From: a virus
Lineage: Duplodnaviria; Heunggongvirae; Uroviricota; Caudoviricetes
IMG/VR virus record: IMGVR_UViG_2617270990_000007
Reading direction: 5' to 3' (one strand)
DNA: 32,803 nt
Shown: piece by piece, positions 1 to 32,803 of the stretch
How the letters are laid out: every line of letters begins with the position of its first letter
How positions within the stretch are numbered: position 1 is the first letter of the stretch
Notes under the pieces: model-generated
Seen by the model: the letters and a program-made list of their open reading frames with translations, nothing else
What the model was told of the DNA's origin: nothing
Database searches by the model: none
Made by a program: the position numbers and the translations under genes

Positions 1-23
1 TGGAGAGTGTTTTATCTGTGAAC

Positions 24-914
24 TCAGGCTGCCAGATCATCGTTTCCGATGGAAGCATAATAAGCTTTTTCTGCTTCTGCCGGAGGAGTATGGCCCAGCC
101 TTCCCAGCAATCGTCGATTGTTATACCAGTCCACCCACGTTAGTGTGGCCAGTTCCACTTCTGCACGGTTTTTCCAGCTCTTACGGTGTATTACCTCCGC
201 TTTGTAAAGACCATTGATGCTCTCAGCCATCGCGTTGTCATACGAGTCGCCTGTACTCCCTGTTGATGCCAGTAATCCGGCTTCTTTTAGTCGCTCCGTA
301 TAGGCCAGTGACACATACTGAGAGCCTTTATCGCTGTGATGGATGGTGCCAGACGGACGACGGGCCCACAACGCCTGCTCCAGCGCATCCAGCACGAATG
401 TCGTTTCCATAGACGATGAGACCCGCCACCCCACGATGTATCCGGCAAACACATCAATGATAAACGCCACATAGACGAAGCCCTGCCATGTGCTGACGTA
501 AGTAAAATCAGCCACCCACAGCTGGTCAGGTCGTTCTGCCACGAACTGACGGTTTACGCGGTCGCCTGCGGCAACGGCTTTCCGGCTGATGGTCGTACGG
601 ACCTTTTTACCCCGGAGAACACCGGCAAGTCCCATAACCGCCATGAGACGTGCCACTGTACATCTGGCCACCCTGATTCCTTCCCGTAACAACTGACGCC
701 AGACTTTACGCACACCGTACACCTGATGATTTTCATCGTATACGCGCTGTATCTCTCTCTTCAGCCAGTCGTCGTGCTGCGCACGGGCACTGCGTTTATC
801 CGGATGATGTCGCTGTTGCTGACAATGGTAATACGTTGACGGGGCAATATGCAGTTCGCTGCATACCGGTCCGACCCCGTACTGCTCACGCAGCTTATCC
901 AGCAGTGGCATCAT
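24..914 (-). CDS. IS3-family transposase OrfB (DDE catalytic domain)
   Basis: 296-aa ORF; translation matches my memory of IS629/IS3-group OrfB (…WVADFTYV…HSDKGSQY…[11 protein letters not shown]…). Overlaps OrfA by 4 nt in the -1 frame. Confidence 0.9.
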
Positions 915-1237
915 TTTTTCCAGAGGCGGTCGAACTCCGCCTTCGCAAAATAAGCGGAAGCCTGGCGAAGGATATCGTTACTGCGGCGCAGTTCACGATT
1001 TTCACGTTCCAGCTCTTTCAGACGCTGACGTTCAGCGCTGGTGAGCCCACCATCACCGCCCCCGGTATCCCGCTCATGCTGGCGAACCCAGACACGCAGA
1101 GTCTCCGGCGTACAGCCAATCTTTGGGGCAATGGAACAAATTGCCGCCCACTGTGAGTCATATTCATCCTGACTTTCCAGAACCATACGAATCGCCCGCT
1201 GACGGACTTCGGGGGAAAAACGAGTATTTTTAGTCAT
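911..1237 (-). CDS. IS3-family transposase OrfA (HTH DNA-binding, leucine-zipper region)
   Basis: 108-aa [25 protein letters not shown]…; an A6 run at the OrfA/OrfB overlap is consistent with programmed -1 frameshifting. Confidence 0.9.
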
Positions 1238-1562
1238 CCTGTTTACCTCTTTCTCAGGGAGTTTAGTCTCCAGGATTTCCGGGGCGGTTCACTATGCTGT
1301 GTGCGTTGAAAATGGAAATCTTGTTAGTCATTACCGCATTATGTGTTTGCGAAAGAATGGGGCTGCGTTAATTAATTTTGTGGATGGTCGAGTGACAGAC
1401 GGATTTATCTTGCGCGAAGGTGAGTTTGTCACTTCATTACAGGCACTGAAAGAGATCGGAATAAAAGCAGGCTTTTCAGCTTTTGCAGAAGAATAAACTC
1501 ATCTACAATCTTGCGCGGGGCTGAACTCCCGCTGAGTAACACCGTGCCACCGGAGAAAACCG

Positions 1563-1841
1563 ATGGCACGCAACGTAAAATATTACAATTCTGATAATTC
1601 GCCCGTTCTTGCCTGCACGCACGAGCGGTATTCTCACGCATTCAAGTCTGAATGGTTCCAGCACCCTCCATGCACTGAAGAGCAGGCTGAATGGATAATT
1701 CAGTGTTACCGCAGGCGCGGATACGAGGTTAAGAAAGCTCTTAGTCTCGACTACCGTCACTGGATAATCTCAGTCAGATTGCCTTACTCCGAACGCCCAC
1801 CGCGTCCGTCCCGTACATTCCAGCAACGCATCTGGAGGTAA
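1563..1841 (+). CDS. hypothetical lambdoid-prophage protein (92 aa)
   Basis: ORF ending 1 nt before the GTG start of the next gene (compact operon arrangement); no motif recognised. Confidence 0.4.
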   Translation: MARNVKYYNSDNSPVLACTHERYSHAFKSEWFQHPPCTEEQAEWIIQCYRRRGYEVKKALSLDYRHWIISVRLPYSERPPRPSRTFQQRIWR

Positions 1842-1842
1842 C

Positions 1843-2892
1843 GTGCGGGTATTACTTCGACCTGTTCTGGTACCGGAACTCGGGCTGGTGGTCGTTAAGC
1901 CGGGCCGTGAATCCATGCCGGTATTCCACAATACCCGGGTACTGGTGGAGCCGGAACCGAAAAGCATGCGTAATCTGCCGTCCGGGGTCGTTCCTGCCGT
2001 TCGCCAGCCGCTGGTGGAAGACAAAACATTGCTGCCGTTTTTCAGTAACGCACGGGTAATTCGTGCTGCTGGTGGTGCTGGTGCATTGTCTGACTGGCTG
2101 TTGCGCCATATTAAATCCTGCCAGTGGCCACACGGCGATTATCATCACAGCGAAACCGTTATTCACCGTTATGGTACCGGCGCAATGGTGTTGTGCTGGC
2201 ACTGCGACAACCAGCTGCGTGACCAGACATCCGAATCACTCGAGCAACTTGCTCATCAAAACCTGTCAGCATGGATGATTGACGTCATCGGTCACGCAAT
2301 AAGCGGTACGCAGGAGCGTGAATTATCTCTGGCTGAATTATCCTGGTGGGCGGTCCGCAATCAGGTGGCGGACGCGCTACCGGAAGTGGTATTACGTCGC
2401 TCGCTGGGATTACCAGCGGAAAAAAACTGCTCGGTGTACCGCGAAAGCGACATCGTACCGGGAGAGCAGACCGCCACCAGCATATTGAAACAGCGCACAA
2501 AAAATCTTGCACCGTTGCCTCACGCCCACCAGCAACAAAACCCATCACAGGAAAAGACGGTGGTAAGCATCACCGTTGATCCAGAGTCTCCGGAATCTTT
2601 CATGAAGCTGCCTAAACGTCACCGTTGGGTTAAGGAGAAATACACACGCTGGGTTAAGACACAGCCGTGTGCTTGCTGCGGTATGCCAGCCGACGATCCG
2701 CATCATCTGATTGGTCACGGGCAGGGCGGAATGGGAACCAAAGCACATGATCTCTTTGTGTTGCCTTTGTGCAGAAAGCATCACGACGAGTTGCATACGG
2801 ATACCGTGGCATTTGAAGAGAAGTATGGCTCCCAACTGGAGCTGATTTTTCGATTTATCGATCGCGCGCTGGCAATTGGTGTGCTGGCCTAA
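1843..2892 (+). CDS. YdfU/DUF968-like prophage protein with C-terminal Cys/His cluster
   Basis: 349-aa ORF (GTG start); C-terminal CACCG…HH…GHGQGG…CRKHHDELH resembles the Qin-prophage YdfU family from memory. Confidence 0.55.
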
Positions 2893-2894
2893 TT

Positions 2895-3287
2895 TTGTGG
2901 AGTAAGTTGATGCGTGATATTCAGATGGTTCTTGAGCGTTGGGGGGCATGGGCGGCTAATAATCATGAAGATGTGACCTGGTCGTCCATTGCCGCCGGTT
3001 TTAAGGGATTAATTCCTTCAAAAGTAAGATCTCGTCCGCAATGCTGTGACGATGACGCGATGATCATTTGTGAATGTATGGCTCGCCTGAAAAAAAACAA
3101 CAGCGATTTACATGATTTATTGGTGGACTATTATGTCGGCGGCATGACTTTTATGGCGCTTGCACGTAAGCATGGGCGATCTGATTGTTGGGTTGGCAGG
3201 ATGCTCCAGAAAGCTGAGGGCGTAGTGGAGGGCATGCTGATGGTGTTGGATCTCCGATTGGAGATGGATGCTGATTGTTCGAAATAA
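2895..3287 (+). CDS. late-gene antiterminator Q (phage 82 / QuuD type)
   Basis: Translation …[39 protein letters not shown]…[11 protein letters not shown]…[10 protein letters not shown]… matches the ~127-aa Q antiterminator family; true start probably the internal ATG giving MRDIQMV. Confidence 0.7.
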
Positions 3288-3299
3288 TTAAAGGAAAAG

Positions 3300-3328
3300 T
3301 TGCTGTCTGATTTTCATTAGTCTAACAT
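3300..3328 (+). promoter_or_regulatory. candidate pR'-like late promoter (TTGCTG - 17 nt - TAACAT)
   Basis: -35/-10-like hexamers with 17-nt spacing, 13 bp downstream of the Q stop; position matches lambdoid pR'. Confidence 0.35.
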
Positions 3329-3377
3329 TTTAAATGTTGGAATCGCAACGTAGTTATTATCATATAACAGCTTGTTT

Positions 3378-3405
3378 CCTGATTTAGCCAGCCTCCCCAA
3401 AGGCT
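3378..3405 (+). terminator. intrinsic terminator, candidate tR' (target of Q antitermination)
   Basis: Stem CCAGCC / GGCTGG with 8-nt loop followed by a T7 run, about 50 nt downstream of the putative pR'. Confidence 0.55.
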
Positions 3406-3442
3406 GGTTTTTTTCTAATAAGTATCATTTCGGGTGGGGATT

Positions 3443-3967
3443 TTATTGTTTAACCCATAATAGTTCATTGACATTGAATCCCAACTTTTGAGCGGTACGC
3501 ACATAGTCTGCTTTTACATTATCTGGAATAGTTTGGGTCCTTGCCAGAATCCATAGGTATTCTCTGTTCGGACCACTGACAAGAGCATACTTATACTCAT
3601 CATCCAGTTTGATTACATTATAGCCACCATAGAAGGGGCCAAAAAACGAAACTTTCAACGCTGCAGTTTTAGTATCTCCAGTAAAGTATGCTTTACCTTC
3701 GCTCTCGCTCCATTTGTTTTTCGTTGGATCGTATCCACGGTTAAGTACGCGAATCCCTCCGTCGTTCCGTTTTTCATAAGTAGCGCTGACCTGTTCCAGA
3801 CCACGTTCGAACCAGTTCTCGAGGCGAGCTATTTCATACCATTTTCCGAGGTAGCGGTTGGCGTCAAAATTTGTAATCGGCTGCACACCTTTAGGTGGTG
3901 TCGGGGCCTTACATGCTATAAGAGTGAAAGAGAGTGCAATGCCAGTCAACACAGGCCATAACTTCAT
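3443..3967 (-). CDS. lipocalin-family outer-membrane lipoprotein (Blc-like)
   Basis: 174 aa; lipoprotein signal with lipobox LIAC; strong similarity by eye to E. coli Blc (…NFDANRYLGKWYEIARL…FERGLE…KVSFFGPFYGGYNVI…YLWILART…). Confidence 0.8.
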   Translation of the reverse strand: MKLWPVLTGIALSFTLIACKAPTPPKGVQPITNFDANRYLGKWYEIARLENWFERGLEQVSATYEKRNDGGIRVLNRGYDPTKNKWSESEGKAYFTGDTKTAALKVSFFGPFYGGYNVIKLDDEYKYALVSGPNREYLWILARTQTIPDNVKADYVRTAQKLGFNVNELLWVKQ

Positions 3968-4159
3968 AATAAATCCTGTACTTTTGATAGTTGAGAGTAA
4001 GTATGAAAGATAGATGAGTACGACCGATCACTTAAAGAACTTTCCTACTATATTAGGAATAGTCAATAACAGAAAAATTGTCAGTGATGAAGCCAGAAAG
4101 GCAATTTAGTCCGTGCACTACAAAGTTTATGTGTTAATGAATTAGTCAAGGGGGAGGAA

Positions 4160-5119
4160 ATGATAAAAAAACCTGTGATTGGGATCAGCGGTTGTTTGGG
4201 CGGTTCTGCTGTTCGTTTTGATGGTGGTCACAAAAGAGATGACTTTTTAATGGACAAATTAGTGGAATGGGTAACATTCAGACCAGTATGTCCGGAAATG
4301 GCTATAGGGCTGCCAGTTCCGCGTCCTGCTCTACGACTTGTGCGCTCGAAGCAAGGAAATATACGGATGTGTTTCAGCCACGACCAGAATGAGGATGTGA
4401 CAGAGAGAATGACAGAGTTTAGTCGTTCTTATATGGACAAATTAAAGGATGTATCGGGGTTTGTGGTTTGTGCTAAATCTCCCAGCTGTGGCATGGAGCG
4501 CGTGCGTGTCTATGATGAAAATGGTAATCGAGGTCGTAAAGATGGAGTGGGACTATTTACGAGCACTTTGATGGAAAAGTTTTCCTGGCTACCGGTTGAA
4601 GAGGATGGGCGATTACATGATCCAGTGCTTCGTGAGAATTTTATTGAAAGAGTTTTTGCTTTGCATGAGCTCAATCACCTTTACAAGGAGAAATTATCAA
4701 GAAGAGAGTTATTAGCTTTTCATAGTCGTTATAAGCTTCAGTTGTTGGCGCATAGCCAGGCAGGCTATAAAGATATGGGACCATTTGTGGCTGCAATACA
4801 CGAGTGGGCGGACCTTGAATCATACTTTGAGGTGTATCGTGATAATCTGATGGCGATTCTCAGAAAACCAGCATCACGTAAAAATCACACGAATGTGCTG
4901 ATGCATATACAGGGGTATTTTAGTAATTACTTAAGTACACGCCAGCGTAAAGAGTTGAGCGAGGTTATACTTAACTATCGCTTTGGCACATTGCCTCTTC
5001 TTGCGCCGTTGACTCTGCTGAAGCATTATCTGGGTGAGTATCCTAATGATTACTTGCTTACACAGAATTACTTCGATCCCTATCCGGAAGAACTGGCTCT
5101 AAGACTGATGGTGAATTAA
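4160..5119 (+). CDS. DUF523/DUF1722 fusion protein (TudS/YbgA-like)
   Basis: 319-aa ORF with SD GGGGGAGG upstream; N-terminal Cys-containing region and C-terminal YbgA-like region recognised from memory only. Confidence 0.55.
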   Translation: MIKKPVIGISGCLGGSAVRFDGGHKRDDFLMDKLVEWVTFRPVCPEMAIGLPVPRPALRLVRSKQGNIRMCFSHDQNEDVTERMTEFSRSYMDKLKDVSGFVVCAKSPSCGMERVRVYDENGNRGRKDGVGLFTSTLMEKFSWLPVEEDGRLHDPVLRENFIERVFALHELNHLYKEKLSRRELLAFHSRYKLQLLAHSQAGYKDMGPFVAAIHEWADLESYFEVYRDNLMAILRKPASRKNHTNVLMHIQGYFSNYLSTRQRKELSEVILNYRFGTLPLLAPLTLLKHYLGEYPNDYLLTQNYFDPYPEELALRLMVN

Positions 5120-5516
5120 CTGTATGCGATATCATCTGAAAGTGATGAGTTCCTGTATGCAGGATATTTACAATCGTAAAAACTACGCTATGATGCTCAT
5201 AGTGTCAGTTTTTATAAAAATCCTGTTCACGCTAAAGAAAACATTGAGATGCAATTTAATGTTGGTAAACATACCAGCCCCAAAAGATTTTATTCAATCT
5301 GTTTTTATATGAAGATATTTCAAGTGAATATAAAGAGCATATAATATTATTATTGCACGCAGCTATTATAATATAACAGATTAGTTTAATGATTTGTTTT
5401 TTGTGAGTTAAACACATGGTTTTATAGTTGTGATGCAATGAGATTTTCCTTATTGTTGAACTGGCGAATATTGATTTTCCACCTATACTTACCTGGTGTA
5501 ACCCCAATGATATCAG

Positions 5517-6239
5517 GTGGATAATATGCCATACATATGTTCTATCATTTTGGTGTTGAACTCGTTTGGTGTCCGAATTGGTAAAGAAGATATTTTGTTT
5601 AAAAAAGGAAATGCTGTCCTCATTGAATACAATTTAAAAGATCTTTTTTCGTCAAATACAGATCATCTAATGATCGTAGATATTGAGGAGAAAACAGTTA
5701 ATGATTTCTTTAAAAACTACACACTCTCACCTTTTTCTGTAAGAAGGTTTTATCCGTCATACTTGATAGTAGAATGTGAAGATTTTTCATTGTTAAGGAA
5801 CTTGGTTGCATGCTTGAATTGTGATAGCAAAACCGTGGATGTAGTTAGAAATCAAATATCACTTGCATGTCTTGCTGTCTTATCTTCAGAGAAAATAGTG
5901 CAAAGTTTTTTGTTCGGAAGTCTTAATAGCTTAGGTTGTAAAGTTAAGGCTATTATTCACTCGGATATCTCAGCGTCATGGAGACTTTGTGATATATCTT
6001 CAAGATTATATATGAGCGAGAGTTTGTTAAAAAGAAAATTAAAAGACGAAGGATTATCGTTTAGTAAATTAATTCTTGAAGAACGAATGATGATGGCGCA
6101 AAGATTATTGATCTACAGTAACCATACTGTCGGCAAGGTGGCGGGAATATGCGGGTATGACAATGCATCATATTTTGTAAGTGTTTTTAGAGGATATTTT
6201 GGTGTGCCTCCGCACCAATATTTATCAAGATTTTCTTAG
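5517..6239 (+). CDS. AraC/XylS-family transcriptional regulator
   Basis: 240 aa, very AT-rich; C-terminal AraC-type HTH signature (…ASYFVSVFRGYFGVPPHQY…). Confidence 0.75.
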   Translation: MDNMPYICSIILVLNSFGVRIGKEDILFKKGNAVLIEYNLKDLFSSNTDHLMIVDIEEKTVNDFFKNYTLSPFSVRRFYPSYLIVECEDFSLLRNLVACLNCDSKTVDVVRNQISLACLAVLSSEKIVQSFLFGSLNSLGCKVKAIIHSDISASWRLCDISSRLYMSESLLKRKLKDEGLSFSKLILEERMMMAQRLLIYSNHTVGKVAGICGYDNASYFVSVFRGYFGVPPHQYLSRFS

Positions 6240-6429
6240 AAGATATGATGTGATGGCATTTTATAAAGTTATTTTTTGAAGTGTAAGATTATACGATATT
6301 TTTAGCTACGCCAGAATAATTGCTGGCGTTTTTCTTTTTGAATAGATGTTCGGGCCTTACGCTAATGTAACTTCTTTCCTTCTTCGAACCAAACCGTGTA
6401 CACCATCCGTTATCTGCGGAGGTGAGGCT

Positions 6430-6645
6430 ATGAAATCCATGGATAAGTTAACAACGGGCATCGCCTACAGCACCTCTGCAGGCAGTGCTGGCTACTGGTT
6501 TTTACAGTTGCTCGATAAAGTCACGCCCTCACAGTGGGCGGCAATAGGTGTATTGGGTAGTCTGGTATTTGGCATGCTGACGTATCTGACAAACCTTTAT
6601 TTCAAGATTAAAGAAGACAGGCGTAAGGTTGCGAGAAGAGAGTAA
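6430..6645 (+). CDS. lambdoid holin (EssD/S-like)
   Basis: 71 aa from ATG at 6430 ([31 protein letters not shown]…), SD GGAGGTGAGG upstream; closely resembles DLP12 EssD. Confidence 0.8.
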
Positions 6646-6649
6646 TCCA

Positions 6650-7201
6650 ATGACTCAAGACTATGAACTGGTTGTGAAAGGAGTTCGCAATTTTGAGAAT
6701 AAAGTGGCGGTAACTGTAGCCTTACGGGACAAAAAACACTTTGACGGTGAAATTTTTGACCTGGACATCTCGCTGGACCGTGTTGAAGGTGCCGCGCTGG
6801 AGTTTTATGAGGCAGCAGCCAGAAGGAGCATCAGACAGGTCTTCCTGGATGTTGCTGCCGGGTTATGTGAAGGGGATGAGCAGTCGCCGGAAAAGCGCCC
6901 CATAATTTTAGAGGCGCAGAATGTGTGGATAACCTACAAAGGAAAGCTACCGGGAAGAATTACTGGTTCTCTGAAGACGCCACCGACGGCATTGCGGTCA
7001 GAAAAAGATGATATTGAATCGCCCATTGAAAAACTGGAGGGCAGCGTCGCTGATCTGAATAAAAAATTGTCGGTGCTGATTCCTTCTGAAGATGAAAAAA
7101 AACGCCGCGATGAGCAGTTTGCGGCGTTTTACGATTATTGCATTGAAGTTACTCGCAGGAATTTTGTGAAGATTTTTGAGGAGGGTAAATCTCTTCAGTA
7201 A
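6650..7201 (+). CDS. hypothetical protein (183 aa) within the lysis cassette
   Basis: ORF between holin and endolysin; start taken at the ATG giving MTQDYELVVKG; no recognised motif. Confidence 0.45.
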   Translation: MTQDYELVVKGVRNFENKVAVTVALRDKKHFDGEIFDLDISLDRVEGAALEFYEAAARRSIRQVFLDVAAGLCEGDEQSPEKRPIILEAQNVWITYKGKLPGRITGSLKTPPTALRSEKDDIESPIEKLEGSVADLNKKLSVLIPSEDEKKRRDEQFAAFYDYCIEVTRRNFVKIFEEGKSLQ

Positions 7202-7409
7202 GCTTATTGGCGGACGCTGCAATTAATTCAGGAAGGTCCGCAAGGTCATCTGTCAGTGGATATGATGAAAAATCGGCGGCAGTTCTGTTAAGAAGCGCTT
7301 TAACTAATTCCTTTTCCTTCTCCGGCAACAAGTTGATTAGAGCTACGACTGCTTGCCTGAGTGCGATTAAATCAGCAAAAGTTTGTTTAGGTAGATTTGT
7401 GTAATCCAT
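7149..7409 (-). CDS. hypothetical small protein (86 aa), antisense to the lysis cassette
   Basis: ORF with AGAGG SD-like sequence about 6 nt upstream of its ATG; overlaps the 3' end of the preceding gene. Confidence 0.3.
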   Translation of the reverse strand: MDYTNLPKQTFADLIALRQAVVALINLLPEKEKELVKALLNRTAADFSSYPLTDDLADLPELIAASANKLTEEIYPPQKSSQNSCE

Positions 7410-7522
7410 AGTCGCCTCTGTGTTTATCAGATTGACATCCTCCTCCCGCCAGTGCCCATCACTGGTGAGGTAAGATTTAACATATCCGGGGATTTGAAGC
7501 CGATAAATCCTGATAAATATCC

Positions 7523-8550
<1,028 letters not shown>

Positions 8551-8910
8551 ATTAATATTAAATCGGATTATTTTTAGCGCTGAATGTGAAATTTAAATAA
8601 AAAGGACTCTTCCATGAGTCAAAATCCTTGAAATCTTAAGGGTAAGATAAAAGGTCATTAGACAGAATGACACGTTTTATTAATAAATAAAGCTATTGTT
8701 TCATTCGTGTGTTTTTCTTTACAAAAGTAATCCTTGCTATGGTTGGTTAATCATGCGTTAATGGTGTTCTGGTTTGTTACAAAATTATCTGAAGCAGTCA
8801 TTGTTATAATTTTATTATTTGTACCTCTTGAGATTTCCTTGTTGGTTTTTCTCTCTGATATTTTTTTTCGGACCATTCTGCCCAAGGGCTAACTTCTTCA
8901 AAAGGTAATA

Positions 8911-9126
8911 ATGATGTCTAACAAAATGACTGGTTTAGTGAAATGGTTTAACCCTGAAAAAGGTTTTGGTTTCATCACGCCGAAAGATGGTAGCAAAGAT
9001 GTGTTTGTCCATTTCTCAGCTATTCAGAGCAACGATTTCAAAACGTTAACTGAGAATCAGGAAGTCGAATTTGGTATTGAGAACGGACCTAAAGGCCCCG
9101 CGGCTGTTCATGTTGTGGCACTTTGA
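8911..9126 (+). CDS. cold-shock protein (CspA family, CspB/CspI-like)
   Basis: [13 protein letters not shown]…KGFGFI…[10 protein letters not shown]… canonical cold-shock domain; long AT-rich 5' leader upstream. Confidence 0.9.
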
Positions 9127-9325
9127 GGTAGAAAATATTACAAACCATATTCACTTTAGATGCCCGTGTTGCCATGGTTCTCAGTATAGAACATCATCTT
9201 TTGATGTTTCTGACAGGAATCCTTTCGGGGCAAAATGTATCTTTTGTAAATCAATGATGATTACATTTGATAATATTTCACAATACTTAAATGTTAGCCG
9301 TCTATCGTTAGATTTAAGAAAGTGA
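9109..9325 (+). CDS. hypothetical Cys-rich small protein (about 72 aa)
   Basis: ORF from ATG at 9109 overlapping the csp stop; CPCC…CIFC spacing suggests a zinc-ribbon. Confidence 0.3.
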
Positions 9326-9369
9326 AAATGAAGGCTCCATCGGGGGCGTTGGTAGCCCTTTGATATACG

Positions 9370-9458
9370 GGCTTTCAGCGGTGTAATGCGGGTTTGAGCA
9401 CCACATAAAGCCACTGAAAGCCGCTATAAATCACCCGAGTGTGGACACTGTGTGGACG
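9370..9458. other. candidate attL of the P2-like prophage (core region plus Int arm-type direct repeats)
   Basis: Two direct repeats GTGTGGAC (9439..9446, 9450..9457) at the int 3' end resemble the P2 Int arm-site consensus as I recall it; 11-bp inverted repeat GGCTTTCAGCG / CACTGAAAGCC (9370..9380, 9412..9422) just outside int. Confidence 0.4.
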
Positions 9459-10444
9459 TTTTCGGGTTCAATGCCGCCCTTTAACGGATTGAGTGTTACG
9501 GCATCTTGTAAATACTCTGGCGCGAAGTGCGCGTAGACCATTGTCTGCTCTATGCGCGCGTGACCGAGTATCCTTTGTAGCGTGATAATGCTTCCTCCGT
9601 TAATCATGAAATGCGTAGCAAAACTGTGCCGTAGAGCATGGGTTGCCTGTCCTGCTGGCAGGTCGGGCTTTACCTCTTTCAGTACCTGCCGGAACAACGT
9701 GTAATCGGCATTCGGGAACAGGAAGCCGCGCTTCACGCTGGTGAGTATTTCACATACTTCTGCCGATACTGGCACCGTTCGGGGTTTGTTCGTTTTGGTT
9801 TTAACAAACGTCACCCGATTATGGATGATGTGCTCGGCTTTCAGTTTTGCCGCTTCACCCCACCTAGCGCCCGTGCTTAGGCAAAGAACCGCTATTTTTT
9901 TATTGTCACCATCGAGCCGCGAGAAAAGGGCGGTAATTTCCTCGTTGGTTAAATAGCCCGTTTCGGGCTTCTCCTCTTTGAGTCGTTTACGTCCTCTTAT
10001 CGGGTGTTCGCCATGGTATAGCTCGGCCTCAATCAGAGCGGTAAACATTCCGCTGATGCATGTCAGATCCCGATTGATGGTAGATGGCTTAACGCCTTCA
10101 CCTCGCCGAGCTGCAACATACTGGCTAATTACCGTCTTTGTAATCTGAAACGCGCACGGATCACCGGTTATCGCCGCGAATTTCTCGACCTTTCCCCGAT
10201 TGTACTTTCCCCATTCCTCGTGCTTTGCCTTGAGTTCCCACCAGATTTGAATCAATTCGGAAAGTTGCCTTTTATCGGTCGGCTTCGCTAACCAATCCTT
10301 GTTGTGGTGGTTGTATTGCGTGTGCTTCTCAAAGGCCACTGCCTCACTTTTCTTGTCAAACTTCCTGCGGATGCGTTTTCCGTTGCGTCCGCTAGGTCTA
10401 ATGTCCACTTCATAACGACCATCATCGAGTTTCTTAATTGTCAT
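9431..10444 (-). CDS. int: P2-like tyrosine integrase
   Basis: 337 aa; C-terminal catalytic region with R…HALRHSFATH…LGH…Y motif typical of tyrosine recombinases; adjacent to C and cox in P2 order. Confidence 0.9.
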   Translation of the reverse strand: MTIKKLDDGRYEVDIRPSGRNGKRIRRKFDKKSEAVAFEKHTQYNHHNKDWLAKPTDKRQLSELIQIWWELKAKHEEWGKYNRGKVEKFAAITGDPCAFQITKTVISQYVAARRGEGVKPSTINRDLTCISGMFTALIEAELYHGEHPIRGRKRLKEEKPETGYLTNEEITALFSRLDGDNKKIAVLCLSTGARWGEAAKLKAEHIIHNRVTFVKTKTNKPRTVPVSAEVCEILTSVKRGFLFPNADYTLFRQVLKEVKPDLPAGQATHALRHSFATHFMINGGSIITLQRILGHARIEQTMVYAHFAPEYLQDAVTLNPLKGGIEPENVHTVSTLG

Positions 10445-10589
10445 AAGACCCCCGGACGAATGGCGATAAGTTGCTTTTTCTTTGCTGCTGTTACTTTGGC
10501 TTTGCGCGTATCTCCAGCAAATTTGTTGTATTTGTCATACTTAGCAACAAGTAAACAAATTTTGTAATAAATATACGCACGGTGAATAG

Positions 10590-10889
10590 TTAACCAGTCT
10601 TTTGGTCTGAGTGCTGCGATGTTGTTACATCTTGCCCAAAGTGTGCGAGTGCCGGTGCAATCTGACCGGCTTCAGGAGCAATTTGATCGGTCATAAACCA
10701 CAGGGTGTATTTACTAAATCTGGGGTGCTGTAGCATTTTCATTATGGCTTCTACGCCGGGACTTTTAACTCCAGATTCGTAGCCCCCCAACGTGCTATAG
10801 GCAATGCCCGTTAACTCGCTGAATTGCCTCTTGTTTAACCTTTCTGATTCACGGATGAGTTTTATCTTTTCAAATATCGGGGTTGACAT
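10590..10889 (-). CDS. C: P2-type immunity repressor C
   Basis: 99 aa; …KYTLWFMTDQIAPEAGQIAPALAHFGQ… matches P2 C from memory; divergent from cox. Confidence 0.85.
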   Translation of the reverse strand: MSTPIFEKIKLIRESERLNKRQFSELTGIAYSTLGGYESGVKSPGVEAIMKMLQHPRFSKYTLWFMTDQIAPEAGQIAPALAHFGQDVTTSQHSDQKTG

Positions 10890-10949
10890 AGTTACTCCTA
10901 TCTAAGAATATTGACTCGAAAGGGTGTGTTTAACCCCTTTCTGGTTATT

Positions 10950-10984
10950 CATTCAGAGCAATTAAAGCCCATTAAGAGCAATTA
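10950..10984. promoter_or_regulatory. candidate C-repressor operator in the Pc/Pe switch region
   Basis: Direct repeats CATTCAGAGCAATTA and CATTAAGAGCAATTA, 20 bp centre to centre, in the C-cox intergenic region. Confidence 0.5.
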
Positions 10985-11009
10985 GTTGCACGATAGGAGA
11001 ATGTAACAG

Positions 11010-11285
11010 ATGAACAGACAGCTTGTAAGTGCAACTGACGCGGTTCCTTACCAGGAGTTTGCAAAACTCATCGGTAAAACACCGGCAGCCGTGAAGGGAA
11101 TGATCGAAAAAGGGAAGTTGCCCGTTATTGAAATGACCGATCCGCAATCCACGTCTGGGCGTGCGGGAGAATACTGGGTATATCTTCCGGCATGGAACAA
11201 CGGCATGAAACTAGCATATGAAAGCCGTCCGAAGGAAATCAGAGAGGGGTGGTTGATGTGGTTAGGATTGGGCGATCGTTCATAA
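11010..11285 (+). CDS. cox: Cox (excisionase / early-promoter regulator)
   Basis: 91 aa; …VPYQEFAKLIGKT…GKLPVIEMTDPQS…GRAGEYWVYLPAWNNGMKLAYESRPKEIREGWLMWLGLG… matches P2 Cox. Confidence 0.85.
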   Translation: MNRQLVSATDAVPYQEFAKLIGKTPAAVKGMIEKGKLPVIEMTDPQSTSGRAGEYWVYLPAWNNGMKLAYESRPKEIREGWLMWLGLGDRS

Positions 11286-11289
11286 CTAC

Positions 11290-11484
11290 ATGGAGTTTGC
11301 GATGCTTATCCAAATCAACAGCAAAACAGCAATTTATCGCGGCTTCACGATCGTGAAGTTGCCGCGCAAAAAGCCGTATTCACGGCAGCGCTACCAAATC
11401 ACCAAAGGCGGAAATTATCTGGGGCTGGACTTCGGTCTGTCTCAGGCCCGTCAGACGATTGATCAGCTTCATCGGGGGAAATAA
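11290..11484 (+). CDS. hypothetical early protein (64 aa)
   Basis: ORF immediately after cox; stop overlaps the next start (ATGA). Confidence 0.4.
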   Translation: MEFAMLIQINSKTAIYRGFTIVKLPRKKPYSRQRYQITKGGNYLGLDFGLSQARQTIDQLHRGK

Positions 11485-11765
11485 TGACTACTTCAACCGC
11501 AGCTATTCTGAACGCTCGCCAGAGCGTCAATGCTTCCAGGCAGGACGGAACCCGCACGCCGTCCCGTAGTGGCTATGGTCCAAATCACCAACACAGCAAG
11601 TCGCGTAATGTTGTTCAGGGAATGGCACTGTCTGATATAGCGAAAAATGGTTTTGAGGTGCGATGTAAGGAAACGGGCATTCAATTTTCTATTCTTCCGG
11701 GTGGCTCTATATGTGACACCTTCAGTATTGAATTAGAAAAATACTGGAATAGCGGCGCTCGCTAA
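11484..11765 (+). CDS. hypothetical early protein (93 aa)
   Basis: ORF translationally coupled to the preceding one; no motif recognised. Confidence 0.4.
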   Translation: MTTSTAAILNARQSVNASRQDGTRTPSRSGYGPNHQHSKSRNVVQGMALSDIAKNGFEVRCKETGIQFSILPGGSICDTFSIELEKYWNSGAR

Positions 11766-11845
11766 TTAATTAACTGCAATCTAAATCATTTTATTTACGG
11801 CGTTTTTACCGGGGCTTCGCTTTATCTTTTTTCAGGGGGTTGATT

Positions 11846-12013
11846 ATGACAATTCAAACAAATGAACGCGCGCACCTGCTTGGATTGTTACGTATCAAAT
11901 TAACCTTGCTGAAAAAAGAAAAACTGTCCACCAATGAAATTTATCGCAGCCTGGAAAACTGGATCGACAACAGAGAACAGGCCGCAGAAATCAAGGAGCA
12001 AAAAAGTGATTAA
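11846..12013 (+). CDS. small ORF (55 aa) overlapping the methyltransferase start
   Basis: ATG with G-rich SD 8 nt upstream; stop TAA overlaps the GTG start region of the methyltransferase; below the 60-aa cutoff of the ORF track. Confidence 0.3.
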   Translation: MTIQTNERAHLLGLLRIKLTLLKKEKLSTNEIYRSLENWIDNREQAAEIKEQKSD

Positions 12014-12998
12014 CTCCCCTCTGATCTGGGCTGGCGGCAAGTCTCGCGCGATGCCTCATGTACTGGATGCTCTGCCGCAGGGTGAATGCCTCGTTGAGCC
12101 TTTTGTGGGTAGTGGTAGCGTCTTTCTGAATACAGACTATAAAACCTATATTCTGTGTGATAGCAATGCAGCCCTAATTAATTTCTTCTCTATGGTTAAG
12201 CGCAACACAGAAGCGCTTTTAACTTATGCATCCGCCTTGTTTTTGACTGGTAATAATGAAGATGCATATTACATAAATCGTGATGACTTCAATATTTTTA
12301 ATCGCGAGTACGCAGGGCATAGAGAGCAATATACAAATGATGAATTAGTTAAATATGCAGCGCTATTTCTTTATTTGAATCGTCACTGCTACAACGGTGT
12401 TTACCGTGTTAATTTAAAGAATGAATTCAACGTTCCTTTTGGTTTTCGTAAGAAGCCAATTTTCCCTGTGGCTGAGATTCAGCATTTTGCAAAAAGGGCT
12501 TGGGACAAAGGGGCAATGTTCCTGCATGGTGATTTCAGAGAAACAATTCCTCTATCTATCGGGCATTCAGGCTGCGTGGTTTATTGCGATCCTCCATACC
12601 TGCCAGCCAGCGAGACTGCAAATTTTACTGCATACGGTAAGCCCTTTACTGATGAAGACCATCGCGCCCTGGTTGCGATGCTTTCACGCCTCTACAACCA
12701 GGCAAAAATACCCTCTGTTATTTCCGGCAGTGACACCCCGGAAACGCGCCAAATTTACTACCCGTTCACCCTTAACTCATTCGAAGTCCGGCGTTCTGTG
12801 GGAGCAAAAACACGCAATCTCGCGGGTGAGGTGATTGGTTCGCTGCTCGTCTGTGACGAGTGCGGGCAAGTAGGGCGTGGTTATTGCGCTACCTGTTGCC
12901 CTGCCGTTGCTGGCGATGGCTATGAATCTGGAAGCGATACCTTTTGCTGTCGCAACTGCGAGATCTGCGATTCATACACAGCAGCAGAGGACTTCTGA
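12006..12998 (+). CDS. dam: Dam-like N6-adenine DNA methyltransferase with Cys-rich C-terminal extension
   Basis: SPLIWAGGK (AdoMet-binding motif I) and DPPY (catalytic motif IV); GTG start with AAGGAG SD 6 nt upstream; C-terminal ~55 aa carry ten Cys (CDECG…CATCC…CCRNCEIC). Confidence 0.85.
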   Translation: MINSPLIWAGGKSRAMPHVLDALPQGECLVEPFVGSGSVFLNTDYKTYILCDSNAALINFFSMVKRNTEALLTYASALFLTGNNEDAYYINRDDFNIFNREYAGHREQYTNDELVKYAALFLYLNRHCYNGVYRVNLKNEFNVPFGFRKKPIFPVAEIQHFAKRAWDKGAMFLHGDFRETIPLSIGHSGCVVYCDPPYLPASETANFTAYGKPFTDEDHRALVAMLSRLYNQAKIPSVISGSDTPETRQIYYPFTLNSFEVRRSVGAKTRNLAGEVIGSLLVCDECGQVGRGYCATCCPAVAGDGYESGSDTFCCRNCEICDSYTAAEDF

Positions 12999-13462
12999 TG
13001 ATTACTCCGTCCATTAACGATCACGTGAGCTATCTGCAAGGCGCGATAGCGGCGTTAGAAAAGGCAAAAGAGGCTGCATTAATTCACGCTGGTTATGCAG
13101 GTCTTTTGGCTGGCCCTGATGTTGAAAAGACGCTTCGTAAGTCTTTCGGGGCGGTTCTTGATCCCCTGATTAAGTCTCACAGTAGTGAGCTTGTTTTTCT
13201 TGGCTTTGATCCTGCCGCTGAAGCCGAGCCTGAAAGTCATACGGTTTGCGCCGTTGTTACGCGCGTTTTTTCACGCCGCTGCATTAGCAAAGGTTGCTGG
13301 CGCGTTGATTTCGAGGCGCACGATTTGTGGACTGATGAAGTTGTCCGGCATTCCCTCAACTATCCAACAGTCAAGGCCGCGCGGAAATGTAAACCAGGTA
13401 AACCGATGACATGGAAGACGACGCCTCCCCCGTTCGATTTTGATGATGGAGCGCCATTCTGA
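12998..13462 (+). CDS. hypothetical protein (154 aa)
   Basis: ATG overlaps the methyltransferase stop (TGATG); no motif recognised. Confidence 0.5.
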   Translation: MITPSINDHVSYLQGAIAALEKAKEAALIHAGYAGLLAGPDVEKTLRKSFGAVLDPLIKSHSSELVFLGFDPAAEAEPESHTVCAVVTRVFSRRCISKGCWRVDFEAHDLWTDEVVRHSLNYPTVKAARKCKPGKPMTWKTTPPPFDFDDGAPF

Positions 13463-13635
13463 TGAATACCGTTGAGGTTGTAGTGACAAAGGTGCTGGAT
13501 GTTCTCCCGCGCCGTAATTATTGGATCACTCGCGTTGAAGTTCTGGGCGAGGGTGGTTACAGCAATACAGACCTGATCACCTACTCTGAACGTGACGCAA
13601 GAGCGATACAGCCAGGCGACACGGTTTTCATCTGA
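13462..13635 (+). CDS. small ORF (57 aa)
   Basis: ATG overlaps the preceding stop; ends 9 nt before gene A; below the ORF-track cutoff. Confidence 0.35.
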   Translation: MNTVEVVVTKVLDVLPRRNYWITRVEVLGEGGYSNTDLITYSERDARAIQPGDTVFI

Positions 13636-13644
13636 GGCGGCTTA

Positions 13645-16224
13645 ATGTCTTCATTTCGCCGCTCTCATAGCATGACCAACATGCCGGGAGGCTCTATCGA
13701 GCCAGCCCGGTATGCTTACGCCTGGAATGAGCCAAAAGCCGCCATCTTCGTTGATAAGGCTCCCGCTGTTGATCTATATGAATTGGGTCAAGAGCAGGAG
13801 TTTTTCGCCTGGGTTGAAAATCCCCTCAAGCCGTTGCCTATCTTCATTCGCCGCCGCATTGCCTCTTACATAAATACCGTTCACGAGGATAAAGGGCGCC
13901 ATATCGCAAAACTGAAGTTGCGCGACATCGTTAAGCGCGAGCTTCCACACGTCAGAAACGTCACGAAACAATACGCTGTGCCAGAAGACAATGAGTGGAT
14001 CATTTTCTCTGAACTAAACCCACTGTTTCACTCGTTTGAAAATCTGCGTGAACTTGTCCGCCGCTTTAATAATCTGGCGGATTGCACGGATGAAGATATT
14101 GATTTGCTGGCTCAGGACATAGCCATTTATGCCAATGCTGTTTTGGCTGAAGTGAGCGAGGGTGCAAGTGTGTTCAACGATACTGAATACACCAAACGCA
14201 TGCTGCGTGAAGGCTCCAGGCTGATTGCGTATTTCAGGTTAGTGCCGCCCTGGGCGAAGAAGCGCCGGATGGCGCTTGATGAAGCGACAGCAGCAATACA
14301 AAAAACCCTTCATGATCGCTTTTGGTCACGCCTCCTGCGCAAGTACGCCCGCCGCTGGCGCGAGCATTTGCACATTGCCTATGGTGACGTGCGCCGCGAT
14401 GTTTCACCGTATTGCAGCAAACACCACGTTACGCAGTGGGATTCACGCCGTAAGCGTAGCCGCGCAATTATGAGCCGCCTTGAACTTGAAGATCAGGTAA
14501 CTGGTGAGCGCATTTCGCTGATAGAGCAGATTGATAAGAGCATTTCTAATCCTGAAAAGCGCCGTGTTGAGTTGATGACGCGCATTGGTGGATTTGAGAA
14601 GGTGGCAACGGAAAGCGGGTTTGCCGGCAGTTTCTTCACCCTGACCGCGCCGTCTAAATATCATGCCTTTACAGCGTTCGGGCATCGTAACCGCAAATGG
14701 AACGGAGCCAGCCCCCGCAAGACACAAAACTACCTTAATCGCGTCTGGCAACTGATCCGCGCGGAGCTTGCGCGCCGTGAGATTTCTGTTTTTGGCCTTC
14801 GTGTTGCAGAGTCTCACCATGATGGTACTCCGCATTGGCATGGCCTTCTGTTCACAGCCCCAGAGCATACCGGCGAATTGCTGGAAGTGATGGAAGACTA
14901 CGCCACGCGTGAAGATGCTGATGAACTCACCGGCAAGAATGGCAAACAGCCCCGCTTTGAACTTAAGCCGATAGATCCGGCTTTGGGGAGCGCTACTGGA
15001 TATGTCGTTAAGTACATATCTAAAAACATCGACGGTTATGCACTGGATGGTGAAAGCGACGACGAAAGCGGACGCCCACTGAAGGAGACAGCAAAACACG
15101 CTACTGCCTGGGCTTCATGCTGGGGCATTCGTCAGTTTCAGTTTCTGGGTGGCGCGCCGGTGTCCGTCTGGCGTGAGTTACGCCGCCTGAAGAATCAGGA
15201 AATGGCAGATCGAATCAGTCCGGTTTTCGGTGAGTTACACCGCGCCGCCCATGCCGGGAACTGGCAGGACTACATCACCTTGCAGGGTGGTCCGTTCGTG
15301 ACACGGAATAGGCTTGTGTTGCGCGCCTGGTATCAATATCGGGATGAGCCGAGCAGTTACGGCGAGTTTCAGAGGGTTATTAAAGGGGTGGTCATGCCAG
15401 CATCGACCGTTCCTCCGGTTGAAACCCGCCTCCATTCTTATCGCATTGTCAAAAAGAAGCCAAAAGCAGACGACGCCGCCGATCGAGGTTTTGACCTTAA
15501 GGGCGCGCCCGCGCCCTCTTGGACTCGTGTCAATAACTGTACTGAGTACAAAAAACATACAAATCAAGGGGCGGTAAATCCACCGCCTGAAGATCCAGAA
15601 CAATATGAAATTGGTCAAATGAGCCGAGAGCAGAAAAAACGGCTTAATGAGAGCATCAGAAATTACAAACCAAAACAGCAAAAATCACCTGCTGATGTGT
15701 TTGAGTCGCTTGCCAATGCTATTGCCGCTTCAGATTGCGATAGCGCAGATCAGGAGCGCGCTGAAAATTACATGAAAGTGGCGGCGGCTATCCGCGATGA
15801 ATCAGCAACCCGGCGGAGCAGTGTTGTGGAGGCCACACCAATGACTGCTCACCTTCGCTATCAGCTTTCCTCTTGGGGAATTAAGTCCAAGCCTGATATT
15901 GATGCCCTTCGTCGCGGGGCTTTGCTTTCTTTTGATGATCGACATGTTTATCTGAAGGATGGCTATCTGGTAGAAAAGACCAAAGCAATTTACTGTAGGG
16001 CTAGAGATTGTAATGCGGAGTTAAATCAGGATGATATAACCTATGGCGATGAAAAGCTCTGCTTGGCTTGTACTATGAAGCTGAAGGGGGTAGAAGTAGT
16101 CGAACAGCGCCGCGATGAAGTTAAGCAGAGAGTTAAAGCGGAAAGGAAGCGGGAGAATGATGTACTCCTTGAAAGATTAAGGGTTGCGCTCATTAATGGG
16201 GGGAAGCGTGGGCAAGTACTTTGA
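13645..16224 (+). CDS. A: P2-family replication initiation protein A (rolling-circle endonuclease)
   Basis: 859 aa; central block …FFTLTAPSKYH…HHDGTPHWHGLLF…GYVVKYISKNIDG… matches the P2 gpA family (conserved Tyr/His motifs). Confidence 0.9.
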   Translation: MSSFRRSHSMTNMPGGSIEPARYAYAWNEPKAAIFVDKAPAVDLYELGQEQEFFAWVENPLKPLPIFIRRRIASYINTVHEDKGRHIAKLKLRDIVKRELPHVRNVTKQYAVPEDNEWIIFSELNPLFHSFENLRELVRRFNNLADCTDEDIDLLAQDIAIYANAVLAEVSEGASVFNDTEYTKRMLREGSRLIAYFRLVPPWAKKRRMALDEATAAIQKTLHDRFWSRLLRKYARRWREHLHIAYGDVRRDVSPYCSKHHVTQWDSRRKRSRAIMSRLELEDQVTGERISLIEQIDKSISNPEKRRVELMTRIGGFEKVATESGFAGSFFTLTAPSKYHAFTAFGHRNRKWNGASPRKTQNYLNRVWQLIRAELARREISVFGLRVAESHHDGTPHWHGLLFTAPEHTGELLEVMEDYATREDADELTGKNGKQPRFELKPIDPALGSATGYVVKYISKNIDGYALDGESDDESGRPLKETAKHATAWASCWGIRQFQFLGGAPVSVWRELRRLKNQEMADRISPVFGELHRAAHAGNWQDYITLQGGPFVTRNRLVLRAWYQYRDEPSSYGEFQRVIKGVVMPASTVPPVETRLHSYRIVKKKPKADDAADRGFDLKGAPAPSWTRVNNCTEYKKHTNQGAVNPPPEDPEQYEIGQMSREQKKRLNESIRNYKPKQQKSPADVFESLANAIAASDCDSADQERAENYMKVAAAIRDESATRRSSVVEATPMTAHLRYQLSSWGIKSKPDIDALRRGALLSFDDRHVYLKDGYLVEKTKAIYCRARDCNAELNQDDITYGDEKLCLACTMKLKGVEVVEQRRDEVKQRVKAERKRENDVLLERLRVALINGGKRGQVL

Positions 16225-16495
16225 TGATTATGAACGGGAAGCTGACTATCAAAATTGGCTCTATTATCGAGAATCTTCGCATGAGGAACGTGAGTCAAAA
16301 AGTCATTATATCAGCCAGGATGAAGCTGAGGTGGAAAGTAGGCCTAAGTTGGTTGTGACGAAAATTGAATGGCCCGCAGTAGACGTGTTTCGTGATTTCC
16401 CTGAACACCAAGCCCTGATTACCGCTGCGGAAAAAAAATACTTTGAGTCAAAATCATGCGTTCGCGACACTGGGGATGACCAAGATGATGATTGA
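16196..16495 (+). CDS. small acidic protein (about 99 aa), P2 orf91 position
   Basis: ATG-started ORF overlapping the last ~29 nt of A; highly acidic, ends DDQDDD. Confidence 0.35.
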   Translation: MGGSVGKYFDDYEREADYQNWLYYRESSHEERESKSHYISQDEAEVESRPKLVVTKIEWPAVDVFRDFPEHQALITAAEKKYFESKSCVRDTGDDQDDD

Positions 16496-16516
16496 TAATG
16501 TGTTGTAAGGTATAAG

Positions 16517-16560
16517 TTTCAGAATAACAAGGTGTTGTAAAAAATCTTGTTATTCTGAAA
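16517..16560. repeat. perfect 15-bp inverted repeat between convergent genes (possible bidirectional terminator)
   Basis: TTTCAGAATAACAAG - 14 nt - CTTGTTATTCTGAAA, 22 nt after the plus-strand ORF stop and 5 nt after the minus-strand ORF stop; no clean U-tract on either side. Confidence 0.4.
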
Positions 16561-16564
16561 GTGG

Positions 16565-17716
16565 TTAGATAGGGGAATTCATGCTATCGGGTGCTGTTAC
16601 TACCAAATGAACTTTCGTTAATCTTTCAACCGCAAGTTTAGGCAGTACACTATCAAAAATAGCTAAATAATTTTCCAAAAGGGAATTAATATAATCAAGT
16701 TTGCCATGCTCAATCTCATACCAAGTGTCAGGGAGATACCTGACTATAATGCTTAATGTATATAATACGACTAAGTGTAATACAAAGGGATCTTGAGTTC
16801 CCCAAAATGGGACAATTACACTCGTTCCACAATAACCAGATTTGTGTGTCGTGACATAATCCCACCATAGCTCATCTTCAGGGTGATGGACTTCTCCTAC
16901 AAAATATGGTTGGTCATATTTTGTGAGGTTTTCTTCTGACTCAATTTCAATGTTTTTTATTCCAATGTTGTAAGAATTAAGCTCTTCTGCTGTTACATCG
17001 CTACCTTTGGGATAAATTGCGGCATATGTAAAACCTGAGAACTCTGGTTTAGGACGCGATAGGCCACCGAGTGACTGATTCCTTGATCTTAAGAGCATGT
17101 TTCTACTTGCTTGTCCAATTTGGAATGAAAGTGGATCTTCACCGAAAGTTTCTTGTAAAAGCGGTCTTAATTCTGGAATTCGTTTTAATAAATCAGTTAA
17201 AGAATAGGTGCGTGATGGGTCTAAATCTTCATCTTTTTTTGGACGTCTTTCTGTTGCATACTGTTTGATATCAATTCCTATATGCTTTGCATATGAATAA
17301 AAATGTCCACTTTTAAGACAGCCTATTTTTATATTGTCTGGGAATGTTTCATTTTCAACAGATTGTGTGAATAGCCCATGACCTGAAACCGTATGCTTTT
17401 GAACATTTTTTAAATCGTCGTTAGGATCCCCTGATGATATTTGTTCAGCTAAGCTTATCTGTAATAATGCATAATATCTGGATAAAATTTTTGAATTGAG
17501 TCCGCCATTTTCAGTCTCCCAATATCCGATTGCACTTCGTATTGCGGAGGACATTCCAATGGATTTTTTAATCAATACATCCTCTTGCAATGACGGATGA
17601 TTATTTTCTATTATTTTCTTACAGAGCTGCGCACTCATTAATCGTTTTAATCGTAACCAGATTGCACCGCTAACATCTGCTGCAACGAAACGTTCTATTG
17701 TTTTTTCTGATGACAT
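16565..17716 (-). CDS. hypothetical protein (383 aa), hotspot cargo gene 2
   Basis: Long AT-rich ORF with AAGGAA SD 5-6 nt upstream of ATG; no domain recognised by eye. Confidence 0.6.
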   Translation of the reverse strand: MSSEKTIERFVAADVSGAIWLRLKRLMSAQLCKKIIENNHPSLQEDVLIKKSIGMSSAIRSAIGYWETENGGLNSKILSRYYALLQISLAEQISSGDPNDDLKNVQKHTVSGHGLFTQSVENETFPDNIKIGCLKSGHFYSYAKHIGIDIKQYATERRPKKDEDLDPSRTYSLTDLLKRIPELRPLLQETFGEDPLSFQIGQASRNMLLRSRNQSLGGLSRPKPEFSGFTYAAIYPKGSDVTAEELNSYNIGIKNIEIESEENLTKYDQPYFVGEVHHPEDELWWDYVTTHKSGYCGTSVIVPFWGTQDPFVLHLVVLYTLSIIVRYLPDTWYEIEHGKLDYINSLLENYLAIFDSVLPKLAVERLTKVHLVVTAPDSMNSPI

Positions 17717-17995
17717 CGCTGTTCCTTAGTTGACGTATTACAACTTTTCAAAGTTAACCATACTCTACAAAATTAGTGGTACTAAAGGGAGCATTTTTTG
17801 ATTGCCAGCAACTTCAAATCACATAGCGGGGAGCTACAATGTAGTGTGTCGCGGCTTGGTCCTTGCTAAGAATCCATGTATAACTGAGCGCCACGAAATT
17901 GTAATGCCCTTCAAAGACCGCCGGGATTGGCGGCTTTTTAGAGTTTACTTCTAGTTTTATTGCTTCAAAATAGAGATAAAAGATAATATGGCTTA

Positions 17996-19345
17996 TCAGT
18001 TAATATCAAAGCCTTCGATCTTCTCATACATCATTTCAAACCATTTGACTCGTTGTCCAGGTATTACAGCCATGAATGCGTACTCAGTGAGCATATCAGA
18101 GGAACGTAGTTCTTCATCGGTGGCTAAGTGGTATTTTAACAATATTGCAATATAATAAATCTCAGAAACATCGACAAGGTTTACAGGAATTGATAATCGT
18201 TTAAATATCTCATCTTCTGTCAGTTTTTTGTTTAATATTTCCATGAGTAAGGATTGGTTGAATATTTTCAAGAAAGCAACTAGTGCGATGGCAACATGAA
18301 ATATTTCATGTCGGTAGGAATTTACTTCGCTGGGGTCGTTCATTATTGCGAATGTTGAATAGCAACGCTCAGCCTCTCGCAGTGAACAGTTATTCATTTC
18401 TAGAAGATACGCGAGGGTTTTTACGAGAGAACCATTCCGAATCAGTATGTCATTCCCTTGATCTAACGACAGGAGATATTGTGTTAACGTTGAACGTTCA
18501 TAGCCTGCTCGGCAGCCTACTGAGAGCATACTTTTTTTAGGAAGAGTAAACCAATAATGAATAAATTTATTTAAATATAATCTTGTATTTATGCTCCCAT
18601 ATCTACACTCTATACTTTTTTCAAACTGCTCACGGTTAACTACTAGTAAGAAAACAAAACCTTCCACTGAAAATATATGTTTTATTTTCTCTAGCAAGTC
18701 AAGGGAAAAATCAGGTCGCGACCTGTCTAGCTCATCAATTATAAATATTATTTTTTTCCCACACTCAGTGTGAATCTTGGTCAGCAATGCTCTAAATTGC
18801 TCAATTGTTGCTAACTCACTCTCGCTCGTTTTTATTTTTTCTTCAATGTACTCTTCAATAGGTGATGTGAGAGAGTCACTGATGGCATCACTTGCTTTCT
18901 CCAGTGCGTTACCTGAGACTAATCCACTTGTGAAAGTGCTTACGGCAAATTTTGCACCATTAAGTGCGAATGACGCGCCTAGTTTTTTACCAATGGATAA
19001 TAACTCTTTCCCGAGGTTTTTAAGCTTTCCATCTTCTTTTTTTATGAGTGAATAAATTTTTGATGTTAAGGCTACAAATGGGTCTGATTGATAGTCATTT
19101 TCAAAAGCGTCAAAGTAAATAACGTCAAAGTTGTCAGCATGGTTTTTATTTATTTCTGATGACATCATTTTTACAAATGAGGTTTTTCCGTTACCCCATT
19201 CATCATTGAGCGCAAGTACAAGACTTTTATCTGGGGCATTTGTTGCTACCCGCATGATGATGTCATGAAGTTTTTTACGTCCAAATATGTCATCTGCTGT
19301 ACTAAAACCATCTGAGAACGCTTTAACAGGAGCGGTCAATCGCAT
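17996..19345 (-). CDS. KAP-family P-loop NTPase (449 aa), hotspot cargo gene 1
   Basis: Walker A with the KAP-typical Trp (NDEWGNGKTSF), following F-D-A-F…D-P-F segment, Walker B IIFIIDELDRSRPDF; GAGGAA SD upstream of ATG; AT-rich. Confidence 0.7.
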   Translation of the reverse strand: MRLTAPVKAFSDGFSTADDIFGRKKLHDIIMRVATNAPDKSLVLALNDEWGNGKTSFVKMMSSEINKNHADNFDVIYFDAFENDYQSDPFVALTSKIYSLIKKEDGKLKNLGKELLSIGKKLGASFALNGAKFAVSTFTSGLVSGNALEKASDAISDSLTSPIEEYIEEKIKTSESELATIEQFRALLTKIHTECGKKIIFIIDELDRSRPDFSLDLLEKIKHIFSVEGFVFLLVVNREQFEKSIECRYGSINTRLYLNKFIHYWFTLPKKSMLSVGCRAGYERSTLTQYLLSLDQGNDILIRNGSLVKTLAYLLEMNNCSLREAERCYSTFAIMNDPSEVNSYRHEIFHVAIALVAFLKIFNQSLLMEILNKKLTEDEIFKRLSIPVNLVDVSEIYYIAILLKYHLATDEELRSSDMLTEYAFMAVIPGQRVKWFEMMYEKIEGFDIN

Positions 19346-19548
19346 AATTTCTTTTCCTCATTTATTTAATGATTTAACGGCATCATAACTAGGCATGAGG
19401 TTACTTTTCAATAGAGTAAAGTGATGCACGATTGTGCGCAAAAATGCACAATAAAATCAGCCCCTTTTTGGGATTATCGAGGCAGGATCTGCGGGGGCTG
19501 GCGGTGGATCTGCAAGTGCACGAAAACACGAGTGTTCGTTGCGCGCAG

Positions 19549-19567
19549 GTGACGGGGGGAAAGCCCG
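19549..19567. other. candidate cos site of the P2-like prophage
   Basis: GGTGACGGGGGGAAAGCCC matches about 15 of 19 positions of the P2 cohesive end as I recall it, in the GC-rich gap between the hotspot and portal gene Q. Confidence 0.4.
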
Positions 19568-19750
19568 CGCGGCGGGGGGGTAGGGGGATGCCTCAAATAT
19601 AGGGAAATTGGCGCAATTCTGGCGCGCTGCTGCGTTCTGTGTGTTGTGTGCGGGTAATGGCGTGTTTAGATGATGGGGCGCTTAGAATGGCGCTGGCGCG
19701 CCGTGTGTTGATGTGATGCTAAGAGCGCCGCCGGACTGGCGGCGGTGTGG

Positions 19751-20812
19751 TTATTTGGTGGATTCAAGCAGGGCGTAAGGTTTAAAGCGGATCACTTCTT
19801 CGCCAAGCCAGTCGTTGACGTGCTTCAGTGCTTCCATTGCTGGCATCAGTTCGTTGATGGCAAACACGCGCGCGGCTTTCTCCATATCACCGAATGAGCC
19901 GTTGCCGTCCGGCATGGCCCCCATCAGTTGCGGTGGTACGCGGTGAGCGGCAAGGATGTCATCACGCGTAGCTGATTTAATATTTAAAAACTCATCCTTT
20001 GCAGATATCTGGCTGAAGGGCATCAGTTGTACCCCATCTTTGCCGCCGCCTGGTGCGTGGATCACTACGTTCTTAAATGCGCCTTTGTTCCTGGCTCCTG
20101 CCAGTGTTTGCTGTATCTGTTTTACACCAGCGTCATCTACCTGTGATGTGCCGATGTAAAGAATGCAGCCAGCATGAGATCCGTTCTCATAGTACATTTT
20201 GCGAAACATGTCCGCCGAGTGTGACAGGCTGGCTGACAGCAGGGTGCCCATATATTCCGGCATCCCGTAGATTTCCTGGTGAATATCGGGGTTCAGCACG
20301 TGGCAAACTGTGCCGGTTTCAAAGGCGCATTCGTCTTTCCACTGCCTGATAAACCAGTACGTGTCCAGGTCGGTGCCGCGCCGGGTGTACTTCGCAGGGG
20401 AATGGCGAAGCGGTAGCCGCCCGCCTAGCCGGTTCTTTCGTTCTTCAAGATAGAAGTTGCCAAACACAAACCAGTCAAGCGCCAGGGCGGAGAACGTCTG
20501 GCGAGACAGTAGCGGGTGTGGAATAAAGCATCCCGCCAGCGCGTTGCGCTTGAAGTACAGCGCTGACTGGTGCCAGGATGCTTTGCCGAATGAACGCGCA
20601 AGCCCGTACCAGTCCACCGGCGTTTCGTAATATCTGCCGTTGTCGGCGCAATACATATTGTCGAGTAGGTCGTAAGCGTCCGCGACCTGGTATGGCCCAT
20701 CAAAGGTGAAGGCGCTCAGAGCGGGATCGCGCTTTAGTGCTTCGCCAATATCAGCCTGTTGCGCGCCGTCAGTAAGCATGGTCATACCGCTTTCATGTGT
20801 TGTTGTGTTCAT
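19751..20812 (-). CDS. Q: portal protein (P2 gpQ-like)
   Basis: 353 aa; size, position next to cos and upstream-adjacent to the terminase ATPase; similarity to the gpQ family by eye. Confidence 0.85.
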   Translation of the reverse strand: MNTTTHESGMTMLTDGAQQADIGEALKRDPALSAFTFDGPYQVADAYDLLDNMYCADNGRYYETPVDWYGLARSFGKASWHQSALYFKRNALAGCFIPHPLLSRQTFSALALDWFVFGNFYLEERKNRLGGRLPLRHSPAKYTRRGTDLDTYWFIRQWKDECAFETGTVCHVLNPDIHQEIYGMPEYMGTLLSASLSHSADMFRKMYYENGSHAGCILYIGTSQVDDAGVKQIQQTLAGARNKGAFKNVVIHAPGGGKDGVQLMPFSQISAKDEFLNIKSATRDDILAAHRVPPQLMGAMPDGNGSFGDMEKAARVFAINELMPAMEALKHVNDWLGEEVIRFKPYALLESTK

Positions 20813-22536
20813 TAAAACTCCATAACGAAACTACCGCCGCCGCCGTTCTCGCGTCCAAGCGGCTCGTTGATGACTGCCAGCATATTGGCCCAGGCTAAGT
20901 CGCCGTGACTGACTCCGCGCGCGCGGTCGGTGTCATAAGTGACTTGTCCGCCGGGGGTGGTGATCTTTCTGACAGCGTTGAATGCTGACACTAGCGCCTG
21001 TTCACTGCGGTCATACTCCCAGCGCCCCGCGCGGATCACCTGTTGCATTTTCAGTACCAGGGTGCGCTTTGATGACAGCGACATTATGAAACAGACCGAA
21101 GCCGGGAAGAACTTTTTGACCAGTTGCCAGACCGCTTCACCGATGCCGGTGCCGTCAATTGCGATGTGTCGAACGTTATATTTCATCGTCAGGTCTTCGA
21201 TCACTTTGGCCTGTTCTTCAAACTCCATCCCGCGTAGCTGGCGCGTCTCTATCGTGCGGAACTTGCCGCCACTGACAAGGGGAGGGGCAACCACGGAAAC
21301 AGCGCCGCTGTCACCGTTGCCGCTGCCGCCGTTGGCGTCGTAGCCTATCCAGACTTCACGATCACCCAGCGGGCGGGGTGCGTAGGGTTTCCAGTCCTGC
21401 CAGTCGTCGTAGCCGTCCGCGCCACACGTCAGTAGCTGATTGAGTGAGAAAACAGCCTCGCCTTCTCTGACGAACTCACACATGTACAGGTTGGTGTATT
21501 CGTCCGGGGTGTTTTCGTCCTGGATTTCTTCCAGGTCGGTGAACTCCCAGCCGTGGTCGATCACGTCCTTTAGGGTGACAATCTGCCGCCAGGTTTTGTC
21601 CGGGCACAATAGGCCGCTGTTTAGCGTTTTCCAGCTTGTGTCGAAGTCTACCCTGCTGGACTTGGCCCGCTTCTCATTCCAGCGCTTGCCCGTCCAGAAG
21701 GGGTAGGCTTCGTGGCTTTCGCTCGATGGCGTTGAAAAGTAAGTGCGCGTAAGCCCTTTCAGGGTTGCCATAGCGCCAGCCACTTTGCGAAGGTTGGCAA
21801 AGTTGCCTACCCAGAAAAATTCATCAAAAAACAGGTTGCCGGTGTAGCTCTGCGCAGTAGCGGCAGACGTGCCGAGAAAATGCAATTCAGCCCCGTTAGA
21901 CAGCAAAATTTTGTCACCGCCCTTTAGTTCTACGTCTACCTCTTCGGCAATCTTCTGAATGAATCCCCGGAACTGGTGCGCCTGGCGGCGTGACGCTGAC
22001 AGAAAAATCTGGTTGCGTTGGTATCCGTGCTTAACGTCATCCCGCAGCGCCTGTAATAGCGCTTCGCGGGCAAAATACCAGGTTGCGCCAATCTGGCGAC
22101 TTTTCAGGATCATGCGGTTTCGTTGCTGGCGCTGTTCAAACCATCCCTGCTGATGCCAGGCCAGAGAGTCCTGAATTTTTTCCCGCAGCGCGGCGATCTG
22201 CGCTTCGGTGAAGTGGTTTTTCTTCTTGCCCGCGCGCGCTTTCTTGAAGGGTTGCGCCGGTTGGCCTTCTGCCAGCTTCTTCACCTGGCGCGTGAGCGCG
22301 TCGATTTCCTTCAGATCGCCGCCGGTCTTTGTTGGTTTCATCGCGATTTGGCATAACCGGGCATCAATAGATTGTGTGACGCGCTGAATCGCGGGCGTTT
22401 CGTCCCATTCGTCGCGCTTTTTCCACGAATAAACCGTGTTCTGACTGATACCCATCAGGCGTGCGATCTCTGCTGGCGGGTAGCCCTGCCAGTAAAGCTG
22501 CTTTGCTCTCTGTCTTACAAATGCGTCCTGGATCAT
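20812..22536 (-). CDS. P: terminase large (ATPase) subunit (P2 gpP-like)
   Basis: Start set at the internal ATG (MIQDAF…) with AGAGGA SD, because the longer track ORF would cover the late-promoter dyad at 22602..22619. Confidence 0.85.
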   Translation of the reverse strand: MIQDAFVRQRAKQLYWQGYPPAEIARLMGISQNTVYSWKKRDEWDETPAIQRVTQSIDARLCQIAMKPTKTGGDLKEIDALTRQVKKLAEGQPAQPFKKARAGKKKNHFTEAQIAALREKIQDSLAWHQQGWFEQRQQRNRMILKSRQIGATWYFAREALLQALRDDVKHGYQRNQIFLSASRRQAHQFRGFIQKIAEEVDVELKGGDKILLSNGAELHFLGTSAATAQSYTGNLFFDEFFWVGNFANLRKVAGAMATLKGLTRTYFSTPSSESHEAYPFWTGKRWNEKRAKSSRVDFDTSWKTLNSGLLCPDKTWRQIVTLKDVIDHGWEFTDLEEIQDENTPDEYTNLYMCEFVREGEAVFSLNQLLTCGADGYDDWQDWKPYAPRPLGDREVWIGYDANGGSGNGDSGAVSVVAPPLVSGGKFRTIETRQLRGMEFEEQAKVIEDLTMKYNVRHIAIDGTGIGEAVWQLVKKFFPASVCFIMSLSSKRTLVLKMQQVIRAGRWEYDRSEQALVSAFNAVRKITTPGGQVTYDTDRARGVSHGDLAWANMLAVINEPLGRENGGGGSFVMEF

Positions 22537-22601
22537 GCGGTGTCCTCTCGTTTCGATGGAGAGATTAACCCGCGCGCGTGGGCCGTTCCCGCTGTTTGGG
22601 T

Positions 22602-22619
22602 TGTGGGCCGTCTCTGACA
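22602..22619. promoter_or_regulatory. late-promoter activator dyad (TGT-N12-ACA) in the divergent P/O promoter region
   Basis: TGTGGGCCGTCTCTGACA; centre lies about 55 bp from plausible start points for both P (leftward) and O (rightward). Confidence 0.5.
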
Positions 22620-22692
22620 ACTAAAACGCGTTGAGACAATGACTTAGCAACTGACATCATGGAAAAACAGAAACCAACCGGCAGGAAAGAAC

Positions 22693-23532
22693 ATGAGTGA
22701 AACCAGCAAACCTACCCGGAAGAAATTCCGCGTTGCCGTCTCCGGTGCCACCGTTGACGGTCGCGAAATTCGACCAGATCACCTCCGTGATGCTGCCGCG
22801 AGCTATAGCCAGGACGTTTACGGCGCTCGCGTGAATGTTGAACATTATCTCTCGCCTTATCCAGGCAGTGATTTTGGTGCGATGGGGGATGTTACGGCGC
22901 TTAGCGCTGAGGACATTACTGAAGGTCCGCTAGCAGGGCGCACTGCGTTATATGCGGAAATTGAACCGTCAGCGCAAATGAAAGCGCTGACAGATGCCGG
23001 TAAGAAAGTCTATTCCAGTATTGAATTGCACCCGCAATTTGCACTGAACGGTAAGGCCTACATTGTCGGCATGGCGATGACTGATACCCCGGCAAGTCTG
23101 GGTACTGATCGCCTGAAGTTTGCGGCCCAGCAGCGCCAGCAGGTGCAGGCATTCAATAAACAGCAGGGCGAAAGCGCGATGTTCTCTGACGCCATTGAAG
23201 CGGAAGTGATCGAACTGGCTGAGCAGCGAAGTGATGAAGGCAGCAAGTGGTTTAGCCGCATGAAGGAAATTCTGACCAAAAACCATAAAACCGACAGTGA
23301 GCAATTCAGCCAGGTGCGCGAAGTGGTTGAAGGTGTCGCCACGTCTCAGGCGGGCCTTATCGATCAGGTGGTGGAACTGAGAAGCCAGCGCGCTGACGAC
23401 GCAAAGGAAATTCAGAAGTTGACCAGCGAACTGACCGACCTGAAAAACACACTGGCAAAGCAGGACGCCAGCACTTTCAGCCGCCAGCCCGCACAGGGCG
23501 GTAACACCGGCGTCGAACAAGCCGATTACTAA
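22693..23532 (+). CDS. O: capsid scaffolding protein (P2 gpO-like)
   Basis: 279 aa; position and size match P2 O; coiled-coil rich C-terminus. Confidence 0.85.
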   Translation: MSETSKPTRKKFRVAVSGATVDGREIRPDHLRDAAASYSQDVYGARVNVEHYLSPYPGSDFGAMGDVTALSAEDITEGPLAGRTALYAEIEPSAQMKALTDAGKKVYSSIELHPQFALNGKAYIVGMAMTDTPASLGTDRLKFAAQQRQQVQAFNKQQGESAMFSDAIEAEVIELAEQRSDEGSKWFSRMKEILTKNHKTDSEQFSQVREVVEGVATSQAGLIDQVVELRSQRADDAKEIQKLTSELTDLKNTLAKQDASTFSRQPAQGGNTGVEQADY

Positions 23533-23555
23533 CCACGCAAGCGAGAATAAAACAC

Positions 23556-24641
23556 ATGGAAAACAGTACCCGCGTACTTTTTAACGGCTATATCGATCGC
23601 CAAGCCAACTTAAATGGCGTGCGCTCTGATGATGTCGCCAAGTCCTTCAGCGTTGAACCGGCTGTGCAGCAGCGTATGGAAGCCGCTTCAATGGAAAGCG
23701 ATGATTTTCTGAAGAAAATTAACGTATTCCCGGTAAAAGCCCAGGAAGGCCAAAAAATCCTGATTGGTAGCAAAGGCCCGATCGCCAGTACCAACAACAG
23801 CAGCGACGGCACCTCCCGCCGCAACCCGGTAGACAATCACTCTAAAGAGCCGAGCACGTACCGCTGCCGTAAAACCAACTACGACTCTAGCTCCAGCTAT
23901 TCACAGCTGGATGCCTGGTCTATGCAACCTAATTTCCAGTCACTGATCAGCGCGGCAAACGCCCGCCAGATTGCACTGGACCGTATCATGATTGGTTTTA
24001 ATGGTACGTCATACGCTGAAGTGTCTGACCGTGCCACGAATCCGCTGTTGCAGGATTGTGGCGTTGGCTGGCTTCAGAAAATCCGCAATGACGCCCCGCA
24101 CCGCATCATCAGCAAAGTCACGCTGACTGCGCGCGATGAAGACAACAAAATCGTCGCCAAAGGTACTTACGGCAACCTGGACGCGGCTGTTTTTGACGCC
24201 AAAAACACGCTGTTGGATTCGTGGCACCGCAAAGCGCCTGATCTGGTTGTGATCCTGTCTTCTGATCTGTTGACCAGTAGCTATTTCCCGAAACTGAACG
24301 CCCTGAGCCAGACCAACCCGAACAGCGAATTGATCGCGGCACAGTTGATTGTGTCCAGTGAAAAAGTTGGCGGTCTGCCGGTGGTCTTCGCACCGTACAT
24401 GCCTGATGACTGTGTGCTGATCACGTCGCTGAAAAACCTCTCTGTGTATTACCAGTTGGGCGCACTGCGTCGAACCATCAAAGAGGAACCGCAATATAAC
24501 CGCGTGGCTAACTACCAGTCCTCAAACGATGACTTCGTTGTAGAAGACTACGGCAAATGCGCATTCATTGACGGGATCACCTTCGCGGAGGCCGCCCCGG
24601 CATCGTTATCCGTAGAGCCTGACGAGAACGCGGGCGCGTAA
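23556..24641 (+). CDS. N: major capsid protein (P2 gpN-like)
   Basis: 361 aa; P2 gene order and size. Confidence 0.9.
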   Translation: MENSTRVLFNGYIDRQANLNGVRSDDVAKSFSVEPAVQQRMEAASMESDDFLKKINVFPVKAQEGQKILIGSKGPIASTNNSSDGTSRRNPVDNHSKEPSTYRCRKTNYDSSSSYSQLDAWSMQPNFQSLISAANARQIALDRIMIGFNGTSYAEVSDRATNPLLQDCGVGWLQKIRNDAPHRIISKVTLTARDEDNKIVAKGTYGNLDAAVFDAKNTLLDSWHRKAPDLVVILSSDLLTSSYFPKLNALSQTNPNSELIAAQLIVSSEKVGGLPVVFAPYMPDDCVLITSLKNLSVYYQLGALRRTIKEEPQYNRVANYQSSNDDFVVEDYGKCAFIDGITFAEAAPASLSVEPDENAGA

Positions 24642-24684
24642 CTGCAATTGCGGGCGCATATGCGCCCGCCACCTGGAGACAAAA

Positions 24685-25509
24685 ATGTTAACCCCAGCGC
24701 AAAAACACTTTCAGAAAGTGATGGCTGATCGACGCGGAGACAGTGCCGCGCAACATAGCGTTGTGCGTACCGCGCATGAGCAAATTTTGCATCGTCTACG
24801 CCTCGATCAGGCCTCTCTTAAAGCGGTGCAGTCTACTGAAACAAAAGCAGTGATGAAGCGTGACATGTTGCCGGGTTACCAGGGCTGGATTGATGGGACT
24901 CTGGAGGGCGACAGCGGGCGACAGGATGAAGTGATCACCACGATGATGCTGTGGGCGATTGACTGCCAGGACTACCCGCAAGCGCTCAAGATTGGGCGCT
25001 ATGTGGTGAAGCATGGCCTGTCTATGCGTGACGACTTCAAACGTACTGCGCCGGTGATGCTGACTGAAGAAATCAGTAACCAGGCGCTGAACGTGGCGAT
25101 GACTGACGTTGAGGCGGATATGTCGGCTTATATCACCGTGCTGGATGAACTGGCGGAGATTGTCGCCGGTGCTGATATGCCGGATGAAGTGCAATCCAAG
25201 CTCTGCAAGGCCCGCGCCTTCTCGCGCCGTGGAACGGCTGACAATGAGACAAAAGGCGAAGCGCTAAAACTGTTTCGCCGTGCGACGGAACTGAACCCCG
25301 CAGCGGGCGTGAAACGTGAAATGCAGTCTATTTCACGCGAGCTGAAGAAGCTGGCGGCCCCGCAACCGGAAGCGACAGCACAACCGGTGCCTGTGCCGGT
25401 TGTCGCAGAGAAGAAAACCAAACGTAAGCCGAGCGCGGATAAAGCTGAGAAACCGGCAGCAAAAAAACGCGCACCGCGTAAAACGGCGAAAGATAAAAAA
25501 GAATCTTAA
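24685..25509 (+). CDS. M: terminase small (endonuclease) subunit (P2 gpM-like)
   Basis: 274 aa with Lys/Ala/Pro-rich basic C-terminal tail; P2 order. Confidence 0.85.
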   Translation: MLTPAQKHFQKVMADRRGDSAAQHSVVRTAHEQILHRLRLDQASLKAVQSTETKAVMKRDMLPGYQGWIDGTLEGDSGRQDEVITTMMLWAIDCQDYPQALKIGRYVVKHGLSMRDDFKRTAPVMLTEEISNQALNVAMTDVEADMSAYITVLDELAEIVAGADMPDEVQSKLCKARAFSRRGTADNETKGEALKLFRRATELNPAAGVKREMQSISRELKKLAAPQPEATAQPVPVPVVAEKKTKRKPSADKAEKPAAKKRAPRKTAKDKKES

Positions 25510-25606
25510 CGACTTCGGCCCCGACCGACAGGAGGCACGCGCGGAGATCTGCCCGTAACTGGTCTTTTCACCGCGTGTCCACCTCCTGACTTTTTAAGGA
25601 GCGCTC

Positions 25607-26104
25607 ATGAGTAGCCTGGTTGCCACAAAAACGCCGTTTCCGCCTGGCAGTGATGTAACTGATGTTGATGACGGTGATTCCACGGTAACGGCGGGAAGTT
25701 TCTGGCCTGTCATTAACCTGAAGGATTTGCGCCTTGCCGCGCGTATTACCGGCGGTGTCACCACTTCGCGACTGATGCACGTCACTACTGAGGCCGTGGC
25801 ACATGTCATTGAGCAGCTTGAAGAGTGGCAGATCAATCAGCAGGGGCTGGGCTATGAGGCGCTGAAGAATGTGCCCGCCGTGGAGATAAACGGCGAGAGC
25901 GTGAAGGTGTACCGCTACCGTCGCGCGGTTTATTCCATTGCCCGTGCCCTGGTGATTGAAGGTTATCGGGACGTTGATACCACGCCAAAAGGCGACAAAG
26001 ACGCCGCCGCGCTGGATTTGCAACGCGAAGATCTCTGGCGTGATGCGCGCTGGGGTATTGCAGACATCCAGCGCAAGCCGCGCGTTTATGCGGAGTTGTG
26101 CTGA
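25607..26104 (+). CDS. L: head completion / stabilisation protein (P2 gpL-like)
   Basis: 165 aa; AAGGAG SD; P2 order. Confidence 0.85.
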   Translation: MSSLVATKTPFPPGSDVTDVDDGDSTVTAGSFWPVINLKDLRLAARITGGVTTSRLMHVTTEAVAHVIEQLEEWQINQQGLGYEALKNVPAVEINGESVKVYRYRRAVYSIARALVIEGYRDVDTTPKGDKDAAALDLQREDLWRDARWGIADIQRKPRVYAELC

Positions 26105-26304
26105 TGAAGGTCACCGCGTTACAGGGCGATACGCTGGATCAGCTATGCCACCGGCACTACGGAAAGACCAAAGGCGTTACTGAAGAAGTATTGACCGCCA
26201 ATCCGGGTCTGAGTGGGCAGGTTTTTTTAAACGCAGGGCAGGTGGTTGAAATGCCGGACATTGATACCCAGCCCGCACAAGAGATGGTGCAGTTATGGAG
26301 CTAA
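26098..26304 (+). CDS. X: tail protein X (P2 gpX-like)
   Basis: 68 aa; overlaps L stop; matches gpX size and position. Confidence 0.8.
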   Translation: MLMKVTALQGDTLDQLCHRHYGKTKGVTEEVLTANPGLSGQVFLNAGQVVEMPDIDTQPAQEMVQLWS

Positions 26305-26591
26305 ATTCGTTTCACCGGCTATGGGACTGGGTTACCTGGATTTCTTCATCCATCAGCGTTGGTGTTGGTGTGATGACGTGGAATGAAAAGTTGGGGGTTG
26401 CCGGTGTTGTTTTGGGTGCCCTGTCAGGCTGGCGCGCCTGGGTACATCGTGCGCGGGTGGAGAAAGCACAGGCCCGCCGAAACTCACTGATTGAGCAAAT
26501 TCTTGATCAGGCCGAGCGCCGGGGGCTTACCGATTTTGAGCGGGTGAAGCTGGCGCAATTCCAGGCGGGTGACGATGAAGACGGTTATTAA
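26295..26591 (+). CDS. putative holin
   Basis: Small membrane protein with hydrophobic segments (…LGVAGVVLGALSGW…) and charged C-terminus, immediately upstream of the endolysin; not similar to P2 Y itself. Confidence 0.45.
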   Translation: MELNSFHRLWDWVTWISSSISVGVGVMTWNEKLGVAGVVLGALSGWRAWVHRARVEKAQARRNSLIEQILDQAERRGLTDFERVKLAQFQAGDDEDGY

Positions 26592-27117
26592 GCGTTGCTC
26601 TATCGCCGTAATTGTCGCCCTGGGCTTATCAATGTCGCCCGATGCGCTGAGAACGTCGCCGGAAGCACAGCAAAAAATAGCCTCCTGGGAAGACTGCCGA
26701 AACACGCCTTATTACTGTACCGCCGGAGTGTTGACCGTGGGGATCGGCTCCACCGGTGGTGTGGAAAAACGCGAGTACAGCAACGCTGAAGTAGCGCGCC
26801 GGTGGGTTAGTGATATGCAGCATTCTGAACGCTGCGTAAACCAGAACTTCAACGGCGAAGCGATGCCGCAAAAGGTGTTCGAAAGCATGGTTGATGGCGG
26901 GCTGAATGTGGGTTGTACGGGCCTGATGTGGTTTACCGATAAACAGGGCCGCAAACAGCGCACAACCATCTGGAAAAATGCCCAGGCTCACAACTGGGGC
27001 GGCGTCTGTGATCGTCTAACCGACTTTGTAAACAGTGCCGGTAAGCGCTCGCAAGGGCTGGTCAATCGGCGCACTGATTTTCAGGCGTGGTGCCGTAAGG
27101 ATGCGGGGGCGCAATGA
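26569..27117 (+). CDS. K: endolysin (lysozyme-like, SAR-type with E-x8-C-x5-T variant)
   Basis: 182 aa; N-terminal hydrophobic segment containing a Cys; WEDCRNTPYYCTAGVLTVGIG carries the E-x8-C-x5-T signature. Confidence 0.8.
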   Translation: MTMKTVIKRCSIAVIVALGLSMSPDALRTSPEAQQKIASWEDCRNTPYYCTAGVLTVGIGSTGGVEKREYSNAEVARRWVSDMQHSERCVNQNFNGEAMPQKVFESMVDGGLNVGCTGLMWFTDKQGRKQRTTIWKNAQAHNWGGVCDRLTDFVNSAGKRSQGLVNRRTDFQAWCRKDAGAQ

Positions 27118-27488
27118 AAACAATTTTATGGGGTTTGGTGCTAACCGCTCTTACTTACGGGGCCGGGTATTACCGGGGATATACAAGCGGCGTGGCGGAT
27201 GACAACGAACAGAAGTTACAGCGCATGTTTGATGAAAGTGAAGCTGTGATAGGTGAAATGCGTGGTCTGTCTGCTGATGCGCGGGCGGTGCTGGCTGAGG
27301 CCAAAAAAGCGGAGCAAACACGCAACCTAGCGGGTGAAGAACGCCGTAAAAACATAACTGAGGGGATGCGTGATGATTCGTGTGCCAGTGCTCTTGCTCC
27401 TGTTGCTGTCAGTGATGGGTTGCTCAGAAAAAATAAGAGTTCAAACGCGGCTGATTCACGAGCCGATACCGGAAAGCCTGACCGATGA
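27114..27488 (+). CDS. lysB: i-spanin (LysB/Rz-like)
   Basis: 124 aa; N-terminal TM helix then charged helical region. Confidence 0.6.
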   Translation: MKTILWGLVLTALTYGAGYYRGYTSGVADDNEQKLQRMFDESEAVIGEMRGLSADARAVLAEAKKAEQTRNLAGEERRKNITEGMRDDSCASALAPVAVSDGLLRKNKSSNAADSRADTGKPDR

Positions 27489-27660
27489 AACGCCCACGCC
27501 GGAACTGAAAACGCCGGTGACGTGGGGCGGTATTGCGATTTGGGCGGATCAGTTGCATGACGCGCTTGATACCTGCAATGCGGATAAGAGTGATATCCGG
27601 GCGCTAAATCTGTTGCGCCTGGCACGCCAGAGGGGAGGGGAACCACATGCTGAAAATTAA
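27370..27660 (+). CDS. lysC: o-spanin lipoprotein (LysC/Rz1-like), overlapping the i-spanin 3' end
   Basis: 96 aa; signal peptide with lipobox VMGC; Pro-rich mature region. Confidence 0.55.
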   Translation: MMIRVPVLLLLLLSVMGCSEKIRVQTRLIHEPIPESLTDETPTPELKTPVTWGGIAIWADQLHDALDTCNADKSDIRALNLLRLARQRGGEPHAEN

Positions 27661-28099
27661 CTCATTACGTAGCGCGCTCACCAGGGCTAATCCGTGGTGT
27701 CGTGCCAACCCTGAAGCCTTCAGCGTTTTTATTGAATCCGGGCATGTTGAGACGACCGGCGAAACGGCTGACTTTGTTTACGCCTATACGCTGTGTCTCT
27801 TTGTGATGAATTTTGCCGGTGATCTGGATGATTTCACGTTGCCGCTGATGGCCTGGCTGTGGCAGGAACAGCCGCAACTGTTGCTGAACCCGGAGAAGAA
27901 CAAAGAAATTAAGTTCACAACGGCAATCAATAATGACGATACCGCCGATCTGTTTTTTGAACTGCCTATTAGTGAACGCGTGATTGTATCGCGTGATGAA
28001 GCCGGGAAGCTGACCGGAAAGCATAAGCCGGAACCCCGCCCGCGCATGATGCCAGAGTGGGGCGCGATGTTGAGCGAACCTGGGAGTGACAACCCATGA
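27647..28099 (+). CDS. R: tail completion protein R (P2 gpR-like)
   Basis: 150 aa; P2 order. Confidence 0.8.
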   Translation: MLKINSLRSALTRANPWCRANPEAFSVFIESGHVETTGETADFVYAYTLCLFVMNFAGDLDDFTLPLMAWLWQEQPQLLLNPEKNKEIKFTTAINNDDTADLFFELPISERVIVSRDEAGKLTGKHKPEPRPRMMPEWGAMLSEPGSDNP

Positions 28100-28734
28100 A
28101 TGCCGGTGATGTTCACGCGCTGGATCAGTATTTCGCAGACATCCTGGCGGGGGCGTCATCCAGTGGGCGGGCCAGAACGGCGCGCGCCGTGGGTAAGGTT
28201 TTACGAATTAGCCAGCAACAGCGCATACGCGCACAGCGTAACCCGGACGGAAGCCAGTACCCGTCACGCCGCCGTAAAACGCTGCGCACCCAGCAGGGGA
28301 TCGCCTTTATCTGGGAAGGGCAGTTGCGCCGGTTGAAAAACTGGCACAGCGGGCGCGGTAAATATGGGCGGACGATTACCGGATTTGATGAAGACCGCAA
28401 TGAGATCCGCACGTTCTACCGTGCCGATATTGAGCGCTATACGGAAATTAATACCCGCGCGGGCCAGCGCCCAAAAGTGGTCAAGGCTCCGATGTTCGTG
28501 AAGCTGAGAACCGCCCGCTTTATGAAGGTGAAGGCATCCAGTGAGGGGGCTGAAGTGGGTTACAGCGGTATGGCGGCCCGTATCGCCCGCATTCATCAGT
28601 ACGGATTGCGTGAGCAGGTAGGGCCGGGGTCATTTGCGAAGTATGCGCCGCGTGTCCTGTTGGGAATTTCTAAGGCTGATGAAGCGCTGATCCGTAGCGC
28701 GGTGATTAACAGCCTGGGGGGTGCCGGGGCATGA
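28096..28734 (+). CDS. S: tail completion / virion morphogenesis protein S (P2 gpS-like)
   Basis: 212 aa; overlaps R stop; P2 order. Confidence 0.8.
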   Translation: MNAGDVHALDQYFADILAGASSSGRARTARAVGKVLRISQQQRIRAQRNPDGSQYPSRRRKTLRTQQGIAFIWEGQLRRLKNWHSGRGKYGRTITGFDEDRNEIRTFYRADIERYTEINTRAGQRPKVVKAPMFVKLRTARFMKVKASSEGAEVGYSGMAARIARIHQYGLREQVGPGSFAKYAPRVLLGISKADEALIRSAVINSLGGAGA

Positions 28735-29312
28735 GTGCCGAACTGTTGCGCCTCCTGTCTAACGTGCTCCGTGTGGGCGTGGTTTTTGACATATCGAAAG
28801 ACGGTAAAAGTGTACGGGTGCAGAGCGATGATTTGCAGACAACATGGCTTCGCTGGACGACAACGCGCGCCGGTGCTTTCAAATTCTGGTGTGCGCCGTC
28901 GCTGGGCGAACAGGTTTTGCTGGGATGTCTGGGCGGCAATCCTGAAACAGCCGTTGTGCTGGGCAGCCTCTACAGCAACGAAAACGACGCCCCCGCCAGT
29001 AGCCTGATGCAGATGATGATCACCGCGCCTGATGGGGCTGAATTTAGCTATGACGCGAAGGCGGGCGCACTGAGTGCCGGCGGAATGAAAACCGCCACCA
29101 TCCAGGCAGCAACAAAAATCACGCTCGATGCGCCAGAGGTGGAGTGCACAAAACATCTGAAAGCGAAAACCTTTGATTTCACTGAGGGCGGAAAGATGAC
29201 CGGCGATGTAACTCACAGCGGCGGCGCACTGAAGTCAAACGGCGTCCAGGCTGACGATCATGATCATGGTGGTGTTGAGAGTGGCAATAGCAGGACTAAG
29301 GGGACGGCATGA
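28731..29312 (+). CDS. V: baseplate assembly protein V (spike)
   Basis: 193 aa; P2 order. Confidence 0.85.
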   Translation: MSAELLRLLSNVLRVGVVFDISKDGKSVRVQSDDLQTTWLRWTTTRAGAFKFWCAPSLGEQVLLGCLGGNPETAVVLGSLYSNENDAPASSLMQMMITAPDGAEFSYDAKAGALSAGGMKTATIQAATKITLDAPEVECTKHLKAKTFDFTEGGKMTGDVTHSGGALKSNGVQADDHDHGGVESGNSRTKGTA

Positions 29313-29677
29313 CGGCGAAATATACGGGAATGAACCAGGGCGGCACAGGGACGGTTTCAGATAGCGATCACCTTTGGCAGTCCGTGAAAGATGTCCTGCT
29401 GACGCCGTTGGGGTCACGCGTAATGCGCCGGTCGTACGGCAGCTTGTTACCTGATTTGCTGGACGCCCCGAAAAACGAAACAACACGCCTTCAGCTAATG
29501 AGCGCCACGGTGATTGCGCTGACGCAATGGGAACCGCGGATAGCACTTAACCAGGTTGATATTACGTATTCAGACGCCGGGGCGGTGACGGTTGAGTTAG
29601 GCGGATTGGTTACCACAACAATGCAGCCGGTAAGCGGTGCAGTAAAGGTGAAGGAGTCAGGCAATGGCGACAGTTGA
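29309..29677 (+). CDS. W: baseplate protein W (gp25-like)
   Basis: 122 aa; P2 order. Confidence 0.85.
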   Translation: MTAKYTGMNQGGTGTVSDSDHLWQSVKDVLLTPLGSRVMRRSYGSLLPDLLDAPKNETTRLQLMSATVIALTQWEPRIALNQVDITYSDAGAVTVELGGLVTTTMQPVSGAVKVKESGNGDS

Positions 29678-30557
29678 TTTATCAGAGCTTCCACCACCGG
29701 AAATCATCGCGACGCTGGATTTCGAAATCATCCTGAGTGATGTGAAAGAGATGATTATTGCCGCTTATCCGGAGGGACAACAACAGGCCATAGCAGCAGC
29801 ATTGGAGCTTGAGTCGGAGCCTTTGACGGTGCTCGCTCAGGTGATTGCTTATCGCGAATTGATGTTGCGACAGGTCATAAATGACGGTGCTGCAGCTTGC
29901 ATGTTAAGCCATTCCACCGGCGGAGATCTGGATAACCTGGCGGCAAATAACAATACAGAGCGACTGACGATTGTTGAGGAGACAGATACAACAGATGCGG
30001 TAATGGAAAGTGACGCCGCGCTGCGCTTACGTGCGCAATCTGCATTCGAAGGATTGAGTGTTGCCGGGCCTACCGGCGCTTACGAATACTTCGCTAAAAG
30101 CGCATCAGGGAAAGTTGCTGATGTTAAGGCATCAAGTCCGGCGCCGGCTGAAGTTGTTGTTTCGGTGCTCTCTGCTGAAGGTGACGGAACGGCTTCAGAC
30201 GAGCTGATCGCAACGGTCAACGCAAAATTATCAGATGAAAGTGTCCGCCCTGTGGGTGACAGGCTGACAGTCCAGAGCGCTGAGATTATCAGTTATGACA
30301 TCAATGCCACGCTGTATCTCTACCCAGGCCCAGAGTCAGAACCCATTGTGAACGCTGCCGAGGCGTCGTTGCAGAAGTGGCTCAAAAGCCAGTGGCGGAT
30401 CGGGCTTGATGTTGCCAGGTCTGCAATTTTGGCGGCGTTACACGTGCAGGGCGTGCAGCGTGTGGAACTGGATTTACCTGAACGGCTGATTATCAGCGAT
30501 ACACAGGCGGCGCGGTGCGCTTCGGTCACCATCACGAGAGGCGGAACCGATGAATAA
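29664..30557 (+). CDS. J: baseplate protein J
   Basis: 297 aa; P2 order. Confidence 0.85.
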   Translation: MATVDLSELPPPEIIATLDFEIILSDVKEMIIAAYPEGQQQAIAAALELESEPLTVLAQVIAYRELMLRQVINDGAAACMLSHSTGGDLDNLAANNNTERLTIVEETDTTDAVMESDAALRLRAQSAFEGLSVAGPTGAYEYFAKSASGKVADVKASSPAPAEVVVSVLSAEGDGTASDELIATVNAKLSDESVRPVGDRLTVQSAEIISYDINATLYLYPGPESEPIVNAAEASLQKWLKSQWRIGLDVARSAILAALHVQGVQRVELDLPERLIISDTQAARCASVTITRGGTDE

Positions 30558-31164
30558 CAGTCTGTTGCCACCTTCAGCCAGTGATTTTATGCGCAGTGCC
30601 GAGGCCGCAACCTGGCGCGTGAGTGATTTGCCCGTAGACCTGAAAACGCTGTGGAACCCTGATGAATGCCCGGTTGCTTTACTGCCTTATCTGGCCTGGG
30701 CGTTATCGGTTGATCGCTGGGATAAAGGCTGGTCAGAACAGACAAAGCGACAGGTGATTAAATCCGCCTGGCTGGTACACCGGCAAAAGGGAACTATTGC
30801 GGCGCTGCGCCGTGTCGTTGAGCCGTTCGGCTTCCTGATAAAGGTCGTTGAATGGTGGCAGAACGGAGGCGAGCGGGGAACATTTCAACTTGAAATTGGT
30901 GTTTCTGACTCAGGGATTACAGAAGAAACCTATCTCGAGCTTGAGCGCCTGATCGCTGATGCAAAACCATGCTCACGCCACCTGACCGGCCTTGCAATCA
31001 GTATGCAGGCGAAGGGAGAGGTATACGCCCACGCCGGGTGTTATGGCGGTGACGTGATGACTATTTACCCCTATATGCCTGAAGCCGTAGAAGTCAGTGG
31101 CGGGTATTTTCCCGGGGGCGCAATTCATATTATTGATACGTTAGAGGTAACAAATGGCGGCTAA
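30550..31164 (+). CDS. I: tail protein I
   Basis: 204 aa; P2 order. Confidence 0.8.
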   Translation: MNNSLLPPSASDFMRSAEAATWRVSDLPVDLKTLWNPDECPVALLPYLAWALSVDRWDKGWSEQTKRQVIKSAWLVHRQKGTIAALRRVVEPFGFLIKVVEWWQNGGERGTFQLEIGVSDSGITEETYLELERLIADAKPCSRHLTGLAISMQAKGEVYAHAGCYGGDVMTIYPYMPEAVEVSGGYFPGGAIHIIDTLEVTNGG

Positions 31165-31498
31165 ATTCTTTGCCCTGCTGACTGCTCAGGGGGCGGCAAA
31201 ATTATCAAATATGGCTGCGCTGGGTGAGAAGTTAGAAATCACCTCGCTCGCAGTTGGCGACGGCGGCGGCAAATCACCAACACCAAGCCAGGCACAGACA
31301 GCGCTGGTTAACGAGGTGCGCCGCGCCCAGCTTAACTCGCTGTCAGTGGACGATAAAAACGACAGCCAGATTATTGCGGAACAGATTATTCCTGAATCCG
31401 TTGGCGGGTGGTGGATTCGTGAAATAGGACTCTTTGATGCTGATGGTATCTTGATTGCTGTGGCTAACTGCCCGGAGACGTACAAGGCCACAACAGAG
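31154..31498 (+). pseudogene. H: tail-fibre gene H, truncated after ~115 codons by IS insertion
   Basis: N-terminus (…AVGDGGGK…IAVAN…ETYK…) matches the P2 gpH N-terminal domain; the reading frame runs straight into the IS terminus at 31499, whose first three bases TGA supply the stop. Confidence 0.8.
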
Positions 31499-31540
31499 TG
31501 AACCGCCCCGGGTTTCCTGGAGAGTGTTTTATCTGTGAAC

Positions 31541-32431
31541 TCAGGCTGCCAGATCATCGTTTCCGATGGAAGCATAATAAGCTTTTTCTGCTTCTGCCGG
31601 AGGAGTATGGCCCAGCCTTCCCAGCAATCGTCGATTGTTATACCAGTCCACCCACGTTAGTGTGGCCAGTTCCACTTCTGCACGGTTTTTCCAGCTCTTA
31701 CGGTGTATTACCTCCGCTTTGTAAAGACCATTGATGCTCTCAGCCATCGCGTTGTCATACGAGTCGCCTGTACTCCCTGTTGATGCCAGTAATCCGGCTT
31801 CTTTTAGTCGCTCCGTATAGGCCAGTGACACATACTGAGAGCCTTTATCGCTGTGATGGATGGTGCCAGACGGACGACGGGCCCACAACGCCTGCTCCAG
31901 CGCATCCAGCACGAATGTCGTTTCCATAGACGATGAGACCCGCCACCCCACGATGTATCCGGCAAACACATCAATGATAAACGCCACATAGACGAAGCCC
32001 TGCCATGTGCTGACGTAAGTAAAATCAGCCACCCACAGCTGGTCAGGTCGTTCTGCCACGAACTGACGGTTTACGCGGTCGCCTGCGGCAACGGCTTTCC
32101 GGCTGATGGTCGTACGGACCTTTTTACCCCGGAGAACACCGGCAAGTCCCATAACCGCCATGAGACGTGCCACTGTACATCTGGCCACCCTGATTCCTTC
32201 CCGTAACAACTGACGCCAGACTTTACGCACACCGTACACCTGATGATTTTCATCGTATACGCGCTGTATCTCTCTCTTCAGCCAGTCGTCGTGCTGCGCA
32301 CGGGCACTGCGTTTATCCGGATGATGTCGCTGTTGCTGACAATGGTAATACGTTGACGGGGCAATATGCAGTTCGCTGCATACCGGTCCGACCCCGTACT
32401 GCTCACGCAGCTTATCCAGCAGTGGCATCAT
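31541..32431 (-). CDS. IS3-family transposase OrfB (copy 2)
   Basis: Translation identical to ORF 24..914. Confidence 0.9.
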
Positions 32432-32754
32432 TTTTTCCAGAGGCGGTCGAACTCCGCCTTCGCAAAATAAGCGGAAGCCTGGCGAAGGATATCGTTACTG
32501 CGGCGCAGTTCACGATTTTCACGTTCCAGCTCTTTCAGACGCTGACGTTCAGCGCTGGTGAGCCCACCATCACCGCCCCCGGTATCCCGCTCATGCTGGC
32601 GAACCCAGACACGCAGAGTCTCCGGCGTACAGCCAATCTTTGGGGCAATGGAACAAATTGCCGCCCACTGTGAGTCATATTCATCCTGACTTTCCAGAAC
32701 CATACGAATCGCCCGCTGACGGACTTCGGGGGAAAAACGAGTATTTTTAGTCAT
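32428..32754 (-). CDS. IS3-family transposase OrfA (copy 2)
   Basis: Translation identical to ORF 911..1237. Confidence 0.9.
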
Positions 32755-32803
32755 CCTGTTTACCTCTTTCTCAGGGAGTTTAGTCTCCAGGATTTCCGGG
32801 GCG

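What the first reader, a model, noticed from the sequence alone, without database searches (positions are those of the whole stretch)
1..32803. Two identical IS629-like copies in direct orientation, 31,517 bp apart
Seen: positions 1..1286 and 31518..32803 are identical as far as every ORF in them translates identically and all segments I compared match; both carry the transposase on the minus strand. Inference: this is a substrate for homologous recombination (deletion or circle excision of the intervening ~30 kb), and may explain the loss of the distal P2 tail genes. Alternative I cannot exclude: the window wraps around a circular sequence of 31,517 bp or an assembly repeat, so the two copies are one element.
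Basis: partly seen in the sequence, partly recalled or inferred. Interest (0 to 1): 0.5.

Follow-up and report, generated by a model that had tools for sequence, protein, structure and literature searches.

The report
Two IS629 copies at contig ends
The window is a whole draft-assembly contig that stops at both ends inside a common multi-copy E. coli insertion sequence (IS629/IS1203); the two copies are separate, ordinary insertions into two nested prophages, and the "missing" P2 tail genes lie on another contig of the same strain.

Summary
Bases 1-1286 and 31518-32803 are identical, and both carry an IS3-family transposase on the minus strand. The identity runs to both window edges because the window is an entire draft contig (JNSB01000059.1, GCA_000705005.1, 32,803 bp) that breaks at each end inside a 1,310-bp IS629/IS1203 element. 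This IS matches 4,251 of 5,426 complete E. coli genomes, at a median of 4 places per genome.

There are two different copies, not one element seen twice. Copy 1 abuts the 3' part of rem in a Qin-like lambdoid prophage. Copy 2 sits in the tail-fibre gene H of a P2-like prophage nested in that lambdoid prophage. Copy 2 is a clean insertion with a 3-bp duplication (GAG). A 9,826-bp contig named for the same strain carries the IS right end, GAG, the rest of H and the distal tail genes, and the two H halves rebuild an intact 428-aa protein.

So the tail genes are not lost, and no IS-IS deletion needs to be invoked. The direct repeats are a possible recombination substrate, but nothing shows that it was used. 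The left flank of copy 1 could not be seen. This is ordinary, known biology combined with an assembly effect.

The parts
1..1291 (-). IS629/IS1203 copy 1 (IS bases 20-1310; the first 19 bp are cut off by the contig start). OrfB 24-914, orfA 911-1237, ALIL frameshift pseudoknot 840-956, right terminus ends at 1291.
   Evidence: termini, 1,310-bp reconstruction; NF033516 IS3-family transposase, 316 bits; RF01497, 121.5 bits; 100% identical to copies annotated as IS1203 family.
1292..1496 (+). 3' fragment of rem (Qin-like lambdoid prophage), cut by copy 1. CTA at 1292-1294 is the expected target-site duplication if this is a simple insertion.
   Evidence: window 1292 = base 48 of rem in L001; IS-free relatives L009-L011 read ...GATGGCCT CTA TGCTG...; chimeric 73-aa Rem ORF found on only 3 contigs, all ending in the IS.
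1497..9336 (+). Late-regulatory and lysis region of a Qin-like lambdoid prophage: ydfU 1843-2892, Q 2910-3287, lipocalin 3443-3967 (-), YbgA-like 4160-5119, AraC-type 5526-6239, holin 6430-6645, lysozyme 7523-8056, Rz 8053-8550, cspI 8911-9126, ymcF 9137-9325.
   Evidence: 99-100% identity to many E. coli chromosomes; called genes with Pfam families.
9337..9430 (.). attL of the P2-like prophage, in the terminator hairpin downstream of cspI-ymcF.
   Evidence: three-way comparison with the empty site in L001 and the alternative site in L012; match boundaries at 9344 and 9337.
9431..31153 (.). P2-like prophage, left two thirds: int 9431-10444 (-), C 10590-10889 (-), cox 11010-11285, methyltransferase 11934-12998, gpA 13645-16224, cargo 16565-17716 (-) and 17996-19345 (-), portal 19751-20812 (-), terminase 20812-22620 (-), then scaffold, capsid, small terminase, L, X, lysis genes, R, S, V, W, J and I (ends at 31164).
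   Evidence: Pfam: Phage_GPA, Phage_Cox, Phage_portal, Phage_GPO, Phage_cap_P2, P2_Phage_GpR, Tail_P2_I and others; colinear with the ES1 prophage at 96%.
31154..31498 (+). 5' fragment of tail-fibre gene H (115 aa; the stop codon is supplied by the IS terminus TGA). GAG at 31496-31498 is one copy of the target-site duplication.
31499..32803 (-). IS629/IS1203 copy 2 (IS bases 1-1305; the last 5 bp are cut off by the contig end). OrfB 31541-32431, orfA 32428-32754, ALIL pseudoknot 32357-32473.
   Evidence: The reciprocal junction is on L008 and the empty site is seen in L019-L023.

Best explanation
The window is one complete contig of a draft E. coli assembly. The assembler could not get past a multi-copy 1,310-bp IS629/IS1203 element (IS3 family), so the contig ends inside that element on both sides. 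In the chromosome there are two separate copies in the same orientation. Copy 1 lies in rem of a Qin-like lambdoid prophage. Copy 2 lies in the tail-fibre gene H of a P2-like prophage that is itself integrated downstream of cspI-ymcF in the lambdoid prophage. Copy 2 arose by ordinary transposition with a 3-bp target duplication (GAG) and splits H into a 115-aa and a 303-aa fragment. The rest of the P2 tail module continues beyond it on another contig. The rem insertion is shared with a sister lineage whose contig appears to run through an uninterrupted H, so the two insertions were probably separate events, with rem first. Shown: the two copies, their right-end junctions, the clean insertion of copy 2, and the presence of the tail genes. 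Inferred: that copy 1 is also a simple insertion, and the order of events. The pair could recombine to delete 31.5 kb or release a circle, but no data show that this happened.
For: The window equals contig JNSB01000059.1 (32,803 bp), with the same coordinates. Sister assemblies stop at other points inside the IS: 845 and 321 bp of IS on JNLZ01000063.1, 283 bp on JNMX01000022.1, and 54 bp on an ENA scaffold. The amount of IS at a contig end is therefore set by the assembler. The IS is multi-copy: matches in 4,251 of 5,426 genomes, median 4 and up to 52 places per genome. L008 carries IS bases 20-1310, then GAG, then H-3' and the tail genes. Window H-5' joined to L008 H-3' gives 428 aa, identical to the intact protein P0015 found on 48 contigs. 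Five IS-free relatives read ...ACAACAGAG|GAAGGATC... with a single GAG. Both H fragments are named for strain 3-105-05_S1_C1, with accessions in the same KDT series. The 30.2-kb unique segment is colinear at 99.9% with continuous chromosomal DNA in IS-free relatives, including two contigs of about 4.65 Mb. The 66.6-kb contig has the identical rem::IS junction, while the 115-aa truncated H occurs only on contigs of 20-50 kb. Published IS629 behaviour fits: 62% of copies lie in prophages, TSDs are 3-4 bp, and IS1203 is an isoform (PMC3271280).
Against: The left junction of copy 1 (rem-5' + CTA + IS left end) was not found in IMG/VR, in JGI metagenomes or in any complete E. coli genome, so a simple insertion there is not proven. 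In O121 strains an IS629-type element abutting rem has an adjacent deletion reaching the exo gene. An intact H on the 66.6-kb contig is inferred, not read.
Confidence: 0.87

Rival explanations
1. A single IS copy on a 31,517-bp circular molecule: the window wraps around a circle and the terminal repeat is the same element read twice.
For: Exact terminal direct repeat running to both window ends. The size is close to a P2 genome, and the segment carries P2 int, cox and the replication gene A. Such a repeat would satisfy the DTR >=20 bp criterion used to call closed genomes.
Against: In a circle the single IS would be flanked by GAG and CTA, giving no target duplication. A second right-end junction, IS|GAG-H3', exists on a contig named for the same strain. 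The sister contig covers window 447-31819, and the IS parts at its two ends do not overlap. The segment contains 8 kb of lambdoid prophage plus an attL and lacks most tail genes, and it is colinear with continuous chromosome in relatives.
Confidence: 0.03
2. Copy 1 is not a simple insertion but the endpoint of an IS629-mediated adjacent deletion or rearrangement, so the DNA to its left is not rem-5'/hokD.
For: The expected junction was absent from every collection searched. All three contigs with the chimeric Rem ORF end in the IS. O121 strain RM8352 shows exactly such an arrangement, exo'|IS|rem', 53 bp away. Only 21 of 47 IS629 sites in O157:H7 had matching duplications (PMC3271280).
Against: The searchable collections hardly contain this strain's other contigs, so absence is weak evidence. 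IS-free relatives have an intact hokD-rem at this site, and a simple insertion is the commonest outcome.
Confidence: 0.2
3. The IS pair has already recombined in part of the population, or acts as a composite unit, so the contig reflects a mixture of deleted, circular or tandemly amplified forms.
For: Direct 1.3-kb repeats 31.5 kb apart are a textbook RecA substrate (established knowledge). IS-mediated deletions diversify O157 genomes (PMC3271280).
Against: No junction specific to such products can be distinguished in short-read contigs. Each IS sits at its own insertion site with unrelated flanks, and copy 2 has its own duplication. The segment was never seen moved as a unit: every relative has it in the same chromosomal context.
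Confidence: 0.03

Closest known systems
IS629 / IS1203 (IS3 family) insertions in E. coli prophages, as catalogued for O157:H7 (Rump et al. 2011, PMC3271280)
   Same: 1,310 bp, TG...CA imperfect inverted repeats, orfA/orfB with a programmed -1 frameshift and ALIL pseudoknot, a 3-bp target duplication, and location in prophages. The sequence is 100% identical to copies annotated as IS1203 family in O157:H7 and other strains.
   Different: Nothing in the element itself. Only the two insertion sites (rem at window 1291/1292 and P2-like H at 31498/31499) are specific to this lineage. No complete RefSeq E. coli genome has either junction.
Repeat-induced contig breaks and spurious direct terminal repeats in draft assemblies (the DTR criterion for 'closed' viral genomes, CheckV, PMC8116208)
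   Same: The contig begins and ends in the same multi-copy repeat, which gives a terminal direct repeat that mimics circularity.
   Different: The repeat is 1,286 bp rather than k-mer sized, and it comes from two real IS copies, not from a circular template.
IS629-adjacent deletion at rem in E. coli O121 (for example RM8352, NZ_CP028110.1)
   Same: An IS of the same type, in the same orientation, with its right end abutting a 5'-truncated rem in a lambdoid prophage.
   Different: The junction lies 53 bp further into rem, and the other IS end abuts a truncated exo gene, so it is a deletion. Whether the window's copy 1 has such a deletion is unknown.

Membership tests
IS3 family, IS629/IS1203 isoform group | Length about 1.3 kb with imperfect terminal inverted repeats ending 5'-TG...CA-3' | tested here: met
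   1,310 bp reconstructed. The first 13 bases of the two termini are identical and 9 of the next 12 match; inverted pair I1.
IS3 family, IS629/IS1203 isoform group | Two overlapping ORFs (orfA with HTH, orfB with DDE/rve) joined by a programmed -1 frameshift | tested here: met
   OrfA is 108 aa and OrfB 296 aa, overlapping at 911-914. NF033516 transpos_IS3 scores 316 bits. Pfam HTH_Tnp_1, HTH_21 and rve. ALIL pseudoknot RF01497 scores 121.5 bits in each copy. The frameshift itself was not demonstrated.
IS3 family, IS629/IS1203 isoform group | 3-4-bp target-site duplication | tested here: met
   Copy 2: GAG on both sides, and a single GAG in five empty sites. Copy 1: the left flank was not observable.
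IS3 family, IS629/IS1203 isoform group | Near-identity to the named reference element | tested here: met
   100% identity over 1,286-1,305 bp to copies that PGAP labels 'IS3-like element IS1203 family'. IS1203 is an IS629 isoform (PMC3271280). The ISfinder reference itself was not available for comparison.
Composite transposon bounded by two IS copies | The whole unit moves together: a duplication at the outer ends only, and the unit found in unrelated contexts | tested here: not met
   The inner segment is colinear with uninterrupted chromosome in IS-free relatives. Copy 2 has its own duplication. A sister lineage has the rem copy without the truncated H fragment.
Closed circular phage genome marked by a direct terminal repeat | The terminal repeat comes from a circular or concatemeric template, and the contig holds exactly one phage genome | tested here: not met
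   The contig holds 8 kb of lambdoid prophage, an attL and only part of a P2-like genome. The repeat is an IS. The reciprocal junction lies on another contig.
P2-like (Peduoviridae-type) prophage | P2 gene order: int-C-cox-...-A, Q-P divergent from O-N-M-L, lysis genes, R-S-V-W-J-I-H | tested here: met
   Pfam families and gene order; colinear with the annotated ES1 prophage.

The most novel reading that the evidence does not exclude
The 31.5-kb IS-bounded segment carries P2 int, cox, the replication gene A, the head genes and a candidate defence gene. It might also exist as an excised circle, formed by IS-IS recombination and replicating from the P2 origin, in which case the terminal repeat would partly reflect a real episome. 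Nothing here supports this; it is only not excluded without read-depth or long-read data.
Probability: 0.03. Interest if true: 0.4.

Novelty: already known. Interest (0 to 1): 0.08.

Why it matters
The biology is routine: a well-known IS has hit two prophage genes. The practical lessons matter more. First, a window that ends in a repeat may be a contig end, so genes 'missing' beyond it are not evidence of deletion. Second, a P2-sized contig with a 1.3-kb terminal direct repeat would pass the simple DTR test for a closed circular viral genome, although it is a chimera of two prophage fragments. Third, together with the IS421 hit in the sheath gene, the H insertion shows how this P2-like prophage is being inactivated piece by piece by IS elements.

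Tried and rejected
1. Circle or wrap-around model: rejected because of the mismatched flanks, the second right-end junction and the non-overlapping ends of the sister contig.
2. Search for the left junction of copy 1: no hit in IMG/VR with TSDs of 3-5 bp allowed or in JGI metagenomes. The right junction was also absent from the metagenomes and occurred only on the sister contig in IMG/VR. No complete E. coli genome has the junction.
3. The chimeric Rem ORF as a tag for contigs that read through the IS: the first try, with the literal translation, found nothing. With an initial Met it found 3 contigs, all ending in the IS.
5. Looking for the 66.6-kb sister contig in IMG/VR through the intact H site: only an unrelated metagenomic contig was found.
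6. A literature search for the strain name found nothing, so the assembler is unknown.
7. Tested whether L008's unmatched end was the Mu-like insertion seen in L019: it is not; it is IS421.
Full report
OBSERVATION. Bases 1-1286 and 31518-32803 are identical at every position, and the identity continues to the very last base of the window (family D1). Both segments carry a 296-aa and a 108-aa ORF on the minus strand. The characteristic terminus TGAACCGCCCCGG occurs at 31499, and its reverse complement ends at 1291. Joining 31499-31517 to 1-1291 gives a 1,310-bp element with imperfect terminal inverted repeats. Copy 1 therefore lacks its first 19 bp, cut by the window start, and copy 2 lacks its last 5 bp, cut by the window end. 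The unique DNA between the copies is 1292-31498 (30,207 bp).

WHAT THE ELEMENT IS. OrfB and OrfA both match the NCBIfam IS3-family transposase model (316 and 43 bits). OrfB has the HTH_21 and rve domains and OrfA has HTH_Tnp_1. Each copy contains an ALIL frameshift pseudoknot (Rfam RF01497, 121.5 bits against a gathering score of 50). The sequence is 100% identical to copies that PGAP annotates as 'IS3-like element IS1203 family transposase' in O157:H7 and other strains. IS1203 is an isoform of IS629 (PMC3271280), so 'IS629-like' is a fair label. The element is highly repeated in E. coli: 4,251 of 5,426 complete genomes have matches, with a median of 4 and a maximum of 52 places per genome.

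THE WINDOW IS A WHOLE CONTIG. An exact-protein look-up of the truncated tail-fibre ORF returned NCBI contig JNSB01000059.1 of GCA_000705005.1, with a length of 32,803 bp, the same length and coordinates as the window. The same region in sister assemblies also ends inside the IS, but at different points:
- JNLZ01000063.1 (31,373 bp) spans window 447-31819, so it has 845 and 321 bp of IS at its ends, and those two parts do not overlap.
- JNMX01000022.1 (66,644 bp) ends 283 bp into the IS.
- An ENA metagenome scaffold ends 54 bp into it.
The amount of IS at a contig end is therefore a property of the assembly. The perfect identity of the two terminal copies may likewise be a consensus over all IS copies in the genome.

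WHAT FLANKS EACH COPY. To the right of copy 1, the window matches many E. coli chromosomes at 100% identity from its first unique base. Position 1292 corresponds to base 48 of rem in a Qin-like lambdoid prophage. The window then follows that prophage (ydfU, Q, lipocalin, YbgA-like, AraC-type, holin, lysozyme, Rz, cspI, ymcF) to about 9344. A P2-like prophage starts there with attL and int (9431-10444, minus strand). It continues through C, cox, a methyltransferase, gpA, two cargo genes, portal, terminase, the head, lysis and baseplate genes, and ends in gene I and the first 115 codons of tail-fibre gene H. Copy 2 cuts H after 31498, and the IS terminus TGA supplies the stop codon.

COPY 2 IS A CLEAN INSERTION AND THE TAIL GENES ARE PRESENT. 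Scanning IMG/VR for 'IS right end + GAG' found a 9,826-bp contig (L008). It starts at IS base 20, exactly like the window, and runs to the IS right end. After that come GAG, the 3' part of H, and the genes G, acyltransferase, U, T, E, FII and a truncated FI, colinear with intact relatives. Joining window H-5' to L008 H-3', with one GAG removed, gives an open 428-aa protein. It is identical at all 428 residues to P0015, an intact tail fibre recorded on 48 contigs. Five IS-free relatives read ...ACAACAGAG|GAAGGATC... at the site, with a single GAG. The 303-aa H-3' fragment (KDT28317.1, KDZ80730.1; longest contig 9,826 bp) and the 115-aa H-5' fragment (KDT31062.1, KDZ88407.1; longest contig 32,803 bp) are both named 'Escherichia coli 3-105-05_S1_C1'. 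The distal tail genes are thus on another contig of the same strain, and the 'loss' is a contig boundary.

TWO COPIES, NOT ONE. Two different right-end junctions exist: IS|CTA-rem3' and IS|GAG-H3'. In a 31,517-bp circle the single IS would be flanked by GAG and CTA, with no duplication. The 30.2-kb unique segment is 99.9% identical to, and colinear with, continuous chromosomal DNA in IS-free relatives, including two contigs of about 4.65 Mb in which rem is intact. The wrap-around alternative is therefore rejected.

ORDER OF EVENTS (INFERENCE). JNMX01000022.1 has exactly the same rem::IS junction and extends 47 kb beyond the portal gene. The 115-aa truncated H occurs only on contigs of 20-50 kb. 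That lineage therefore seems to have the rem copy but not the H copy, which suggests that the rem insertion came first. I did not read the H region of that contig directly.

WHAT REMAINS OPEN. The left junction of copy 1 was not found anywhere. All three contigs that encode the chimeric 73-aa Rem ORF end inside the IS. A simple insertion with TSD CTA is the most economical reading, because relatives have hokD-rem intact at this site. An IS-adjacent deletion is still possible. O121 strain RM8352 has an IS629-type element whose right end abuts rem 53 bp further in and whose left end abuts a truncated exo gene. In O157:H7 only 21 of 47 IS629 sites had matching duplications (PMC3271280).

MECHANISM AND CONSEQUENCES. 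IS629/IS1203 transposed into prophage DNA, its preferred location (62% of copies in O157:H7; PMC3271280). The rem copy truncates a small prophage gene. The H copy splits the tail fibre. With a further IS421 insertion in the sheath gene FI on L008, the P2-like prophage should be unable to make functional tails (inference). Two 1.3-kb direct repeats 31.5 kb apart could recombine to delete the segment or release a circle (established knowledge), but no observation here shows that this has occurred.

COMPARISON WITH WHAT IS KNOWN AND VERDICT. Every defining feature of an IS3-family IS629/IS1203 element that could be tested was met. Composite-transposon and closed-circular-genome readings each fail a defining test. 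The finding is a real repeat with an ordinary explanation, already known in kind and in sequence. Its main value is as a caution about contig ends and about terminal-repeat tests for circularity, such as the DTR >=20 bp criterion (PMC8116208).

Noticed in passing
window 9326-9430 (attL); L001 about 18095-18130; L012, L015: The P2-like prophage is integrated in the terminator hairpin just after cspI-ymcF, inside a Qin-like lambdoid prophage (a prophage within a prophage). No complete RefSeq E. coli genome has this junction or a near match to the integrase gene. Many draft assemblies do have it, and the same phage also occurs at a second site next to GGDEF genes.
   Followed up: partly
window 16565-17716 (-) and 17996-19345 (-): Two cargo genes sit between gpA and the portal gene, the P2 variable slot. 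One is a YaaC-like protein of 383 aa. The other is a 449-aa KAP-family NTPase that matches the PADLOC candidate defence family PDC-S20 (E 1e-74), with weaker matches to PifA and QatA. This is a likely anti-phage cargo.
   Followed up: partly
L008 9311-9826: The tail-gene contig ends in IS421 (IS4 family), inserted in the sheath gene FI. This is a second IS hit in the same P2-like prophage and another repeat-induced contig end.
   Followed up: yes
L019 about 18730-20615: In another set of assemblies (14 similar places) the same prophage has a truncated sheath gene followed by a Mu-like transposase, which suggests a transposable phage inserted in FI.
   Followed up: no
L026 (NZ_CP028110.1) 2791-4252: O121 strains carry an IS629-type element between a truncated exo gene and a truncated rem. 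Its rem junction lies 53 bp from the one in the window. It is an independent IS event at the same small gene and involves an adjacent deletion.
   Followed up: partly
window 6382-6390; L009 and L011 about 14063-14831: Two chromosome-scale relatives have an IS1 between the holin gene and the AraC-type gene, with a 9-bp overlap of the flanking matches as expected for an IS1 duplication. The window lacks it.
   Followed up: no
window 8756-9172 (+): An Rfam cspA thermoregulator hit (109.8 bits) covers the 5' leader and the start of the prophage cold-shock gene cspI.
   Followed up: no
window 11934-12998 (+): A Dam-like orphan DNA methyltransferase in the early region of the P2-like prophage (PADLOC oMTase, E 5e-77; Pfam MethyltransfD12).
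   Followed up: no
whole window; IMGVR_UViG_2603880148_000007: The sister contig is listed as a viral genome in IMG/VR. The window itself, with a 1,286-bp terminal direct repeat and a P2-like size, would meet a simple DTR test for a closed genome although it is a two-prophage chimera.
   Followed up: partly

Follow-up and report, generated by a model that had tools for sequence, protein, structure and literature searches.

What are a lipocalin, a DUF523/DUF1722 protein and an AraC-family regulator doing between the antiterminator and the holin gene of a lambdoid prophage, where did they come from, and do they serve the bacterium or the phage? We analyzed this question in IMG/VR virus record IMGVR_UViG_2617270990_000007, a stretch of 32,803 nucleotides (hereafter the window), starting from a sequence-only reading that had described the three genes as AT-rich, non-phage-like cargo.

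Content and borders of the cargo slot

Open reading frames of the window, together with Pfam profiles, identified three complete cargo genes in the slot, in the order Q, blc, rudS, araC, holin:

2910..3287, plus strand: antiterminator gene Q (QuuD/Q21 type), left border; PF06530, 8e-51; phrog_79; a longer open reading frame starts at 2895
3443..3967, minus strand: blc-like gene for an outer-membrane lipocalin lipoprotein, 174 aa; PF08212, 7.5e-43
3968..4159, either strand: divergent blc/rudS intergenic region, 34% GC, presumed site of both promoters
4160..5119, plus strand: predicted rudS, a fusion of TudS (DUF523) and DUF1722, 319 aa; PF04463, PF08349
5526..6239, plus strand: gene for an AraC/XylS regulator, 237 aa, 33.5% GC; HTH_18/HTH_AraC; a longer open reading frame starts at 5517
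6430..6645, plus strand: class II holin gene essQ, right border; PF04971; RefSeq essQ annotation in strain 127

The Pfam assignments agree with the earlier reading in gene content and position, and the lipocalin gene does lie on the opposite strand (3443-3967). A holin start at 6346, given by the longest open reading frame, was dropped, as the Shine-Dalgarno sequence and the RefSeq essQ annotation place the start at 6430; the cargo interval between the QuuD/Q21-type Q and the class II holin is therefore 3288-6429. Q is distantly similar to Q21, whose structure is solved (6P18/6JNX, E 5e-9), and shares 85% nucleotide identity with DLP12 quuD, with homology stopping near position 3269 of the window. 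The low GC content that had been noticed was borne out, with 38.3% in the cargo compared with 49% in the whole window, 52.0% in the upstream ydfU-Q stretch and 47.3% in the lysis genes. araC was the most AT-rich gene (33.5% GC; blc 43.8%, rudS 43.2%), and the intergenic spacers ranged from 31% to 37%. An IS3 element lies upstream, and none of the prophage's own head or tail genes are left within the window; the host element is a defective, IS3-truncated, Qin-like lambdoid prophage.

The same slot downstream of Q holds stx in Stx phages, nmpC in DLP12 and cspB/cspF in K-12 Qin, and other lambdoid Q-S cargo likewise has a promoter-like region and a terminator directly after Q. In DLP12, whose Q allele is the nearest to the present one, the first cargo gene, nmpC, is on the opposite strand, as blc is here. 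The slots with stx, nmpC or cspB/cspF differ in carrying other genes, whereas the present slot is filled by two independently acquired modules.

A lipocalin and a predicted tRNA desulfidase, probably from an enterobacterial chromosome

The lipocalin scored 312.6 bits against a cut-off of 267 for the NCBIfam family "outer membrane lipoprotein Blc" and matched the E. coli Blc structures 3MBT and 1QWD (E 1e-65 to 1e-67), with which it shares the Lipocalin_2 fold, the lipobox and equal length. Its translation begins with a signal peptide and lipobox L-I-A-C19 (MKLWPVLTGIALSFTLIAC19-K20). Under the Lol +2 rule, Asp at position +2 retains a lipoprotein in the inner membrane; the Lys found here thus implies sorting to the outer membrane. 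In contrast to E. coli Blc, the cargo lipocalin is phage-borne and a paralogue, about 60% identical as judged by eye from the HMMER alignment, and it is nearer to lipocalins of Enterobacter and Leclercia (75-80%).

The neighboring gene encodes PF04463 at residues 7-149 (5.8e-40) and PF08349 at residues 192-309 (9.4e-40), the two domains that the sequence-only reading had recognized, and its N-terminal domain matches the TudS structure 6Z92. Overlooked was its identity, as homology assigns the product to RudS, a tRNA 4-thiouridine (s4U) "eraser". With gp66 of Escherichia phage 1H12, the RudS_vir of Jamontas et al. 2024 (PMC11417400), it shares 91.9% amino-acid identity; the two are one and the same gene, placed alike in the cassette and in the slot, and both have the TudS and DUF1722 fusion. 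The positions of the three cysteines ligating the [4Fe-4S] cluster, which Table 1 of that paper gives alike for RudS_vir and RudS_ST, are kept (Cys12, Cys44, Cys110), as are the catalytic Glu46, Arg55, Ser107 and Ser109, which from a constant offset would equal Glu51, Arg60, Ser111 and Ser113 of RudS_KT. One difference is that RudS_vir is encoded by a free phage, whereas the cargo gene sits in a defective chromosomal prophage. RudS is a [4Fe-4S] desulfidase converting 4-thiouridine at tRNA position 8 to uridine, which lessens near-UV tRNA cross-linking and the consequent growth delay. All RudS proteins assayed lowered tRNA s4U on overexpression in E. coli, by 4.7- to 26-fold, with RudS_vir among the weaker despite good expression (PMC11417400); the cargo allele, a close relative of RudS_vir, may likewise lower tRNA s4U in vivo. 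Both the RudS paper (PMC11417400) and a 2026 review state that E. coli is without RudS, which is true for K-12 and false for the species. In BL21(DE3), the expression host of the RudS study (PMC11417400), an IS3-associated deletion took most of rudS and all of araC, and the first 49 rudS codons remain.

Relatives of both genes were found at chromosomal loci, with RudS homologues 66-76% identical to the cargo protein. A Blc homologue (68-80%) lies divergently upstream of the RudS relative in 42 of 64 species-representative loci, and in 36 of these 42 MerR/MlrA-like and transthyretin-like genes stand between the two. Direct adjacency as in the phage was limited to two Citrobacter loci. Divergent blc/rudS synteny is known from chromosomes of Enterobacter, Leclercia and Citrobacter, where rudS has a MerR/LitR-controlled light-response setting; that regulator is missing beside the cargo copy. 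On this comparative evidence, the pair is best assigned to an enterobacterial chromosomal source. The spacer at 3968..4159 is kept among phage variants, whereas that of Citrobacter sedlakii does not align, and a promoter scan of this shared spacer found no strong sigma-70 consensus promoter for blc or rudS. Of the Hendrix-type hallmarks of a moron, the pair shows composition and insertion only.

An AraC-family regulator in a module of its own

The AraC protein matched HTH_18 (3.1e-16) and HTH_AraC (6.1e-11) and has the C-terminal double helix-turn-helix. Its AlphaFold model (pLDDT 85) has a fold like CsvR, Rns and ToxT and superimposes on the GadX DNA-binding domain with a TM of 0.86-0.89 and an rmsd of 1.2-1.5 A. 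YdeO was the best NCBIfam profile, aligning to residues 1-231; orthology was rejected for YdeO (112 bits, equivalog cut-off 348) and for GadX (90 bits, cut-off 500). As the protein falls below every NCBIfam equivalog cut-off, it is the orthologue of no named chromosomal regulator. It aligned without gaps over 237/237 residues with Sakai ECs_0287 (47% identity), which by position (Sp1 being CP-933H at thrW) would be PatE, and was 38% identical to the full PsrA open reading frame; identities to GadW, AppY and YdeO were 34%, 30% and 28%. From these alignments, we place it in the GadW/YdeO/AppY/PatE/Psr clade.

PatE, PsrA and PsrB of EHEC O157:H7 resemble the cargo protein in length, in gap-free full-length alignment and in near-identical recognition helices (SESLLKRKLK), and all are encoded by accessory genes of lambdoid prophages; psrA of Sakai Sp4, like the cargo gene, lies just downstream of Q. 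They differ in that identity is only 47% and 38% to PatE and PsrA and in that cargo araC occurs mostly in non-EHEC strains without LEE. GadW, YdeO, GadX, AdiY and the AppY of DLP12 belong to the same AraC subfamily (24-34% identity); appY is likewise prophage-borne, but is located at the prophage end rather than in the Q-S slot. The PatE and Psr regulators are prophage AraC proteins that activate gadE/hdeA and repress LEE, and AppY is a direct activator of gadE; raised acid resistance is known for PatE, PsrA/B and AppY. The proposal that a prophage-delivered AraC regulator could rewire host expression thus has a direct precedent in PatE/Psr. By analogy, the cargo protein would activate gadE/hdeAB and acid resistance, and at 47% identity its target specificity may differ from that of PatE.

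We identified the following signals around araC:

5167..5205, plus strand: strictly conserved island between rudS and araC, with a promoter-like TTTACA-16-TATGAT that overlaps a weak hairpin and T-run
5461..5490, plus strand: candidate araC promoter, CTGGCG-17-TATACT, its -10 (cTATACTTa) a sigma-S-like extended -10
6308..6340, plus strand: intrinsic terminator at the end of the araC moron, with the holin start about 90 nt further on

The island is possibly a rudS terminator, a distal promoter or both. A TTGGCA-18-TATACTT motif, the candidate promoter that patE and cargo araC have in common, stands upstream of patE in Sakai Sp1 and of the araC homologues in two further loci, L077 (50% identity) and L076 (60%). 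These two homologues occur alone in the Q-holin slot, behind other Q families (PF03589 and PF06323), and have the same terminator and holin leader in addition to the patE-like promoter; downstream of araC, 1H12, IdasGreatGrand and the distant L077 all have a homologous hairpin and holin leader. araC thus shows a conserved (predicted) promoter motif, a conserved terminator, deviant GC and solo occurrence among the moron hallmarks, and in sequence terms it is a self-contained moron with a patE-like predicted promoter and its own terminator. Its GC content (33.5% versus 43-44%) and synonymous divergence (dS 0.33-0.59 versus 0.05-0.29) argue for a history separate from that of blc/rudS.

Signals after Q and late transcription

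Directly after Q, and again ahead of araC, we identified:

3259..3328, plus strand: candidate region for the late promoter PR', for which two hexamer pairs are possible
3348..3373, plus strand: Q-proximal conserved element ACGTAGTTATTATCATATAACAGCTT, direct-repeat copy 1
3386..3416, plus strand: tR'-like intrinsic terminator with a 9-bp GC-rich stem, a 6-nt loop and T7 (terminator scan)
5357..5382, plus strand: direct-repeat copy 2, ACGCAGCTATTATAATATAACAGATT, with a perfect TATAAT ahead at 5340-5345

One candidate PR' pair, TGGAGA-18-AATAAT at 3259-3288, came from the consensus scan, and the other, TTGCTG-17-TAACAT at 3300-3328, was read from the sequence and lies below the scan's threshold; neither is a strong consensus match. 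The region is kept in the 1H12 and IdasGreatGrand cassettes, and L077 has an analogous promoter and terminator directly after its unrelated Q. A folding energy of -24 kcal/mol (z = -3.7) was obtained for the 84 nt at 3335-3418, and the terminator within this stretch is kept in all cassette variants. The core ATATAACAG..GTTT of the Q-proximal element is common to the region downstream of DLP12 quuD, and the element may be a Q-loading or pause element. For the two repeat copies, 0 matches are expected by chance; copy 2 is missing from the 1H12-type cassette and may be a scar left by recombination or else another site related to Q. The araC-holin spacer is common to phages with different Q families, which disfavors a Q-specific promoter there. 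With the strong terminator and both weak promoter candidates upstream of the cargo, Q-dependent late expression is plausible; since araC and blc bear signals of their own, it is no less likely that the cargo is expressed in the lysogen.

Distribution and selection

Many E. coli chromosomes have this order from Q to holin with 100% identity, and it also recurs in 1H12 and IdasGreatGrand, two of 12 deposited lambdoid phage genomes with the cassette. Among 5,426 complete E. coli genomes, 952 had the full slot and 1,047 (~19%) an essentially intact prophage blc-rudS stretch, in prophages at several chromosomal sites. The Q-S interval is thus a cargo position as had been supposed: deposited lambdoid phages and ~950-1,050 complete E. 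coli genomes have the same three genes there. The label "non-phage-like", however, has to be given up, as each of the three products matches a PHROG family end to end. The two modules are nearly always together in E. coli and may therefore be linked in function. Across all genes, dN/dS was 0.04-0.24 (blc 0.10-0.23, rudS 0.14-0.24, araC 0.21), and these low values point to purifying selection on all three cargo genes.

Origin and role of the cargo

The reading that we prefer, at a probability of about 0.7, is a two-part lysogenic-conversion cargo, comprising the blc/rudS pair and the araC moron, between Q and the holin gene of a Qin-like lambdoid prophage. One part would be a divergent pair from an enterobacterial chromosome that lost its MerR/MlrA-type regulator, and the other an independent AT-rich module of promoter, AraC-family gene and terminator. 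In the lysogen, the cargo genes would be transcribed from their own promoters, and the AraC product would most likely bind AT-rich promoters of the acid fitness island (gadE, hdeAB), linking the prophage to the acid-resistance circuit of its host, probably in stationary phase. After induction, RNA polymerase modified by Q would read through the cargo into the lysis genes, antisense to blc and in sense to rudS and araC; the promoter-like region and strong terminator directly after Q suggest such read-through of the whole cargo. The AraC regulon, the promoters and the Q-dependent read-through are what we infer in this account.

The cargo might instead serve the phage, with rudS and araC expressed essentially only by Q read-through after induction and RudS stripping host tRNA of s4U, which would let UV-induced cells continue translating phage late proteins. 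Lambdoid prophages are UV-inducible, RudS overexpression shrinks the UVA growth delay, and rudS and araC share their strand with the promoter-like region and tR'-like terminator ahead of the cargo; in addition, the scan detected no sigma-70 promoter for rudS, and the cargo lacks the MerR-type regulator that the chromosomal loci have. We nevertheless consider this unlikely, given that araC has its own conserved (predicted) promoter and terminator, that blc would be read antisense and that the genes are intact under purifying selection in defective prophages unable to grow lytically. The missing regulator and the near-constant linkage of the three genes in E. coli would also fit an AraC protein that took over from the MerR/MlrA-type regulator as the local regulator of blc and rudS, making one regulatory unit. 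That is improbable, because araC homologues are the sole cargo of this slot in other prophages, the 42 chromosomal blc/rudS loci lack araC, GC and dS set araC apart, and its closest characterized relatives control distant host loci.

The defective state of the prophage, which has IS3 upstream and retains neither head nor tail genes within the window, and the BL21(DE3) deletion could be taken as signs that the genes are decaying, functionless remnants. We give this very little credence, as all open reading frames are intact, catalytic residues are kept, dN/dS is 0.1-0.24 across diverged alleles and the same genes occur in deposited complete phage genomes. Equally little speaks for an anti-phage defence or superinfection-exclusion module, in which the lipoprotein would block a receptor or tRNA editing would counter a phage. 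Defence genes are frequent in prophage accessory slots, and the lambdoid outer-membrane lipoproteins Cor and Llp exclude phages, but none of the cargo proteins matched any PADLOC model, and all three have better-supported family assignments. As for ordinary chromosomal genes adjoining phage genes by chance, the alternative that the sequence-only reading had proposed to check by homology, blc and rudS do have 68-80% homologues at ordinary chromosomal loci of other Enterobacteriaceae. In E. coli, however, they lie in the Q-holin slot, in prophages at several chromosomal sites and in packaged phage genomes, and with the end-to-end PHROG matches this leaves chance adjacency next to no probability.

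The cargo is real but largely ordinary, as each of the three genes is a member of a known family and E. coli commonly carries the package; current concepts are unchanged by these findings. The locus is a clean case of a cargo slot filled by stacked independent modules. With rudS in ~19% of genomes and truncated in BL21(DE3), strain differences in tRNA s4U and UVA growth delay could be a prophage trait. A more speculative and rather doubtful idea is that a tRNA-modification eraser is a phage strategy, Q-driven rudS stripping s4U after solar or UV induction and the three genes forming a stress package in the lysogen. If it were true, about 1 in 5 E. coli strains would differ from K-12 in near-UV response via rudS, and tolerance at the envelope and of acid would come from the lipocalin and the PatE-like regulator, so that the package would cover environmental stress in three ways. 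Through the AraC gene, prophage regulators of the PatE/Psr family now reach beyond EHEC to commensal and environmental E. coli, and the gene offers a testable path by which a common prophage may tune acid resistance.

Layout and composition of the Q-to-holin interval

The ORF list and the Pfam scan matched the gene layout proposed by the sequence-only reading, with a lipocalin gene on the minus strand, a DUF523/DUF1722 gene and an AraC-family gene lying between a Q antiterminator and a holin:

1843-2892, DUF968/ydfU gene (ORF list and Pfam scan)
2895/2910-3287, Q antiterminator (PF06530, Pfam scan)
3443-3967, minus strand, lipocalin gene, blc-like (ORF list and Pfam scan)
4160-5119, DUF523+DUF1722 protein, rudS (ORF list and Pfam scan)
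5526-6239, AraC-family protein (ORF list and Pfam scan)
downstream of araC, P21-type holin, followed by a DUF1327/YdfR protein, a lysozyme, an Rz-like protein and a cold-shock gene

From a strong Shine-Dalgarno sequence and the RefSeq essQ annotation, 6430 is the most likely start of the holin, so that the cargo spans 3288-6429. At 38.3% GC, this interval falls below the window as a whole (49%), ydfU-Q (52%), and the lysis genes (47%); araC is at 33.5% and the spacers are at 31-37%. The AT-rich interval with an especially AT-rich araC was thus confirmed as observed, and its interpretation as cargo was supported. Homology searches of each protein, also proposed by that reading, upheld the lipocalin and AraC-family calls and identified the DUF523/DUF1722 gene as RudS.

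The cargo was also considered as a defense module and rejected, as PADLOC returned zero hits. The DUF1327/YdfR ORF at 6629-7201 (+) encodes 190 aa in the window and is a truncated pseudogene according to the annotation of E. coli strain 127; its end is overlapped by a convergent 86-aa ORF at 7149-7409 (-), and neither ORF matched a defense model. A full-length cspA-type thermoregulator 5' leader (Rfam RF01766; 109.8 bits vs. a gathering score of 78) was identified at 8756-9172 (+), spanning the cspI-like cold-shock gene at 8911-9126, a further accessory gene just past the lysis cassette.

Prophage context and distribution of the cassette

The lambdoid part of the window is a Qin-like remnant that IS3 truncates on its upstream side; beyond cspI lies a P2-like prophage. 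E. coli strain 127 has the identical cassette at the Qin site, in a prophage flanked by rspB and ydfJ. Comparison of Q-to-holin intervals, as the earlier reading had suggested, placed the same cassette between Q and holin in deposited phages and in complete E. coli genomes, with the 3.9-kb stretch covered to at least 80% in 952 of 5,426 genomes. The blc-rudS part alone was covered to at least 80% in 1,047 complete E. coli genomes, with any match in 1,151, and was located at several chromosomal positions. The gene order recurs in complete phage genomes, including Jouyvirus 1H12 and its relatives and IdasGreatGrand, as well as in further prophages, and the three genes are therefore genuine phage cargo. 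The alternative, that they are chromosomal genes with phage genes as chance neighbors, is contradicted by the identical order in the complete phage genomes.

Nearly the whole window, including the Qin-like remnant and the P2-like prophage, lies between two identically oriented IS3 copies (1-1286 and 31518-32803; 100% identical over 1,286 bp), a pair that offers a substrate for deletion, inversion, or composite-transposon-like movement. The cassette is interrupted by IS3, IS1, or IS2 in many other genomes. The P2-like prophage (9431-about 31500), inserted directly after the cspI region, begins with a tyrosine integrase gene (9431-10444, minus strand) and then carries genes for replication, capsid, and baseplate; coverage of this stretch stayed below 80% in every complete E. 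coli genome, the best match reaching 64% at 95.5% identity. In strain 127, a pseudogene of QueH (epoxyqueuosine reductase) lies upstream of ydfU (18528-18965), which adds a second gene for tRNA modification to this lineage of prophages. It was considered as part of the window and found absent, as the homology to strain 127 begins only at window position 1752.

The RudS gene

The DUF523 domain of the middle gene has the TudS desulfidase fold (PF04463; PDB 6Z92), and fusion of TudS/DUF523 to DUF1722 defines RudS, a tRNA 4-thiouridine (s4U) "eraser" described in 2024 (PMC11417400). In that study, overexpression in E. coli of any of the RudS proteins tested reduced tRNA s4U, though RudS_vir, gp66 of phage 1H12, was among the weaker ones (PMC11417400). 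RudS_vir is the orthologue from the same cassette, and the window protein is 91.9% identical to it, retaining Cys12, Cys44, and Cys110 at the positions tabulated for RudS_vir, along with Glu46, Arg55, and Ser107/Ser109. It is rather unlikely, if conceivable, that the phage deploys RudS at UV-triggered induction to keep translation running.

E. coli has been said to lack RudS (PMC11417400 and a 2026 review), which holds for K-12 and not for about one-fifth of complete genomes. BL21(DE3), the expression host of the RudS study (PMC11417400), carries Q, blc, and the first 49 codons of rudS beside IS3 (NZ_CP053602.1, 4468-7057), with araC and the lysis genes gone. Salmonella SPI-2 orf319/orf242 was considered as the same RudS and AraC pair and rejected: the Salmonella AraC match is AdiY at the adi locus, and the placement of ORF319 under a MerR-type regulator (PMC11417400) also counts against it.

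The lipocalin and the origin of the blc-rudS pair

The window lipocalin is a Blc paralogue, scoring 312.6 bits against an NCBIfam Blc cut-off of 267 and matching E. coli Blc structures at an E-value of about 1e-66. The last residue of its lipobox is Cys19 and the next one is Lys, which points to a lipoprotein of the outer membrane.

With 1 genome per species, 64 loci encoded a RudS relative, most of them chromosomal (66-76% identity), in Citrobacter, Enterobacter, Leclercia, Kluyvera, Klebsiella, Pectobacterium, and others. As in the phage, a Blc homologue (68-80% identity) lies divergently upstream of rudS in 42 of these loci, 36 of which have a MerR/MlrA-like regulator and a transthyretin-like gene in between. 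Direct, phage-like adjacency was identified in 2 Citrobacter species; a third such locus is a 97%-identical fragment of the cassette on a short contig from a metagenome bin. GC content is 57-60% in the chromosomal copies of blc and rudS vs. 43-44% in the phage copies, and the phage pair is therefore probably a captured, AT-shifted copy of the enterobacterial synteny block that has lost the block's own regulator. The four-gene block of blc, the MerR/MlrA-like gene, the transthyretin-like (HIUase family) gene, and rudS is kept in Enterobacter and Leclercia (e.g., Enterobacter cloacae locus L032, 3021-5960). MerR regulators near rudS have been tied to light-inducible expression by the RudS authors (PMC11417400), and apart from that remark, the logic of the block appears unstudied.

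The AraC regulator

Among the named regulators compared, the window AraC is closest to Sakai ECs_0287 (47% identity, gap-free over 237 residues), followed by PsrA (ecs1087, full ORF; 38%), GadW (34%), AppY (30%), YdeO (28%), AdiY (25%), and GadX (24%), and the first recognition helix is nearly invariant throughout the clade. ECs_0287 is the sole AraC gene of prophage Sp1 at thrW, and we infer that it is PatE, since Sp1 is the counterpart of CP-933H, the home of patE; PsrA has been identified as ecs1087 in the literature. The window protein scored under every NCBIfam equivalog cut-off and is therefore a new paralogue rather than an orthologue of any named regulator. Its AlphaFold model (pLDDT 85) has the ToxT/Rns/CsvR architecture with a GadX-like DNA-binding domain and supports the fold class only; the overall TM is about 0.45 because the domain orientation differs, and we therefore make no ligand-pocket claim. 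The deposited psrA (ECs_1087; O157:H7 Sakai Sp4, 13678-14391) is annotated with 195 aa; counted from an in-frame ATG further upstream, the ORF has 237 aa and can be aligned over its whole length with the window AraC and PatE, so the deposited start is probably too short.

More distant homologues of araC (60% and 50% identity) stand alone between Q and holin in prophages with Q proteins of other families (PF03589 and PF06323) and have a hairpin terminator and the holin leader in common with the window. The promoter motif TTGGCA-N18-TATACTT is common to these homologues and the patE upstream region, and its window version is CTGGCG-N17-cTATACTTa at 5461-5491. psrA likewise sits close behind a Q gene, one with 79% identity to the Q of the window. 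Taken together, the araC gene with its promoter motif and terminator, its deviant GC, and its independent occurrence match the classical moron definition, as judged from sequence features. The prophage AraC regulators PatE, PsrA/B, and AppY feed into gadE/hdeAB and, in EHEC, also LEE.

Between the window and 2 diverged phage alleles, dN/dS was 0.04-0.08 for Q, 0.10-0.23 for blc, 0.14-0.24 for rudS, and 0.21 for araC. The synonymous divergence of araC was about twice that of its neighbor genes, as would be expected if araC had a history of its own.

Transcription signals and a 26-nt repeat

The following signals were identified around the cargo genes:

3259-3288, weak promoter candidate TGGAGA-18-AATAAT, at the Q stop codon
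3300-3328, weak promoter candidate TTGCTG-17-TAACAT, directly after the Q stop codon
3386-3416, strong intrinsic terminator, past both promoter candidates
6308-6340, second terminator, closing araC about 90 nt before the holin

The 84-nt stretch at 3335-3418 folds significantly better than shuffled sequences (z = -3.7), and the block of promoter candidates and terminator after Q is kept in all cassette variants; a promoter and terminator also occupy the same position after an unrelated Q in comparison locus L077. An Rfam scan of 2800-9500 (E<=1) returned the cspA thermoregulator, one sub-threshold terminator-like match (3373-3416), and no other known RNA family.

Comparison of the regions downstream of related Q genes in DLP12 and Sakai Sp4 gave no convincing -35/-10 pair for the late promoter PR', only the short shared core ATATAACAG..GTTT, and PR' therefore stays a candidate. 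A late promoter just upstream of the holin is disfavored, since a phage with another Q family has a homologous araC-holin spacer; if the late promoter is Q-specific, it is more likely to lie beside Q. From that position, the late transcription unit would take in the cargo, as with stx in Stx phages.

The core belongs to a 26-nt element at 3348-3373, between Q and the first terminator, that recurs as a direct repeat (85% identity) at 5357-5382 upstream of araC, where no chance matches are expected. The core also lies about 70 nt after quuD in DLP12. The second copy is absent from the 1H12-type cassette, and the element does not occur near the araC homologues located behind other Q families. Most simply, the element can be read as a site linked to the Q type, with the second copy a scar from a time when araC directly followed Q, before blc-rudS was inserted; the second copy could also be a second functional site. 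The repeat may be a Q-utilization element with a trace of recombination.

Relation to described systems

In the literature searched, we found no description of the cassette as a composite, of the blc/rudS pair as chromosomal in origin, or of how common the cassette is in E. coli. Every cargo gene belongs to a described family, and an orthologue of rudS has already been assayed.

Follow-up and report, generated by a model that had tools for sequence, protein, structure and literature searches.

The DNA analysed here (the window, 32,803 nucleotides of IMG/VR virus record IMGVR_UViG_2617270990_000007) holds parts of two prophages that meet at a short junction, with a copy of the same insertion sequence at each end. 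It carries the following features:

1-1291, minus strand: IS1203/IS629 copy of the IS3 family, truncated at the window start; 99.9% identity to annotated IS1203, with ORFs of 108 and 296 amino acids
1292-9338, plus strand: Qin-like lambdoid prophage late region, from Qin identity, REL606 annotation, and Pfam
2910-3287: Q antiterminator, from gene and Pfam calls
About 6430-6645: holin, from gene and Pfam calls
7523-8056: lysozyme, from gene and Pfam calls
8053-8550: Rz-like DUF2514 gene, from gene and Pfam calls
8756-9172: cspA-type thermoregulator RNA over the cspI leader (Rfam RF01766, 109.8 bits)
8914-9126, plus strand: cspI cold-shock gene (Pfam CSD; annotated as cspI in REL606)
9137-9325, plus strand: ymcF/ynfQ small cold-shock gene, the final lambdoid gene ahead of the junction (Pfam YmcF-like, 1.5e-32; gene call on contig L003)
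9326-9352: attL core, from a four-way alignment of attL, attR, attB, and deduced attP, in the same register as the P2 core
9339-31498: P2-type prophage body, from int to the first 115 codons of tail-fibre gene H (Pfam and gene calls)
9355-9435: predicted Cox-binding region, two opposed sets of cox-box-like sites, collinear with the P2 Cox site (AF063097, 24399-24472)
9439-9458: P' arm with two arm-type sites for Int in direct orientation, reaching over the 3' end of int, from the match to the P2 P' arm, conservation, and consensus
9431-10444, minus strand: int, a P2-type tyrosine integrase of 337 amino acids (Pfam Int_N, 4.4e-25; Phage_integrase, 3.1e-20)
10590-10889, minus strand: C-type immunity repressor with a helix-turn-helix (Pfam HTH_3), positioned as P2 gene C
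11010-11285, plus strand: cox, excision directionality factor and repressor of Pc (Pfam Phage_Cox, 1e-42)
13645-16224: replication gene A
16565-19345, minus strand: YaaC-like and KAP NTPase cargo genes (gene and Pfam calls)
31499-32803, minus strand: IS1203/IS629 copy within tail-fibre gene H

The left part of the window belongs to a lambdoid prophage. Its late region contains DUF968, the Q antiterminator, a lipocalin, a 2-thiouracil desulfurase-like gene, an AraC regulator, the holin, ydfR, lysozyme, rzpQ, cspI, and ymcF. An initial annotation, made from the sequence alone, had recognized lambdoid late genes (Q, holin, endolysin, Rz/Rz1, csp) up to position 9325, and gene calls, Pfam matches, and the REL606 annotation agree; REL606 names the equivalent stretch essD, rrrQ, rzpQ, cspI, and ynfQ/ymcF. 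Between the Q antiterminator and the holin (3443-6239) lies non-phage cargo: the lipocalin, the 2-thiouracil desulfurase/DUF1722 gene, and the AraC-type regulator. Two related contigs, L003 and L005, carry an additional 768-bp insertion at window positions 6382-6390, with IS1 genes called there in L005.

Positions 8600-9350 share 99.5% identity with E. coli Qin, and the identity ends at about 9350, inside a hairpin that follows cspI-ymcF. The cspI-ymcF region, matching up to window position 9350, is present and uninterrupted in 2,126 of 5,426 complete E. coli genomes. In REL606, this empty site reads through GAAGGCTCCTTCGGGAGCTTTTTTGC into ynfN and gnsB without a break. A simple terminator scan calls the REL606 hairpin terminator-like; at the attL of the window, the same scan finds no terminator. 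(Speculatively, cold-induced cspI transcription may run antisense into int, the downstream terminator being lost at attL.)

The right part of the window is a P2-type prophage, which also holds the morphogenetic block from portal gene Q through baseplate gene I. The P2-like int that the initial annotation began at 9431 lies on the minus strand, so that its stop codon occupies 9431-9433. Its product shares 80.7% protein identity with P2 Int over 336 residues. Residues 1-58, the N-terminal arm-binding part, are almost unchanged from P2, and the differences concentrate in residues 60-160. In P2-type integrases generally, the arm-binding and catalytic domains are conserved and the core-binding domain is variable (Nilsson et al., PMC3448106). 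The divergence of the core-binding region from that of P2 therefore points to another host target.

Several other genes of this prophage deserve mention. The slot between gene A and portal gene Q, which holds tin and old in P2, contains a YaaC-like gene (383 amino acids) and a KAP-family P-loop NTPase gene (449 amino acids); the latter matches the PADLOC candidate defence family PDC-S20 (1.2e-74), and the two are probably an anti-phage cargo pair. Separating the replication region from the YaaC-like gene is a 44-nucleotide imperfect palindrome (86%; 16517-16560), probably a terminator that works in both directions. The early region encodes a Dam-like D12-class orphan DNA methyltransferase (11934-12998; PADLOC oMTase, 4.7e-77).

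The prophage body is 99.9% identical to intact relatives up to position 31502. There, identity to the intact H gene of contigs L093 to L097 ends, and the intact relatives read on; the IS end, TGAACCGCCCCGGG, begins at 31499. The P2-type prophage is thus defective, because IS1203/IS629 interrupts its tail-fibre gene. Window positions 1-1286 and 31518-32803 are 100% identical, the window end falls 5 nucleotides short of the right IS end, and each IS copy contains an ALIL frameshift pseudoknot (at 840-956 in the left copy). The left copy adjoins the rem/hok side of Qin. Overall, the window looks like a complete contig of a draft assembly whose ends are set by a collapsed IS repeat.

The intact relatives have features of their own. 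In L094 to L097, an Acyl_transf_3 gene (345 amino acids; 12322-13359) follows the tail-fibre assembly gene and possibly serves surface-polysaccharide acetylation. The U-T-E-FII-FI tail block of the same contigs (13459-19160) lies on the strand opposite to D and ogr, an arrangement unlike the P2 gene order. In L093, a truncated sheath gene is followed by Mu-type transposase genes (18975-20615), which would add a third level of nesting, a Mu-like element within a P2-like one.

The junction between the two prophages has the anatomy of a P2 attachment site. In the GenBank annotation of P2, the ogr terminator and the P arm are followed by the IHF site and a 27-bp core; next come the stretch protected by Cox and the P' arm, the latter overlapping the stop codon of int. 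Window positions 9368-9460 align base for base with the annotated Cox site and P' arm of the P2 record AF063097 (P' arm: ACTGTGGACACTGTGTGGACAC in P2, AGTGTGGACACTGTGTGGACGT in the window), and the core segment differs from that of P2 while keeping the same register. Tandem repeats had been noted at the int 3' end as integrase arm sites. Two copies of GTGTGGAC are indeed present (9439-9446 and 9450-9457), with a period of 11 bp, within the last nine int codons, where they encode VHTVST; they are collinear with the annotated P' arm of P2. The arm sites are TGTGGACA (9440-9447) and TGTGGACG (9451-9458), which fit the consensus tgTGGaCa of P2-type phages (Nilsson et al., PMC3448106). The pattern TGTGGAC-N4-TGTGGAC (9440-9446, 9451-9457) occurs just once in the window, with 0.14 chance matches expected when up to two mismatches are allowed. 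Moreover, the arm repeats are conserved in P2-like relatives, both in the annotated P' arm of P2 and in 79 of 80 related viral contigs, where paired GTCCAC-N5-GTCCAC marks the 3' end of int. The decisive evidence that these sites are more than chance is the homology to the Cox site and P' arm of P2.

Between the core and the P' arm lies an inverted repeat that the initial annotation described as 11 bp long. A repeat is present, but its length differs: the arms GGCTTTCAGCGG (9370-9381) and CCACTGAAAGCC (9411-9422) pair perfectly over 9 bp, or over 12 bp with one mismatch. The sole perfect inverted pair of 11-mers consists of 9413-9423 and 9835-9845, and the latter arm is internal to int. At the attP of P2, six cox-boxes with consensus TTAAA(G/C)NC(A/C) and a spacing of 10-11 bp face two ways (Berntsson et al., PMC3936717). 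In the window, positions 9350-9440 contain eight cox-box-like sites with at most two mismatches, four on each strand, against an expectation of 2.4. Among the best-matching sites are the two arms of the repeat (TGAAAGCCC, one mismatch; TGAAAGCCG, two mismatches). Because of this, and because two-way boxes are published for the P2 attP, opposed cox-boxes, predicted from the consensus, are the ordinary explanation of the inverted repeat.

Could the repeat instead be primarily an RNA hairpin, a stabilizer or processing site within the int transcript's 3' untranslated region, and not, or not only, Cox-binding DNA? Read in the sense of int, the repeat forms a 12-bp stem (z = -5.3). Across 24 diverse relatives, 99% of the cells are paired; six GC-to-AU double changes fall in one pair, and every one-sided change in the remaining pairs gives a G-U wobble, which would be an A-C mismatch on the opposite strand. 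True covariation is nevertheless limited to that one pair, and pair 28-60 is broken by one transition and two other changes. By the analysts' own count, about six of seven transitions are wobble-compatible, which is non-significant. The arms, moreover, are the two best cox-box matches, in a setting where opposed cox-boxes are published for P2 (PMC3936717), and an Rfam search of the window places no family at the junction. With one truly covarying pair and three broken cells, the RNA evidence is suggestive and no more, and a primary role as RNA seems doubtful. It is unlikely, too, that throughout the P2-type phages the conserved 12-bp repeat is, in addition, a selected hairpin at the 3' ends of the int transcripts that serves as an element of post-transcriptional control or stability. 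If it were, an RNA-level switch would be overlaid on the DNA-level excision switch. In this secondary-site lysogen, the native terminator after the hairpin is lost; the cspI-ymcF operon has lost its terminator as well, and its transcription may read antisense into int.

If the junction is an attL, a matching attR should exist. The ogr-side junction was found by an exact-pattern search with the ogr sequence, on contig L098, which is tied to the window through a common IMG genome identifier and through contig L013, 100% identical to window positions 3434-16444, rather than by a physical join to the attR. The identity of L013 indicates that the source of the window is one isolate genome. L098 reads ogr, terminator, P arm, IHF-like site, and AAAAAAAAGCCCC joined to TTCGGGAGC, and then continues into ynfN and gnsB; the gene order and sequence of Qin are thus found on both flanks of the insertion. 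Its P-arm side is collinear with P2: ATGTGGTCGGTAAGTGGACATGACC, then GAAATAAATCCTTTTATTTCA, then TTAAAAAAAAGCCCC joined to TTCGGGAGCTTTTTTGC. The P arm (L098 positions 2177-2197) consists of TGTGGTCG and AGTGGACA. The putative IHF site between P arm and core, GAAATAAATCCTTTTATTTCA, is identical to the annotated IHF segment of P2, and is assigned by that homology.

Four-way alignment of attL, attR, attB, and the deduced attP then gives the exchange itself. The attP reads TTAAAAAAAAGCCCC joined to ATCGGGGGCGTTGG, and the attB in the Qin hairpin reads ATGAAGGCTCC joined to TTCGGGAGCTTTTTT. In attL, the attB-derived half ends with GGCTCC (9333-9338), and the attP-derived half, ATCGGGGGCGTTGG, begins at A9339. 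The attB-type bases end with T9336 and the attP-type bases start with A9339, which places the crossover in the common CC at 9337-9338. The exchange is reciprocal and precise to the base. Searches of the phage collection (as DNA and as protein), IMG/VR (by Int and the P-arm pattern), and JGI metagenomes (by two patterns) yielded neither a free phage nor a circular form carrying this attP; the IMG/VR matches came from the window's own genome only.

The Qin hairpin is an imperfect partner for this phage. It matches the attP core at 15 of 21 bases, with six mismatches, whereas a Kluyvera-type terminator between yoaF and dgcP matches at all 21. On this ground the Qin site is classed as secondary. 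The evidence for the Kluyvera-type site comes from several directions. The identical Int protein occurs in many assemblies, mostly at the Qin junction (21 of about 24 contigs read); in two of the contigs, L006 and L009, int adjoins a GAF-GGDEF gene in a yeaR-yoaG-type neighbourhood. For the flank in these two, megablast finds nothing in E. coli, and a Kluyvera flank shares 78% identity with it. Exactly after GCCCCCGATGG, their attL parts from the window and reads GCCCCCGATGGGGCTTTTTTTT; their prophage is 99.92% identical to that of the window over 11.1 kb. Among species representatives, the nearest Int proteins come from Kluyvera sp. (98% and 90% identity), at a yoaF-dgcP-type site. NCBI names the exact Int E. 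coli, and its cluster mates at 90% identity are from Kluyvera cryocrescens, K. intermedia, and Pseudocitrobacter. A Shigella host, which the lack of this int in complete E. coli genomes and the numerous IS copies had suggested, was rejected on the strength of the NCBI name. (In the 90% identical relative from Kluyvera sp. STS39-E, contig L100, an in-frame stop interrupts the int at 3001-4011, and this prophage can therefore probably no longer leave its site.)

A native-type attR completes the comparison. Contig L170, found through the Ogr relative P0003 and assigned to this att type by its P arm and core sequence rather than by int, reads AAAAAAAAGCCCCATCGGGGG followed by AGATGGGGC beside a DUF333 (yoaF-like) gene, and gives the 21-bp common core. 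Two other Ogr relatives, P0002 and P0008, were ruled out as sources of a native-site attR, as they use another terminator site. Rfam searches at the native site returned sub-threshold chance matches only, with no known small RNA. Among complete E. coli genomes, no more than 19 nucleotides of the native core were found in any, and the exact int in none. One such 19-nucleotide match to the attP core, AAAAAAAAGCCCCATCGGG, lies inside wzy, the O-antigen polymerase gene of E. coli O13/O129/O135; no integration was seen there, and the match is coincidental.

More distant relatives have other targets of the same kind. Contigs L164, L165, L167, and L171, with Ogr proteins 80-89% identical, share a different core, CCCCCTCATGATGAGGGGGTTTTTTT, in a terminator hairpin about 100-130 nucleotides after the ogr stop codon. 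In L164 and L165 this hairpin lies upstream of a cation-efflux (fieF-like) gene; the flanking genes differ in L167, and L171 has a further pair of P2-type arms directly past the hairpin. Terminator hairpins appear to be the recurrent target class.

Together, these results make it very likely that positions 9326-9460 are the attL (B-O-P') of a P2-type myovirus, inserted by its Int into the Qin hairpin as a secondary site, the native one being the yoaF-dgcP terminator of Kluyvera-like bacteria. The central proposal of the initial annotation, that a temperate phage had integrated into the resident prophage of another, is thereby upheld by an attL, attR, and attB related through a reciprocal crossover, and it withstood both of the tests set to refute it, the search for an empty site and the conservation of the arm repeats, with two refinements suggested by the sequence: the Qin hairpin would be a secondary site, and the inverted repeat a pair of opposed cox-boxes. 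The best reading has a Kluyvera-type P2-like phage passing into a lineage of E. coli, where it integrated at the nearest hairpin it could use, the one in Qin. The stand-in was used because E. coli lacks the site used in Kluyvera. Counting against this explanation, a 15/21 match is not rare in a genome; by the analysts' estimate, tens of such sites occur by chance.

Would the phage instead be a specialist on lambdoid prophages, with the cspI-ymcF hairpin as its dedicated primary site, in the manner of satellites that target prophage late genes? Elements that target prophage genes are known (PMC10111431), and most contigs with the identical Int do carry the Qin junction, but these many identical junctions may descend from one integration in one E. 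coli lineage. A dedicated site also accords poorly with an attP core shared at 15 of 21 positions only and with an attL and attR unlike each other, when a Kluyvera-type site offers the whole 21-bp core and the closest Int relatives come from Kluyvera and Pseudocitrobacter. This alternative is therefore most improbable. Almost certainly wrong is the proposal that the junction did not arise by site-specific integration at all, and instead reflects a chimeric assembly, a rearrangement mediated by an IS, or a phage made mosaic by illegitimate recombination. Its appeal lies in the identical IS copies that bound the window and in the look of a draft-genome contig. Yet the junction is found in at least eight independent assemblies, two of them with contigs of 4.65 and 4.67 Mb; the breakpoint falls exactly at the position of the P2 attP core; no IS end is present there; and the exchange seen in attR is reciprocal and exact to the base.

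The proposed secondary-site integration suggests the following mechanism. A heterobivalent tyrosine integrase would insert the phage into the GC-rich terminator hairpin downstream of cspI-ymcF, within a Qin-like prophage of E. coli, by exchange between attP (TTAAAAAAAAGCCCC joined to ATCGGGGGCGTTGG) and the Qin hairpin (ATGAAGGCTCC joined to TTCGGGAGCTTTTTT) at the common CC, 9337-9338. The attL would then offer Int two arm sites and a core half-site, and offer Cox an array of boxes; the attR would offer the P arm and the IHF site. By analogy with P2, excision would need Int on the attL arm sites and the attR P arm, IHF in attR, and Cox filaments on the cox-boxes. What these proteins would bind, in what order strands would be exchanged, and whether the prophage could be excised today we infer from the att-site anatomy and P2 homology, both of which are observed. 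Because attL and attR differ in the bases that flank the CC, any overlap region of 6-8 bp holds at least one mismatch. In tyrosine recombinases, an overlap mismatch makes excision inefficient, and from this general knowledge, excision from the Qin site should be inefficient.

The system closely follows the Int/Cox/IHF module of P2. Shared are ogr, the terminator, a P arm of two repeats, the IHF site, core, cox-boxes, P' arm, int, C, and cox, along with the TGTGGAC arm consensus and a core that is again a GC-rich hairpin beside an A-run. The differences lie in the core (AAAAAATAAGCCCGTGTAAGGGAGATT in P2, AAAAAAAAGCCCCATCGGGGG here), the order of tail genes, and the cargo genes. The target of P2 is cyaR; secondary att sites of lambda and secondary loci of P2 are known. 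Integration at secondary sites in hosts that lack the native attB is also described for the Sa3int phages of S. aureus (PMC8649754). The likeness is a 15/21 site in a host without the native core, leaving attL and attR cores that differ; what differs is the stand-in, here a cold-shock operon's terminator hairpin within another prophage.

Superintegration and nesting within cryptic prophages are documented as well, in the size variation of Qin (PMC6379469) and in helper-embedded satellites (PMC10111431). As in those cases, one mobile element lies wholly within a resident prophage; unlike helper-embedded satellites, the element here is a full-size P2-type phage, and it occupies an intergenic terminator, not a late gene. 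The surrounding cspI-ymcF-ynfN-gnsB segment is that of the cryptic Qin prophage (99.5% identity, equal gene order on both insertion flanks), but is here split by about 33 kb of P2-type prophage and by IS1203/IS629. Nothing suggests a regulatory link between the P2-type phage and its lambdoid host prophage.

The locus is a clear example of a known process at base-level resolution, with no new mechanism. As a natural case of P2-type secondary-site integration it is fully resolved, with attL, attR, attB, and the native site all in hand. It also gives exact prophage borders for annotation, and cautions that one "prophage region" here in fact consists of two phages, one nested in the other, along with IS copies. 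With their six mismatches, attP and the Qin site provide a natural gauge of the divergence tolerated by P2-type integrases, which bears on their proposed use in genome engineering. Moreover, a cryptic prophage served as the landing site: the resident prophage gave a site where the native one was missing. Finally, a phage 99.9% identical in Kluyvera-like bacteria and in E. coli, and lysogenic in both, points to recent spread across genera.

What the first reader, a model, noticed from the sequence alone, without database searches (positions are those of the whole stretch)
11846..13635. Early region carries a Dam-like methyltransferase with a Cys-rich C-terminal extension; no obvious P2 B homologue
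Seen: the SPLIWAGGK and DPPY motifs identify an N6-adenine methyltransferase, but the last ~55 residues contain ten cysteines in C-x2-C-like spacing, which is not part of a canonical Dam. It is flanked by translationally coupled small ORFs (55, 154, 57 aa). Nothing between cox and A resembles P2 B by eye. Inference: the extension may be a zinc-binding module affecting target choice or regulation.
Basis: partly seen in the sequence, partly recalled or inferred. Interest (0 to 1): 0.5.

Follow-up and report, generated by a model that had tools for sequence, protein, structure and literature searches.

The report
Phage Dam methylase with cysteine-rich tail
A P2-like prophage of E. coli carries an ordinary-looking GATC-type DNA adenine methylase with a real, conserved, acidic, nine-cysteine tail; shorter versions of this tail also occur in RecE-type nucleases and small early phage proteins, so it looks like a portable metal-binding docking piece, not a device for choosing DNA targets.

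Summary
Window 12006-12998 encodes a 330-aa Dam-family methyltransferase with a GTG start, not the 354-aa ATG ORF. A 48-residue C-terminal extension carries nine cysteines, not ten, and E. coli Dam has no counterpart to it. The tail is not a frameshift artefact: dN/dS is 0.02-0.09 against three relatives, and four cysteines are invariant in 43 homologues.

The tail comes in two forms. A common short form has two knuckles, CxxCG...CPDCG, followed by VMGDATY and an acidic end. A rarer long form, seen here, adds a second CCxxCxxC cluster. The short form is not specific to Dam. It also occurs in K-12 Rac RecE (about residues 517-545), in RecE-like fusions to other nucleases, and in small early proteins of Mu-like and other prophages. 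No Pfam, NCBIfam or PDB entry covers it. AlphaFold gave no usable model.

The tail has net charge -7 and shares its module with non-sequence-specific nucleases. This argues against a role in target choice and favours a metal-stabilised protein-docking role (inferred).

Lack of a P2 B homologue is confirmed but ordinary: 76 phage records have B, against 378 with gpA.

The 154-aa ORF downstream is a near-orphan cassette. Its C-terminus (PPPFDFDDGAPF) closely copies the SSB tip (PPMDFDDDIPF).

The parts
10883..10912 (+). Pe-like early promoter candidate (TTGACA-18-AATATT) between the C repressor gene and cox
   Evidence: Consensus scan, 10 of 12 matches. Its position corresponds to Pe of P2. This is a consensus match only. 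No convincing terminator lies between cox and A.
11010..11285 (+). cox, the first gene of the early operon
   Evidence: PF10743 at E 1e-42. 80% identical to P2 Cox.
11846..12013 (+). 55-aa ORF of unknown function; its stop overlaps the Dam GTG start by 8 nt
   Evidence: phrog_12723 at E 4e-16. Conserved directly upstream of Dam in ES1, L005, L011 and AMSCJX04.
12006..12998 (+). Orphan Dam-family N6-adenine DNA methyltransferase, 330 aa, GTG start
   Evidence: PF02086 at E 3e-55. TIGR00571 scores 223.9 bits against a cutoff of 114.85. PDB 2G1P at E 1e-56. Best PADLOC model is 'orphan methyltransferase'. No nuclease gene lies next to it.
12027..12794 (+). Catalytic D12-class methyltransferase domain, including WAGGK, the FVGSGS AdoMet loop and DPPY
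   Evidence: The Pfam match covers residues 32-287 of the 354-aa ORF, which is 8-263 of the 330-aa protein. DPPY lies at nt 12588-12599.
12852..12899 (+). First Cys cluster: C283-x2-C286-G ... C294-x2-C297-C298-P. It corresponds to the widespread two-knuckle module CxxCG-x(5-7)-CPDCG.
   Evidence: C283, C286, C294 and C297 are invariant in 43 homologues.
12945..12968 (+). Second Cys cluster, C314-C315-x2-C318-x2-C321, found only in 'long' tails
   Evidence: Present in the E. coli relatives P0001-P0005, in Klebsiella and Salmonella P0022-24 and P0047, and in phages SEN4/SEN5. The profile search found it in no other protein.
12969..12995 (+). Acidic C-terminal tip ending in Phe (DSYTAAEDF)
   Evidence: 82 of 100 distinct family tails end in F, and position -3 is E in 82 of 100. 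The window's own tip is not significantly SSB-like: score -3, rank 133 of 1252.
12998..13462 (+). 154-aa near-orphan ORF with an SSB-like C-terminal tip (PPPFDFDDGAPF). It forms a cassette bounded by the 9-nt repeat TTCTGATGA.
   Evidence: Only two protein clusters exist in 5.8 billion proteins. The second (83% identity, dN/dS 0.27) sits in the same position. The ORF is absent from all other relatives examined. Tip score is 35 against a background of -11.4 +/- 6.7. hhalign pairs only the last 13 residues with SSB. The repeats lie at 12993-13001 and 13457-13465.
13462..13635 (+). 57-aa conserved ORF of unknown function, immediately upstream of A
   Evidence: Weak phrog_8110 match. Homologues occupy the same place in ES1, Klebsiella CP052639, phiT5282H, L005 and L011.
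13645..16224 (+). Gene A, the rolling-circle replication initiator endonuclease (859 aa)
   Evidence: PF05840 at E 7e-95. 34% identical to P2 A.

Best explanation
The gene encodes an orphan, Dam-type (most likely GATC-specific) N6-adenine DNA methyltransferase. It belongs to the early operon of a P2-like E. coli prophage, which runs cox ... Dam ... A, so it should be made when the phage replicates.

Its last 48 residues are a separately evolving, strongly constrained, acidic, Cys-rich appendage. The first half is a diverged copy of a small two-knuckle module, CxxCG...C(P)xC(G), that is rubredoxin-like and most plausibly binds Zn. This module is mobile among early DNA-metabolism proteins of enterobacterial temperate phages: Dam of at least two lineages, RecE/exonuclease VIII and its nuclease-swapped relatives, and small early proteins. 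The second half is a clade-specific extra cluster, CCxxCxxC, giving eight conserved Cys in all. That is enough for two Cys4 sites. It is followed by an acidic tip ending in Phe.

My reading is that the tail does not read DNA. It is a metal-stabilised docking piece that ties the enzyme to a protein partner, either a host replication/repair hub or another phage early protein.

Shown: the Dam identity, the reality and constraint of the tail, and the sharing of the module. Inferred: metal binding and the docking role.
For: **Dam identity**
- Family and structure matches.
- GATC-contact residues of E. coli Dam are conserved: Y119->Y129, N120->N130, R124->R134, P134->P144, N132->N142, plus DPPY.

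**Early-operon placement**
- The genes overlap one another.
- A Pe-like promoter is present and no clear terminator lies between cox and A.
- Relatives share the same layout.

**The tail is real and under selection**
- dN/dS is 0.02-0.09.
- Four Cys are invariant.

**The module is shared with other proteins**
- A tail profile found 26 representatives at E <= 1e-3 among 1.84 billion proteins. They include non-Dam proteins at E 1e-8 to 1e-5.
- Those proteins carry PF06630 Exonuc_VIII, DUF3799 PD-(D/E)XK or Rv2179c-like exonuclease domains. No Pfam model covers the module itself.
- K-12 RecE carries [28 protein letters not shown] at about residues 517-545.
- At least 584 matching stretches occur in IMG/VR, in RecE-family proteins and two Dam lineages.
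- Small module-bearing proteins lie in early regions next to RdgC, Kil or Mu Gam genes.

**Against DNA reading, for docking**
- The tail has net charge -7, and the RecE module region has net charge -16.
- The family tip is conserved as E-x-F at the C-terminus.
Against: - No structure supports the fold. AlphaFold2 gave pLDDT below 50 for the tail, both in the full-length protein and for the tail alone (mean 50.3).
- The window's own long tail matches the non-Dam module profile only weakly, at 10 bits. Its link to RecE-type modules is therefore transitive, through the short Dam tails.
- No partner is identified.
- Metal type and stoichiometry are unknown.
- The host already has Dam, and GATC is neither avoided nor enriched in the window (113 sites against 119 +/- 11 expected). 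The benefit of the enzyme is therefore not evident from sequence.
Confidence: 0.5

Rival explanations
1. The tail is a DNA-binding zinc finger that alters or extends target choice.
For: Cys4 knuckles are common DNA- and RNA-binding elements. The tail is attached to a DNA enzyme and is strongly conserved.
Against: The net charge is -7, with only two basic residues. The same module sits in acidic linkers of processive exonucleases and in small proteins without an obvious DNA-recognition role. GATC-contact residues lie in the catalytic domain and are mostly conserved.
Confidence: 0.1
2. The long tail binds an iron-sulfur cluster. The Cx2Cx2C run plus the Cys-Pro would ligate it, alongside one Zn site, making the methylase sensitive to redox state or iron.
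For: C315-x2-C318-x2-C321, together with C298-P299, resembles ferredoxin-type ligand spacing. Eight Cys are conserved between the two long-tail subtypes.
Against: Some long-tail members replace one Cys of the CC pair with Arg (P0024, P0047). Most of the family has only four Cys, in rubredoxin or zinc-knuckle spacing. No Fe-S family model or solved structure matches.
Confidence: 0.1
3. The tail is only a structural cap or a dimerisation element for the methyltransferase fold. It has no external partner, and its acidic end folds back on the DNA-binding cleft as an autoinhibitory DNA mimic.
For: The tail follows directly on the last strand of the Dam fold (EVIGSL). Acidic C-terminal tails that compete with DNA are known in SSB-type proteins (my own knowledge).
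Against: The module works in quite different protein contexts, including the middle of 800-1050-aa RecE-family proteins and the ends of 79-190-aa proteins. That fits an autonomous unit better than a cap tailored to Dam.
Confidence: 0.2
4. The extension is an artefact: a sequencing frameshift, stop-codon loss or mis-assembly that fused non-coding or out-of-frame sequence to Dam.
For: An alternative +1-frame ORF (TTG at 12944) overlaps the tail region.
Against: Independent assemblies give the same 330-aa product at 86-94% identity. Tail dN/dS is 0.02-0.09 with dS of 0.46-1.56. The tail is conserved in Salmonella phages SEN4/SEN5 at 46% identity.
Confidence: 0.01

Closest known systems
E. coli Dam (GATC N6-adenine methyltransferase; PDB 2G1P, 4GOL and others)
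   Same: The D12-class fold aligns over query residues 6-268 at E 1e-56. WAGGK, the AdoMet loop, DPPY and most GATC-contact residues are conserved.
   Different: The protein is not the housekeeping orthologue: NF008152 scores 238 bits against a cutoff of 441. It has a roughly 15-residue insertion after residue 96 and a 48-residue Cys-rich acidic tail that E. coli Dam lacks. K9 of E. coli Dam is Ile here.
Dam methylases of P2-like phages and prophages (Peduoviridae): Salmonella SEN4/SEN5, SI7 and SW3, Enterobacter phiT5282H, Klebsiella 3LV2017, E. coli ES1 prophage. A Dam methylase is also mentioned in CFT073 prophage phi-b0847 (PMC3573123).
   Same: The gene sits in the same position between cox and A, in a B-less early operon. 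The proteins are 44-94% identical, and all carry a C-terminal CxxC...CxxC extension.
   Different: Most have the short four-Cys tail (CPDCG-VMGDATY...AFDGAEGF). The window has the rarer nine-Cys tail, shared with a few E. coli relatives and, in a second subtype, with SEN4/SEN5 and some Klebsiella and Salmonella prophages. Database records annotate none of these tails.
Middle region of RecE (exonuclease VIII) of the Rac prophage and its relatives
   Same: It holds the same two-knuckle module, [28 protein letters not shown], embedded in acidic sequence.
   Different: The module is internal, at about residues 517-545 of 866, not C-terminal. It is attached to PD-(D/E)XK or Rv2179c-like nucleases, not a methyltransferase. 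The window's long tail is a diverged form, scoring only 10 bits against the non-Dam module profile.
Rubredoxin-type metal knuckles (CxxCG ... CPxCG)
   Same: The short tails have exactly this pair of knuckles. The window keeps CDECG and has CATCC-P. Weak PDB matches are to small Cys4 zinc ribbons and a miniaturised rubredoxin, at E 0.3-5.
   Different: Only 7 residues separate the knuckles, so there is no rubredoxin core. No significant sequence or structural match exists, and the metal is unknown.
C-terminal tip of E. coli SSB (DDDIPF, the SSB-Ct; PMC5872125, PMC3632105). This is relevant to the neighbouring 154-aa ORF.
   Same: ORF154 ends PPPFDFDDGAPF, against SSB PPMDFDDDIPF: 8 of 12 identical, including the terminal P-F.
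   Different: The rest of ORF154 shows no similarity to the SSB OB fold or to any family. The Dam's own tip (AAEDF) is not SSB-like, and short Dam tails resemble it only weakly.

Membership tests
Dam family / D12-class N6-adenine DNA methyltransferase (PF02086, TIGR00571) | Profile score above the curated cut-off | tested here: met
   PF02086 scores 188 bits against a cutoff of 22. TIGR00571 scores 223.9 against 114.85.
Dam family / D12-class N6-adenine DNA methyltransferase (PF02086, TIGR00571) | Catalytic DPPY motif and AdoMet-binding FxGxG loop | tested here: met
   DPPY lies at residues 195-198. PFVGSGS lies at residues 32-38. Both are invariant in the 43-sequence alignment.
Dam family / D12-class N6-adenine DNA methyltransferase (PF02086, TIGR00571) | GATC recognition residues of E. 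coli Dam (Y119, N120, L122, R124, P134; list from my own knowledge of the 2G1P structure) | tested here: inconclusive
   Y, N, R and P are conserved, L122 is Val, and K9 is Ile. This is consistent with GATC specificity but is not proof.
Dam family / D12-class N6-adenine DNA methyltransferase (PF02086, TIGR00571) | Methylation of adenine in GATC (enzyme activity) | not testable with these tools
   Needs DpnI/MboI digestion or a methylome from a dam- host.
Housekeeping Dam orthologue (NCBIfam NF008152 equivalog) | Score above the equivalog cut-off | tested here: not met
   238.3 bits against a cutoff of 441. The protein is a phage paralogue, not the chromosomal Dam.
Type II restriction-modification system | A cognate restriction endonuclease gene adjacent to the methyltransferase | tested here: not met
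   The neighbours are the 55-, 154- and 57-aa ORFs and gene A, none with a nuclease or R-M family match. The best PADLOC model is 'orphan methyltransferase'.
Rubredoxin-like / Cys4 zinc-knuckle module | Two CxxC knuckles with invariant Cys (CxxCG and CPxCG) | tested here: met
   C283, C286, C294 and C297 are invariant in 43 homologues. Short tails have CxxCG...CPDCG. The window has CDECG...CATCC-P.
Rubredoxin-like / Cys4 zinc-knuckle module | Metal binding and a folded knuckle structure | tested here: inconclusive
   AlphaFold2 pLDDT is below 50 for the tail. PDB profile matches are only E 0.3-5. Metal content is not testable here.
Any curated family covering the tail (Pfam, NCBIfam, PHROGs annotation, PDB) | A significant model match over residues 281-330 | tested here: not met
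   Pfam and NCBIfam matches stop at about residue 270. phrog_56, a generic 'DNA methyltransferase' family, reaches residue 310 with no separate annotation. There is no PDB match.
P2 gpB (helicase-loader-like replication protein) | Sequence similarity to P2 B anywhere in the window | tested here: not met
   The best tblastn E-value is 1.5. B homologues in phage records are all at least 80% identical to P2 B (76 records).
SSB (for the 154-aa ORF) | N-terminal OB-fold ssDNA-binding domain | tested here: not met
   No Pfam, NCBIfam, PHROG or PDB match. hhalign aligns only the last 13 residues.
SSB (for the 154-aa ORF) | Acidic C-terminal tip ending in I/x-P-F (SSB-Ct) | tested here: met
   DFDDGAPF against DFDDDIPF. 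The score is 35 against a background mean of -11.4 with sd 6.7 over 1252 ORF ends.

The most novel reading that the evidence does not exclude
The Cys-knuckle module is an undescribed portable docking domain. Temperate enterobacterial phages would use it to plug several DNA enzymes (Dam, RecE-family nucleases, Rv2179c-like exonucleases) and small early proteins into one shared host hub. In this prophage it would act together with a neighbouring cassette protein that carries a near-perfect copy of the SSB C-terminal tip. The early operon would then hijack or compete for the host SSB and replisome interaction network, possibly replacing what gpB does in P2.
Probability: 0.15. Interest if true: 0.7.

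Novelty: new variant of a known kind. Interest (0 to 1): 0.4.

Why it matters
Phage Dam methylases are routinely annotated and then ignored. This analysis shows that a large group of them, in P2-like prophages of E. coli, Klebsiella, Salmonella, Citrobacter and Enterobacter, carries a conserved, unannotated Cys-rich appendage. The core of that appendage is shared with the functionally unexplained N-terminal/middle part of RecE.

If the module is a docking device, finding its partner would explain how unrelated phage DNA enzymes are brought to the same place. It would also give a handle on the part of RecE that my own knowledge says is dispensable for nuclease activity yet improves linear-linear recombineering.

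The adjacent 154-aa protein with an SSB-tip copy offers a directly testable candidate for phage interference with the SSB interactome.

If none of this holds, the locus is simply one more orphan phage Dam.

Tried and rejected
- **AlphaFold2, full-length Dam** with 43 homologues. The catalytic core was acceptable, but residues 252-330 had pLDDT below 50.
- **AlphaFold2, tail alone** with 20 tails. Mean pLDDT was 50.3. I ran no fold search because the models are too poor to be meaningful.
- **PDB profile search with the tail**. It returned only chance-level Cys4 ribbons.
- **Megablast of the region against phages**. No match.
- **Tail tblastn against phages**. It found only SEN4/SEN5 and one Klebsiella record.
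- **The search for homologous proteins with a 45-aa module profile**. The word index gave only 4 candidates, so this was unproductive.
- **Literature searches** for a Cys-rich Dam tail, for the RecE N-terminal Cys motif and for 'CPDCG'. Nothing relevant turned up. One search was wasted because 'RecE' matched 'receptor'.
- **P2 Orf82 (DksA/TraR-type zinc finger) as the source of the tail.** Rejected. The only match is a 9-residue tblastn hit at E 1.4, and the Cys spacing differs.
- **The Dam tip as an SSB-Ct mimic.** Rejected for the window's protein (score -3, rank 133 of 1252). It is only weakly suggestive for short tails (scores 5-12).
- **ORF154 as an SSB.** Rejected, because there is no OB-fold similarity.
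- **ORF154 as a functional stand-in for gpB.** Unlikely, because close relatives lack it.
- **GATC avoidance or enrichment.** None found.
Full report
**What is in the window**

The 32.8-kb window is an E. coli contig; the protein database holds the identical 154-aa product on a 32,803-bp contig named E. coli. It carries a P2-like prophage. The relevant genes are:

| Gene | Coordinates | Strand |
|---|---|---|
| integrase | 9431-10444 | - |
| P2 C-like repressor | 10590-10889 | - |
| cox | 11010-11285 | + |
| DUF4761-like ORF, 64 aa | 11290-11484 | + |
| 93-aa ORF | 11484-11765 | + |
| 55-aa ORF | 11846-12013 | + |
| Dam | 12006-12998 | + |
| 154-aa ORF | 12998-13462 | + |
| 57-aa ORF | 13462-13635 | + |
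| gene A | 13645-16224 | + |

Two moron genes follow on the minus strand, then the portal, terminase, scaffold, capsid and tail genes. Cox is 80% identical to P2 Cox, and A is 34% identical to P2 A.

**Checking the observation**

The Dam assignment is solid.
- PF02086 scores E 3e-55.
- The TIGR00571 'dam' subfamily scores 223.9 bits against a cutoff of 114.85.
- E. coli Dam structures match at E 1e-56 over query residues 6-268.
- SPLIWAGGK and DPPY are present at residues 4-12 and 195-198.

The most likely start is the GTG at 12006. It has an AGGAG 7 nt upstream and forms a GTGATTAA overlap with the stop of the 55-aa ORF. This gives 330 aa, and PGAP uses the equivalent start in two complete E. 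coli genomes.

The 55-aa ORF overlaps Dam by 8 nt. The Dam/154 and 154/57 junctions each share one base, as TGATG.

The aligned Dam fold ends near residue 280 (EVIGSL). E. coli Dam has only a short unrelated end there. The window protein continues with LVCDECGQVGRGYCATCCPAVAGDGYESGSDTFCCRNCEICDSYTAAEDF. This holds nine cysteines, not ten, and has net charge -7.

**Is the tail real?**

Yes.
- Five protein clusters at 86-94% identity have the same 330-aa length and the same tail.
- In codon alignments with three independent relatives, tail dN/dS is 0.02-0.09 at dS 0.46-1.56. That is as constrained as the catalytic domain, or more so.
- Salmonella phages SEN4/SEN5 and some Klebsiella and Salmonella prophages have a second subtype of the same long tail, 46% identical, with the same Cys pattern.

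The frameshift explanation is therefore refuted.

**Two tail types**

All of the 120 best homologues have an extension, apart from a few fragments.

Most have a short form: VCDGCGRSGGGYCPDCGPVMGxxTYxAMAAAGAFDGAEGF. It consists of two rubredoxin-style knuckles (CxxCG and CPDCG) seven or eight residues apart, a VMGDATY-x-x-M motif, and an acidic end. That end finishes in Phe in 82 of 100 distinct tails.

The window has the rarer long form. The second knuckle reads CATCC-P, the GD-x-Y-E motif is recognisable, and an extra CCxxCxxC cluster is inserted before the tip.

Four Cys (283, 286, 294, 297) are invariant across 43 diverse homologues. Eight are conserved across both long subtypes. That is enough for two Cys4 sites. 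A [4Fe-4S] cluster at the second site cannot be excluded.

**The module is not Dam-specific**

A profile of 20 tails, searched against 1.84 billion representative proteins, gave 26 hits at E <= 1e-3. Besides Dam proteins, these include the following.
- Proteins with the PF06630 exonuclease VIII N-terminal region and either a PD-(D/E)XK (DUF3799/RecE) or an Rv2179c-like 3'-5' exonuclease C-terminal domain.
- Several 79-190-aa proteins that end with the module.

No Pfam model covers the module in any of them.

Translating recE of E. coli K-12 shows [28 protein letters not shown] at about residues 517-545.

A scan of IMG/VR found at least 584 confirmed stretches. The 75 ORFs I extracted are RecE-family proteins with three different C-terminal ends, plus two distinct Dam lineages. 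One lineage joins the module through a different linker.

Small module-bearing proteins lie in early regions next to RdgC, a T1-type Dam, Kil or Mu Gam genes.

One caveat applies. The window's own long tail scores only 10 bits against a profile built from non-Dam modules alone. Its relationship to RecE-type modules therefore runs through the short Dam tails, which occupy the same position in orthologous proteins.

**What the tail probably does**

- The tail is strongly acidic.
- The module also sits in very acidic linkers of processive nucleases.
- The GATC-contact residues lie in the catalytic domain and are mostly conserved.

A small, autonomously transferable, metal-stabilised unit in acidic, probably flexible regions of several phage DNA enzymes fits a protein-docking element better. 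This is an inference. No partner is identified, and AlphaFold2 gave no usable model.

The enzyme itself is an orphan methyltransferase. No nuclease lies nearby, and the best PADLOC model is 'orphan MTase'. It is expressed from the early operon by position: a Pe-like promoter is present and there is no clear terminator. GATC is neither avoided nor enriched in the window.

**P2 B**

tblastn finds no B homologue in the window. This is ordinary. B occurs in 76 phage records, all at least 80% identical to P2 B, whereas gpA-like proteins occur in 378. All close relatives of this prophage share the B-less cox...Dam...A layout.

**The 154-aa ORF**

This ORF is the most unexpected item in the interval.
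- It is absent from the closest relatives examined; there, Dam is followed directly by the 57-aa gene.
- It has no match in phage records or complete E. coli genomes.
- It has only one other cluster among 5.8 billion proteins. That cluster is 83% identical, sits in the same position and has dN/dS 0.27.
- The cassette is bounded by the 9-nt repeat TTCTGATGA, which spells Phe-stop/Met at both junctions.
- Its C-terminus, TTPPPFDFDDGAPF, copies the E. coli SSB tip NEPPMDFDDDIPF. Scored against the SSB tip, it reaches 35, where 1252 other ORF ends average -11.4 with sd 6.7.
- hhalign pairs only those last 13 residues with SSB. The rest of the protein matches nothing.

The SSB-Ct hexapeptide is the docking site for many SSB-interacting proteins (PMC5872125, PMC3632105). 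ORF154 is therefore a candidate mimic or competitor.

The Dam's own tip is not SSB-like (score -3). Short Dam tails such as AFDDLEAF and GFDNGEPF are only weakly so, at scores of 5-12.

**Novelty and verdict**

A Dam gene in a P2-like prophage is known and routinely annotated (for example PMC3573123). The Cys-rich tail is real, widespread and apparently undescribed: no curated family, no solved structure, and no hit in the literature I could search. Its kinship with the RecE middle region is a new link, as far as I can tell.

I rate it a new variant of a known kind, of moderate interest. The mechanism remains open, and the neighbouring SSB-tip protein provides a sharper testable side-finding.

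Noticed in passing
window 12998-13462 (+): The 154-aa near-orphan ORF ends PPPFDFDDGAPF, a close copy of the E. coli SSB C-terminal tip PPMDFDDDIPF. The rest of the protein matches no family. It is a candidate SSB-Ct mimic or competitor.
   Followed up: partly
window 12993-13001 and 13457-13465: The 9-nt repeat TTCTGATGA (Phe codon, stop, overlapping ATG) bounds the 154-aa cassette exactly. Relatives without the cassette have a single such junction. This suggests cassette gain by recombination at the 'F-stop-M' gene junction.
   Followed up: partly
window ORF154 residues ~64-80 (nt ~13187-13237); Citrobacter/Enterobacter Dam tails, e.g. P0025 and L020: ORF154 contains ELVFLGFDPAAEAEPES. It shares the heptapeptide FLGFDPA with a subtype of Dam tails (...GEMFLGFDPAKGCETQEPF*). 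This is an unexplained shared short motif.
   Followed up: no
L010 (E. coli K-12 recE, about residues 517-545): Rac prophage RecE carries the same two-knuckle module, [28 protein letters not shown], in its acidic middle region. No Pfam family covers it.
   Followed up: partly
window 16565-17716 (-) and 17996-19345 (-): Two low-GC genes (37-40% GC) sit between gene A and the portal gene, at the known P2 moron site. One is a YaaC-like protein (PF14175). The other is a KAP-family P-loop NTPase that matches the PADLOC candidate defence system PDC-S20 (E 1e-74).
   Followed up: partly
window 1-1286 and 31518-32803: The two ends of the contig are an identical 1,286-bp direct repeat encoding an IS3-family transposase pair (HTH_Tnp_1 plus rve). 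The right copy cuts the prophage after tail gene I. The contig may be an assembly loop between two IS copies.
   Followed up: partly
window 1563-8550: Upstream of the P2-like integrase lies a remnant of a different (lambdoid-type) prophage mixed with other genes. It includes DUF968/HNH, Blc lipocalin, a 2-thiouracil desulfurase-like gene, an AraC-family regulator, DUF1327, a phage lysozyme and a DUF2514 spanin-like gene.
   Followed up: no
window 13462-13635 (+): The 57-aa ORF is conserved immediately after Dam (or before A or Dcm) in E. coli, Klebsiella and Enterobacter P2-like phages. Its function is unknown, and it matches phrog_8110 only weakly.
   Followed up: partly
L001 4501-5490; L002 5034-6050; L008 3708-4631; L004 8535-9239: Several relatives carry a second methyltransferase near Dam. 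Two of these genes are annotated only as 'DNA methyltransferase' (SEN5, SI7), and the Klebsiella one as a DNA cytosine methyltransferase. E. coli ES1 has a second adenine methylase after A. The window has none.
   Followed up: no
L016-L019 (IMG/VR), ORF of 318 aa: A second, distinct Dam lineage (PLKWVGSKARV...DPPY) carries the same module through a different linker and ends ALNAEPF. This suggests the module was acquired more than once or is readily exchanged.
   Followed up: no

Follow-up and report, generated by a model that had tools for sequence, protein, structure and literature searches.

A conserved small gene that follows replication gene A in a sub-lineage of P2-like prophages and its possible partnership with the initiator

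Introduction

What, if anything, is encoded by the short open reading frame that begins within the end of replication gene A and stops shortly before the convergent hotspot genes? We address this question for the window, by which we mean the whole 32.8 kb stretch of phage DNA that was analysed. An earlier note on this DNA had described a 99-aa frame at 16196-16495 that starts with ATG, overlaps the last ~29 nt of A in another frame and encodes a protein that ends in DDQDDD, and it had speculated that the frame might be an equivalent of P2 orf91 or an acidic modulator resembling a DNA mimic. The frame (99 codons from the ATG at 16196 to a TGA at 16493-16495), its 29-nt overlap with A (A stop, 16224) and its C-terminus are all present as described, and the 99-aa product contains 25 D/E against 13 K/R residues, with a net charge of -12 and a pI of 4.55. 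Given that 72 ORFs in the window reach 90 aa or more, many of them of similar length in alternative frames, the length of the small ORF is uninformative by itself, and the reality of the gene rests on its conservation. To our knowledge, little is understood about the regulation of gpA-type initiators beyond their cis action.

Results

Table 1. Positions in the window of gene A, the small ORF and the features around them
Feature	Position	Strand	Remarks
Replication gene A, 859 aa	13645..16224	+	Rolling-circle initiator of the P2 gpA family; Pfam PF05840 (Phage_GPA) E=6.7e-95; phrog_91 E=3.6e-225
A C-terminal extension, aa 757-859	15913..16221	+	Putative: zinc-ribbon-like motif, then basic coiled-coil-like tail
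Zinc-ribbon-like YCx4C...LCxxCT, aa 783-810	15991-16074	+	Sequence pattern only
Shine-Dalgarno-like element GGGGGGAAG	16198..16206	+	G-rich; within A 3' end, 2-10 nt 5' of the 16208 start
Small ORF, conserved form	16208..16495	+	95 aa from GTG 16208; 17-nt overlap with A
Small ORF, alternative starts	ATG 16196; TTG 16184		99 aa; 103 aa
N-terminal motif GKYFDDYEREADYQNWLYYRESSHEERES, aa 2-30	16211..16297	+	Predicted helix-turn-helix-like paired helices, aa 7-22 and 25-35
C-terminal motif VDVFRDFPEHQALITAAEKKYFES, aa 58-81	16379..16450	+	Predicted helix, aa 65-87; most confident prediction
Acidic tail DTGDDQDDD	16466..16492	+	Lineage-specific, not a family feature; differs or is missing in homologues
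Inverted repeat TTTCAGAATAACAAG / CTTGTTATTCTGAAA	16517-16531 / 16546-16560		Perfect 15 bp, 14-nt loop
YaaC-like convergent gene	16565-17716	-	Ends 5 nt past the repeat; YaaC-like/KAP-NTPase cargo

The small reading frame is conserved as protein

Conservation of the frame in related phages had been proposed as the check on its reality, and we find that at least 13 independent P2-like prophage loci have kept the frame and that it evolves under purifying selection there. Searches recovered approximately 35 homologues with 34-99% identity from prophages of Escherichia, Salmonella, Citrobacter, Kluyvera, Pantoea and Serratia. Among them are 24 homologues at 51-99% identity, and there are distant members in addition (62-99 aa); E-values for homologues reach 1e-59 to 1e-16. 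When a profile of the family was searched against 1.84 billion representatives, 12 clusters were matched at E<=0.001, of which 11 are small proteins and one is a spurious repetitive ORF. The 508-aa ORF P0031, in which seven repeats match the second motif described below, is repetitive and probably spurious and was set aside. A match in a Cloacimonadota locus (L003; 30% identity over 58 aa) is probably due to chance.

The calculated dN/dS values are 0.10-0.29, and pN (0.27-0.36) is far lower than pS (0.59-0.88) in all pairwise comparisons. The frame of the small ORF is the sole frame that is open across all 13 loci examined, every other frame being interrupted in homologues, and its amino-acid motifs can still be recognised in homologues of 34-46% identity, at which synonymous sites have become saturated. 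The conserved frame and the purifying selection that acts on it indicate that, by comparative sequence analysis, the small ORF is a genuine protein-coding phage gene, conserved and uncharacterised. The abundance of similar-length ORFs in the alternative frames of the window would suit a chance open frame, and conservation could in principle reflect a DNA or RNA element rather than a protein. These readings are strongly disfavoured by the low pN in each comparison, by the interruption of the other frames, by the motifs that outlast the saturation of synonymous sites, by the conservation of the start codon and its Shine-Dalgarno element, and by the lack of any Rfam family match in the region 15500-17200; we regard their chance of being correct as negligible.

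The homologues also correct the start of the gene. The start that they share corresponds to codon 16208, which is GTG in the window and ATG or GTG elsewhere; in the window, the ATG at 16196 may serve as a start as well. At one locus (L006), an in-frame stop upstream leaves the equivalent codon as the only start, and the 95-aa form is the one annotated in several NCBI records. A counterpart of the window's Shine-Dalgarno-like element, reading GGGGG, GGAGG or GAGG, is found 5-6 nt before the start in all homologous loci. What had been a speculative ORF is now a defined, conserved protein family with clear motifs and a corrected start, whose members have so far been called hypothetical protein.

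The small ORF is placed for translational coupling to A

Among the homologous loci, the start of the small ORF lies 17 nt inside A (14 nt in L007-L010 and L017) or 1-14 nt past the A stop. This placement, together with the upstream Shine-Dalgarno-like element, is found at every locus with an intact A. As expected for coupled cistrons, the start overlaps or abuts the A stop, the Shine-Dalgarno element lies inside A and the arrangement is kept among relatives. Since its start and Shine-Dalgarno element are embedded in the end of A, the small ORF is placed for translational coupling with the A replicase, and we predict that the two genes are coupled in this way. A +1 frameshift on the G-run that would fuse A to the small ORF was also considered and rejected: L006 carries GGAGG in place of the run, and in L016, L018 and L019 the genes do not overlap.

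The small ORF is always found directly after A, and the cargo downstream of it varies, being YaaC plus KAP, KAP alone, Exo_endo_phos, DUF2806, HicAB or nothing. The small ORF is thus the last cistron of the early/replication operon in one sub-lineage of P2-like Enterobacterales prophages, and it is a backbone gene, not cargo, that borders the gpA-gpQ defence hotspot on the left. At L037, a degraded Kluyvera remnant in which most of A is gone, the small ORF is intact beside a KAP NTPase; it is truncated in L028 and in an E. coli deletion derivative. These cases indicate that a prophage can be maintained without the gene and that the gene does not strictly require an intact A. In surveys of the P2 defence hotspot, the whole interval from gpA to gpQ is counted as part of the hotspot (PMC9122126, PMC13586616). 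In the lineage that carries the small ORF, the first gene after gpA is backbone and is to be excluded from the candidate defence systems.

The small ORF is separated from the convergent hotspot genes by the perfect 15-bp inverted repeat that the earlier note had reported there. The window contains five close inverted repeats 13 nt or longer; among them, that at 16517-16560 alone has a long perfect core. Its predicted stem-loop has a folding energy of -17.1 to -21.9 kcal/mol (z = -8.1 and -5.1 against shuffles). The stem is A+T-rich, with 5 G/C among its 15 positions, and there is no T-run (U-tract) on either strand; a scan for consensus terminators did not report the repeat. Thus, of the features of an intrinsic terminator, the repeat has the stable stem-loop and lacks the G+C-rich stem and the U-tract. 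Canonical bidirectional terminators are present at the equivalent junction in four loci with convergent cargo (L033, L016, L037 and L039). The repeat in the window probably stops transcription from both sides or forms a hairpin at an RNA 3' end.

The small ORF accompanies one C-terminal module of A

The A protein of the window is 31% identical to P2 A and carries a C-terminal extension (Table 1) whose zinc-ribbon-like pattern is common to all 10 examined A proteins that are followed by the small ORF. Some of these proteins are only 28-31% identical to the window A, and are thus as distant from it as P2 A is. In an alignment of the A C-termini, Y27, C28, C33, C50 and C53 are invariant, and the coiled-coil-like tail has a net charge of +2 to +6 in nine of the 10 loci. 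At L018, A keeps the zinc ribbon and lacks the coiled-coil tail, yet the small ORF is present.

An IMG/VR search that started from the A extension returned 10 contigs, with the small ORF intact in nine and present as a truncated remnant in one. When 80 further IMG/VR loci were collected by way of the A core, both the extension and the ORF were present in two and neither was present in 78; the latter include A cores that are 62-79% identical to that of the window and carry a different C-terminal module. P2, 186 and PSP3 have neither the extension nor the small ORF, and neither was found in INPHARED (50,697 phage records), where tblastn with the small ORF, two of its distant homologues and the A C-terminus gave no match. 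A scan of JGI metagenomes yielded one locus via the small-ORF profile and none via the A extension, and a protein-database search with the extension returned two fragments, too few for a large-scale count of co-occurrence. Among the loci examined, the small ORF occurs only where A has the zinc-ribbon-type C-terminal extension. This shows that the C-terminus of the P2-family replicase is modular, and that the module formed of a putative zinc ribbon and coiled coil always accompanies a coupled small gene.

The product has two helical motifs and matches no known family

The N-terminal motif of the small protein has four residues that are invariant across the family (E11, Y14, Y20 and R21) and a larger set that is nearly so (G2, K3, Y4, D6, D13, W17, E22, S23, S24, E26 and R28). 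In the C-terminal motif, F61 and H67 are invariant and Y64, P65, E66, A74 and E75 nearly invariant. Two AlphaFold2 models, built on a shallow alignment, predict confident isolated helices and no globular fold (pTM 0.30-0.32), with pLDDT values of 78-87 across aa 1-20 and 92-93 for the C-terminal helix. The linker between the motifs (aa 36-64) is predicted to be disordered and differs in length by about 25 residues among homologues. The models therefore suggest an architecture of two conserved helical motifs, rich in aromatic and charged residues, with a variable disordered linker between them and a variable tail at the end. A reading of QNWLY as a beta-clamp-binding motif was dismissed, the Q not being conserved, as was a reading of DDQDDD as a mimic of the SSB tail, since DDQDDD is not conserved and is without the hydrophobic end.

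No match to the window small ORF was found in scans of Pfam, PHROGs, NCBIfam and PADLOC. A Pfam scan of 30 family members gave nothing at E<=10, DUF3850 included, and a PHROG scan of 30 members gave weak matches to families of unknown function, mostly at E>=0.015 (phrog_34147, phrog_2080), the best being that of one member to phrog_21788 (E=1.1e-4, also of unknown function). A sequence search of the PDB returned one chance match (E=0.29), and Foldseek searches with the two models returned nothing significant from the PDB or BFVD. Searches of 5,426 complete E. coli genomes by megablast and blastn gave no match.

These data bear on the suggestion that the product is an acidic DNA-mimic-like modulator, that is, an acidic, rigid protein that passes for B-DNA and so titrates an enzyme that binds DNA, as Ocr, ArdA and Ugi do. 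The charge and pI of the window copy and its DDQDDD tail are what such a protein would have, and the close homologues are mostly acidic. However, across a survey of 41 sequences, 10 of which were derived from our loci and some of which duplicate database entries, net charge ranges from 0 to -14 and pI from 4.4 to 6.7, with L017 and L019 near neutral. Of the residues of the protein, 13-18% are basic; the acidic tail varies among homologues or is missing, and the conserved residues are mainly aromatic, together with R, H and S, and form no surface array of carboxylates. Nor do the absence of a compact predicted fold and the lack of a structural or sequence match in the PDB or a Foldseek match in BFVD favor a mimic, although a fold that forms on binding may escape models built on so shallow an alignment. 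With acidity not family-wide and the tail confined to one lineage, the suggestion is not supported, and we consider it very improbable. T7 Ocr, ArdA and PBS2 Ugi are, like the window copy, small, acidic and produced early; the small-ORF family differs from them in that its acidity is not conserved, in that no compact fold is predicted for it and in that the searches gave no structural or sequence match.

Discussion

Given that the A extension and the small ORF are inherited as a unit, we infer that the product of this terminal gene of the early operon may assist or regulate the extended A protein as its partner, a reading to which we assign a probability of about 0.45. Confident helices joined by a disordered linker, with no globular fold, are what would be expected of a protein that folds on its partner. 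In such a partnership, the two helices of the small protein would dock on the C-terminal module of A; docking could modulate the activity of the initiator, its oligomerisation or its recruitment of a host replication factor, and translational coupling would set the stoichiometry of the small protein to A. Since L018 has the ORF and lacks the coiled-coil tail of A, the coiled coil cannot be an obligatory docking site. The A tail is basic and the small protein mostly acidic, but this complementarity is weak, and the two charges show no correlation from locus to locus. More tentatively, and with rather less assurance than we attach to the partnership itself, the small protein may combine with the zinc-ribbon/coiled-coil tail of A into a hitherto unrecognised two-part initiator module. 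Such a module would control initiation, cis-action or the recruitment of a host factor; it would take the place of the C-terminal modules found in P2, 186 and PSP3 and be exchanged as a cassette at the A 3' end. The pairing of module and small gene offers a concrete handle on the regulation of gpA-type initiators.

Several points speak against the partner model, among them the L018 locus, the weak charge complementarity, and the intact ORF of the Kluyvera remnant and the truncated copies described above. The A extension and the ORF are contiguous or overlapping DNA with little room to recombine apart, and linkage could explain their co-inheritance. In addition, conservation of the ORF across distant lineages equals or exceeds that of A, which a conserved host target would fit too.

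The product might instead be a host-directed or anti-defence effector, a small early protein that would bind and block a conserved protein of the host, for instance a replication or repair factor or an immune sensor, its link with A being a matter of operon position at the hotspot border. Between distant lineages, the small ORF shares 39-46% identity and A overall 28-31%, as a conserved host target predicts; small phage inhibitors typically show such a pair of short helical motifs on a disordered linker, and the gene lies in the early operon. Its survival beside a KAP NTPase in the decayed Kluyvera remnant points the same way, and the failure to match a known family is common for anti-defence genes. 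An effector of this kind is harder to reconcile with the strict co-occurrence with one A variant and the absence of the ORF from more closely related A cores (0 of 78). Furthermore, counter-defence genes are usually patchy and mobile, whereas the small ORF has a fixed position and a vertical-looking inheritance, and a large survey found very few anti-defence genes of known types in P2-like phages (PMC13586616). On balance, we judge an effector role to be somewhat unlikely, and we retain partnership with the extended A as our preferred reading.

Comparison with known systems

The proposal that the small ORF is the equivalent of P2 orf91 stands as to position and fails as to homology. Like orf91, the small ORF closes the early operon, overlaps the A stop at its start and lies just before the hotspot, which in P2 is the tin/old region. 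The overlap with A is 4 nt for orf91, against 17-29 nt for the window small ORF, and the P2 A protein next to orf91 is without the zinc-ribbon extension that accompanies the small ORF. P2 Orf91 (NP_046796) is a DUF3850 protein (PF12961), ASCH-like, to which the P2 record assigns no function, and it is unrelated to the small ORF in sequence and family: BLASTP between the two gives E=6.7 and hhalign a probability of 0.2%, and DUF3850 genes coexist with the small ORF in L011 and L019, in the same operon and upstream of A.

The 186 Tum protein and the TumA-TumB proteins of PSP3 form an SOS-controlled antirepressor and are likewise small proteins encoded directly downstream of A. Tum is set apart by an intergenic gap after A and by its own LexA-controlled promoter, whereas the small ORF starts inside A, and a scan of the + strand from 15700 to 16700 found no promoter-like site upstream of it. 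No similarity to Tum or TumA was detected by hhalign (probability 0.2-0.3%), and the window phage has a P2-type C/Cox switch. Thus, although the place right after A is shared with both, and the overlap with the end of A with orf91, true homology to P2 orf91 or to 186/PSP3 Tum is effectively refuted by these alignments, by the absence of DUF3850 or any other Pfam match among the 30 members scanned and by the genomic context; we give it almost no weight.

The closest conceptual parallel to the proposed partnership with A is P4 Cnr, a protein of about 100 aa that is encoded in the operon of an initiator and modulates that initiator by direct binding. Cnr is a small negative regulator that acts through the satellite initiator alpha. 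P4 alpha is a primase-helicase and not a gpA-type nickase; the likeness of Cnr to the small ORF is therefore conceptual, and Cnr serves as a model for how the product of the small ORF may act on A.

A conserved small gene at the 3' end of gene A

Sequence comparison indicates that the small ORF is a genuine, conserved coding gene. The 99-aa ATG-started ORF that the earlier note placed across the 3' end of replication gene A, with a 29-nt overlap and a DDQDDD terminus, is present as described, and its product, of pI 4.55, contains 25 acidic residues and 13 basic ones. Since the window holds 72 ORFs of at least 90 aa, its length by itself is no evidence. A search of 5.8 billion proteins returned 24 homologues in Escherichia, Salmonella, Citrobacter and Kluyvera, each 82-106 aa long, 51-99% identical and named 'hypothetical protein'. 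Scanning all 1.84 billion cluster representatives with HMMER added distant members from Serratia, mostly of 62-76 aa, and no larger protein containing the domain save a repetitive, probably spurious 508-aa ORF. In a codon-level comparison of five loci, pN was 0.27-0.36 against a pS of 0.59-0.88, and dN/dS was 0.10-0.29 where dS was unsaturated. The reading frame, whose conservation in related phages the earlier note had proposed to check, is conserved in 13 loci, where it is the only one open from end to end and the other five are all interrupted. The region had no match among Rfam families. The small ORF represents a previously unannotated small-protein family, a modest but concrete novelty.

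Features of the window
Feature	Position	Strand	Remarks
IS3-family direct repeat, left	1-1286
DUF968/HNH protein	1843-2892
Lipocalin Blc-like gene	3443-3967	-
2-thiouracil desulfurase/DUF1722 gene	4160-5119
AraC-family regulator	5517-6239
Phage lysozyme	7523-8056
Imperfect 28-nt inverted repeat	9364-9428		75% complementary; 9-nt spacer
Integrase gene	9431-10444	-	P2-like
dam methylase gene	11934-12998		354 aa
172-aa ORF	12944-13462	+	no Pfam or NCBIfam match
57-aa gene	13462-13635		5' of A
Gene A	13645-16224	+	859 aa; Pfam Phage_GPA and phrog_91 'nicking at origin of replication'
Small ORF, ATG form	16196-16495	+	99 codons; overlaps last 29 nt of gene A
Perfect 15-bp inverted repeat	16517-16531 / 16546-16560		downstream of small ORF
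Convergent next gene	ends 16565	-	first cargo gene
Two-gene cargo unit	16565-19345	-	YaaC-like (PF14175, 383 aa) and KAP-family P-loop NTPase (449 aa)
Late-region ORF	31154-31501
IS3-family direct repeat, right	31518-32803

Most homologues begin with MGKY, and the equivalent start in the window is GTG 16208, four codons 3' of ATG 16196. A G-rich Shine-Dalgarno-like element lies 5' of this conserved start in every locus (GGGGGGAAG in the window; GGGGG, GGAGG or GAGG in the others), the 95-aa form is annotated in several NCBI records, and in the related locus L006 an upstream in-frame stop leaves the conserved start alone usable. For these reasons the most probable product is 95 aa long, its gene overlapping A by 17 nt; ATG 16196 may serve as an additional start in the window phage. 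Across loci, the start overlaps the A stop codon by 1-17 nt or lies 1-14 nt beyond it. As judged from sequence, this conserved overlapping or abutting start, with a Shine-Dalgarno-like element inside A, is the arrangement of translational coupling.

Genomic position and cargo

The small ORF directly follows a gpA-family gene of 789-908 aa in every locus with an intact A (L002, L004-L011, L016-L019, L029, L033-L036 and L039-L043). The exceptions have a broken A: in a remnant on the Kluyvera cryocrescens chromosome (L037/L038) the small ORF follows an A fragment, and on the short contig L020 A is apparently split by a frameshift. All that is left of the heavily decayed Kluyvera remnant, which adjoins an IS3-family transposase, is an integrase fragment, the last 127-150 aa of A, the intact small ORF and a KAP NTPase. 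What lies 3' of the small ORF varies: a YaaC-like gene with a KAP NTPase in the window, and elsewhere a KAP NTPase alone, an Exo_endo_phos gene pair, DUF2806 or HicAB, with nothing before the portal gene Q in L017. Given this constant place after A and the changing downstream genes, the small ORF is part of the conserved early operon and not of the cargo, of which it is independent, and it bounds the gpA-gpQ defence hotspot (as delimited in PMC9122126 and PMC13586616) on the left. Base composition is consistent with this backbone status, the G+C content being 45% for the small ORF, 51% for A, 36-37% for the two cargo genes and 49% for the window.

The KAP NTPase of the window is matched by PDC-S20, a PADLOC candidate defence system (E=1e-74), with weaker matches to PifA and QatA; at the equivalent place in related prophages it occurs without the YaaC-like partner. 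In two Serratia prophages (L011, L019), a co-directional HicA/HicB toxin-antitoxin pair comes next after the small ORF with no strong hairpin in between, in contrast to the loci with convergent cargo.

Such convergent cargo is faced in the window by the perfect 15-bp inverted repeat of the earlier note, which is indeed there. The repeat is not a chance feature, since no more than five close inverted repeats in the 32.8-kb window reach 13 nt and its hairpin (-17 to -22 kcal/mol) is far more stable than those of dinucleotide-shuffled sequences (z = -5.1 and -8.1). Its position, where the early and cargo operons converge, argues for a putative role in stopping transcription or protecting 3' ends in both directions. 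Four other loci with convergent cargo (L033, L016, L037, L039) have textbook bidirectional terminators there, with a G+C-rich stem between A- and T-runs. The window hairpin is long, and because it is A+T-rich and lacks a U-tract it did not match the intrinsic-terminator consensus in a scan. Its composition suggests that it was acquired together with the low-G+C cargo.

Link with the C-terminal extension of A

All ten aligned A proteins from ORF-bearing loci share a C-terminal extension with a zinc-ribbon-like motif (YCx4C...LCxxCT), followed in nine of them by a basic, coiled-coil-like segment of ~45 aa; the extension is absent from A of P2, 186 and PSP3. It persists in ORF-bearing A proteins only 28-31% identical to that of the window, which are as distant as P2 A and whose small ORFs are 39-46% identical. 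An IMG/VR search with the extension returned ten contigs, nine with an intact small ORF and one (L028) with a truncated remnant, LGKYFEREDDYQN*. When the conserved A core was used instead, IMG/VR yielded 80 further loci, two with both extension and ORF and 78 with neither. Among those 78 are A cores 62-79% identical to that of the window, at least as close as ORF-bearing relatives; these 62-79% cores end in a different C-terminal module (...GELI...WRKTL..HK...RW) followed directly by cargo, with no coupled small gene. This alternative module, without zinc ribbon or coupled small ORF, was seen in L042 and L044-L049 (IMG/VR), where the 62-79% identity spans the first ~720-765 aa of A. Since these close A cores end differently and without the small ORF, gene A appears to have at its 3' end a cassette swapped by recombination, distinct from the adjoining cargo hotspot. 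The pair of extension and small ORF is a rare form of it: neither the small ORF nor the extension was detected in 50,697 deposited phage genomes (160 with a matching gene A) or in 5,426 complete E. coli genomes. Across the loci compared, the small ORF is strictly co-inherited with the putative zinc-ribbon extension. Because the two overlap, physical linkage alone could be the source of this co-inheritance.

Predicted architecture and possible function

The family shares two conserved blocks, GKY.DD.E.E.DY..WL.YRESS.E.R (aa 2-30) and VFR.YPEH...I..AE..Y (aa 58-81), joined by a linker that is variable in sequence and differs in length by ~25 residues; the C-terminal tail is also variable. AlphaFold2, run once with 25 and once with 30 sequences, gave the same picture both times: helices at residues 7-22, 25-35 and 65-87 (95-aa numbering), a disordered middle and no compact fold (pTM 0.30-0.32). 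In the final helix pLDDT reached 93. The product has no structural or sequence neighbour in PDB or BFVD and no match in Pfam, NCBIfam or PADLOC; PHROGs gave weak sub-threshold hits only, to families of unknown function. The predicted architecture suits a small protein that would fold on a partner.

An early effector acting against a conserved host or defence protein, and tied to A only by adjacency, is the main rival for its function. We regard it as rather unlikely, and three observations favor it: the small ORF is no less conserved than A between distant lineages, it is intact in the Kluyvera remnant that has lost most of A, and L018 keeps it beside an A without the coiled-coil tail. Our tentative preference, with a probability of roughly 0.45, is for a partner of the extended A with an accessory or regulatory role. 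Coupling would supply it in a fixed ratio to A, and its helices would dock on the C-terminal module of A; the tail of this module is basic (+2 to +6) and the small ORF mostly acidic.

The small ORF is dispensable for prophage maintenance: L028 carries a truncated copy, and so does an E. coli deletion derivative (L012-L015) of the prophage found in the window. The derivative lacks ~3.4 kb that begins within the dam methylase gene, spans A and reaches about codon 60 of the small ORF. This deletion joins the dam N-terminus to the final 39 codons of the small ORF; the resulting 101-aa Dam-N-terminus/ORF-C-terminus chimera (protein P0025) is annotated 'DNA adenine methylase'. With A lost and Int, C, Cox and the YaaC/KAP cargo retained, it is a replication-dead prophage that keeps its defence cargo.

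Other features of the window

The window ends are 100% identical direct repeats holding an IS3-family element with orfA (HTH_Tnp_1, 108 aa) and orfB (rve integrase core, 296 aa). The right copy starts ~21 nt earlier, at ~31497, with the terminal inverted repeat GTGAACCGCCCCGG, and apparently interrupts the phage late region just beyond the late-region ORF in the table. The explanation is either a pair of IS copies flanking the stretch or assembly or cutting of the contig at a repeated IS. The content of 1843-8550, left of the P2-like integrase, is not P2-like, and these are host genes plus remnants of another prophage. The imperfect inverted repeat directly adjoins the integrase gene at its end and may belong to the attachment site or to the int terminator. 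The 172-aa ORF sits between the dam methylase gene and the 57-aa gene. Its region looks like an extra ~500-bp insertion in the early operon, because in L033, L035 and L039 a 327-330-aa Dam is followed directly by a 57-60-aa gene.

Comparison with known phage proteins

The acidic DNA mimic suggested in the earlier note is probably not what the small ORF encodes: members of the family vary in net charge between 0 and -14 and in pI between 4.4 and 6.7, the DDQDDD tail is lineage-specific, and the residues that never vary are aromatic ones together with R, H and S, with no carboxylate array. A frameshift extension of A and a carrier of a clamp or SSB motif were also considered and rejected. The proposed equivalence to orf91 holds for position, directly after A, and fails for homology, P2 Orf91 being a DUF3850 protein without sequence similarity to the small-ORF product; DUF3850 genes lie upstream of A in two ORF-carrying phages. 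Tum and TumA likewise lack sequence similarity to the small ORF. In 186 and PSP3, the genes for these proteins are separated from A by a gap and have their own LexA-controlled promoter, whereas the small ORF overlaps or abuts A.

Follow-up and report, generated by a model that had tools for sequence, protein, structure and literature searches.

Two probably independent single-gene cassettes, encoding a KAP NTPase and a YaaC-family protein, in the gpA-portal hotspot of an Escherichia coli P2-like prophage

The AT-rich insert at positions 16496-19423 of the window, i.e., the entire stretch of 32,803 nucleotides of the viral record analyzed here, probably consists of two single-gene cassettes that can be exchanged independently of each other and that lie stacked in the gpA-portal hotspot of an E. 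coli P2-like prophage, forming a mosaic and not a co-evolved two-gene system. The cassette at the portal side encodes a KAP P-loop NTPase, which would function as a stand-alone switch, and the cassette at the gpA side encodes a member of the YaaC family, which would function as an autonomous effector. A role of this cargo in defence is plausible.

The cargo consists of two minus-strand ORFs, at 17996-19345 (449 aa) and 16565-17716 (383 aa), which separate gpA from the portal gene and are both oriented opposite to gpA. In a sequence-only reading of the window, these ORFs had been located, the end of gpA had been placed at 16224, and the pair had been described as horizontally acquired cargo that is more AT-rich than the phage backbone. 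The coordinates are exact, and the opposite orientation and the deviating composition (GC 0.36-0.37 vs. 0.51-0.56 in the flanks) are confirmed: the GC content is 0.363 for the YaaC gene and 0.367 for the KAP gene vs. 0.511 for gpA, 0.540 for the portal gene and 0.563 for the terminase gene, and the GC3 values are 0.26 and 0.33 in the cargo genes vs. 0.52 and 0.62 in the backbone. The cargo is compositionally foreign, and the view that it was horizontally acquired is supported. Both ORFs are real genes: hundreds of homologues exist for either one, and their AlphaFold models have pLDDT values of 92.8 (YaaC) and 81.2 (KAP). The features of the region are as follows.

13645..16224, + strand: P2 gpA replication gene, left backbone flank of the hotspot; 859-aa ORF, the identical gene of which in L001 has a Pfam Phage_GPA match
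16184..16495, + strand: small backbone ORF of 103 aa (95-99 aa in public assemblies), overlapping the end of gpA
16519..16558, between two convergent stop codons: perfect 13-bp inverted repeat TCAGAATAACAAG / CTTGTTATTCTGA, read from the sequence
16565..17716, - strand: YaaC-family protein, 383 aa (cassette 2, extent ~16496-17774)
17775..17994: inter-cassette junction of 220 bp, delimited by homology breakpoints and common to neither KAP-only nor YaaC-only relatives
17996..19345, - strand: KAP P-loop NTPase, 449 aa, PADLOC PDC-S20 type (cassette 1, extent ~17995-19423)
19382..19411, - strand: best sigma-70-like promoter match upstream of the KAP gene, TTGAAA-18-TATGAT, 10/12; a consensus match only
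19424..19750: GC-rich backbone intergenic region (GC 0.53) at the presumed cos/portal side, right edge of the hotspot
19751..20812, - strand: P2 portal gene Q, right backbone flank; 353-aa ORF, with a Pfam Phage_portal match in L001

The edges of the cargo are defined by comparison with L048, a related prophage with different hotspot content. The 103-aa ORF, which has a GC content of 0.449 and found no family match in profile searches against Pfam, PADLOC, NCBIfam and PHROGs, adjoins gpA also in L048. It thus belongs to the phage backbone, and the cargo begins at ~16496. At the other side, the segment 19424-19570 is kept in L048 although the cargo beside it differs. The inverted repeat at the left edge, which is also detected as a blastn self-match at 16517-16560, is likely a bidirectional terminator. 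Part of this repeat is shared by Citrobacter YaaC loci, where the homology begins at ~16527. Sigma-70-like sites are no more numerous in the region than expected from shuffled sequences. The sequence-only reading had placed the cos/portal region from ~19549 onward; a presumed P2 cos 19-mer has no match with three or fewer mismatches anywhere in the window, and the position given for cos is therefore putative. Neither the 5,426 complete E. coli genomes nor the 50,697 phage records searched by megablast with the cargo DNA gave more than backbone fragments, if anything, and the E. coli element carrying both genes was found only in draft assemblies.

Whether the two genes belong together was addressed by counting their co-occurrence in 69 retrieved loci. 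They were found together in six, all of which are copies of one E. coli element with at least 99.8% identity; 29 loci contain only the KAP gene and 34 only the YaaC gene. The proposal of the sequence-only reading that KAP and its neighbour constitute a two-gene system is therefore not supported, as the pair is not co-conserved, an outcome which that reading itself had named as refuting: YaaC is present in 0/29 of the other KAP loci and KAP in 0/34 of the other YaaC loci. Also the nearest relatives are unpaired. A KAP homologue with 84% identity stands alone between the portal gene and gpA, and a YaaC homologue with 88% identity is located in a P2 hotspot behind a DUF2806 gene, without KAP. At the DNA level, L049 matches only positions 17995-20000 of the window, whilst L048 matches 15837-17774 and 19424-19570 and has a DUF2806 gene in the place of KAP. 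DNA homology ends exactly at the cassette edges, and recombination breakpoints are thus found between KAP and YaaC. These breakpoints and the 279-bp spacer between the two genes, which contains a GC-rich hairpin (CCGCCGGGATTGGCGG, 17918-17933; with a T-run on the + strand and an A-run/TCTTT on the - strand), do not fit operon-like linkage. No credible structured RNA was found in this spacer with Rfam, and matches with E ~0.6 fall within the KAP ORF. The content of the gpA-portal slot differs among related prophages (L048, L049 and others), in agreement with the earlier recognition of this position as the variable P2 hotspot. The locus cleanly illustrates how this hotspot turns over in nature one cassette at a time, with a swap between KAP and DUF2806 and with YaaC present or absent, and the cassette breakpoints are located with a precision of tens of bases. 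It also gives a caution, i.e., that adjacency in a hotspot does not equal membership of an operon.

The 449-aa protein is, by its sequence, a KAP P-loop NTPase, as had been anticipated. Pfam KAP_NTPase (PF07693) matches residues 24-277 (6.7e-38; 131 bits vs. a cut-off of 20), and phrog_8614 matches the protein at 1.9e-122. The Walker A (G51-N-G-K54-T55) and Walker B (I199-IFIIDE205) motifs are both intact, and G51, G53, K54, D204, and E205 are invariant across 58 homologues. In the AlphaFold2 model, the C-terminal domain is all-α, and the NTPase domain is interrupted by a long helical hairpin (residues 107-195). Classical KAPs have transmembrane helices within their P-loop domain (Aravind et al., as summarized in a citing paper). 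The tip of the hairpin (residues 130-161) sits where classical KAPs have these helices and is rich in G, A and S and not clearly hydrophobic, with a pLDDT below 50; the highest Kyte-Doolittle window of the protein (1.72) is found in the C-terminal helical domain. No recognizable effector domain was found in the Pfam search or in the model.

In PADLOC, the KAP gene falls under an existing entry for a predicted defence candidate, as it matches the PDC-S20 models (PDLC04959, 1.2e-74, residues 18-403; PDLC04956, 3.5e-60). PDC systems are predictions made via guilt-by-embedding, and PDC-S20 is by definition a single-gene system (Payne et al., 2024, preprint). Consistently, KAP homologues with 84, 72, 65, and 48% identity fill the portal-gpA slot alone or together with HicAB. 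The locus studied here resembles PDC-S20 in the match to PDLC04959 and in the homologues that stand alone in the hotspot, but differs in that KAP has an unrelated YaaC neighbour, and the match is silent on mechanism. Experiments have established the gpA-portal slot as a P2 defence hotspot (Rousset et al., 2022), and in the portion of the E. coli P2 hotspot table of that study that was consulted, KAP_NTPase has at least 69 entries, whilst YaaC was not found in it. Thus, the earlier suggestion that the cargo may be undescribed does not apply to KAP, which is searchable as PDC-S20 and listed by Rousset et al. (2022); what remains of it concerns YaaC taken by itself. In this respect, the outcome is sobering, as no new two-gene KAP system emerges from the locus. 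With old/tin of P2 and the other systems in this hotspot, the cargo shares the gpA-portal position, its AT-rich and variable character and the modular turnover; the gene content of old/tin is unrelated.

The protection that single-protein KAP NTPases give against phages depends on Walker B, and Tmn is a further protein of this kind. By analogy with the single-protein KAP defences Tmn, EF_KAP and PifA, the KAP protein studied here may be a stand-alone switch dependent on NTP hydrolysis, which would sense a phage component and block infection by itself. The similarity to these proteins is confined to the NTPase core, with only a weak match to PifA of the F-plasmid (1.8e-19), and no clear transmembrane helices are apparent in the protein studied here from its hydropathy and the model. 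It also lacks a long C-terminal region such as the 322-aa "effector" region of EF_KAP of Enterococcus. Weak likeness in the NTPase domain was also found to QatA of QatABCD (PADLOC, 4.7e-15; NCBIfam, 53 bits vs. a cut-off of 600). Assignment to the Qat systems was rejected, since the score is far below the cut-off and none of QatB, QatC, and QatD is encoded near KAP at the locus.

The 383-aa protein had been considered to belong to no recognizable family. In fact, it is a clear member of the Pfam family YaaC (PF14175; 73 bits vs. a cut-off of 27; profile positions 29-307 of 307), and this domain is present in all 120 homologues among the matches listed. Its AlphaFold model shows a HEPN-like helical core (residues ~45-93 and 310-367), which is interrupted by a large α/β insertion of ~200 aa with invariant His113, His138, His278, Glu182, and Asp309. 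An invariant motif, Arg326-Tyr-x-Pro-x-x-Trp332, precedes position 333, where canonical HEPN proteins have His. This position is His in 52 and Tyr in 26 of 80 sequences, the protein studied here being among the latter, and Arg in a subgroup of plasmid-encoded and 500-aa proteins. Thus, the Rx4-6H catalytic motif of HEPN proteins is absent from the 383-aa protein, although R326 is invariant. In comparisons with HEPN structures, Z never reached 8 and generic helical bundles gave similar scores, and Foldseek searches against the PDB and against the viral structures of BFVD gave nothing significant. No sequence match to YaaC or KAP was found among solved structures. YaaC matches no HEPN Pfam model, and it differs from the HEPN-superfamily proteins of abortive infection and toxicity (AbiD/F, HepN toxins, Csx1) in the insertion that carries the invariant His, Asp and Glu residues, which HEPN domains lack. 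The HEPN survey of 2013 does not mention the family in its main text, PADLOC v2, PHROGs and NCBIfam do not contain it, and neither YaaC nor KAP occurs in Vassallo (2022) or in the main text of DefensePredictor. The N-terminal extensions of relatives of 500, 580, and 757 aa have no Pfam match. The literature search found no paper on PDC-S20, on the function of PF14175/YaaC or on YaaC in phage defence; a lead to integron cassettes was dismissed, as "YaaC" in integron papers is the DNA consensus 5'-YAAC-3'. YaaC would be an autonomous, probably enzymatic effector of the toxic or abortive-infection type, and possibly a non-canonical HEPN-like nuclease.

The YaaC family is rare, with a patchy occurrence that spans phyla and extends into the archaea, and its genes are mobile. 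A homologue with 78% identity was found alone in a P4-like satellite and also in the moron region of another prophage, one with 80% identity lies behind Abi_alpha at two chromosomal sites, and homologues with ~29% identity are the cargo of Tn3-family elements, after the resolvase gene, on IncF plasmids. The neighbours include DRT, SpbK-like TIR, Abi_alpha, HNH and ABC-ATPase genes, and PADLOC models match eight of ten immediate neighbours in unrelated taxa. Because of this genomic company, the mobility and the patchy distribution, YaaC is a credible candidate for a role in defence and a reasonable lead. Tentatively, and with some reservation, we suggest that YaaC may be an unrecognized, autonomous single-gene family directed against phages or mobile elements, in which the Rx4-6H dyad has been lost from a HEPN-like scaffold and the invariant His/His/His/Glu/Asp set in the insertion is used instead. 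The carriers of this family, from Proteobacteria to Archaea, are P2 hotspots, P4-like satellites, Tn3-family transposons and defence islands. As a putative new single-gene defence family of non-canonical HEPN-like architecture, YaaC could be tested cheaply.

Could KAP and YaaC nevertheless function together as a two-gene system, if only in this lineage, with KAP as the sensor or switch and YaaC as the effector, or could YaaC be a promiscuous downstream effector or accessory of any upstream NTPase or large sensor? The genes are adjacent on one strand with only a weak intervening minus-strand terminator, and KAP has no recognizable effector domain of its own. Variable same-strand genes are often found directly upstream of YaaC, such as genes for a DUF2326 ABC ATPase abutting it (L026), a CHAT protein (L007), an HNH protein at a gap of 26 bp and a NERD-like protein, which overlaps YaaC by 4 bp in a three-gene block common to Burkholderia and Caballeronia. 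However, many upstream neighbours are already complete single-gene systems, including a DRT of the RT_UG10 type (E = 0), an SpbK-like protein, PDC-S47 and PDC-S64. No partner family recurs across unrelated loci in an all-vs-all BLASTP of the neighbours; Abi_alpha and DUF2806, which had been considered as one recurrent partner family, show no similarity in BLASTP. Together with the absence of co-occurrence beyond the single E. coli element, the finding of each gene as the sole cargo of a hotspot or element, the breakpoints between them and the 279-bp gap with its hairpin, this makes a two-gene system unlikely, and two stacked single-gene cassettes remain the preferred reading.

It is quite improbable that KAP, YaaC or both serve a purpose other than defence against phages, for example as another kind of moron, such as a counter-defence gene or a toxin for prophage maintenance or competition between elements, or in a cellular role, as the name of the chromosomal yaaC gene of Bacillus could suggest. 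Such a role would be compatible with the nature of PDC-S20 as a computational prediction, with the lack of functional literature found on YaaC and with the location of some YaaC loci next to housekeeping genes, e.g., Lon/OsmC and MatE, and carriage on Tn3 elements and plasmids fits addiction or competition equally well. On the other hand, the gpA-portal slot is an established defence hotspot, single-protein KAPs are validated defences, by far most of the genes next to YaaC belong to defence or to mobile elements, and defence genes typically show such a rare and patchy occurrence across domains.

The window bears a P2-like prophage, and the two minus-strand ORFs that the sequence-only reading had placed between gpA and the portal gene were found at exactly the positions it gave. 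The slot they occupy is laid out as follows:

9431-10444, integrase of the P2-like prophage
13645-16224, gpA
16184-16495, plus strand, 103-aa ORF overlapping the end of gpA, backbone and not cargo
16565-17716, minus strand, YaaC ORF (383 aa)
17996-19345, minus strand, KAP ORF (449 aa)
19751-20812, portal
20812-22620, terminase

The 103-aa ORF is assigned to the backbone because it is kept beside gpA in a relative with different cargo. The cargo is indeed AT-rich: the GC content is 0.367 for KAP and 0.363 for YaaC, whereas that of the flanking genes is 0.51-0.56, and GC3 is 0.33 and 0.26, respectively, against 0.52-0.62.

As proposed from sequence, the 449-aa protein is a KAP P-loop NTPase, with a Pfam match of 6.7e-38 over residues 24-277. 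It also hits PDC-S20 of PADLOC (1.2e-74) and phrog_8614 (1.9e-122); PifA and QatA are weakly similar to it in the NTPase core only. Both Walker motifs, A (G51-N-G-K-T) and B (IIFIIDE205), are intact and do not vary across 58 homologues. The AlphaFold model (pLDDT 81) has three parts: the P-loop core, an inserted long helical hairpin (107-195) whose G/A/S-rich tip is disordered, and a C-terminal domain that is all-alpha. No effector domain could be recognised in the protein. The PDC systems are 145 "phage defence candidates" predicted through guilt-by-embedding, "S" denoting a single gene. In the locus table of Rousset et al. (2022), who defined the hotspot, KAP_NTPase is listed at least 69 times, with varied partners. 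Defence by single-protein KAP NTPases has been demonstrated experimentally for Tmn and, in an Enterococcus study, for four proteins, a Walker B mutant being inactive. Thus, the KAP gene adds to a known, already catalogued kind.

The 383-aa protein, described earlier as belonging to no recognisable family, scores 73 bits with Pfam YaaC (PF14175; cut-off 27), while searches of PADLOC, NCBIfam and PHROG profiles gave no match. The family is small and patchy, with 412 clusters at 50% identity among 1.84 billion representatives. Only 17 loci were found in ~100,000 species genomes, scattered over Proteobacteria, Chlorobiota, Bacteroidota, Acidobacteriota, one Methanobacterium and one Lokiarchaeota MAG. 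No functional literature on YaaC was found. Its occurrence in integron cassettes was considered and rejected, as the apparent mentions refer to the DNA consensus YAAC.

Many draft assemblies of E. coli encode both of these exact proteins, in every case within the same prophage (L001-L004, L023 and L027 among the related loci fetched for comparison). In a tblastn census of the 69 fetched loci, six contain both genes, all representing one element, whilst 29 contain only KAP and 34 only YaaC. In further P2-like prophages, the slot between portal and gpA is taken by KAP homologues of 84%, 72%, 65% and 48% identity. These stand by themselves in L049 and L014, have nothing but small unannotated ORFs after them in L011-13 and are accompanied by HicAB in L015-17; YaaC was never found beside them in these slots. 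Conversely, YaaC is found without KAP in the P2 hotspot behind a DUF2806 gene (L048, 88% identity), by itself downstream of the primase in a P4-like satellite (L018, 78%), between UmuDC-like and SRAP genes of a different prophage (L024, also 78%), behind an Abi_alpha gene at two chromosomal sites (L020 and L021, 80%) and, at ~29% identity, on IncF plasmids as Tn3-family transposon cargo directly after the resolvase. The sequence-only reading had proposed an undescribed KAP-plus-partner system, to be given up if the pair was not co-conserved; beyond the one element, none of the 69 loci holds the pair, and with one gene catalogued and the other assigned to a family, the proposal is not supported.

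Blastn comparisons put the recombination breakpoints in the stretch that separates the two genes. In the KAP-only locus L049, homology to the window extends from the KAP stop codon (17995) to past 20000. In L048, which has YaaC only, it covers 15837-17774 and again 19424-19570, and DUF2806 and a 92-aa ORF take the position of the KAP cassette. In more distant loci, the match is limited to ~16527-17730 (YaaC only) or ~18254-19360 (KAP only). Neither the KAP-only nor the YaaC-only relatives share the 220-bp junction (17775-17994), in which a GC-rich hairpin (17918-17933) lies between A and T runs. These breakpoints and the unshared junction indicate that the insert is a mosaic of two independently exchangeable cassettes, a neatly resolved case of cassette stacking in the P2 hotspot.

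The unique junction also contains, on the plus strand, a promoter-like site (TTCAAA-16-TACAAT, 17813-17840), downstream of which the hairpin carries a good T-run (region 17813-17940). Together they could yield a ~90-nt transcript antisense to the cargo direction; no Rfam match was found here.

Eight of ten immediate YaaC neighbours in unrelated lineages match PADLOC models. These are a complete RT_UG10 DRT (E=0), an SpbK-like TIR protein, PDC-S47 (Abi_alpha), a protein matching both PDC-S64 and type I REase-like models, a PDC-M68B/LmuB-like ABC ATPase, an HNH protein and, at two loci, NERD-like proteins. Integrases, IS elements, AbiEii, Wadjet-like genes and HEPN_Apea also occur among the neighbours. 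Apart from one three-gene block in Burkholderia and Caballeronia, unrelated loci have no partner family in common. Such company makes a textbook guilt-by-association case for YaaC as an autonomous defence-island gene, and besides the cassette stacking it is YaaC, as a testable new single-gene defence candidate, that gives the locus its remaining value.

Most likely, the KAP protein would act as a self-contained NTP-dependent switch sensing a phage component, and YaaC as an enzymatic effector that works on its own, in the manner of abortive-infection proteins or toxins. As the main alternative, YaaC might be the downstream effector of upstream NTPases that differ between loci, in this case KAP. 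Such a role would fit the shared orientation of the genes, the absence of a recognisable effector domain from KAP and the tight coupling of upstream genes to YaaC in some distant loci, but it is disfavoured by the stand-alone occurrence of each gene and by the breakpoints between them. A role of the cargo outside defence seems improbable.

The same-strand block common to Burkholderia sp. H160 (L058, 5405-10032) and Caballeronia udeis (L064, 5962-10031) encodes a NERD-like protein (828 or 655 aa), YaaC and a third protein (307 or 285 aa). Its ORFs overlap or nearly abut, and, as the sole recurrent multi-gene YaaC arrangement observed, it may be a genuine operon. On an IMG/VR contig (L026, 4174-7158), a 595-aa LmuB-like ABC ATPase (DUF2326; PDC-M68B, 7e-59) ends at 5961, a 41%-identical YaaC begins at 5962, and a second ATPase (AAA_15/AAA_21) follows. 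In Citrobacter, the same Abi_alpha (PDC-S47) and YaaC pair (L020 and L021, 5034-7152) lies in an integrase island at the smpB/tmRNA locus and between housekeeping genes, which suggests that the pair has been transferred jointly on at least one occasion. A 506-aa family member, extended at the N-terminus by ~135 aa of unassigned sequence, immediately follows a serine recombinase in E. coli IncFIA plasmid pHNEC46 (L051, 4962-7077), a few kb from blaNDM-1, and in L052, where it adjoins a Tn3-family transposase. This arrangement recalls the "recombinase as defence marker" idea (PMC12632615).

Elsewhere in the window, a presumed P2 cos 19-mer, GGCGAGGCGGGGAAAGCAC, had no match at up to three mismatches over the whole length; either the cos site of this phage is divergent or this 19-mer is not the correct P2 sequence. 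Near 19560-19590, in the portal-side region (19346-19750), there is a GGGGGGAAAGCCCGCG stretch. The first and last 1286 bases (1-1286 and 31518-32803) are 100% identical, each with an IS3-family-like ORF pair (108 and 296 aa) on the minus strand; they represent two IS copies, one on each side of the region, or else an artefact of terminal overlap or assembly, which could make the contig look circular or "complete". The early region of the prophage encodes a D12-class N6-adenine methyltransferase of ~330-354 aa (11934-12998; PF02086 in the identical gene of L001), the 5' part of which is markedly AT-rich relative to the backbone (GC 0.40-0.42 at 12000-12600).

Follow-up and report, generated by a model that had tools for sequence, protein, structure and literature searches.

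A YaaC-family gene cassette in the GpA–portal hotspot of a P2-like prophage as a candidate anti-phage gene

We analysed a stretch of viral DNA of 32,803 nucleotides (the window), in which Pfam matches and gene order reveal a P2-like prophage. The gene on which this analysis centres encodes a protein of 383 amino acids of the YaaC family and lies on the minus strand, between the genes for the P2 replication protein and the P2 portal. The prophage genes and the features around this gene are as follows:

9431–10444: integrase of the P2-like prophage
listed after the integrase: Cox and C-type regulators of the P2-like prophage
11934–12998: Dam-type methylase of the P2-like prophage
13645–16224, plus strand: GpA, the P2 replication protein (Pfam Phage_GPA, E = 6.7e-95), left border of the hotspot
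16184–16495, plus strand: 103-aa ORF, overlapping the end of GpA by 41 nt and convergent with the YaaC gene
16517–16560: hairpin, an inverted repeat 5 nt after the YaaC stop codon, with 20-nt arms that are 90% complementary
16527–17730, minus strand: mobile cassette, consisting of ribosome-binding site (RBS), coding sequence and most of the hairpin (blastn)
16565–17716, minus strand: YaaC-family coding sequence, 383 aa from ATG to stop (ORF and translation)
17722–17727, minus strand: Shine–Dalgarno sequence AAGGAA, 5 nt before the YaaC ATG and inside the DNA that travels with the gene
17918–17933: G+C-rich, terminator-like hairpin in the 279-nt spacer between the KAP and YaaC genes
17996–19345, minus strand: KAP-family P-loop NTPase, 449 aa (Pfam KAP_NTPase, E = 6.7e-38)
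19751–20812, minus strand: GpQ, the P2 portal (Pfam Phage_portal), right border of the hotspot
20812–22620, leftward: large terminase gene of the P2-like prophage
after the terminase, rightward: O-N-M-L genes of the P2-like prophage

The 103-aa ORF is without a Pfam match, and in all copies of the prophage a gene of 95–99 aa is called at this place; it probably corresponds to the small ORF located after gene A in P2. The YaaC gene and the KAP NTPase gene occupy the AT-rich interval between GpA and the portal (G+C 0.35–0.38). The GpA–GpQ interval is the main documented defence hotspot of P2 (PMC9122126; PMC13586616), and in P2 itself the same slot carries tin and old (PMC9122126). Like tin, old and the other cargo described there (PMC9122126), the YaaC gene occupies this slot, is AT-rich and is transcribed in the direction of Q. 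It also resembles P2 hotspot cargo in that the content of the GpA–portal slot is swapped between prophages that are otherwise similar. Gene order around the portal is the same in loci L033–L037. It differs from all catalogued hotspot systems in the sequence of its product, which is related to none of them (no PADLOC match). YaaC is not named in the text of Rousset et al. 2022 (PMC9122126) or in the accessible portions of its supplementary tables, and it is likewise absent from the text of the 2026 survey of P2/P4 hotspots (PMC13586616).

Among draft and metagenome assemblies, 113 indexed blocks contain the exact YaaC protein. When the hotspot DNA (16300–19700) was compared by megablast with 50,697 GenBank phage records, no match was found, and among 5,426 complete E. 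coli RefSeq genomes only two matched, over approximately 200–280 bp (6–8% of the query). That match corresponds to the portal-proximal end of the interval and leaves the YaaC and KAP DNA unmatched. This prophage is seen in draft genomes and metagenomes only.

The two ends of the window (1–1286 and 31518–32803) are identical, with 0 mismatches, and each 1286-base copy carries the transposase pair of an IS3-family element, a 108-aa HTH_Tnp_1 ORF and a 296-aa rve ORF. They could be two direct IS copies that bracket a 30-kb region, the right one interrupting the P2 tail block; alternatively, they could have arisen at a repeat as an artefact of assembly or circularisation. To the left of the P2 integrase, positions 1843–8550 are occupied by the remains of a lambdoid prophage or of a chromosomal island, with genes for DUF968/HNH, a Blc-like lipocalin, a 2-thiouracil desulfurase/DUF1722 protein, DUF1327, a phage lysozyme, an Rz-like DUF2514 protein and, in a patch of 33–36% GC, an AraC-type regulator. 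The P2-like phage therefore adjoins another degraded prophage.

The 383-aa protein has a computed mass of 43.4 kDa, is acidic (pI 5.7) and is predicted to be soluble. The original prediction, made from the sequence alone, had described this gene as a long AT-rich ORF with a good Shine–Dalgarno sequence and no common defence signature. Its G+C content is 0.363, compared with 0.51–0.54 in the flanking phage core genes, the AAGGAA sequence does lie five bases before the ATG, and regular-expression scans of the protein for Walker A and YxDD motifs were negative, so that these parts of the description stand. Long ORFs occur by chance in AT-rich DNA, and we saw no clear promoter specific to this gene, which would fit a spurious or decaying reading frame within the hotspot. 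Conservation data refute that reading and leave it next to no probability. Comparison with five orthologues, from Klebsiella, Citrobacter, Serratia, Cronobacter and Yersinia, gave a dN/dS of 0.07–0.13 at a dS of 0.2–1.5 (Nei–Gojobori). A word-indexed search recovered 187 homologues (E ≤ 1e-3), nearly all of them full length, whose sources are several bacterial phyla and one archaeal MAG. When 1.84 billion representatives were searched with the family profile, 397 clusters at 50% identity were returned. An alignment of 31 sequences contains 48 invariant columns, and the AlphaFold2 model described below reaches a pLDDT of 91. Given the dN/dS values and the 397 family clusters, the gene is real and intact, and it is under purifying selection.

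The protein had also been said to have no recognisable domain, which turned out to be wrong. It matches the Pfam family PF14175 (YaaC-like) with an E value of 3.7e-20 and 73 bits, against a gathering cut-off of 27, and the match spans nearly the whole model, with residues 48–366 aligned to profile positions 29–307 of 307. All 31 aligned relatives likewise match PF14175 in a Pfam scan. The protein thus belongs by its sequence to the YaaC family, which is uncharacterised. It is not itself new, since NCBI and UniRef already list an identical protein (P0001) under the name ‘YaaC family protein [Escherichia coli]’. Scans against PADLOC-DB v2.0.0 (no family at E ≤ 1), NCBIfam and PHROG gave no match, and searches of the available literature for YaaC, PF14175 and IPR026988 returned no study of YaaC function or of YaaC in defence; one apparent match in integron papers was the DNA consensus ‘RYYYAAC’ and was discarded.

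The prototype of PF14175 is YaaC of Bacillus subtilis, to which the 383-aa protein is related by a significant, full-length HMM match. Canonical YaaC proteins are 309–337 aa long, whereas members of the hotspot branch are longer, at about 370–400 aa. The hotspot branch is also sparse, amounting to the 397 clusters noted above. The relatives examined from Enterobacterales carry it on prophages, satellites and islands, with no fixed chromosomal position. Bacillus yaaC is listed among the persistent Firmicute genes that co-evolve with PolC (PMC3814617), and for this reason the YaaC family is not intrinsically defensive. A sub-clade of proteins of approximately 500 aa (P0169, P0180, P0184 and about 25 others, for example WP_082037587.1 of Aeromonas) has an extra N-terminal domain of approximately 135 aa, which matches no Pfam family, lacks any nuclease-like acidic motif, and shows conservation only at H-x-W, Y and W-N positions. 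One protein of 757 aa (P0235) has a further extension of approximately 260 aa.

The extent of the DNA that travels with the YaaC gene was delimited by blastn of the window against orthologous loci in other elements (L038, L040, L041 and L043–L046), which share 72–80% identity with it. The cassette at 16527–17730 is the sole DNA that the window has in common with these loci. Alignments start at 17730 or 17728, or at 17716 in the 72%-identical locus L044, and end at 16565 or 16527, never beyond. The shared DNA thus ends 12–14 nt upstream of the YaaC ATG, with the Shine–Dalgarno sequence included, and on the other side it reaches the stop codon and, in several contexts, continues through the downstream hairpin. 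RNA folding of this hairpin on the minus strand gave −17.1 kcal/mol (z = −9.0); a hairpin follows YaaC in six of seven contexts, with compensatory changes from A-U to C-G, and the element at 16517–16560 is probably a terminator between the convergent YaaC gene and 103-aa ORF. By the limits of the blastn alignments and the retention of the hairpin, the mobile unit is one gene together with its RBS and its probable terminator. A unit of this composition gives no support to an obligate partnership with the KAP gene.

We then asked where orthologues of this gene reside. Among orthologues at 74–85% identity, no locus includes a KAP gene. P4-like satellites of Klebsiella and Serratia carry the YaaC gene by itself, directly after the primase, in the primase–att interval that is a minor P4 hotspot (PMC13586616). 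Another P2-like prophage has it between gpS and gpV of the tail block, together with a gene for a reverse transcriptase (RT), a DUF5677 gene and a RES-domain gene; the P2 tail genes are a published P2 hotspot as well (PMC13586616). In Yersinia it is found between a lambdoid Q antiterminator and methylase plus lysis genes, on the opposite strand. In Citrobacter it follows Abi_alpha, once in an island with a tmRNA-linked integrase and once in an insertion that lacks an integrase, and in Cronobacter it is carried by a 186-like prophage, after a 601-aa protein without a Pfam match. Finally, two Enterobacter prophages and one IMG/VR contig have the order umuD-umuC-YaaC-SRAP at the prophage end, with 112 nt between umuDC and YaaC. 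This arrangement, in which the SRAP (YedK-like) gene lies on the opposite strand, is recurrent (L056, L061, L063 and L064), and at L063 it is accompanied by HEPN_LA2681 and a 1356-aa DUF8371 protein.

The KAP NTPase next to the YaaC gene is recognised by PADLOC as PDC-S20 (E = 1.2e-74) and belongs to PHROG 8614; its Walker A motif is of the KAP type, WGxGKT, and not GxxxxGK[ST]. It proved to be a common occupant of the portal–GpA slot in P2-like elements of Salmonella, Klebsiella and others (loci L047–L054) and to be independently mobile there. Homologues at 65–77% identity occupy this slot without YaaC: in Salmonella, KAP is wholly alone between ogr/portal and GpA; in Klebsiella, it shares the slot with small ORFs only; and in a third arrangement it is found with an oppositely oriented Exo_endo_phos gene and a 160-aa ORF. 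PADLOC models PDC-S20 as a single-gene candidate, and ‘Reve’, a single-gene KAP system of a P4 hotspot, protects by itself (PMC13586616). We judge the KAP NTPase to be a separate single-gene candidate defence system that lies outside the YaaC cassette. PDC-S20 and Reve (PMC13586616) resemble YaaC in being single-gene cargo of P2/P4 hotspots; the YaaC protein differs from these KAP systems in that it has no P-loop, no similarity to KAP and an independent distribution.

The original prediction had offered two interpretations of the 383-aa protein, as the effector or sensor partner of the KAP NTPase or as an independent single-gene system. Several observations at this locus would agree with the first, in which KAP and YaaC form one two-gene system, with KAP as sensor or switch and YaaC as effector, or the reverse. 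The genes lie on the same strand, 279 nt apart, and their nearly equal and atypically low G+C contents (0.363 for YaaC and 0.367 for KAP) suggest joint residence or acquisition. The hairpin in the spacer folds at −18.9 kcal/mol (z = −4.0, minus strand) and is possibly a weak terminator after KAP. Between this hairpin and the YaaC ATG we found no sigma-70-like site, so that read-through from KAP is possible. With the shared strand, the modest hairpin and the lack of a recognisable promoter taken together, co-transcription of KAP and YaaC seems likely. The pair was invariant in 24 of 24 contigs read with the exact protein, but these contigs represent one clonal prophage and so amount to one observation, not to independent evidence. 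Elsewhere in P2 hotspots the second gene beside KAP is a different one, for example PIN_12 (Table S5 of Rousset et al., PMC9122126) or Exo_endo_phos, which could be read as the swapping of effectors; the Exo_endo_phos genes, however, lie on the strand opposite to KAP. Moreover, on the IMG/VR contig L058 (4174–9065), a YaaC homologue of 41% identity starts 1 nt after a gene for a DUF2326 ABC-type ATPase, showing that YaaC-like genes can be operonic with NTPases; an AAA_15/AAA_21 ATPase gene follows it. This was the only tightly operonic arrangement of an NTPase with YaaC that we saw.

Against a two-gene system, each gene is found without the other in close relatives, KAP being entirely alone in the Salmonella slot; PDC-S20 is modelled as a single gene and Reve protects alone; and at the DNA level the YaaC cassette loses its homology 14 nt ahead of the ATG. 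The association was also looked for at greater distance. None of 32 distant YaaC loci, drawn from several phyla of bacteria and one archaeal MAG, has a KAP homologue within 8 kb, so the co-occurrence is not conserved. All-against-all clustering of the ORFs at these 32 loci gave no neighbour family common to all, and a Walker A scan of the upstream neighbours gave no recurrent NTPase. One trio is specific to Burkholderiaceae: in Burkholderia, Caballeronia and Paraburkholderia (L014, L017 and L028), a YaaC homologue lies between a protein of 818–828 aa and an overlapping or abutting protein of 285–307 aa. Both flanking proteins in the L014 copy have no Pfam match, and a 1105-aa protein of unknown identity lies upstream. 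The YaaC cassette is autonomous, and it is independent of KAP in both directions. A two-gene system at this locus is accordingly improbable. Of the two interpretations offered originally, the independent single-gene system fits the KAP-free orthologues in many contexts and the restriction of homology to the cassette, and the KAP partnership is unsupported as an obligate relation, although a local interaction in this prophage is possible.

To characterise the protein itself, we modelled it with AlphaFold2 from the 31-sequence alignment. The model is a single body with a mean pLDDT of 91.2 and a pTM of 0.90, in which long helices (45–66, 73–93, 310–327 and 341–367) are separated by a strand-rich alpha/beta insertion of approximately 190 residues. 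The most hydrophobic stretch is the helix at 310–327, which is confidently modelled inside the globular body, and no transmembrane segment survives in the model. A Foldseek search of the PDB and BFVD with this model gave nothing below an E value of 0.3, and searches of PDB sequences with phmmer and with a profile (hmmsearch) gave no match at E values up to 10. Structure prediction, one of the checks first proposed for this protein, has thus supplied a confident model and no structural match in these databases. Conservation was counted over 224 members of the YaaC family, of which 82 have less than 35% identity. Positions with conservation of 90% or more are K51, Y81, Y82, A90, T109, G112-H113-G114, G137 and P181-E182 in the first part of the protein, and S293, P303, Y319, S322, R326-Y327, P329, W332, G338 and P359 in the second. 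As one His, one Arg and one Glu are invariant, this pattern suggests a defined binding or catalytic site.

AbiD/AbiF (‘Abi_2’) and AbiV are single-gene HEPN abortive-infection proteins, and a canonical HEPN ribonuclease toxin of this kind, with a classical Rx4-6H motif, is one candidate reading of the YaaC protein. We consider it highly improbable. The only Rx4-6H string in the protein is R365-x4-H370, and it is not conserved in homologues, in agreement with the original remark that there was no obvious HEPN motif; since H370 varies among homologues, the C-terminal RLTKVH string was discarded as a candidate HEPN motif. Many relatives have R326-x6-H333, in which only R326 is invariant: position 333 is a tyrosine in the present protein and an arginine in the 500-aa clade. 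The family as a whole therefore has no conserved Rx4-6H. In 31 members no HEPN family of Pfam was returned at E values up to 10, only YaaC; hhalign against the HEPN_LA2681 protein of locus L063 gave a probability of 0.1%; and the Foldseek search was negative. The YaaC protein thus differs from the lactococcal AbiD/AbiF proteins and from AbiV in having neither a conserved Rx4-6H nor a HEPN profile match, and in its large alpha/beta insertion, which is not in those proteins. That the protein acts on nucleotides or RNA by means of a HEPN-like scaffold seems to us distinctly unlikely.

What, then, might the cassette do? Of eight randomly chosen unknown loci from P4 hotspots, six protected against phages (PMC13586616). 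From this success rate and from the hotspot contexts of the YaaC gene, we infer an anti-phage role, at slightly better than even odds. The neighbourhoods of distant relatives were also searched: PADLOC and Pfam scans of the 104 genes that lie within two positions of YaaC at 28 distant loci identified Drt4 (two genes, E down to 8e-208), Drt6, the UG10 large reverse transcriptase, Avs2 (E = 0), SLATT_6, DUF3800 and PIN, and DUF2326/AAA_15 ATPases are also among the defence-type neighbours in distant lineages. Individual loci contain a CHAT-domain protein (CHAT protease), a DUF3584 SMC-like ATPase with DUF7281, and a reverse transcriptase of 1852 aa. Many distant neighbours are housekeeping genes, such as GidA, GatB, Lon, KARI and AcrB (efflux operon), and for that reason the association with defence genes beyond Enterobacterales is suggestive and not exclusive.

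Such housekeeping neighbours speak for the alternative that YaaC is a non-defence accessory gene that rides in permissive cargo slots, performing the cellular role of canonical YaaC or another service to phage or host, for example in stress or DNA-damage tolerance, anti-defence or lysogenic conversion. Consistent with this, canonical yaaC is a persistent chromosomal gene of Firmicutes (PMC3814617), no defence-database model matches the protein, and three Enterobacter-type prophages have YaaC between umuDC and SRAP (YedK-like), which are DNA-damage-tolerance functions. On the other hand, the 112-nt spacing between umuDC and YaaC and the different partners of YaaC elsewhere speak against a fixed module. 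Three of the contexts are published defence hotspots, and others hold genes for RT, RES, Abi_alpha, HEPN_LA2681, Avs2 and DRT. The rapid hopping between hotspots of a single-gene cassette that has no promoter and brings its own terminator is, in addition, the behaviour described for defence cargo (PMC13586616). We therefore regard a non-defence role as rather unlikely.

The reading that we favour, with a probability of roughly 0.6, is that this gene is a one-gene cassette of the YaaC family, mobile between anti-phage cargo slots, and a candidate defence gene that is not a fixed partner of KAP. The cassette would move among the cargo slots of several prophages and satellites as a self-contained gene. 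A more specific version of this reading, which we put forward tentatively and at rather less than even odds, is that the mobile long YaaC branch constitutes a hitherto unrecognised single-gene anti-phage family with a non-canonical site on a HEPN-like scaffold and a new alpha/beta insertion. The active site so proposed would be formed by TxxGHG, E182 and RYxPxxW.

The new element here is evidence that this YaaC branch, from a family for which the searchable literature contains no study, behaves like hotspot cargo of a single gene, in a cassette found in at least seven phage, satellite and island slots, of which three are published defence hotspots. The analysis also corrects what was likely a mis-grouping of KAP and YaaC, two adjacent single-gene modules, into one system. 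Should the gene not be defensive, it would be merely one further hotspot gene of unknown function. The behaviour of the cassette, together with a confidently predicted fold that has no solved counterpart in Foldseek searches of the PDB and BFVD and with a short list of invariant residues, means that the YaaC branch can be tested directly as a candidate new anti-phage system of one gene. If this proves true, it would open a first way into the function of the YaaC family, the persistent yaaC of Firmicutes included.

Follow-up and report, generated by a model that had tools for sequence, protein, structure and literature searches.

A soluble, stand-alone KAP-family ATPase from the gpA-gpQ hotspot of a P2-like prophage in E. 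coli as a candidate anti-phage protein

Between the two borders of the P2-type cargo hotspot, the window (the whole stretch of 32,803 nucleotides that was analysed) contains a gene coding for a complete, soluble and stand-alone KAP/AAA+-like ATPase. The gene is exchangeable hotspot cargo with a promoter-like site of its own, and its product most likely acts against phages, a reading to which we assign a probability of about 0.6. The proposal that KAP NTPases are conflict proteins dates back twenty years; to our knowledge, data within this group exist only for PifA, for QatA and for a small number of proteins from Firmicutes. The present gene is in the main a further entry in the catalogue of candidates and reveals no new kind of system. 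Its subfamily is very large and minimal (about 450 aa, a single gene and no effector that could be recognised) and occupies the first position after cos in the defence hotspot of P2-like prophages from at least five enterobacterial genera. The gene thus offers a small, easily cloned model with which to ask how phages are sensed, what the output is and whether the C-terminal domain determines specificity.

A preliminary description of this DNA had assigned the protein to the KAP family on the basis of the Walker A region NDEWGNGKTSF, the segment FDAFENDYQSDPF and the Walker B region IIFIIDELDRSRPDF. All three are present in the 449-aa open reading frame (Table 1), with Walker A reading W50-G-N-G-K-T55 and Walker B running from I199 to D204-E-L-D-R208. 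The assignment to the KAP-family P-loop NTPases was confirmed by the Pfam KAP_NTPase profile (PF07693), which matched residues 24-277 with an E value of 6.7e-38 (131 bits, with respect to a cut-off of 20), and the motifs are therefore not a chance occurrence. The PADLOC PDC-S20 profile gave a near full-length match (E 1.2e-74, residues 18-403), as did phrog_8614 of PHROGs over residues 1-407 (E 1.9e-122); weaker PADLOC matches, to PifA and QatA, were limited to the NTPase domain. Across 92 aligned homologues no variation is seen at W50, G51, G53, K54, D204, E205, D207 and R208, and a set of 23 distant homologues, which represent several phyla, retains the patterns WGxGK[ST] and hhhhDELDR. No sequence relatives of the protein were detected in the PDB.

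The AlphaFold2 model (pLDDT 82.5, pTM 0.76) shows an AAA+ architecture, in which an alpha-helical lid with a conserved arginine follows the fifth core strand. The C-terminal part of about 200 aa, in which no motif had been recognised, is thus to be divided: residues ~271-345 are a canonical AAA+ lid, and only for residues ~346-449 does the original statement hold, since these gave no structural match. A Foldseek search of the PDB with the C-terminal 179 residues returned nothing significant. N237 ends the strand 230-236 and the nearly invariant R248-Y249-G250 ends the next helix; judging from these positions, N237 may be a sensor-1-like residue and R248 is a candidate arginine finger. When the whole model was submitted to Foldseek, the best match was RdrA of the RADAR system (PDB 8hr8 and 8fnt; E 4e-6, query-normalised TM about 0.5), aligned over about 500-540 columns with 12-15% sequence identity, followed by ORC/Cdc6; the fold also resembles DnaA and clamp loaders.

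Table 1. Features of the KAP locus; coordinates refer to the window.
Feature	Coordinates	Strand	Residues or basis
P2-type replication endonuclease gpA	13645..16224	+	phrog_91, E 3.6e-225; Pfam Phage_GPA
YaaC-like gene	16565..17716	-	383 aa; Pfam YaaC, E 3.7e-20
KAP-family ATPase gene	17996..19345	-	open reading frame, ATG start, 449 aa
C-terminal helical domain	17999..18310	-	residues 346-449; candidate target recognition
AAA+ lid domain	18311..18535	-	residues 271-345
Lid motif S321-L-R-E-A-E-R-C328	18362..18385	-	invariant or near-invariant
Sensor-1-like N237 and R248-Y249-G250	18602..18637	-	conservation, predicted secondary structure
Walker B region IIFIIDELDRSRPDF	18707..18751	-	residues 199-213
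Helical insert between Walker A and Walker B	18758..19027	-	residues 107-196; AlphaFold2
Segment FDAFENDYQSDPF	19076..19114	-	residues 78-90
Walker A region NDEWGNGKTSF	19175..19207	-	residues 47-57
Sigma-70-like promoter TTGAAA-18-TATGAT	19382..19411	-	consensus scan, predicted, 10/12 matches
P2-type portal gpQ	19751..20812	-	phrog_68, E 2e-144
Terminase	20812..22620		

Evolution has been far more rapid in the C-terminal domain (residues 346-449) than in the core of the ATPase. The frequency of the majority residue is 0.38-0.42 in the former as compared to 0.87 in the latter; homologues with 84% overall identity are 95-97% identical in the core and 61-65% in the C-terminal domain, and those with about 72% overall identity are 86-91% and 39-46% identical, respectively.

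The protein had also been described as an unusually small KAP member, and this did not stand, since a length of about 450 aa is standard in a subfamily of very large size. The 92 aligned homologues are without exception 447-472 aa long. At E≤1e-30 the subfamily comprises 781 clusters (50% identity), and the best 150 of these 781 are almost all of 425-470 aa; the PADLOC PDC-S20 profiles span 446-464 positions. PADLOC PDC systems are defence candidates that were found within loci of BREX, DISARM or type I RM systems. PDC-S20 (Payne et al., bioRxiv 10.1101/2024.01.29.577857) corresponds to phrog_8614, which PHROGs annotates as 'unknown function', and has the same length class and single-gene organisation as our protein; no difference was detected and the protein is a member of this family, itself a candidate with no assigned mechanism. 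It is therefore a typical representative of a large family of candidate single-gene phage-defence proteins and not as an oddity. No paper found in our literature search mentions PDC-S20, and KAP is not mentioned in the DefensePredictor paper. The surroundings of the distant homologues consist mostly of housekeeping genes, with only scattered defence matches, which counts against a role in defence.

As for the location, gpA and gpQ form the two borders of the anti-phage hotspot of P2-like phages defined by Rousset et al. 2022 (PMC9122126), and the KAP gene lies between them in this P2-like prophage of E. coli, where it is the cargo gene that comes first after cos. On the cos-proximal side the conserved backbone extends from gpQ to about 19425, the stretch 19425..19750 being homologous to E. 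coli P2-like prophages. The cargo island has a GC content of 37-40%, as compared to 51-56% in the prophage. An Rfam scan of the hotspot gave nothing, and the P2 cos 19-mer had no match with up to 3 mismatches; by eye, a weak 15/19 match to this 19-mer can be seen at 19548..19566.

The content of the slot is exchanged between closely related backbones. In E. coli ES1, whose portal is 99% identical, it holds a methylase and a hypothetical gene, and in AMSCJX04 (portal 89% identical) three hypothetical genes; both are devoid of KAP and YaaC. Homologues of 45-72% identity occupy the same slot in prophages of Klebsiella, Salmonella, E. coli, Serratia and Yersinia, usually alone or else with unrelated co-cargo such as HicAB, and portal and/or gpA flanks were observed at 28 of 42 KAP loci of IMG/VR. 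Among 23 distant KAP loci no conserved neighbour was found, and the only clusters recurring at several of them were antisense open reading frames inside the KAP gene and genes of two related genomes. When the cargo genes were compared as DNA with complete E. coli genomes and GenBank phages, no match was obtained, and tblastn against phages gave only five distant matches.

The table of the hotspot study (PMC9122126) lists KAP_NTPase cargo 69 times in E. coli. Like old/tin and the other P2 cargo described there, our gene lies in the cos-adjacent slot and is subject to exchange among related backbones; that study catalogued the KAP cargo but does not report it as one of its validated systems, and the protein has no sequence relationship with Old or Tin. 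Taken alone, this location is weak evidence for defence, because only about one third of the hotspot systems that were cloned proved protective and about one quarter of P2-like phages carry partition genes in the hotspot (PMC9122126).

These partition systems also bear on another explanation, according to which the protein is an accessory factor of the phage that acts on DNA, for example in the manner of an initiator or loader, in replication, cos packaging or episomal maintenance. The likeness of the fold to ORC/Cdc6, DnaA and clamp loaders, the vicinity of the gene to cos and to the replication gene A, and the ability of the KAP protein QatA to bind both ssDNA and dsDNA are consistent with such a role. 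We nevertheless consider it unlikely. The gene is dispensable, given that closely related backbones without KAP hold unrelated cargo, and homologues are also found as solitary genes at non-phage chromosomal sites in several phyla; moreover, the family was independently picked up inside BREX, DISARM or RM loci, and an association with defence holds for every characterised bacterial KAP protein considered here (PifA, QatA, EF_KAP and three metagenomic KAPs). The hypervariable C-terminus, too, is more in keeping with an arms race than with housekeeping duties for the phage.

The YaaC-like gene lies downstream of the KAP gene, on the same strand and in the same low-GC island, and the exact pair recurs in many samples. 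This arrangement would be expected if the two proteins formed one system, with a sensor or switch ATPase and a YaaC effector, or with the roles reversed. YaaC homologues are also found directly downstream of other variable proteins, namely Abi_alpha in Citrobacter and, in a defence island of Bradyrhizobium, a CHAT protease of 1300 aa, so that YaaC might be a module shared by different partners. Every copy of the pair, however, belongs to one prophage lineage. YaaC is present at 1 of the 28 P2-type KAP loci of IMG/VR and is missing from the other 27 and from all 14 of the remaining IMG/VR KAP loci. Nor does it occur at 27 distant loci in genomes or at the KAP loci of Klebsiella, Salmonella, E. 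coli, Serratia and Yersinia. A YaaC with 78% identity occurs alone in a satellite-like island with primase and integrase, the KAP and YaaC genes are separated by 279 bp that include a hairpin, and DNA homology to other loci ends at each coding sequence separately. A two-gene system is on these grounds unlikely, and the YaaC-like gene is independent co-cargo of the same island and not a conserved partner of KAP. An obligatory partnership was ruled out by tblastn (27 genome and 42 viral loci) and by five enterobacterial gene maps. The hairpin (17918..17933) is only weak evidence for separate transcription of KAP and YaaC, because its T-run is on the plus strand. YaaC has no sequence relatives in the PDB; our literature searches on YaaC, alone or with KAP, gave only noise, and no paper on YaaC with HEPN was found.

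With regard to the membrane, the absence of a strongly hydrophobic insert noticed in the preliminary description was borne out. Kyte-Doolittle analysis of the whole protein in 19-residue windows found no TM-like segment, the mean reaching at most 0.94 in the insert between Walker A and Walker B and 1.72 in the entire protein. The latter value corresponds to residues 353-371, which include K, N, Q and E and are predicted by AlphaFold2 to form a buried helix (pLDDT ~96). For most of the 92 homologues the maximum lies either in the packed helix of the C-terminal domain or in the Walker B strand and its vicinity. The insert is located where classical KAP proteins bear TM helices and contains a Gly/Ala/Ser-rich element, GASFALNGAKFAVSTFTSGLVSGNAL (residues 123-148), which is conserved, only mildly hydrophobic and unstructured in the AlphaFold2 model (pLDDT 31-39). 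A constitutive membrane protein, embedded through this insert or through helix 347-371, is very improbable: the position of the insert, the conservation of its small-residue motif across phyla, one Pectobacterium homologue with an insert hydropathy of 1.81 and the maximum of 1.72 in the query would fit it, but the insert of the query reaches only 0.94 and that of 21 of the 23 distant homologues no more than about 1.4, helix 347-371 contains the polar residues mentioned above and is modelled with confidence as packed within the C-terminal domain, and half of the 92 homologues have their maximum on the Walker B strand or immediately behind it. PifA has no TM helices either (PMC13001434), and for this reason a TM-less protein is still a KAP member. 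TM helices are typical of the KAP family and not universal in it, so that their absence does not exclude membership; TM-less examples, PifA and QatA, were already known.

The protein was also compared with characterised systems. PifA of the F plasmid, the founding bacterial KAP protein, excludes phage T7 by abortive infection. It has the KAP NTPase domain in common with our protein (PADLOC PifA profile, E 1.8e-19, residues 18-271), is likewise devoid of TM helices and acts against phage as a single protein. The match is confined to positions 16-256 of the 720 of the profile, and beyond it the two proteins have nothing in common in their C-terminal parts; what triggers PifA and what output it produces can therefore not be transferred to our protein. 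QatA, the KAP NTPase of QatABCD, was purified as a heptamer or octamer. The PADLOC and NCBIfam matches of our protein to it cover the NTPase domain, but the NCBIfam score is 53 bits against a cut-off of 600, and our protein is about 180 aa shorter. No QatB, QatC or QatD is present near the KAP gene, which is instead surrounded by YaaC, gpA and portal. RdrA, a defence ATPase that forms rings, has 780-850 aa and is roughly twice as long as our protein, and the likeness is structural only, as PADLOC gave no RdrA match at E≤0.1; no RdrB adenosine deaminase gene lies near the KAP gene, and our literature search found no paper dealing with RdrA together with KAP.

Four KAP proteins with uncharacterised C-terminal regions confer Walker-B-dependent phage resistance in E. 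faecalis. These proteins share with ours the combination of a KAP NTPase and an uncharacterised C-terminal region, both the Walker B motif and the C-terminal region being required for defence. They differ in that EF_KAP has two TM helices and a C-terminal region of 322 aa, as compared to no TM helix and about 100 unmatched residues in our protein, and in that the group originates from Firmicutes and is linked to serine recombinases, whereas our gene is found in a P2 prophage context.

We infer a defence activity in which the C-terminal helical domain (~346-449) would act as sensor and recognise a component of the infecting phage. Recognition would switch the ATPase core into an ATP-dependent ring, probably of about seven subunits by analogy with RdrA and QatA, and K54, D204/E205, the sensor-1-like N237, the candidate arginine finger R248 and R323/R327 of the lid may take part in the switch. 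The ring itself could be the effector, leading to abortive infection as in the case of PifA, possibly through the Gly/Ala-rich insert; alternatively, it might bind and remodel phage DNA or protein. This output step is speculative, because no recognisable effector domain is present. We regard as unlikely the more specific idea of a self-sufficient immune system made of one protein and lacking a separate effector domain, in which the ring would be the weapon once the hypervariable C-terminal domain has sensed the phage, and the Gly/Ala-rich element would be a soluble descendant of the KAP TM hairpin, kept as a latent membrane-insertion or pore-loop device for use on activation only. Protection would cover the lysogen and its prophage against other phages.

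The predicted promoter is located about 37 bp upstream of the KAP ATG, and the scan that identified it gave sites in the region no more numerous than in shuffled sequence. A Shine-Dalgarno sequence, GAGGA, precedes the gene at 19355..19359.

The 449-aa open reading frame under study, which starts with an ATG, carries all three motifs quoted in the preliminary description and matched the Pfam KAP_NTPase profile over residues 24-277 with an E value of 6.7e-38 (131 bits; cut-off 20); the motifs are thus no chance occurrence. In 92 aligned homologues, residues W50, G51, G53, K54, D204, E205, D207 and R208 showed no variation, and WGxGK[ST] and hhhhDELDR were retained, 137-150 residues apart, in 23 distant homologues (28-54% identity) from Gamma- and Alphaproteobacteria, Desulfobacteria, Campylobacterota and other groups. 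PADLOC assigned the protein to PDC-S20 (E 1.2e-74, residues 18-403), with weaker matches to PifA and QatA that were limited to the NTPase domain, and PHROGs assigned it to phrog_8614, annotated as of unknown function. The protein belongs to both the KAP family and PDC-S20/phrog_8614; PDC systems are candidates selected by 'guilt by embedding' in BREX, DISARM and type I RM loci (bioRxiv 10.1101/2024.01.29.577857).

The preliminary description considered this KAP protein unusually small, a view that did not hold. A full scan of 1.84 billion representative proteins found 11,928 relatives with E<=1e-3, of which 781 reached E<=1e-30, and the best 150 were nearly all 425-470 aa long; the small size is therefore the format of a large subfamily and not peculiar to this gene. 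KAP proteins lacking transmembrane helices are not new either, as PifA has none (PMC13001434) and purified QatA has been assayed as an oligomer that binds DNA.

The surroundings of the KAP gene are those of a P2-like prophage, and the host is E. coli, judging from the left flank of the window, which matches DNA of Qin-type prophages in many E. coli strains at 99.8% identity.

Features of the window and motifs of the KAP protein
Feature	Position	Strand	Remark
IS3-family element, left copy	1..1286		
Qin-type lambdoid prophage remnant	1843..9172		
cspA-type thermoregulator RNA	8756..9172		in the Qin-type remnant
Integrase	9431..10444		P2-like
Dam methylase	11934..12998		
Replication endonuclease gpA	13645..16224		
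Small overlapping ORF	16184..16495		
YaaC-like gene	16565..17716	-	
KAP gene	17996..19345	-	
Promoter-like site	19411..19382		predicted, TTGAAA-18-TATGAT, upstream of KAP ATG
19-mer near portal	19548..19566	-	conserved portal-proximal segment
Portal gpQ	19751..20812		
Large terminase	20812..22620		capsid and tail genes come next
IS3-family element, right copy	31518..32803		
Walker A region NDEWGNGKTSF	residues 47-57		KAP protein
FDAFENDYQSDPF	residues 78-90		KAP protein
Walker B IIFIIDELDRSRPDF	residues 199-213		KAP protein

The KAP and YaaC-like genes form an island of 37-40% GC, as compared to 51-56% in the surrounding phage, located in the gpA-gpQ interval. This cos-adjacent slot, occupied by old and tin in P2 itself, was defined as a hotspot of anti-phage systems by Rousset et al. 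(2022); their supplementary table lists KAP_NTPase arrangements of P2-like prophages from E. coli 69 times, and KAP is absent among the validated systems reported there (PMC9122126). Backbone homology with other E. coli P2-like prophages extends from the portal to about 19425. A promoter-like site follows, and a putative GAGGA ribosome-binding site lies between it and the KAP ATG, so that the cassette appears to supply its own expression signals. On the other side, homology of gpA to the most similar P2-like backbones of E. coli ends internally (tblastn residues 1-731 of 859; DNA to ~15565), and the variable region therefore reaches into the 3' end of the gpA gene and the small overlapping ORF (~15566..16495).

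The order portal-KAP-gpA was common to five other lineages. Homologues from Klebsiella (72% identity), Salmonella (65%) and E. coli (45%) had no co-cargo, apart from small unannotated ORFs in Klebsiella; co-cargo in Serratia (48%) was HicAB and a methylase, and in Yersinia (53%) an unannotated 284-aa ORF and three small ORFs. Portal and/or gpA flanked the KAP relative at 28 of 42 IMG/VR loci, where the KAP start usually lay 400-900 bp past the portal; KAP is therefore typically the first gene after cos in P2-type loci. At the 23 distant genome loci (KAP ORFs of 433-479 aa), no recurring neighbour ORF family was found. The neighbourhoods consisted mostly of housekeeping genes, with three integrases and scattered defence matches (MADS, Ppl, a PifA-like protein, a reverse transcriptase, PDC-S04 and a restriction enzyme). 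Two complete E. coli genomes with near-identical backbones (portal 99% and 89%, gpA 91% and 85%) contained wholly different genes in the slot, which shows cargo replacement directly.

An AlphaFold2 model built from the 92-sequence alignment (pLDDT 82.5, pTM 0.76) predicted a five-stranded P-loop core (residues 42-47, 73-79, 198-204, 230-236 and 264-267), a long helical insert (residues 107-196) separating strand 2 from the Walker B strand, and an all-helical C-terminal half. Only the insert tip (residues 130-161) was of low confidence. Classical KAPs carry transmembrane helices at this position; here, the tip holds a Gly/Ala/Ser-rich, mildly hydrophobic element, whose pattern is repeated in distant homologues. 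The top PDB matches of the whole model were RdrA rings (E 4e-6, TM ~0.5, >500 columns), followed by ORC/Cdc6 and clamp-loader AAA+ proteins. In the model, N237 at the end of strand 4 and R248 at the end of the following helix are candidates for sensor 1 and arginine finger, respectively.

Conservation drops steeply towards the C-terminus, the majority-residue frequency being 0.87 in the Walker B-strand 5 block, 0.53 in the lid and 0.38 in residues 373-449. The closest homologue (P0002, 84% overall) is 95% identical in residues 1-106, 97% in 197-270 and 65% in 346-449; the corresponding values for a Klebsiella homologue (P0010, ~72% overall) are 86, 91 and 46%. At the DNA level, too, cassettes cease to be homologous within the 3' part of the gene. 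A target-recognition surface engaged in an arms race would be expected to produce such a gradient, and may underlie it.

We propose, with a probability of about 0.6, that the KAP protein is a single-gene, stand-alone anti-phage cargo. This reading relies on the known defence members of the family (PifA, QatA and four KAP proteins validated in E. faecalis, where defence was Walker-B dependent), on two independent 'guilt' signals (the P2 hotspot and embedding in BREX/DISARM/RM loci), on the autonomy of the gene from its neighbours, on its intact catalytic motifs and on its fast-evolving terminal domain. Such an ATPase would most likely benefit lysogen and resident prophage alike. The C-terminal domain would sense a phage component, after which the core would assemble as an ATP-dependent ring, plausibly a heptamer by analogy with RdrA (heptamer) and QatA (heptamer or octamer). 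Since the protein has no effector domain, be it a nuclease, a protease, a TIR or another type, the ring itself would act directly. It might cause abortive infection and damage the membrane, as PifA reportedly does (PMC13001434), perhaps via the conserved insert element, or, considering that QatA binds DNA, it might bind or remodel phage DNA or protein; any one specific output is much less probable than the defence role.

A DNA-directed accessory ATPase of the phage, with no part in defence, would suit the initiator-like fold and the position beside cos and gene A, but it is unlikely, because the gene is dispensable, its homologues also occur outside phages and its C-terminus is hypervariable.

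The YaaC-like protein (Pfam PF14175) had no PADLOC match. In Klebsiella, a 78% identical YaaC occurs on its own behind the primase gene of a satellite-like island, an 80% identical one follows an Abi_alpha gene in two different contexts in Citrobacter, and a 46% identical one follows a 1300-aa CHAT protease, beside AbiEii and an RT-trypsin gene, in Bradyrhizobium. The gene behaves as mobile cargo itself; it appears to be a hitherto unrecognised gene associated with defence, perhaps a module pairing with variable upstream partners. That KAP and YaaC form a two-gene system would agree with its place behind such variable genes, the CHAT protease lying in a defence island. We regard it as improbable, however, given the solitary Klebsiella copy and the co-occurrence in only one of the 28 P2-type KAP loci, a locus 100% identical to the window, and in none of the other 14 IMG/VR loci; the many records of the exact pair all belong to one prophage lineage.

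A Kyte-Doolittle scan of the KAP protein found no membrane-spanning segment: the maximum (1.72) was an amphipathic helix, residues 353-371, confidently packed within the helical domain by AlphaFold2, and the peak between the Walker motifs was only 0.94, in agreement with the earlier remark that no strongly hydrophobic insert is obvious. A genuinely membrane-embedded protein is hardly credible, as hydropathy is too low and the only hydrophobic helix is packed as soluble.

The protein is not PifA, to which it is homologous over the NTPase domain only, nor QatA, as its score is far below the equivalog cut-off and QatBCD genes are absent. Its whole model resembles the heptameric RdrA rings of the RADAR system, but it is not RdrA, with no sequence match and no RdrB. 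Gene class and hotspot location were already catalogued (PADLOC; Rousset's table). Our analysis adds that the compact format is a large single-gene family, that in P2-like prophages from at least five genera KAP systematically takes the first cargo position behind cos, that it can be parsed into a core, an insert, an AAA+ lid and a hypervariable domain of ~100 residues, and that its predicted fold is RdrA-like. Compact KAP is of interest mainly because it offers a minimal, tractable model of KAP defence ATPases, which are poorly understood.

Other observations concern related loci and the rest of the window. In an Arcobacter MAG (locus L021), a larger KAP-type gene (4637..6778, minus strand; PADLOC PifA, E 1.7e-94) adjoins a compact KAP, placing two paralogues side by side. 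In the two near-identical backbones mentioned above, the slot is occupied by three genes without annotation (469, 114 and 253 aa; E. coli AMSCJX04, locus L101, 3745..6224) and by an orphan DNA adenine methylase with a small ORF (E. coli ES1, locus L100, 2979..3900), all further candidate hotspot cargo. The 19-mer GGGCTTTCCCCCCGTCACC agrees by eye at 15 of 19 positions with the reverse complement of the 19-nt P2 cohesive end, a weak lead to the cos site; a pattern search with the cohesive-end sequence at <=3 mismatches gave no match. The Qin-type remnant (ydfU/DUF968, lipocalin, YbgA-like, AraC-type regulator, DUF1327, rrrQ lysozyme and Rz-like DUF2514 genes) directly adjoins the P2-like integrase, which indicates that the P2-like phage integrated beside or within an older prophage. 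The window ends are 100% identical, directly oriented copies of an IS3-family element (orfA 108 aa, orfB 296 aa); an ALIL frameshift pseudoknot is present in both (Rfam, 121.5 bits). They could delimit a real IS-flanked segment or a contig with the same repeat at both ends; the right-hand copy interrupts the P2-like tail region.
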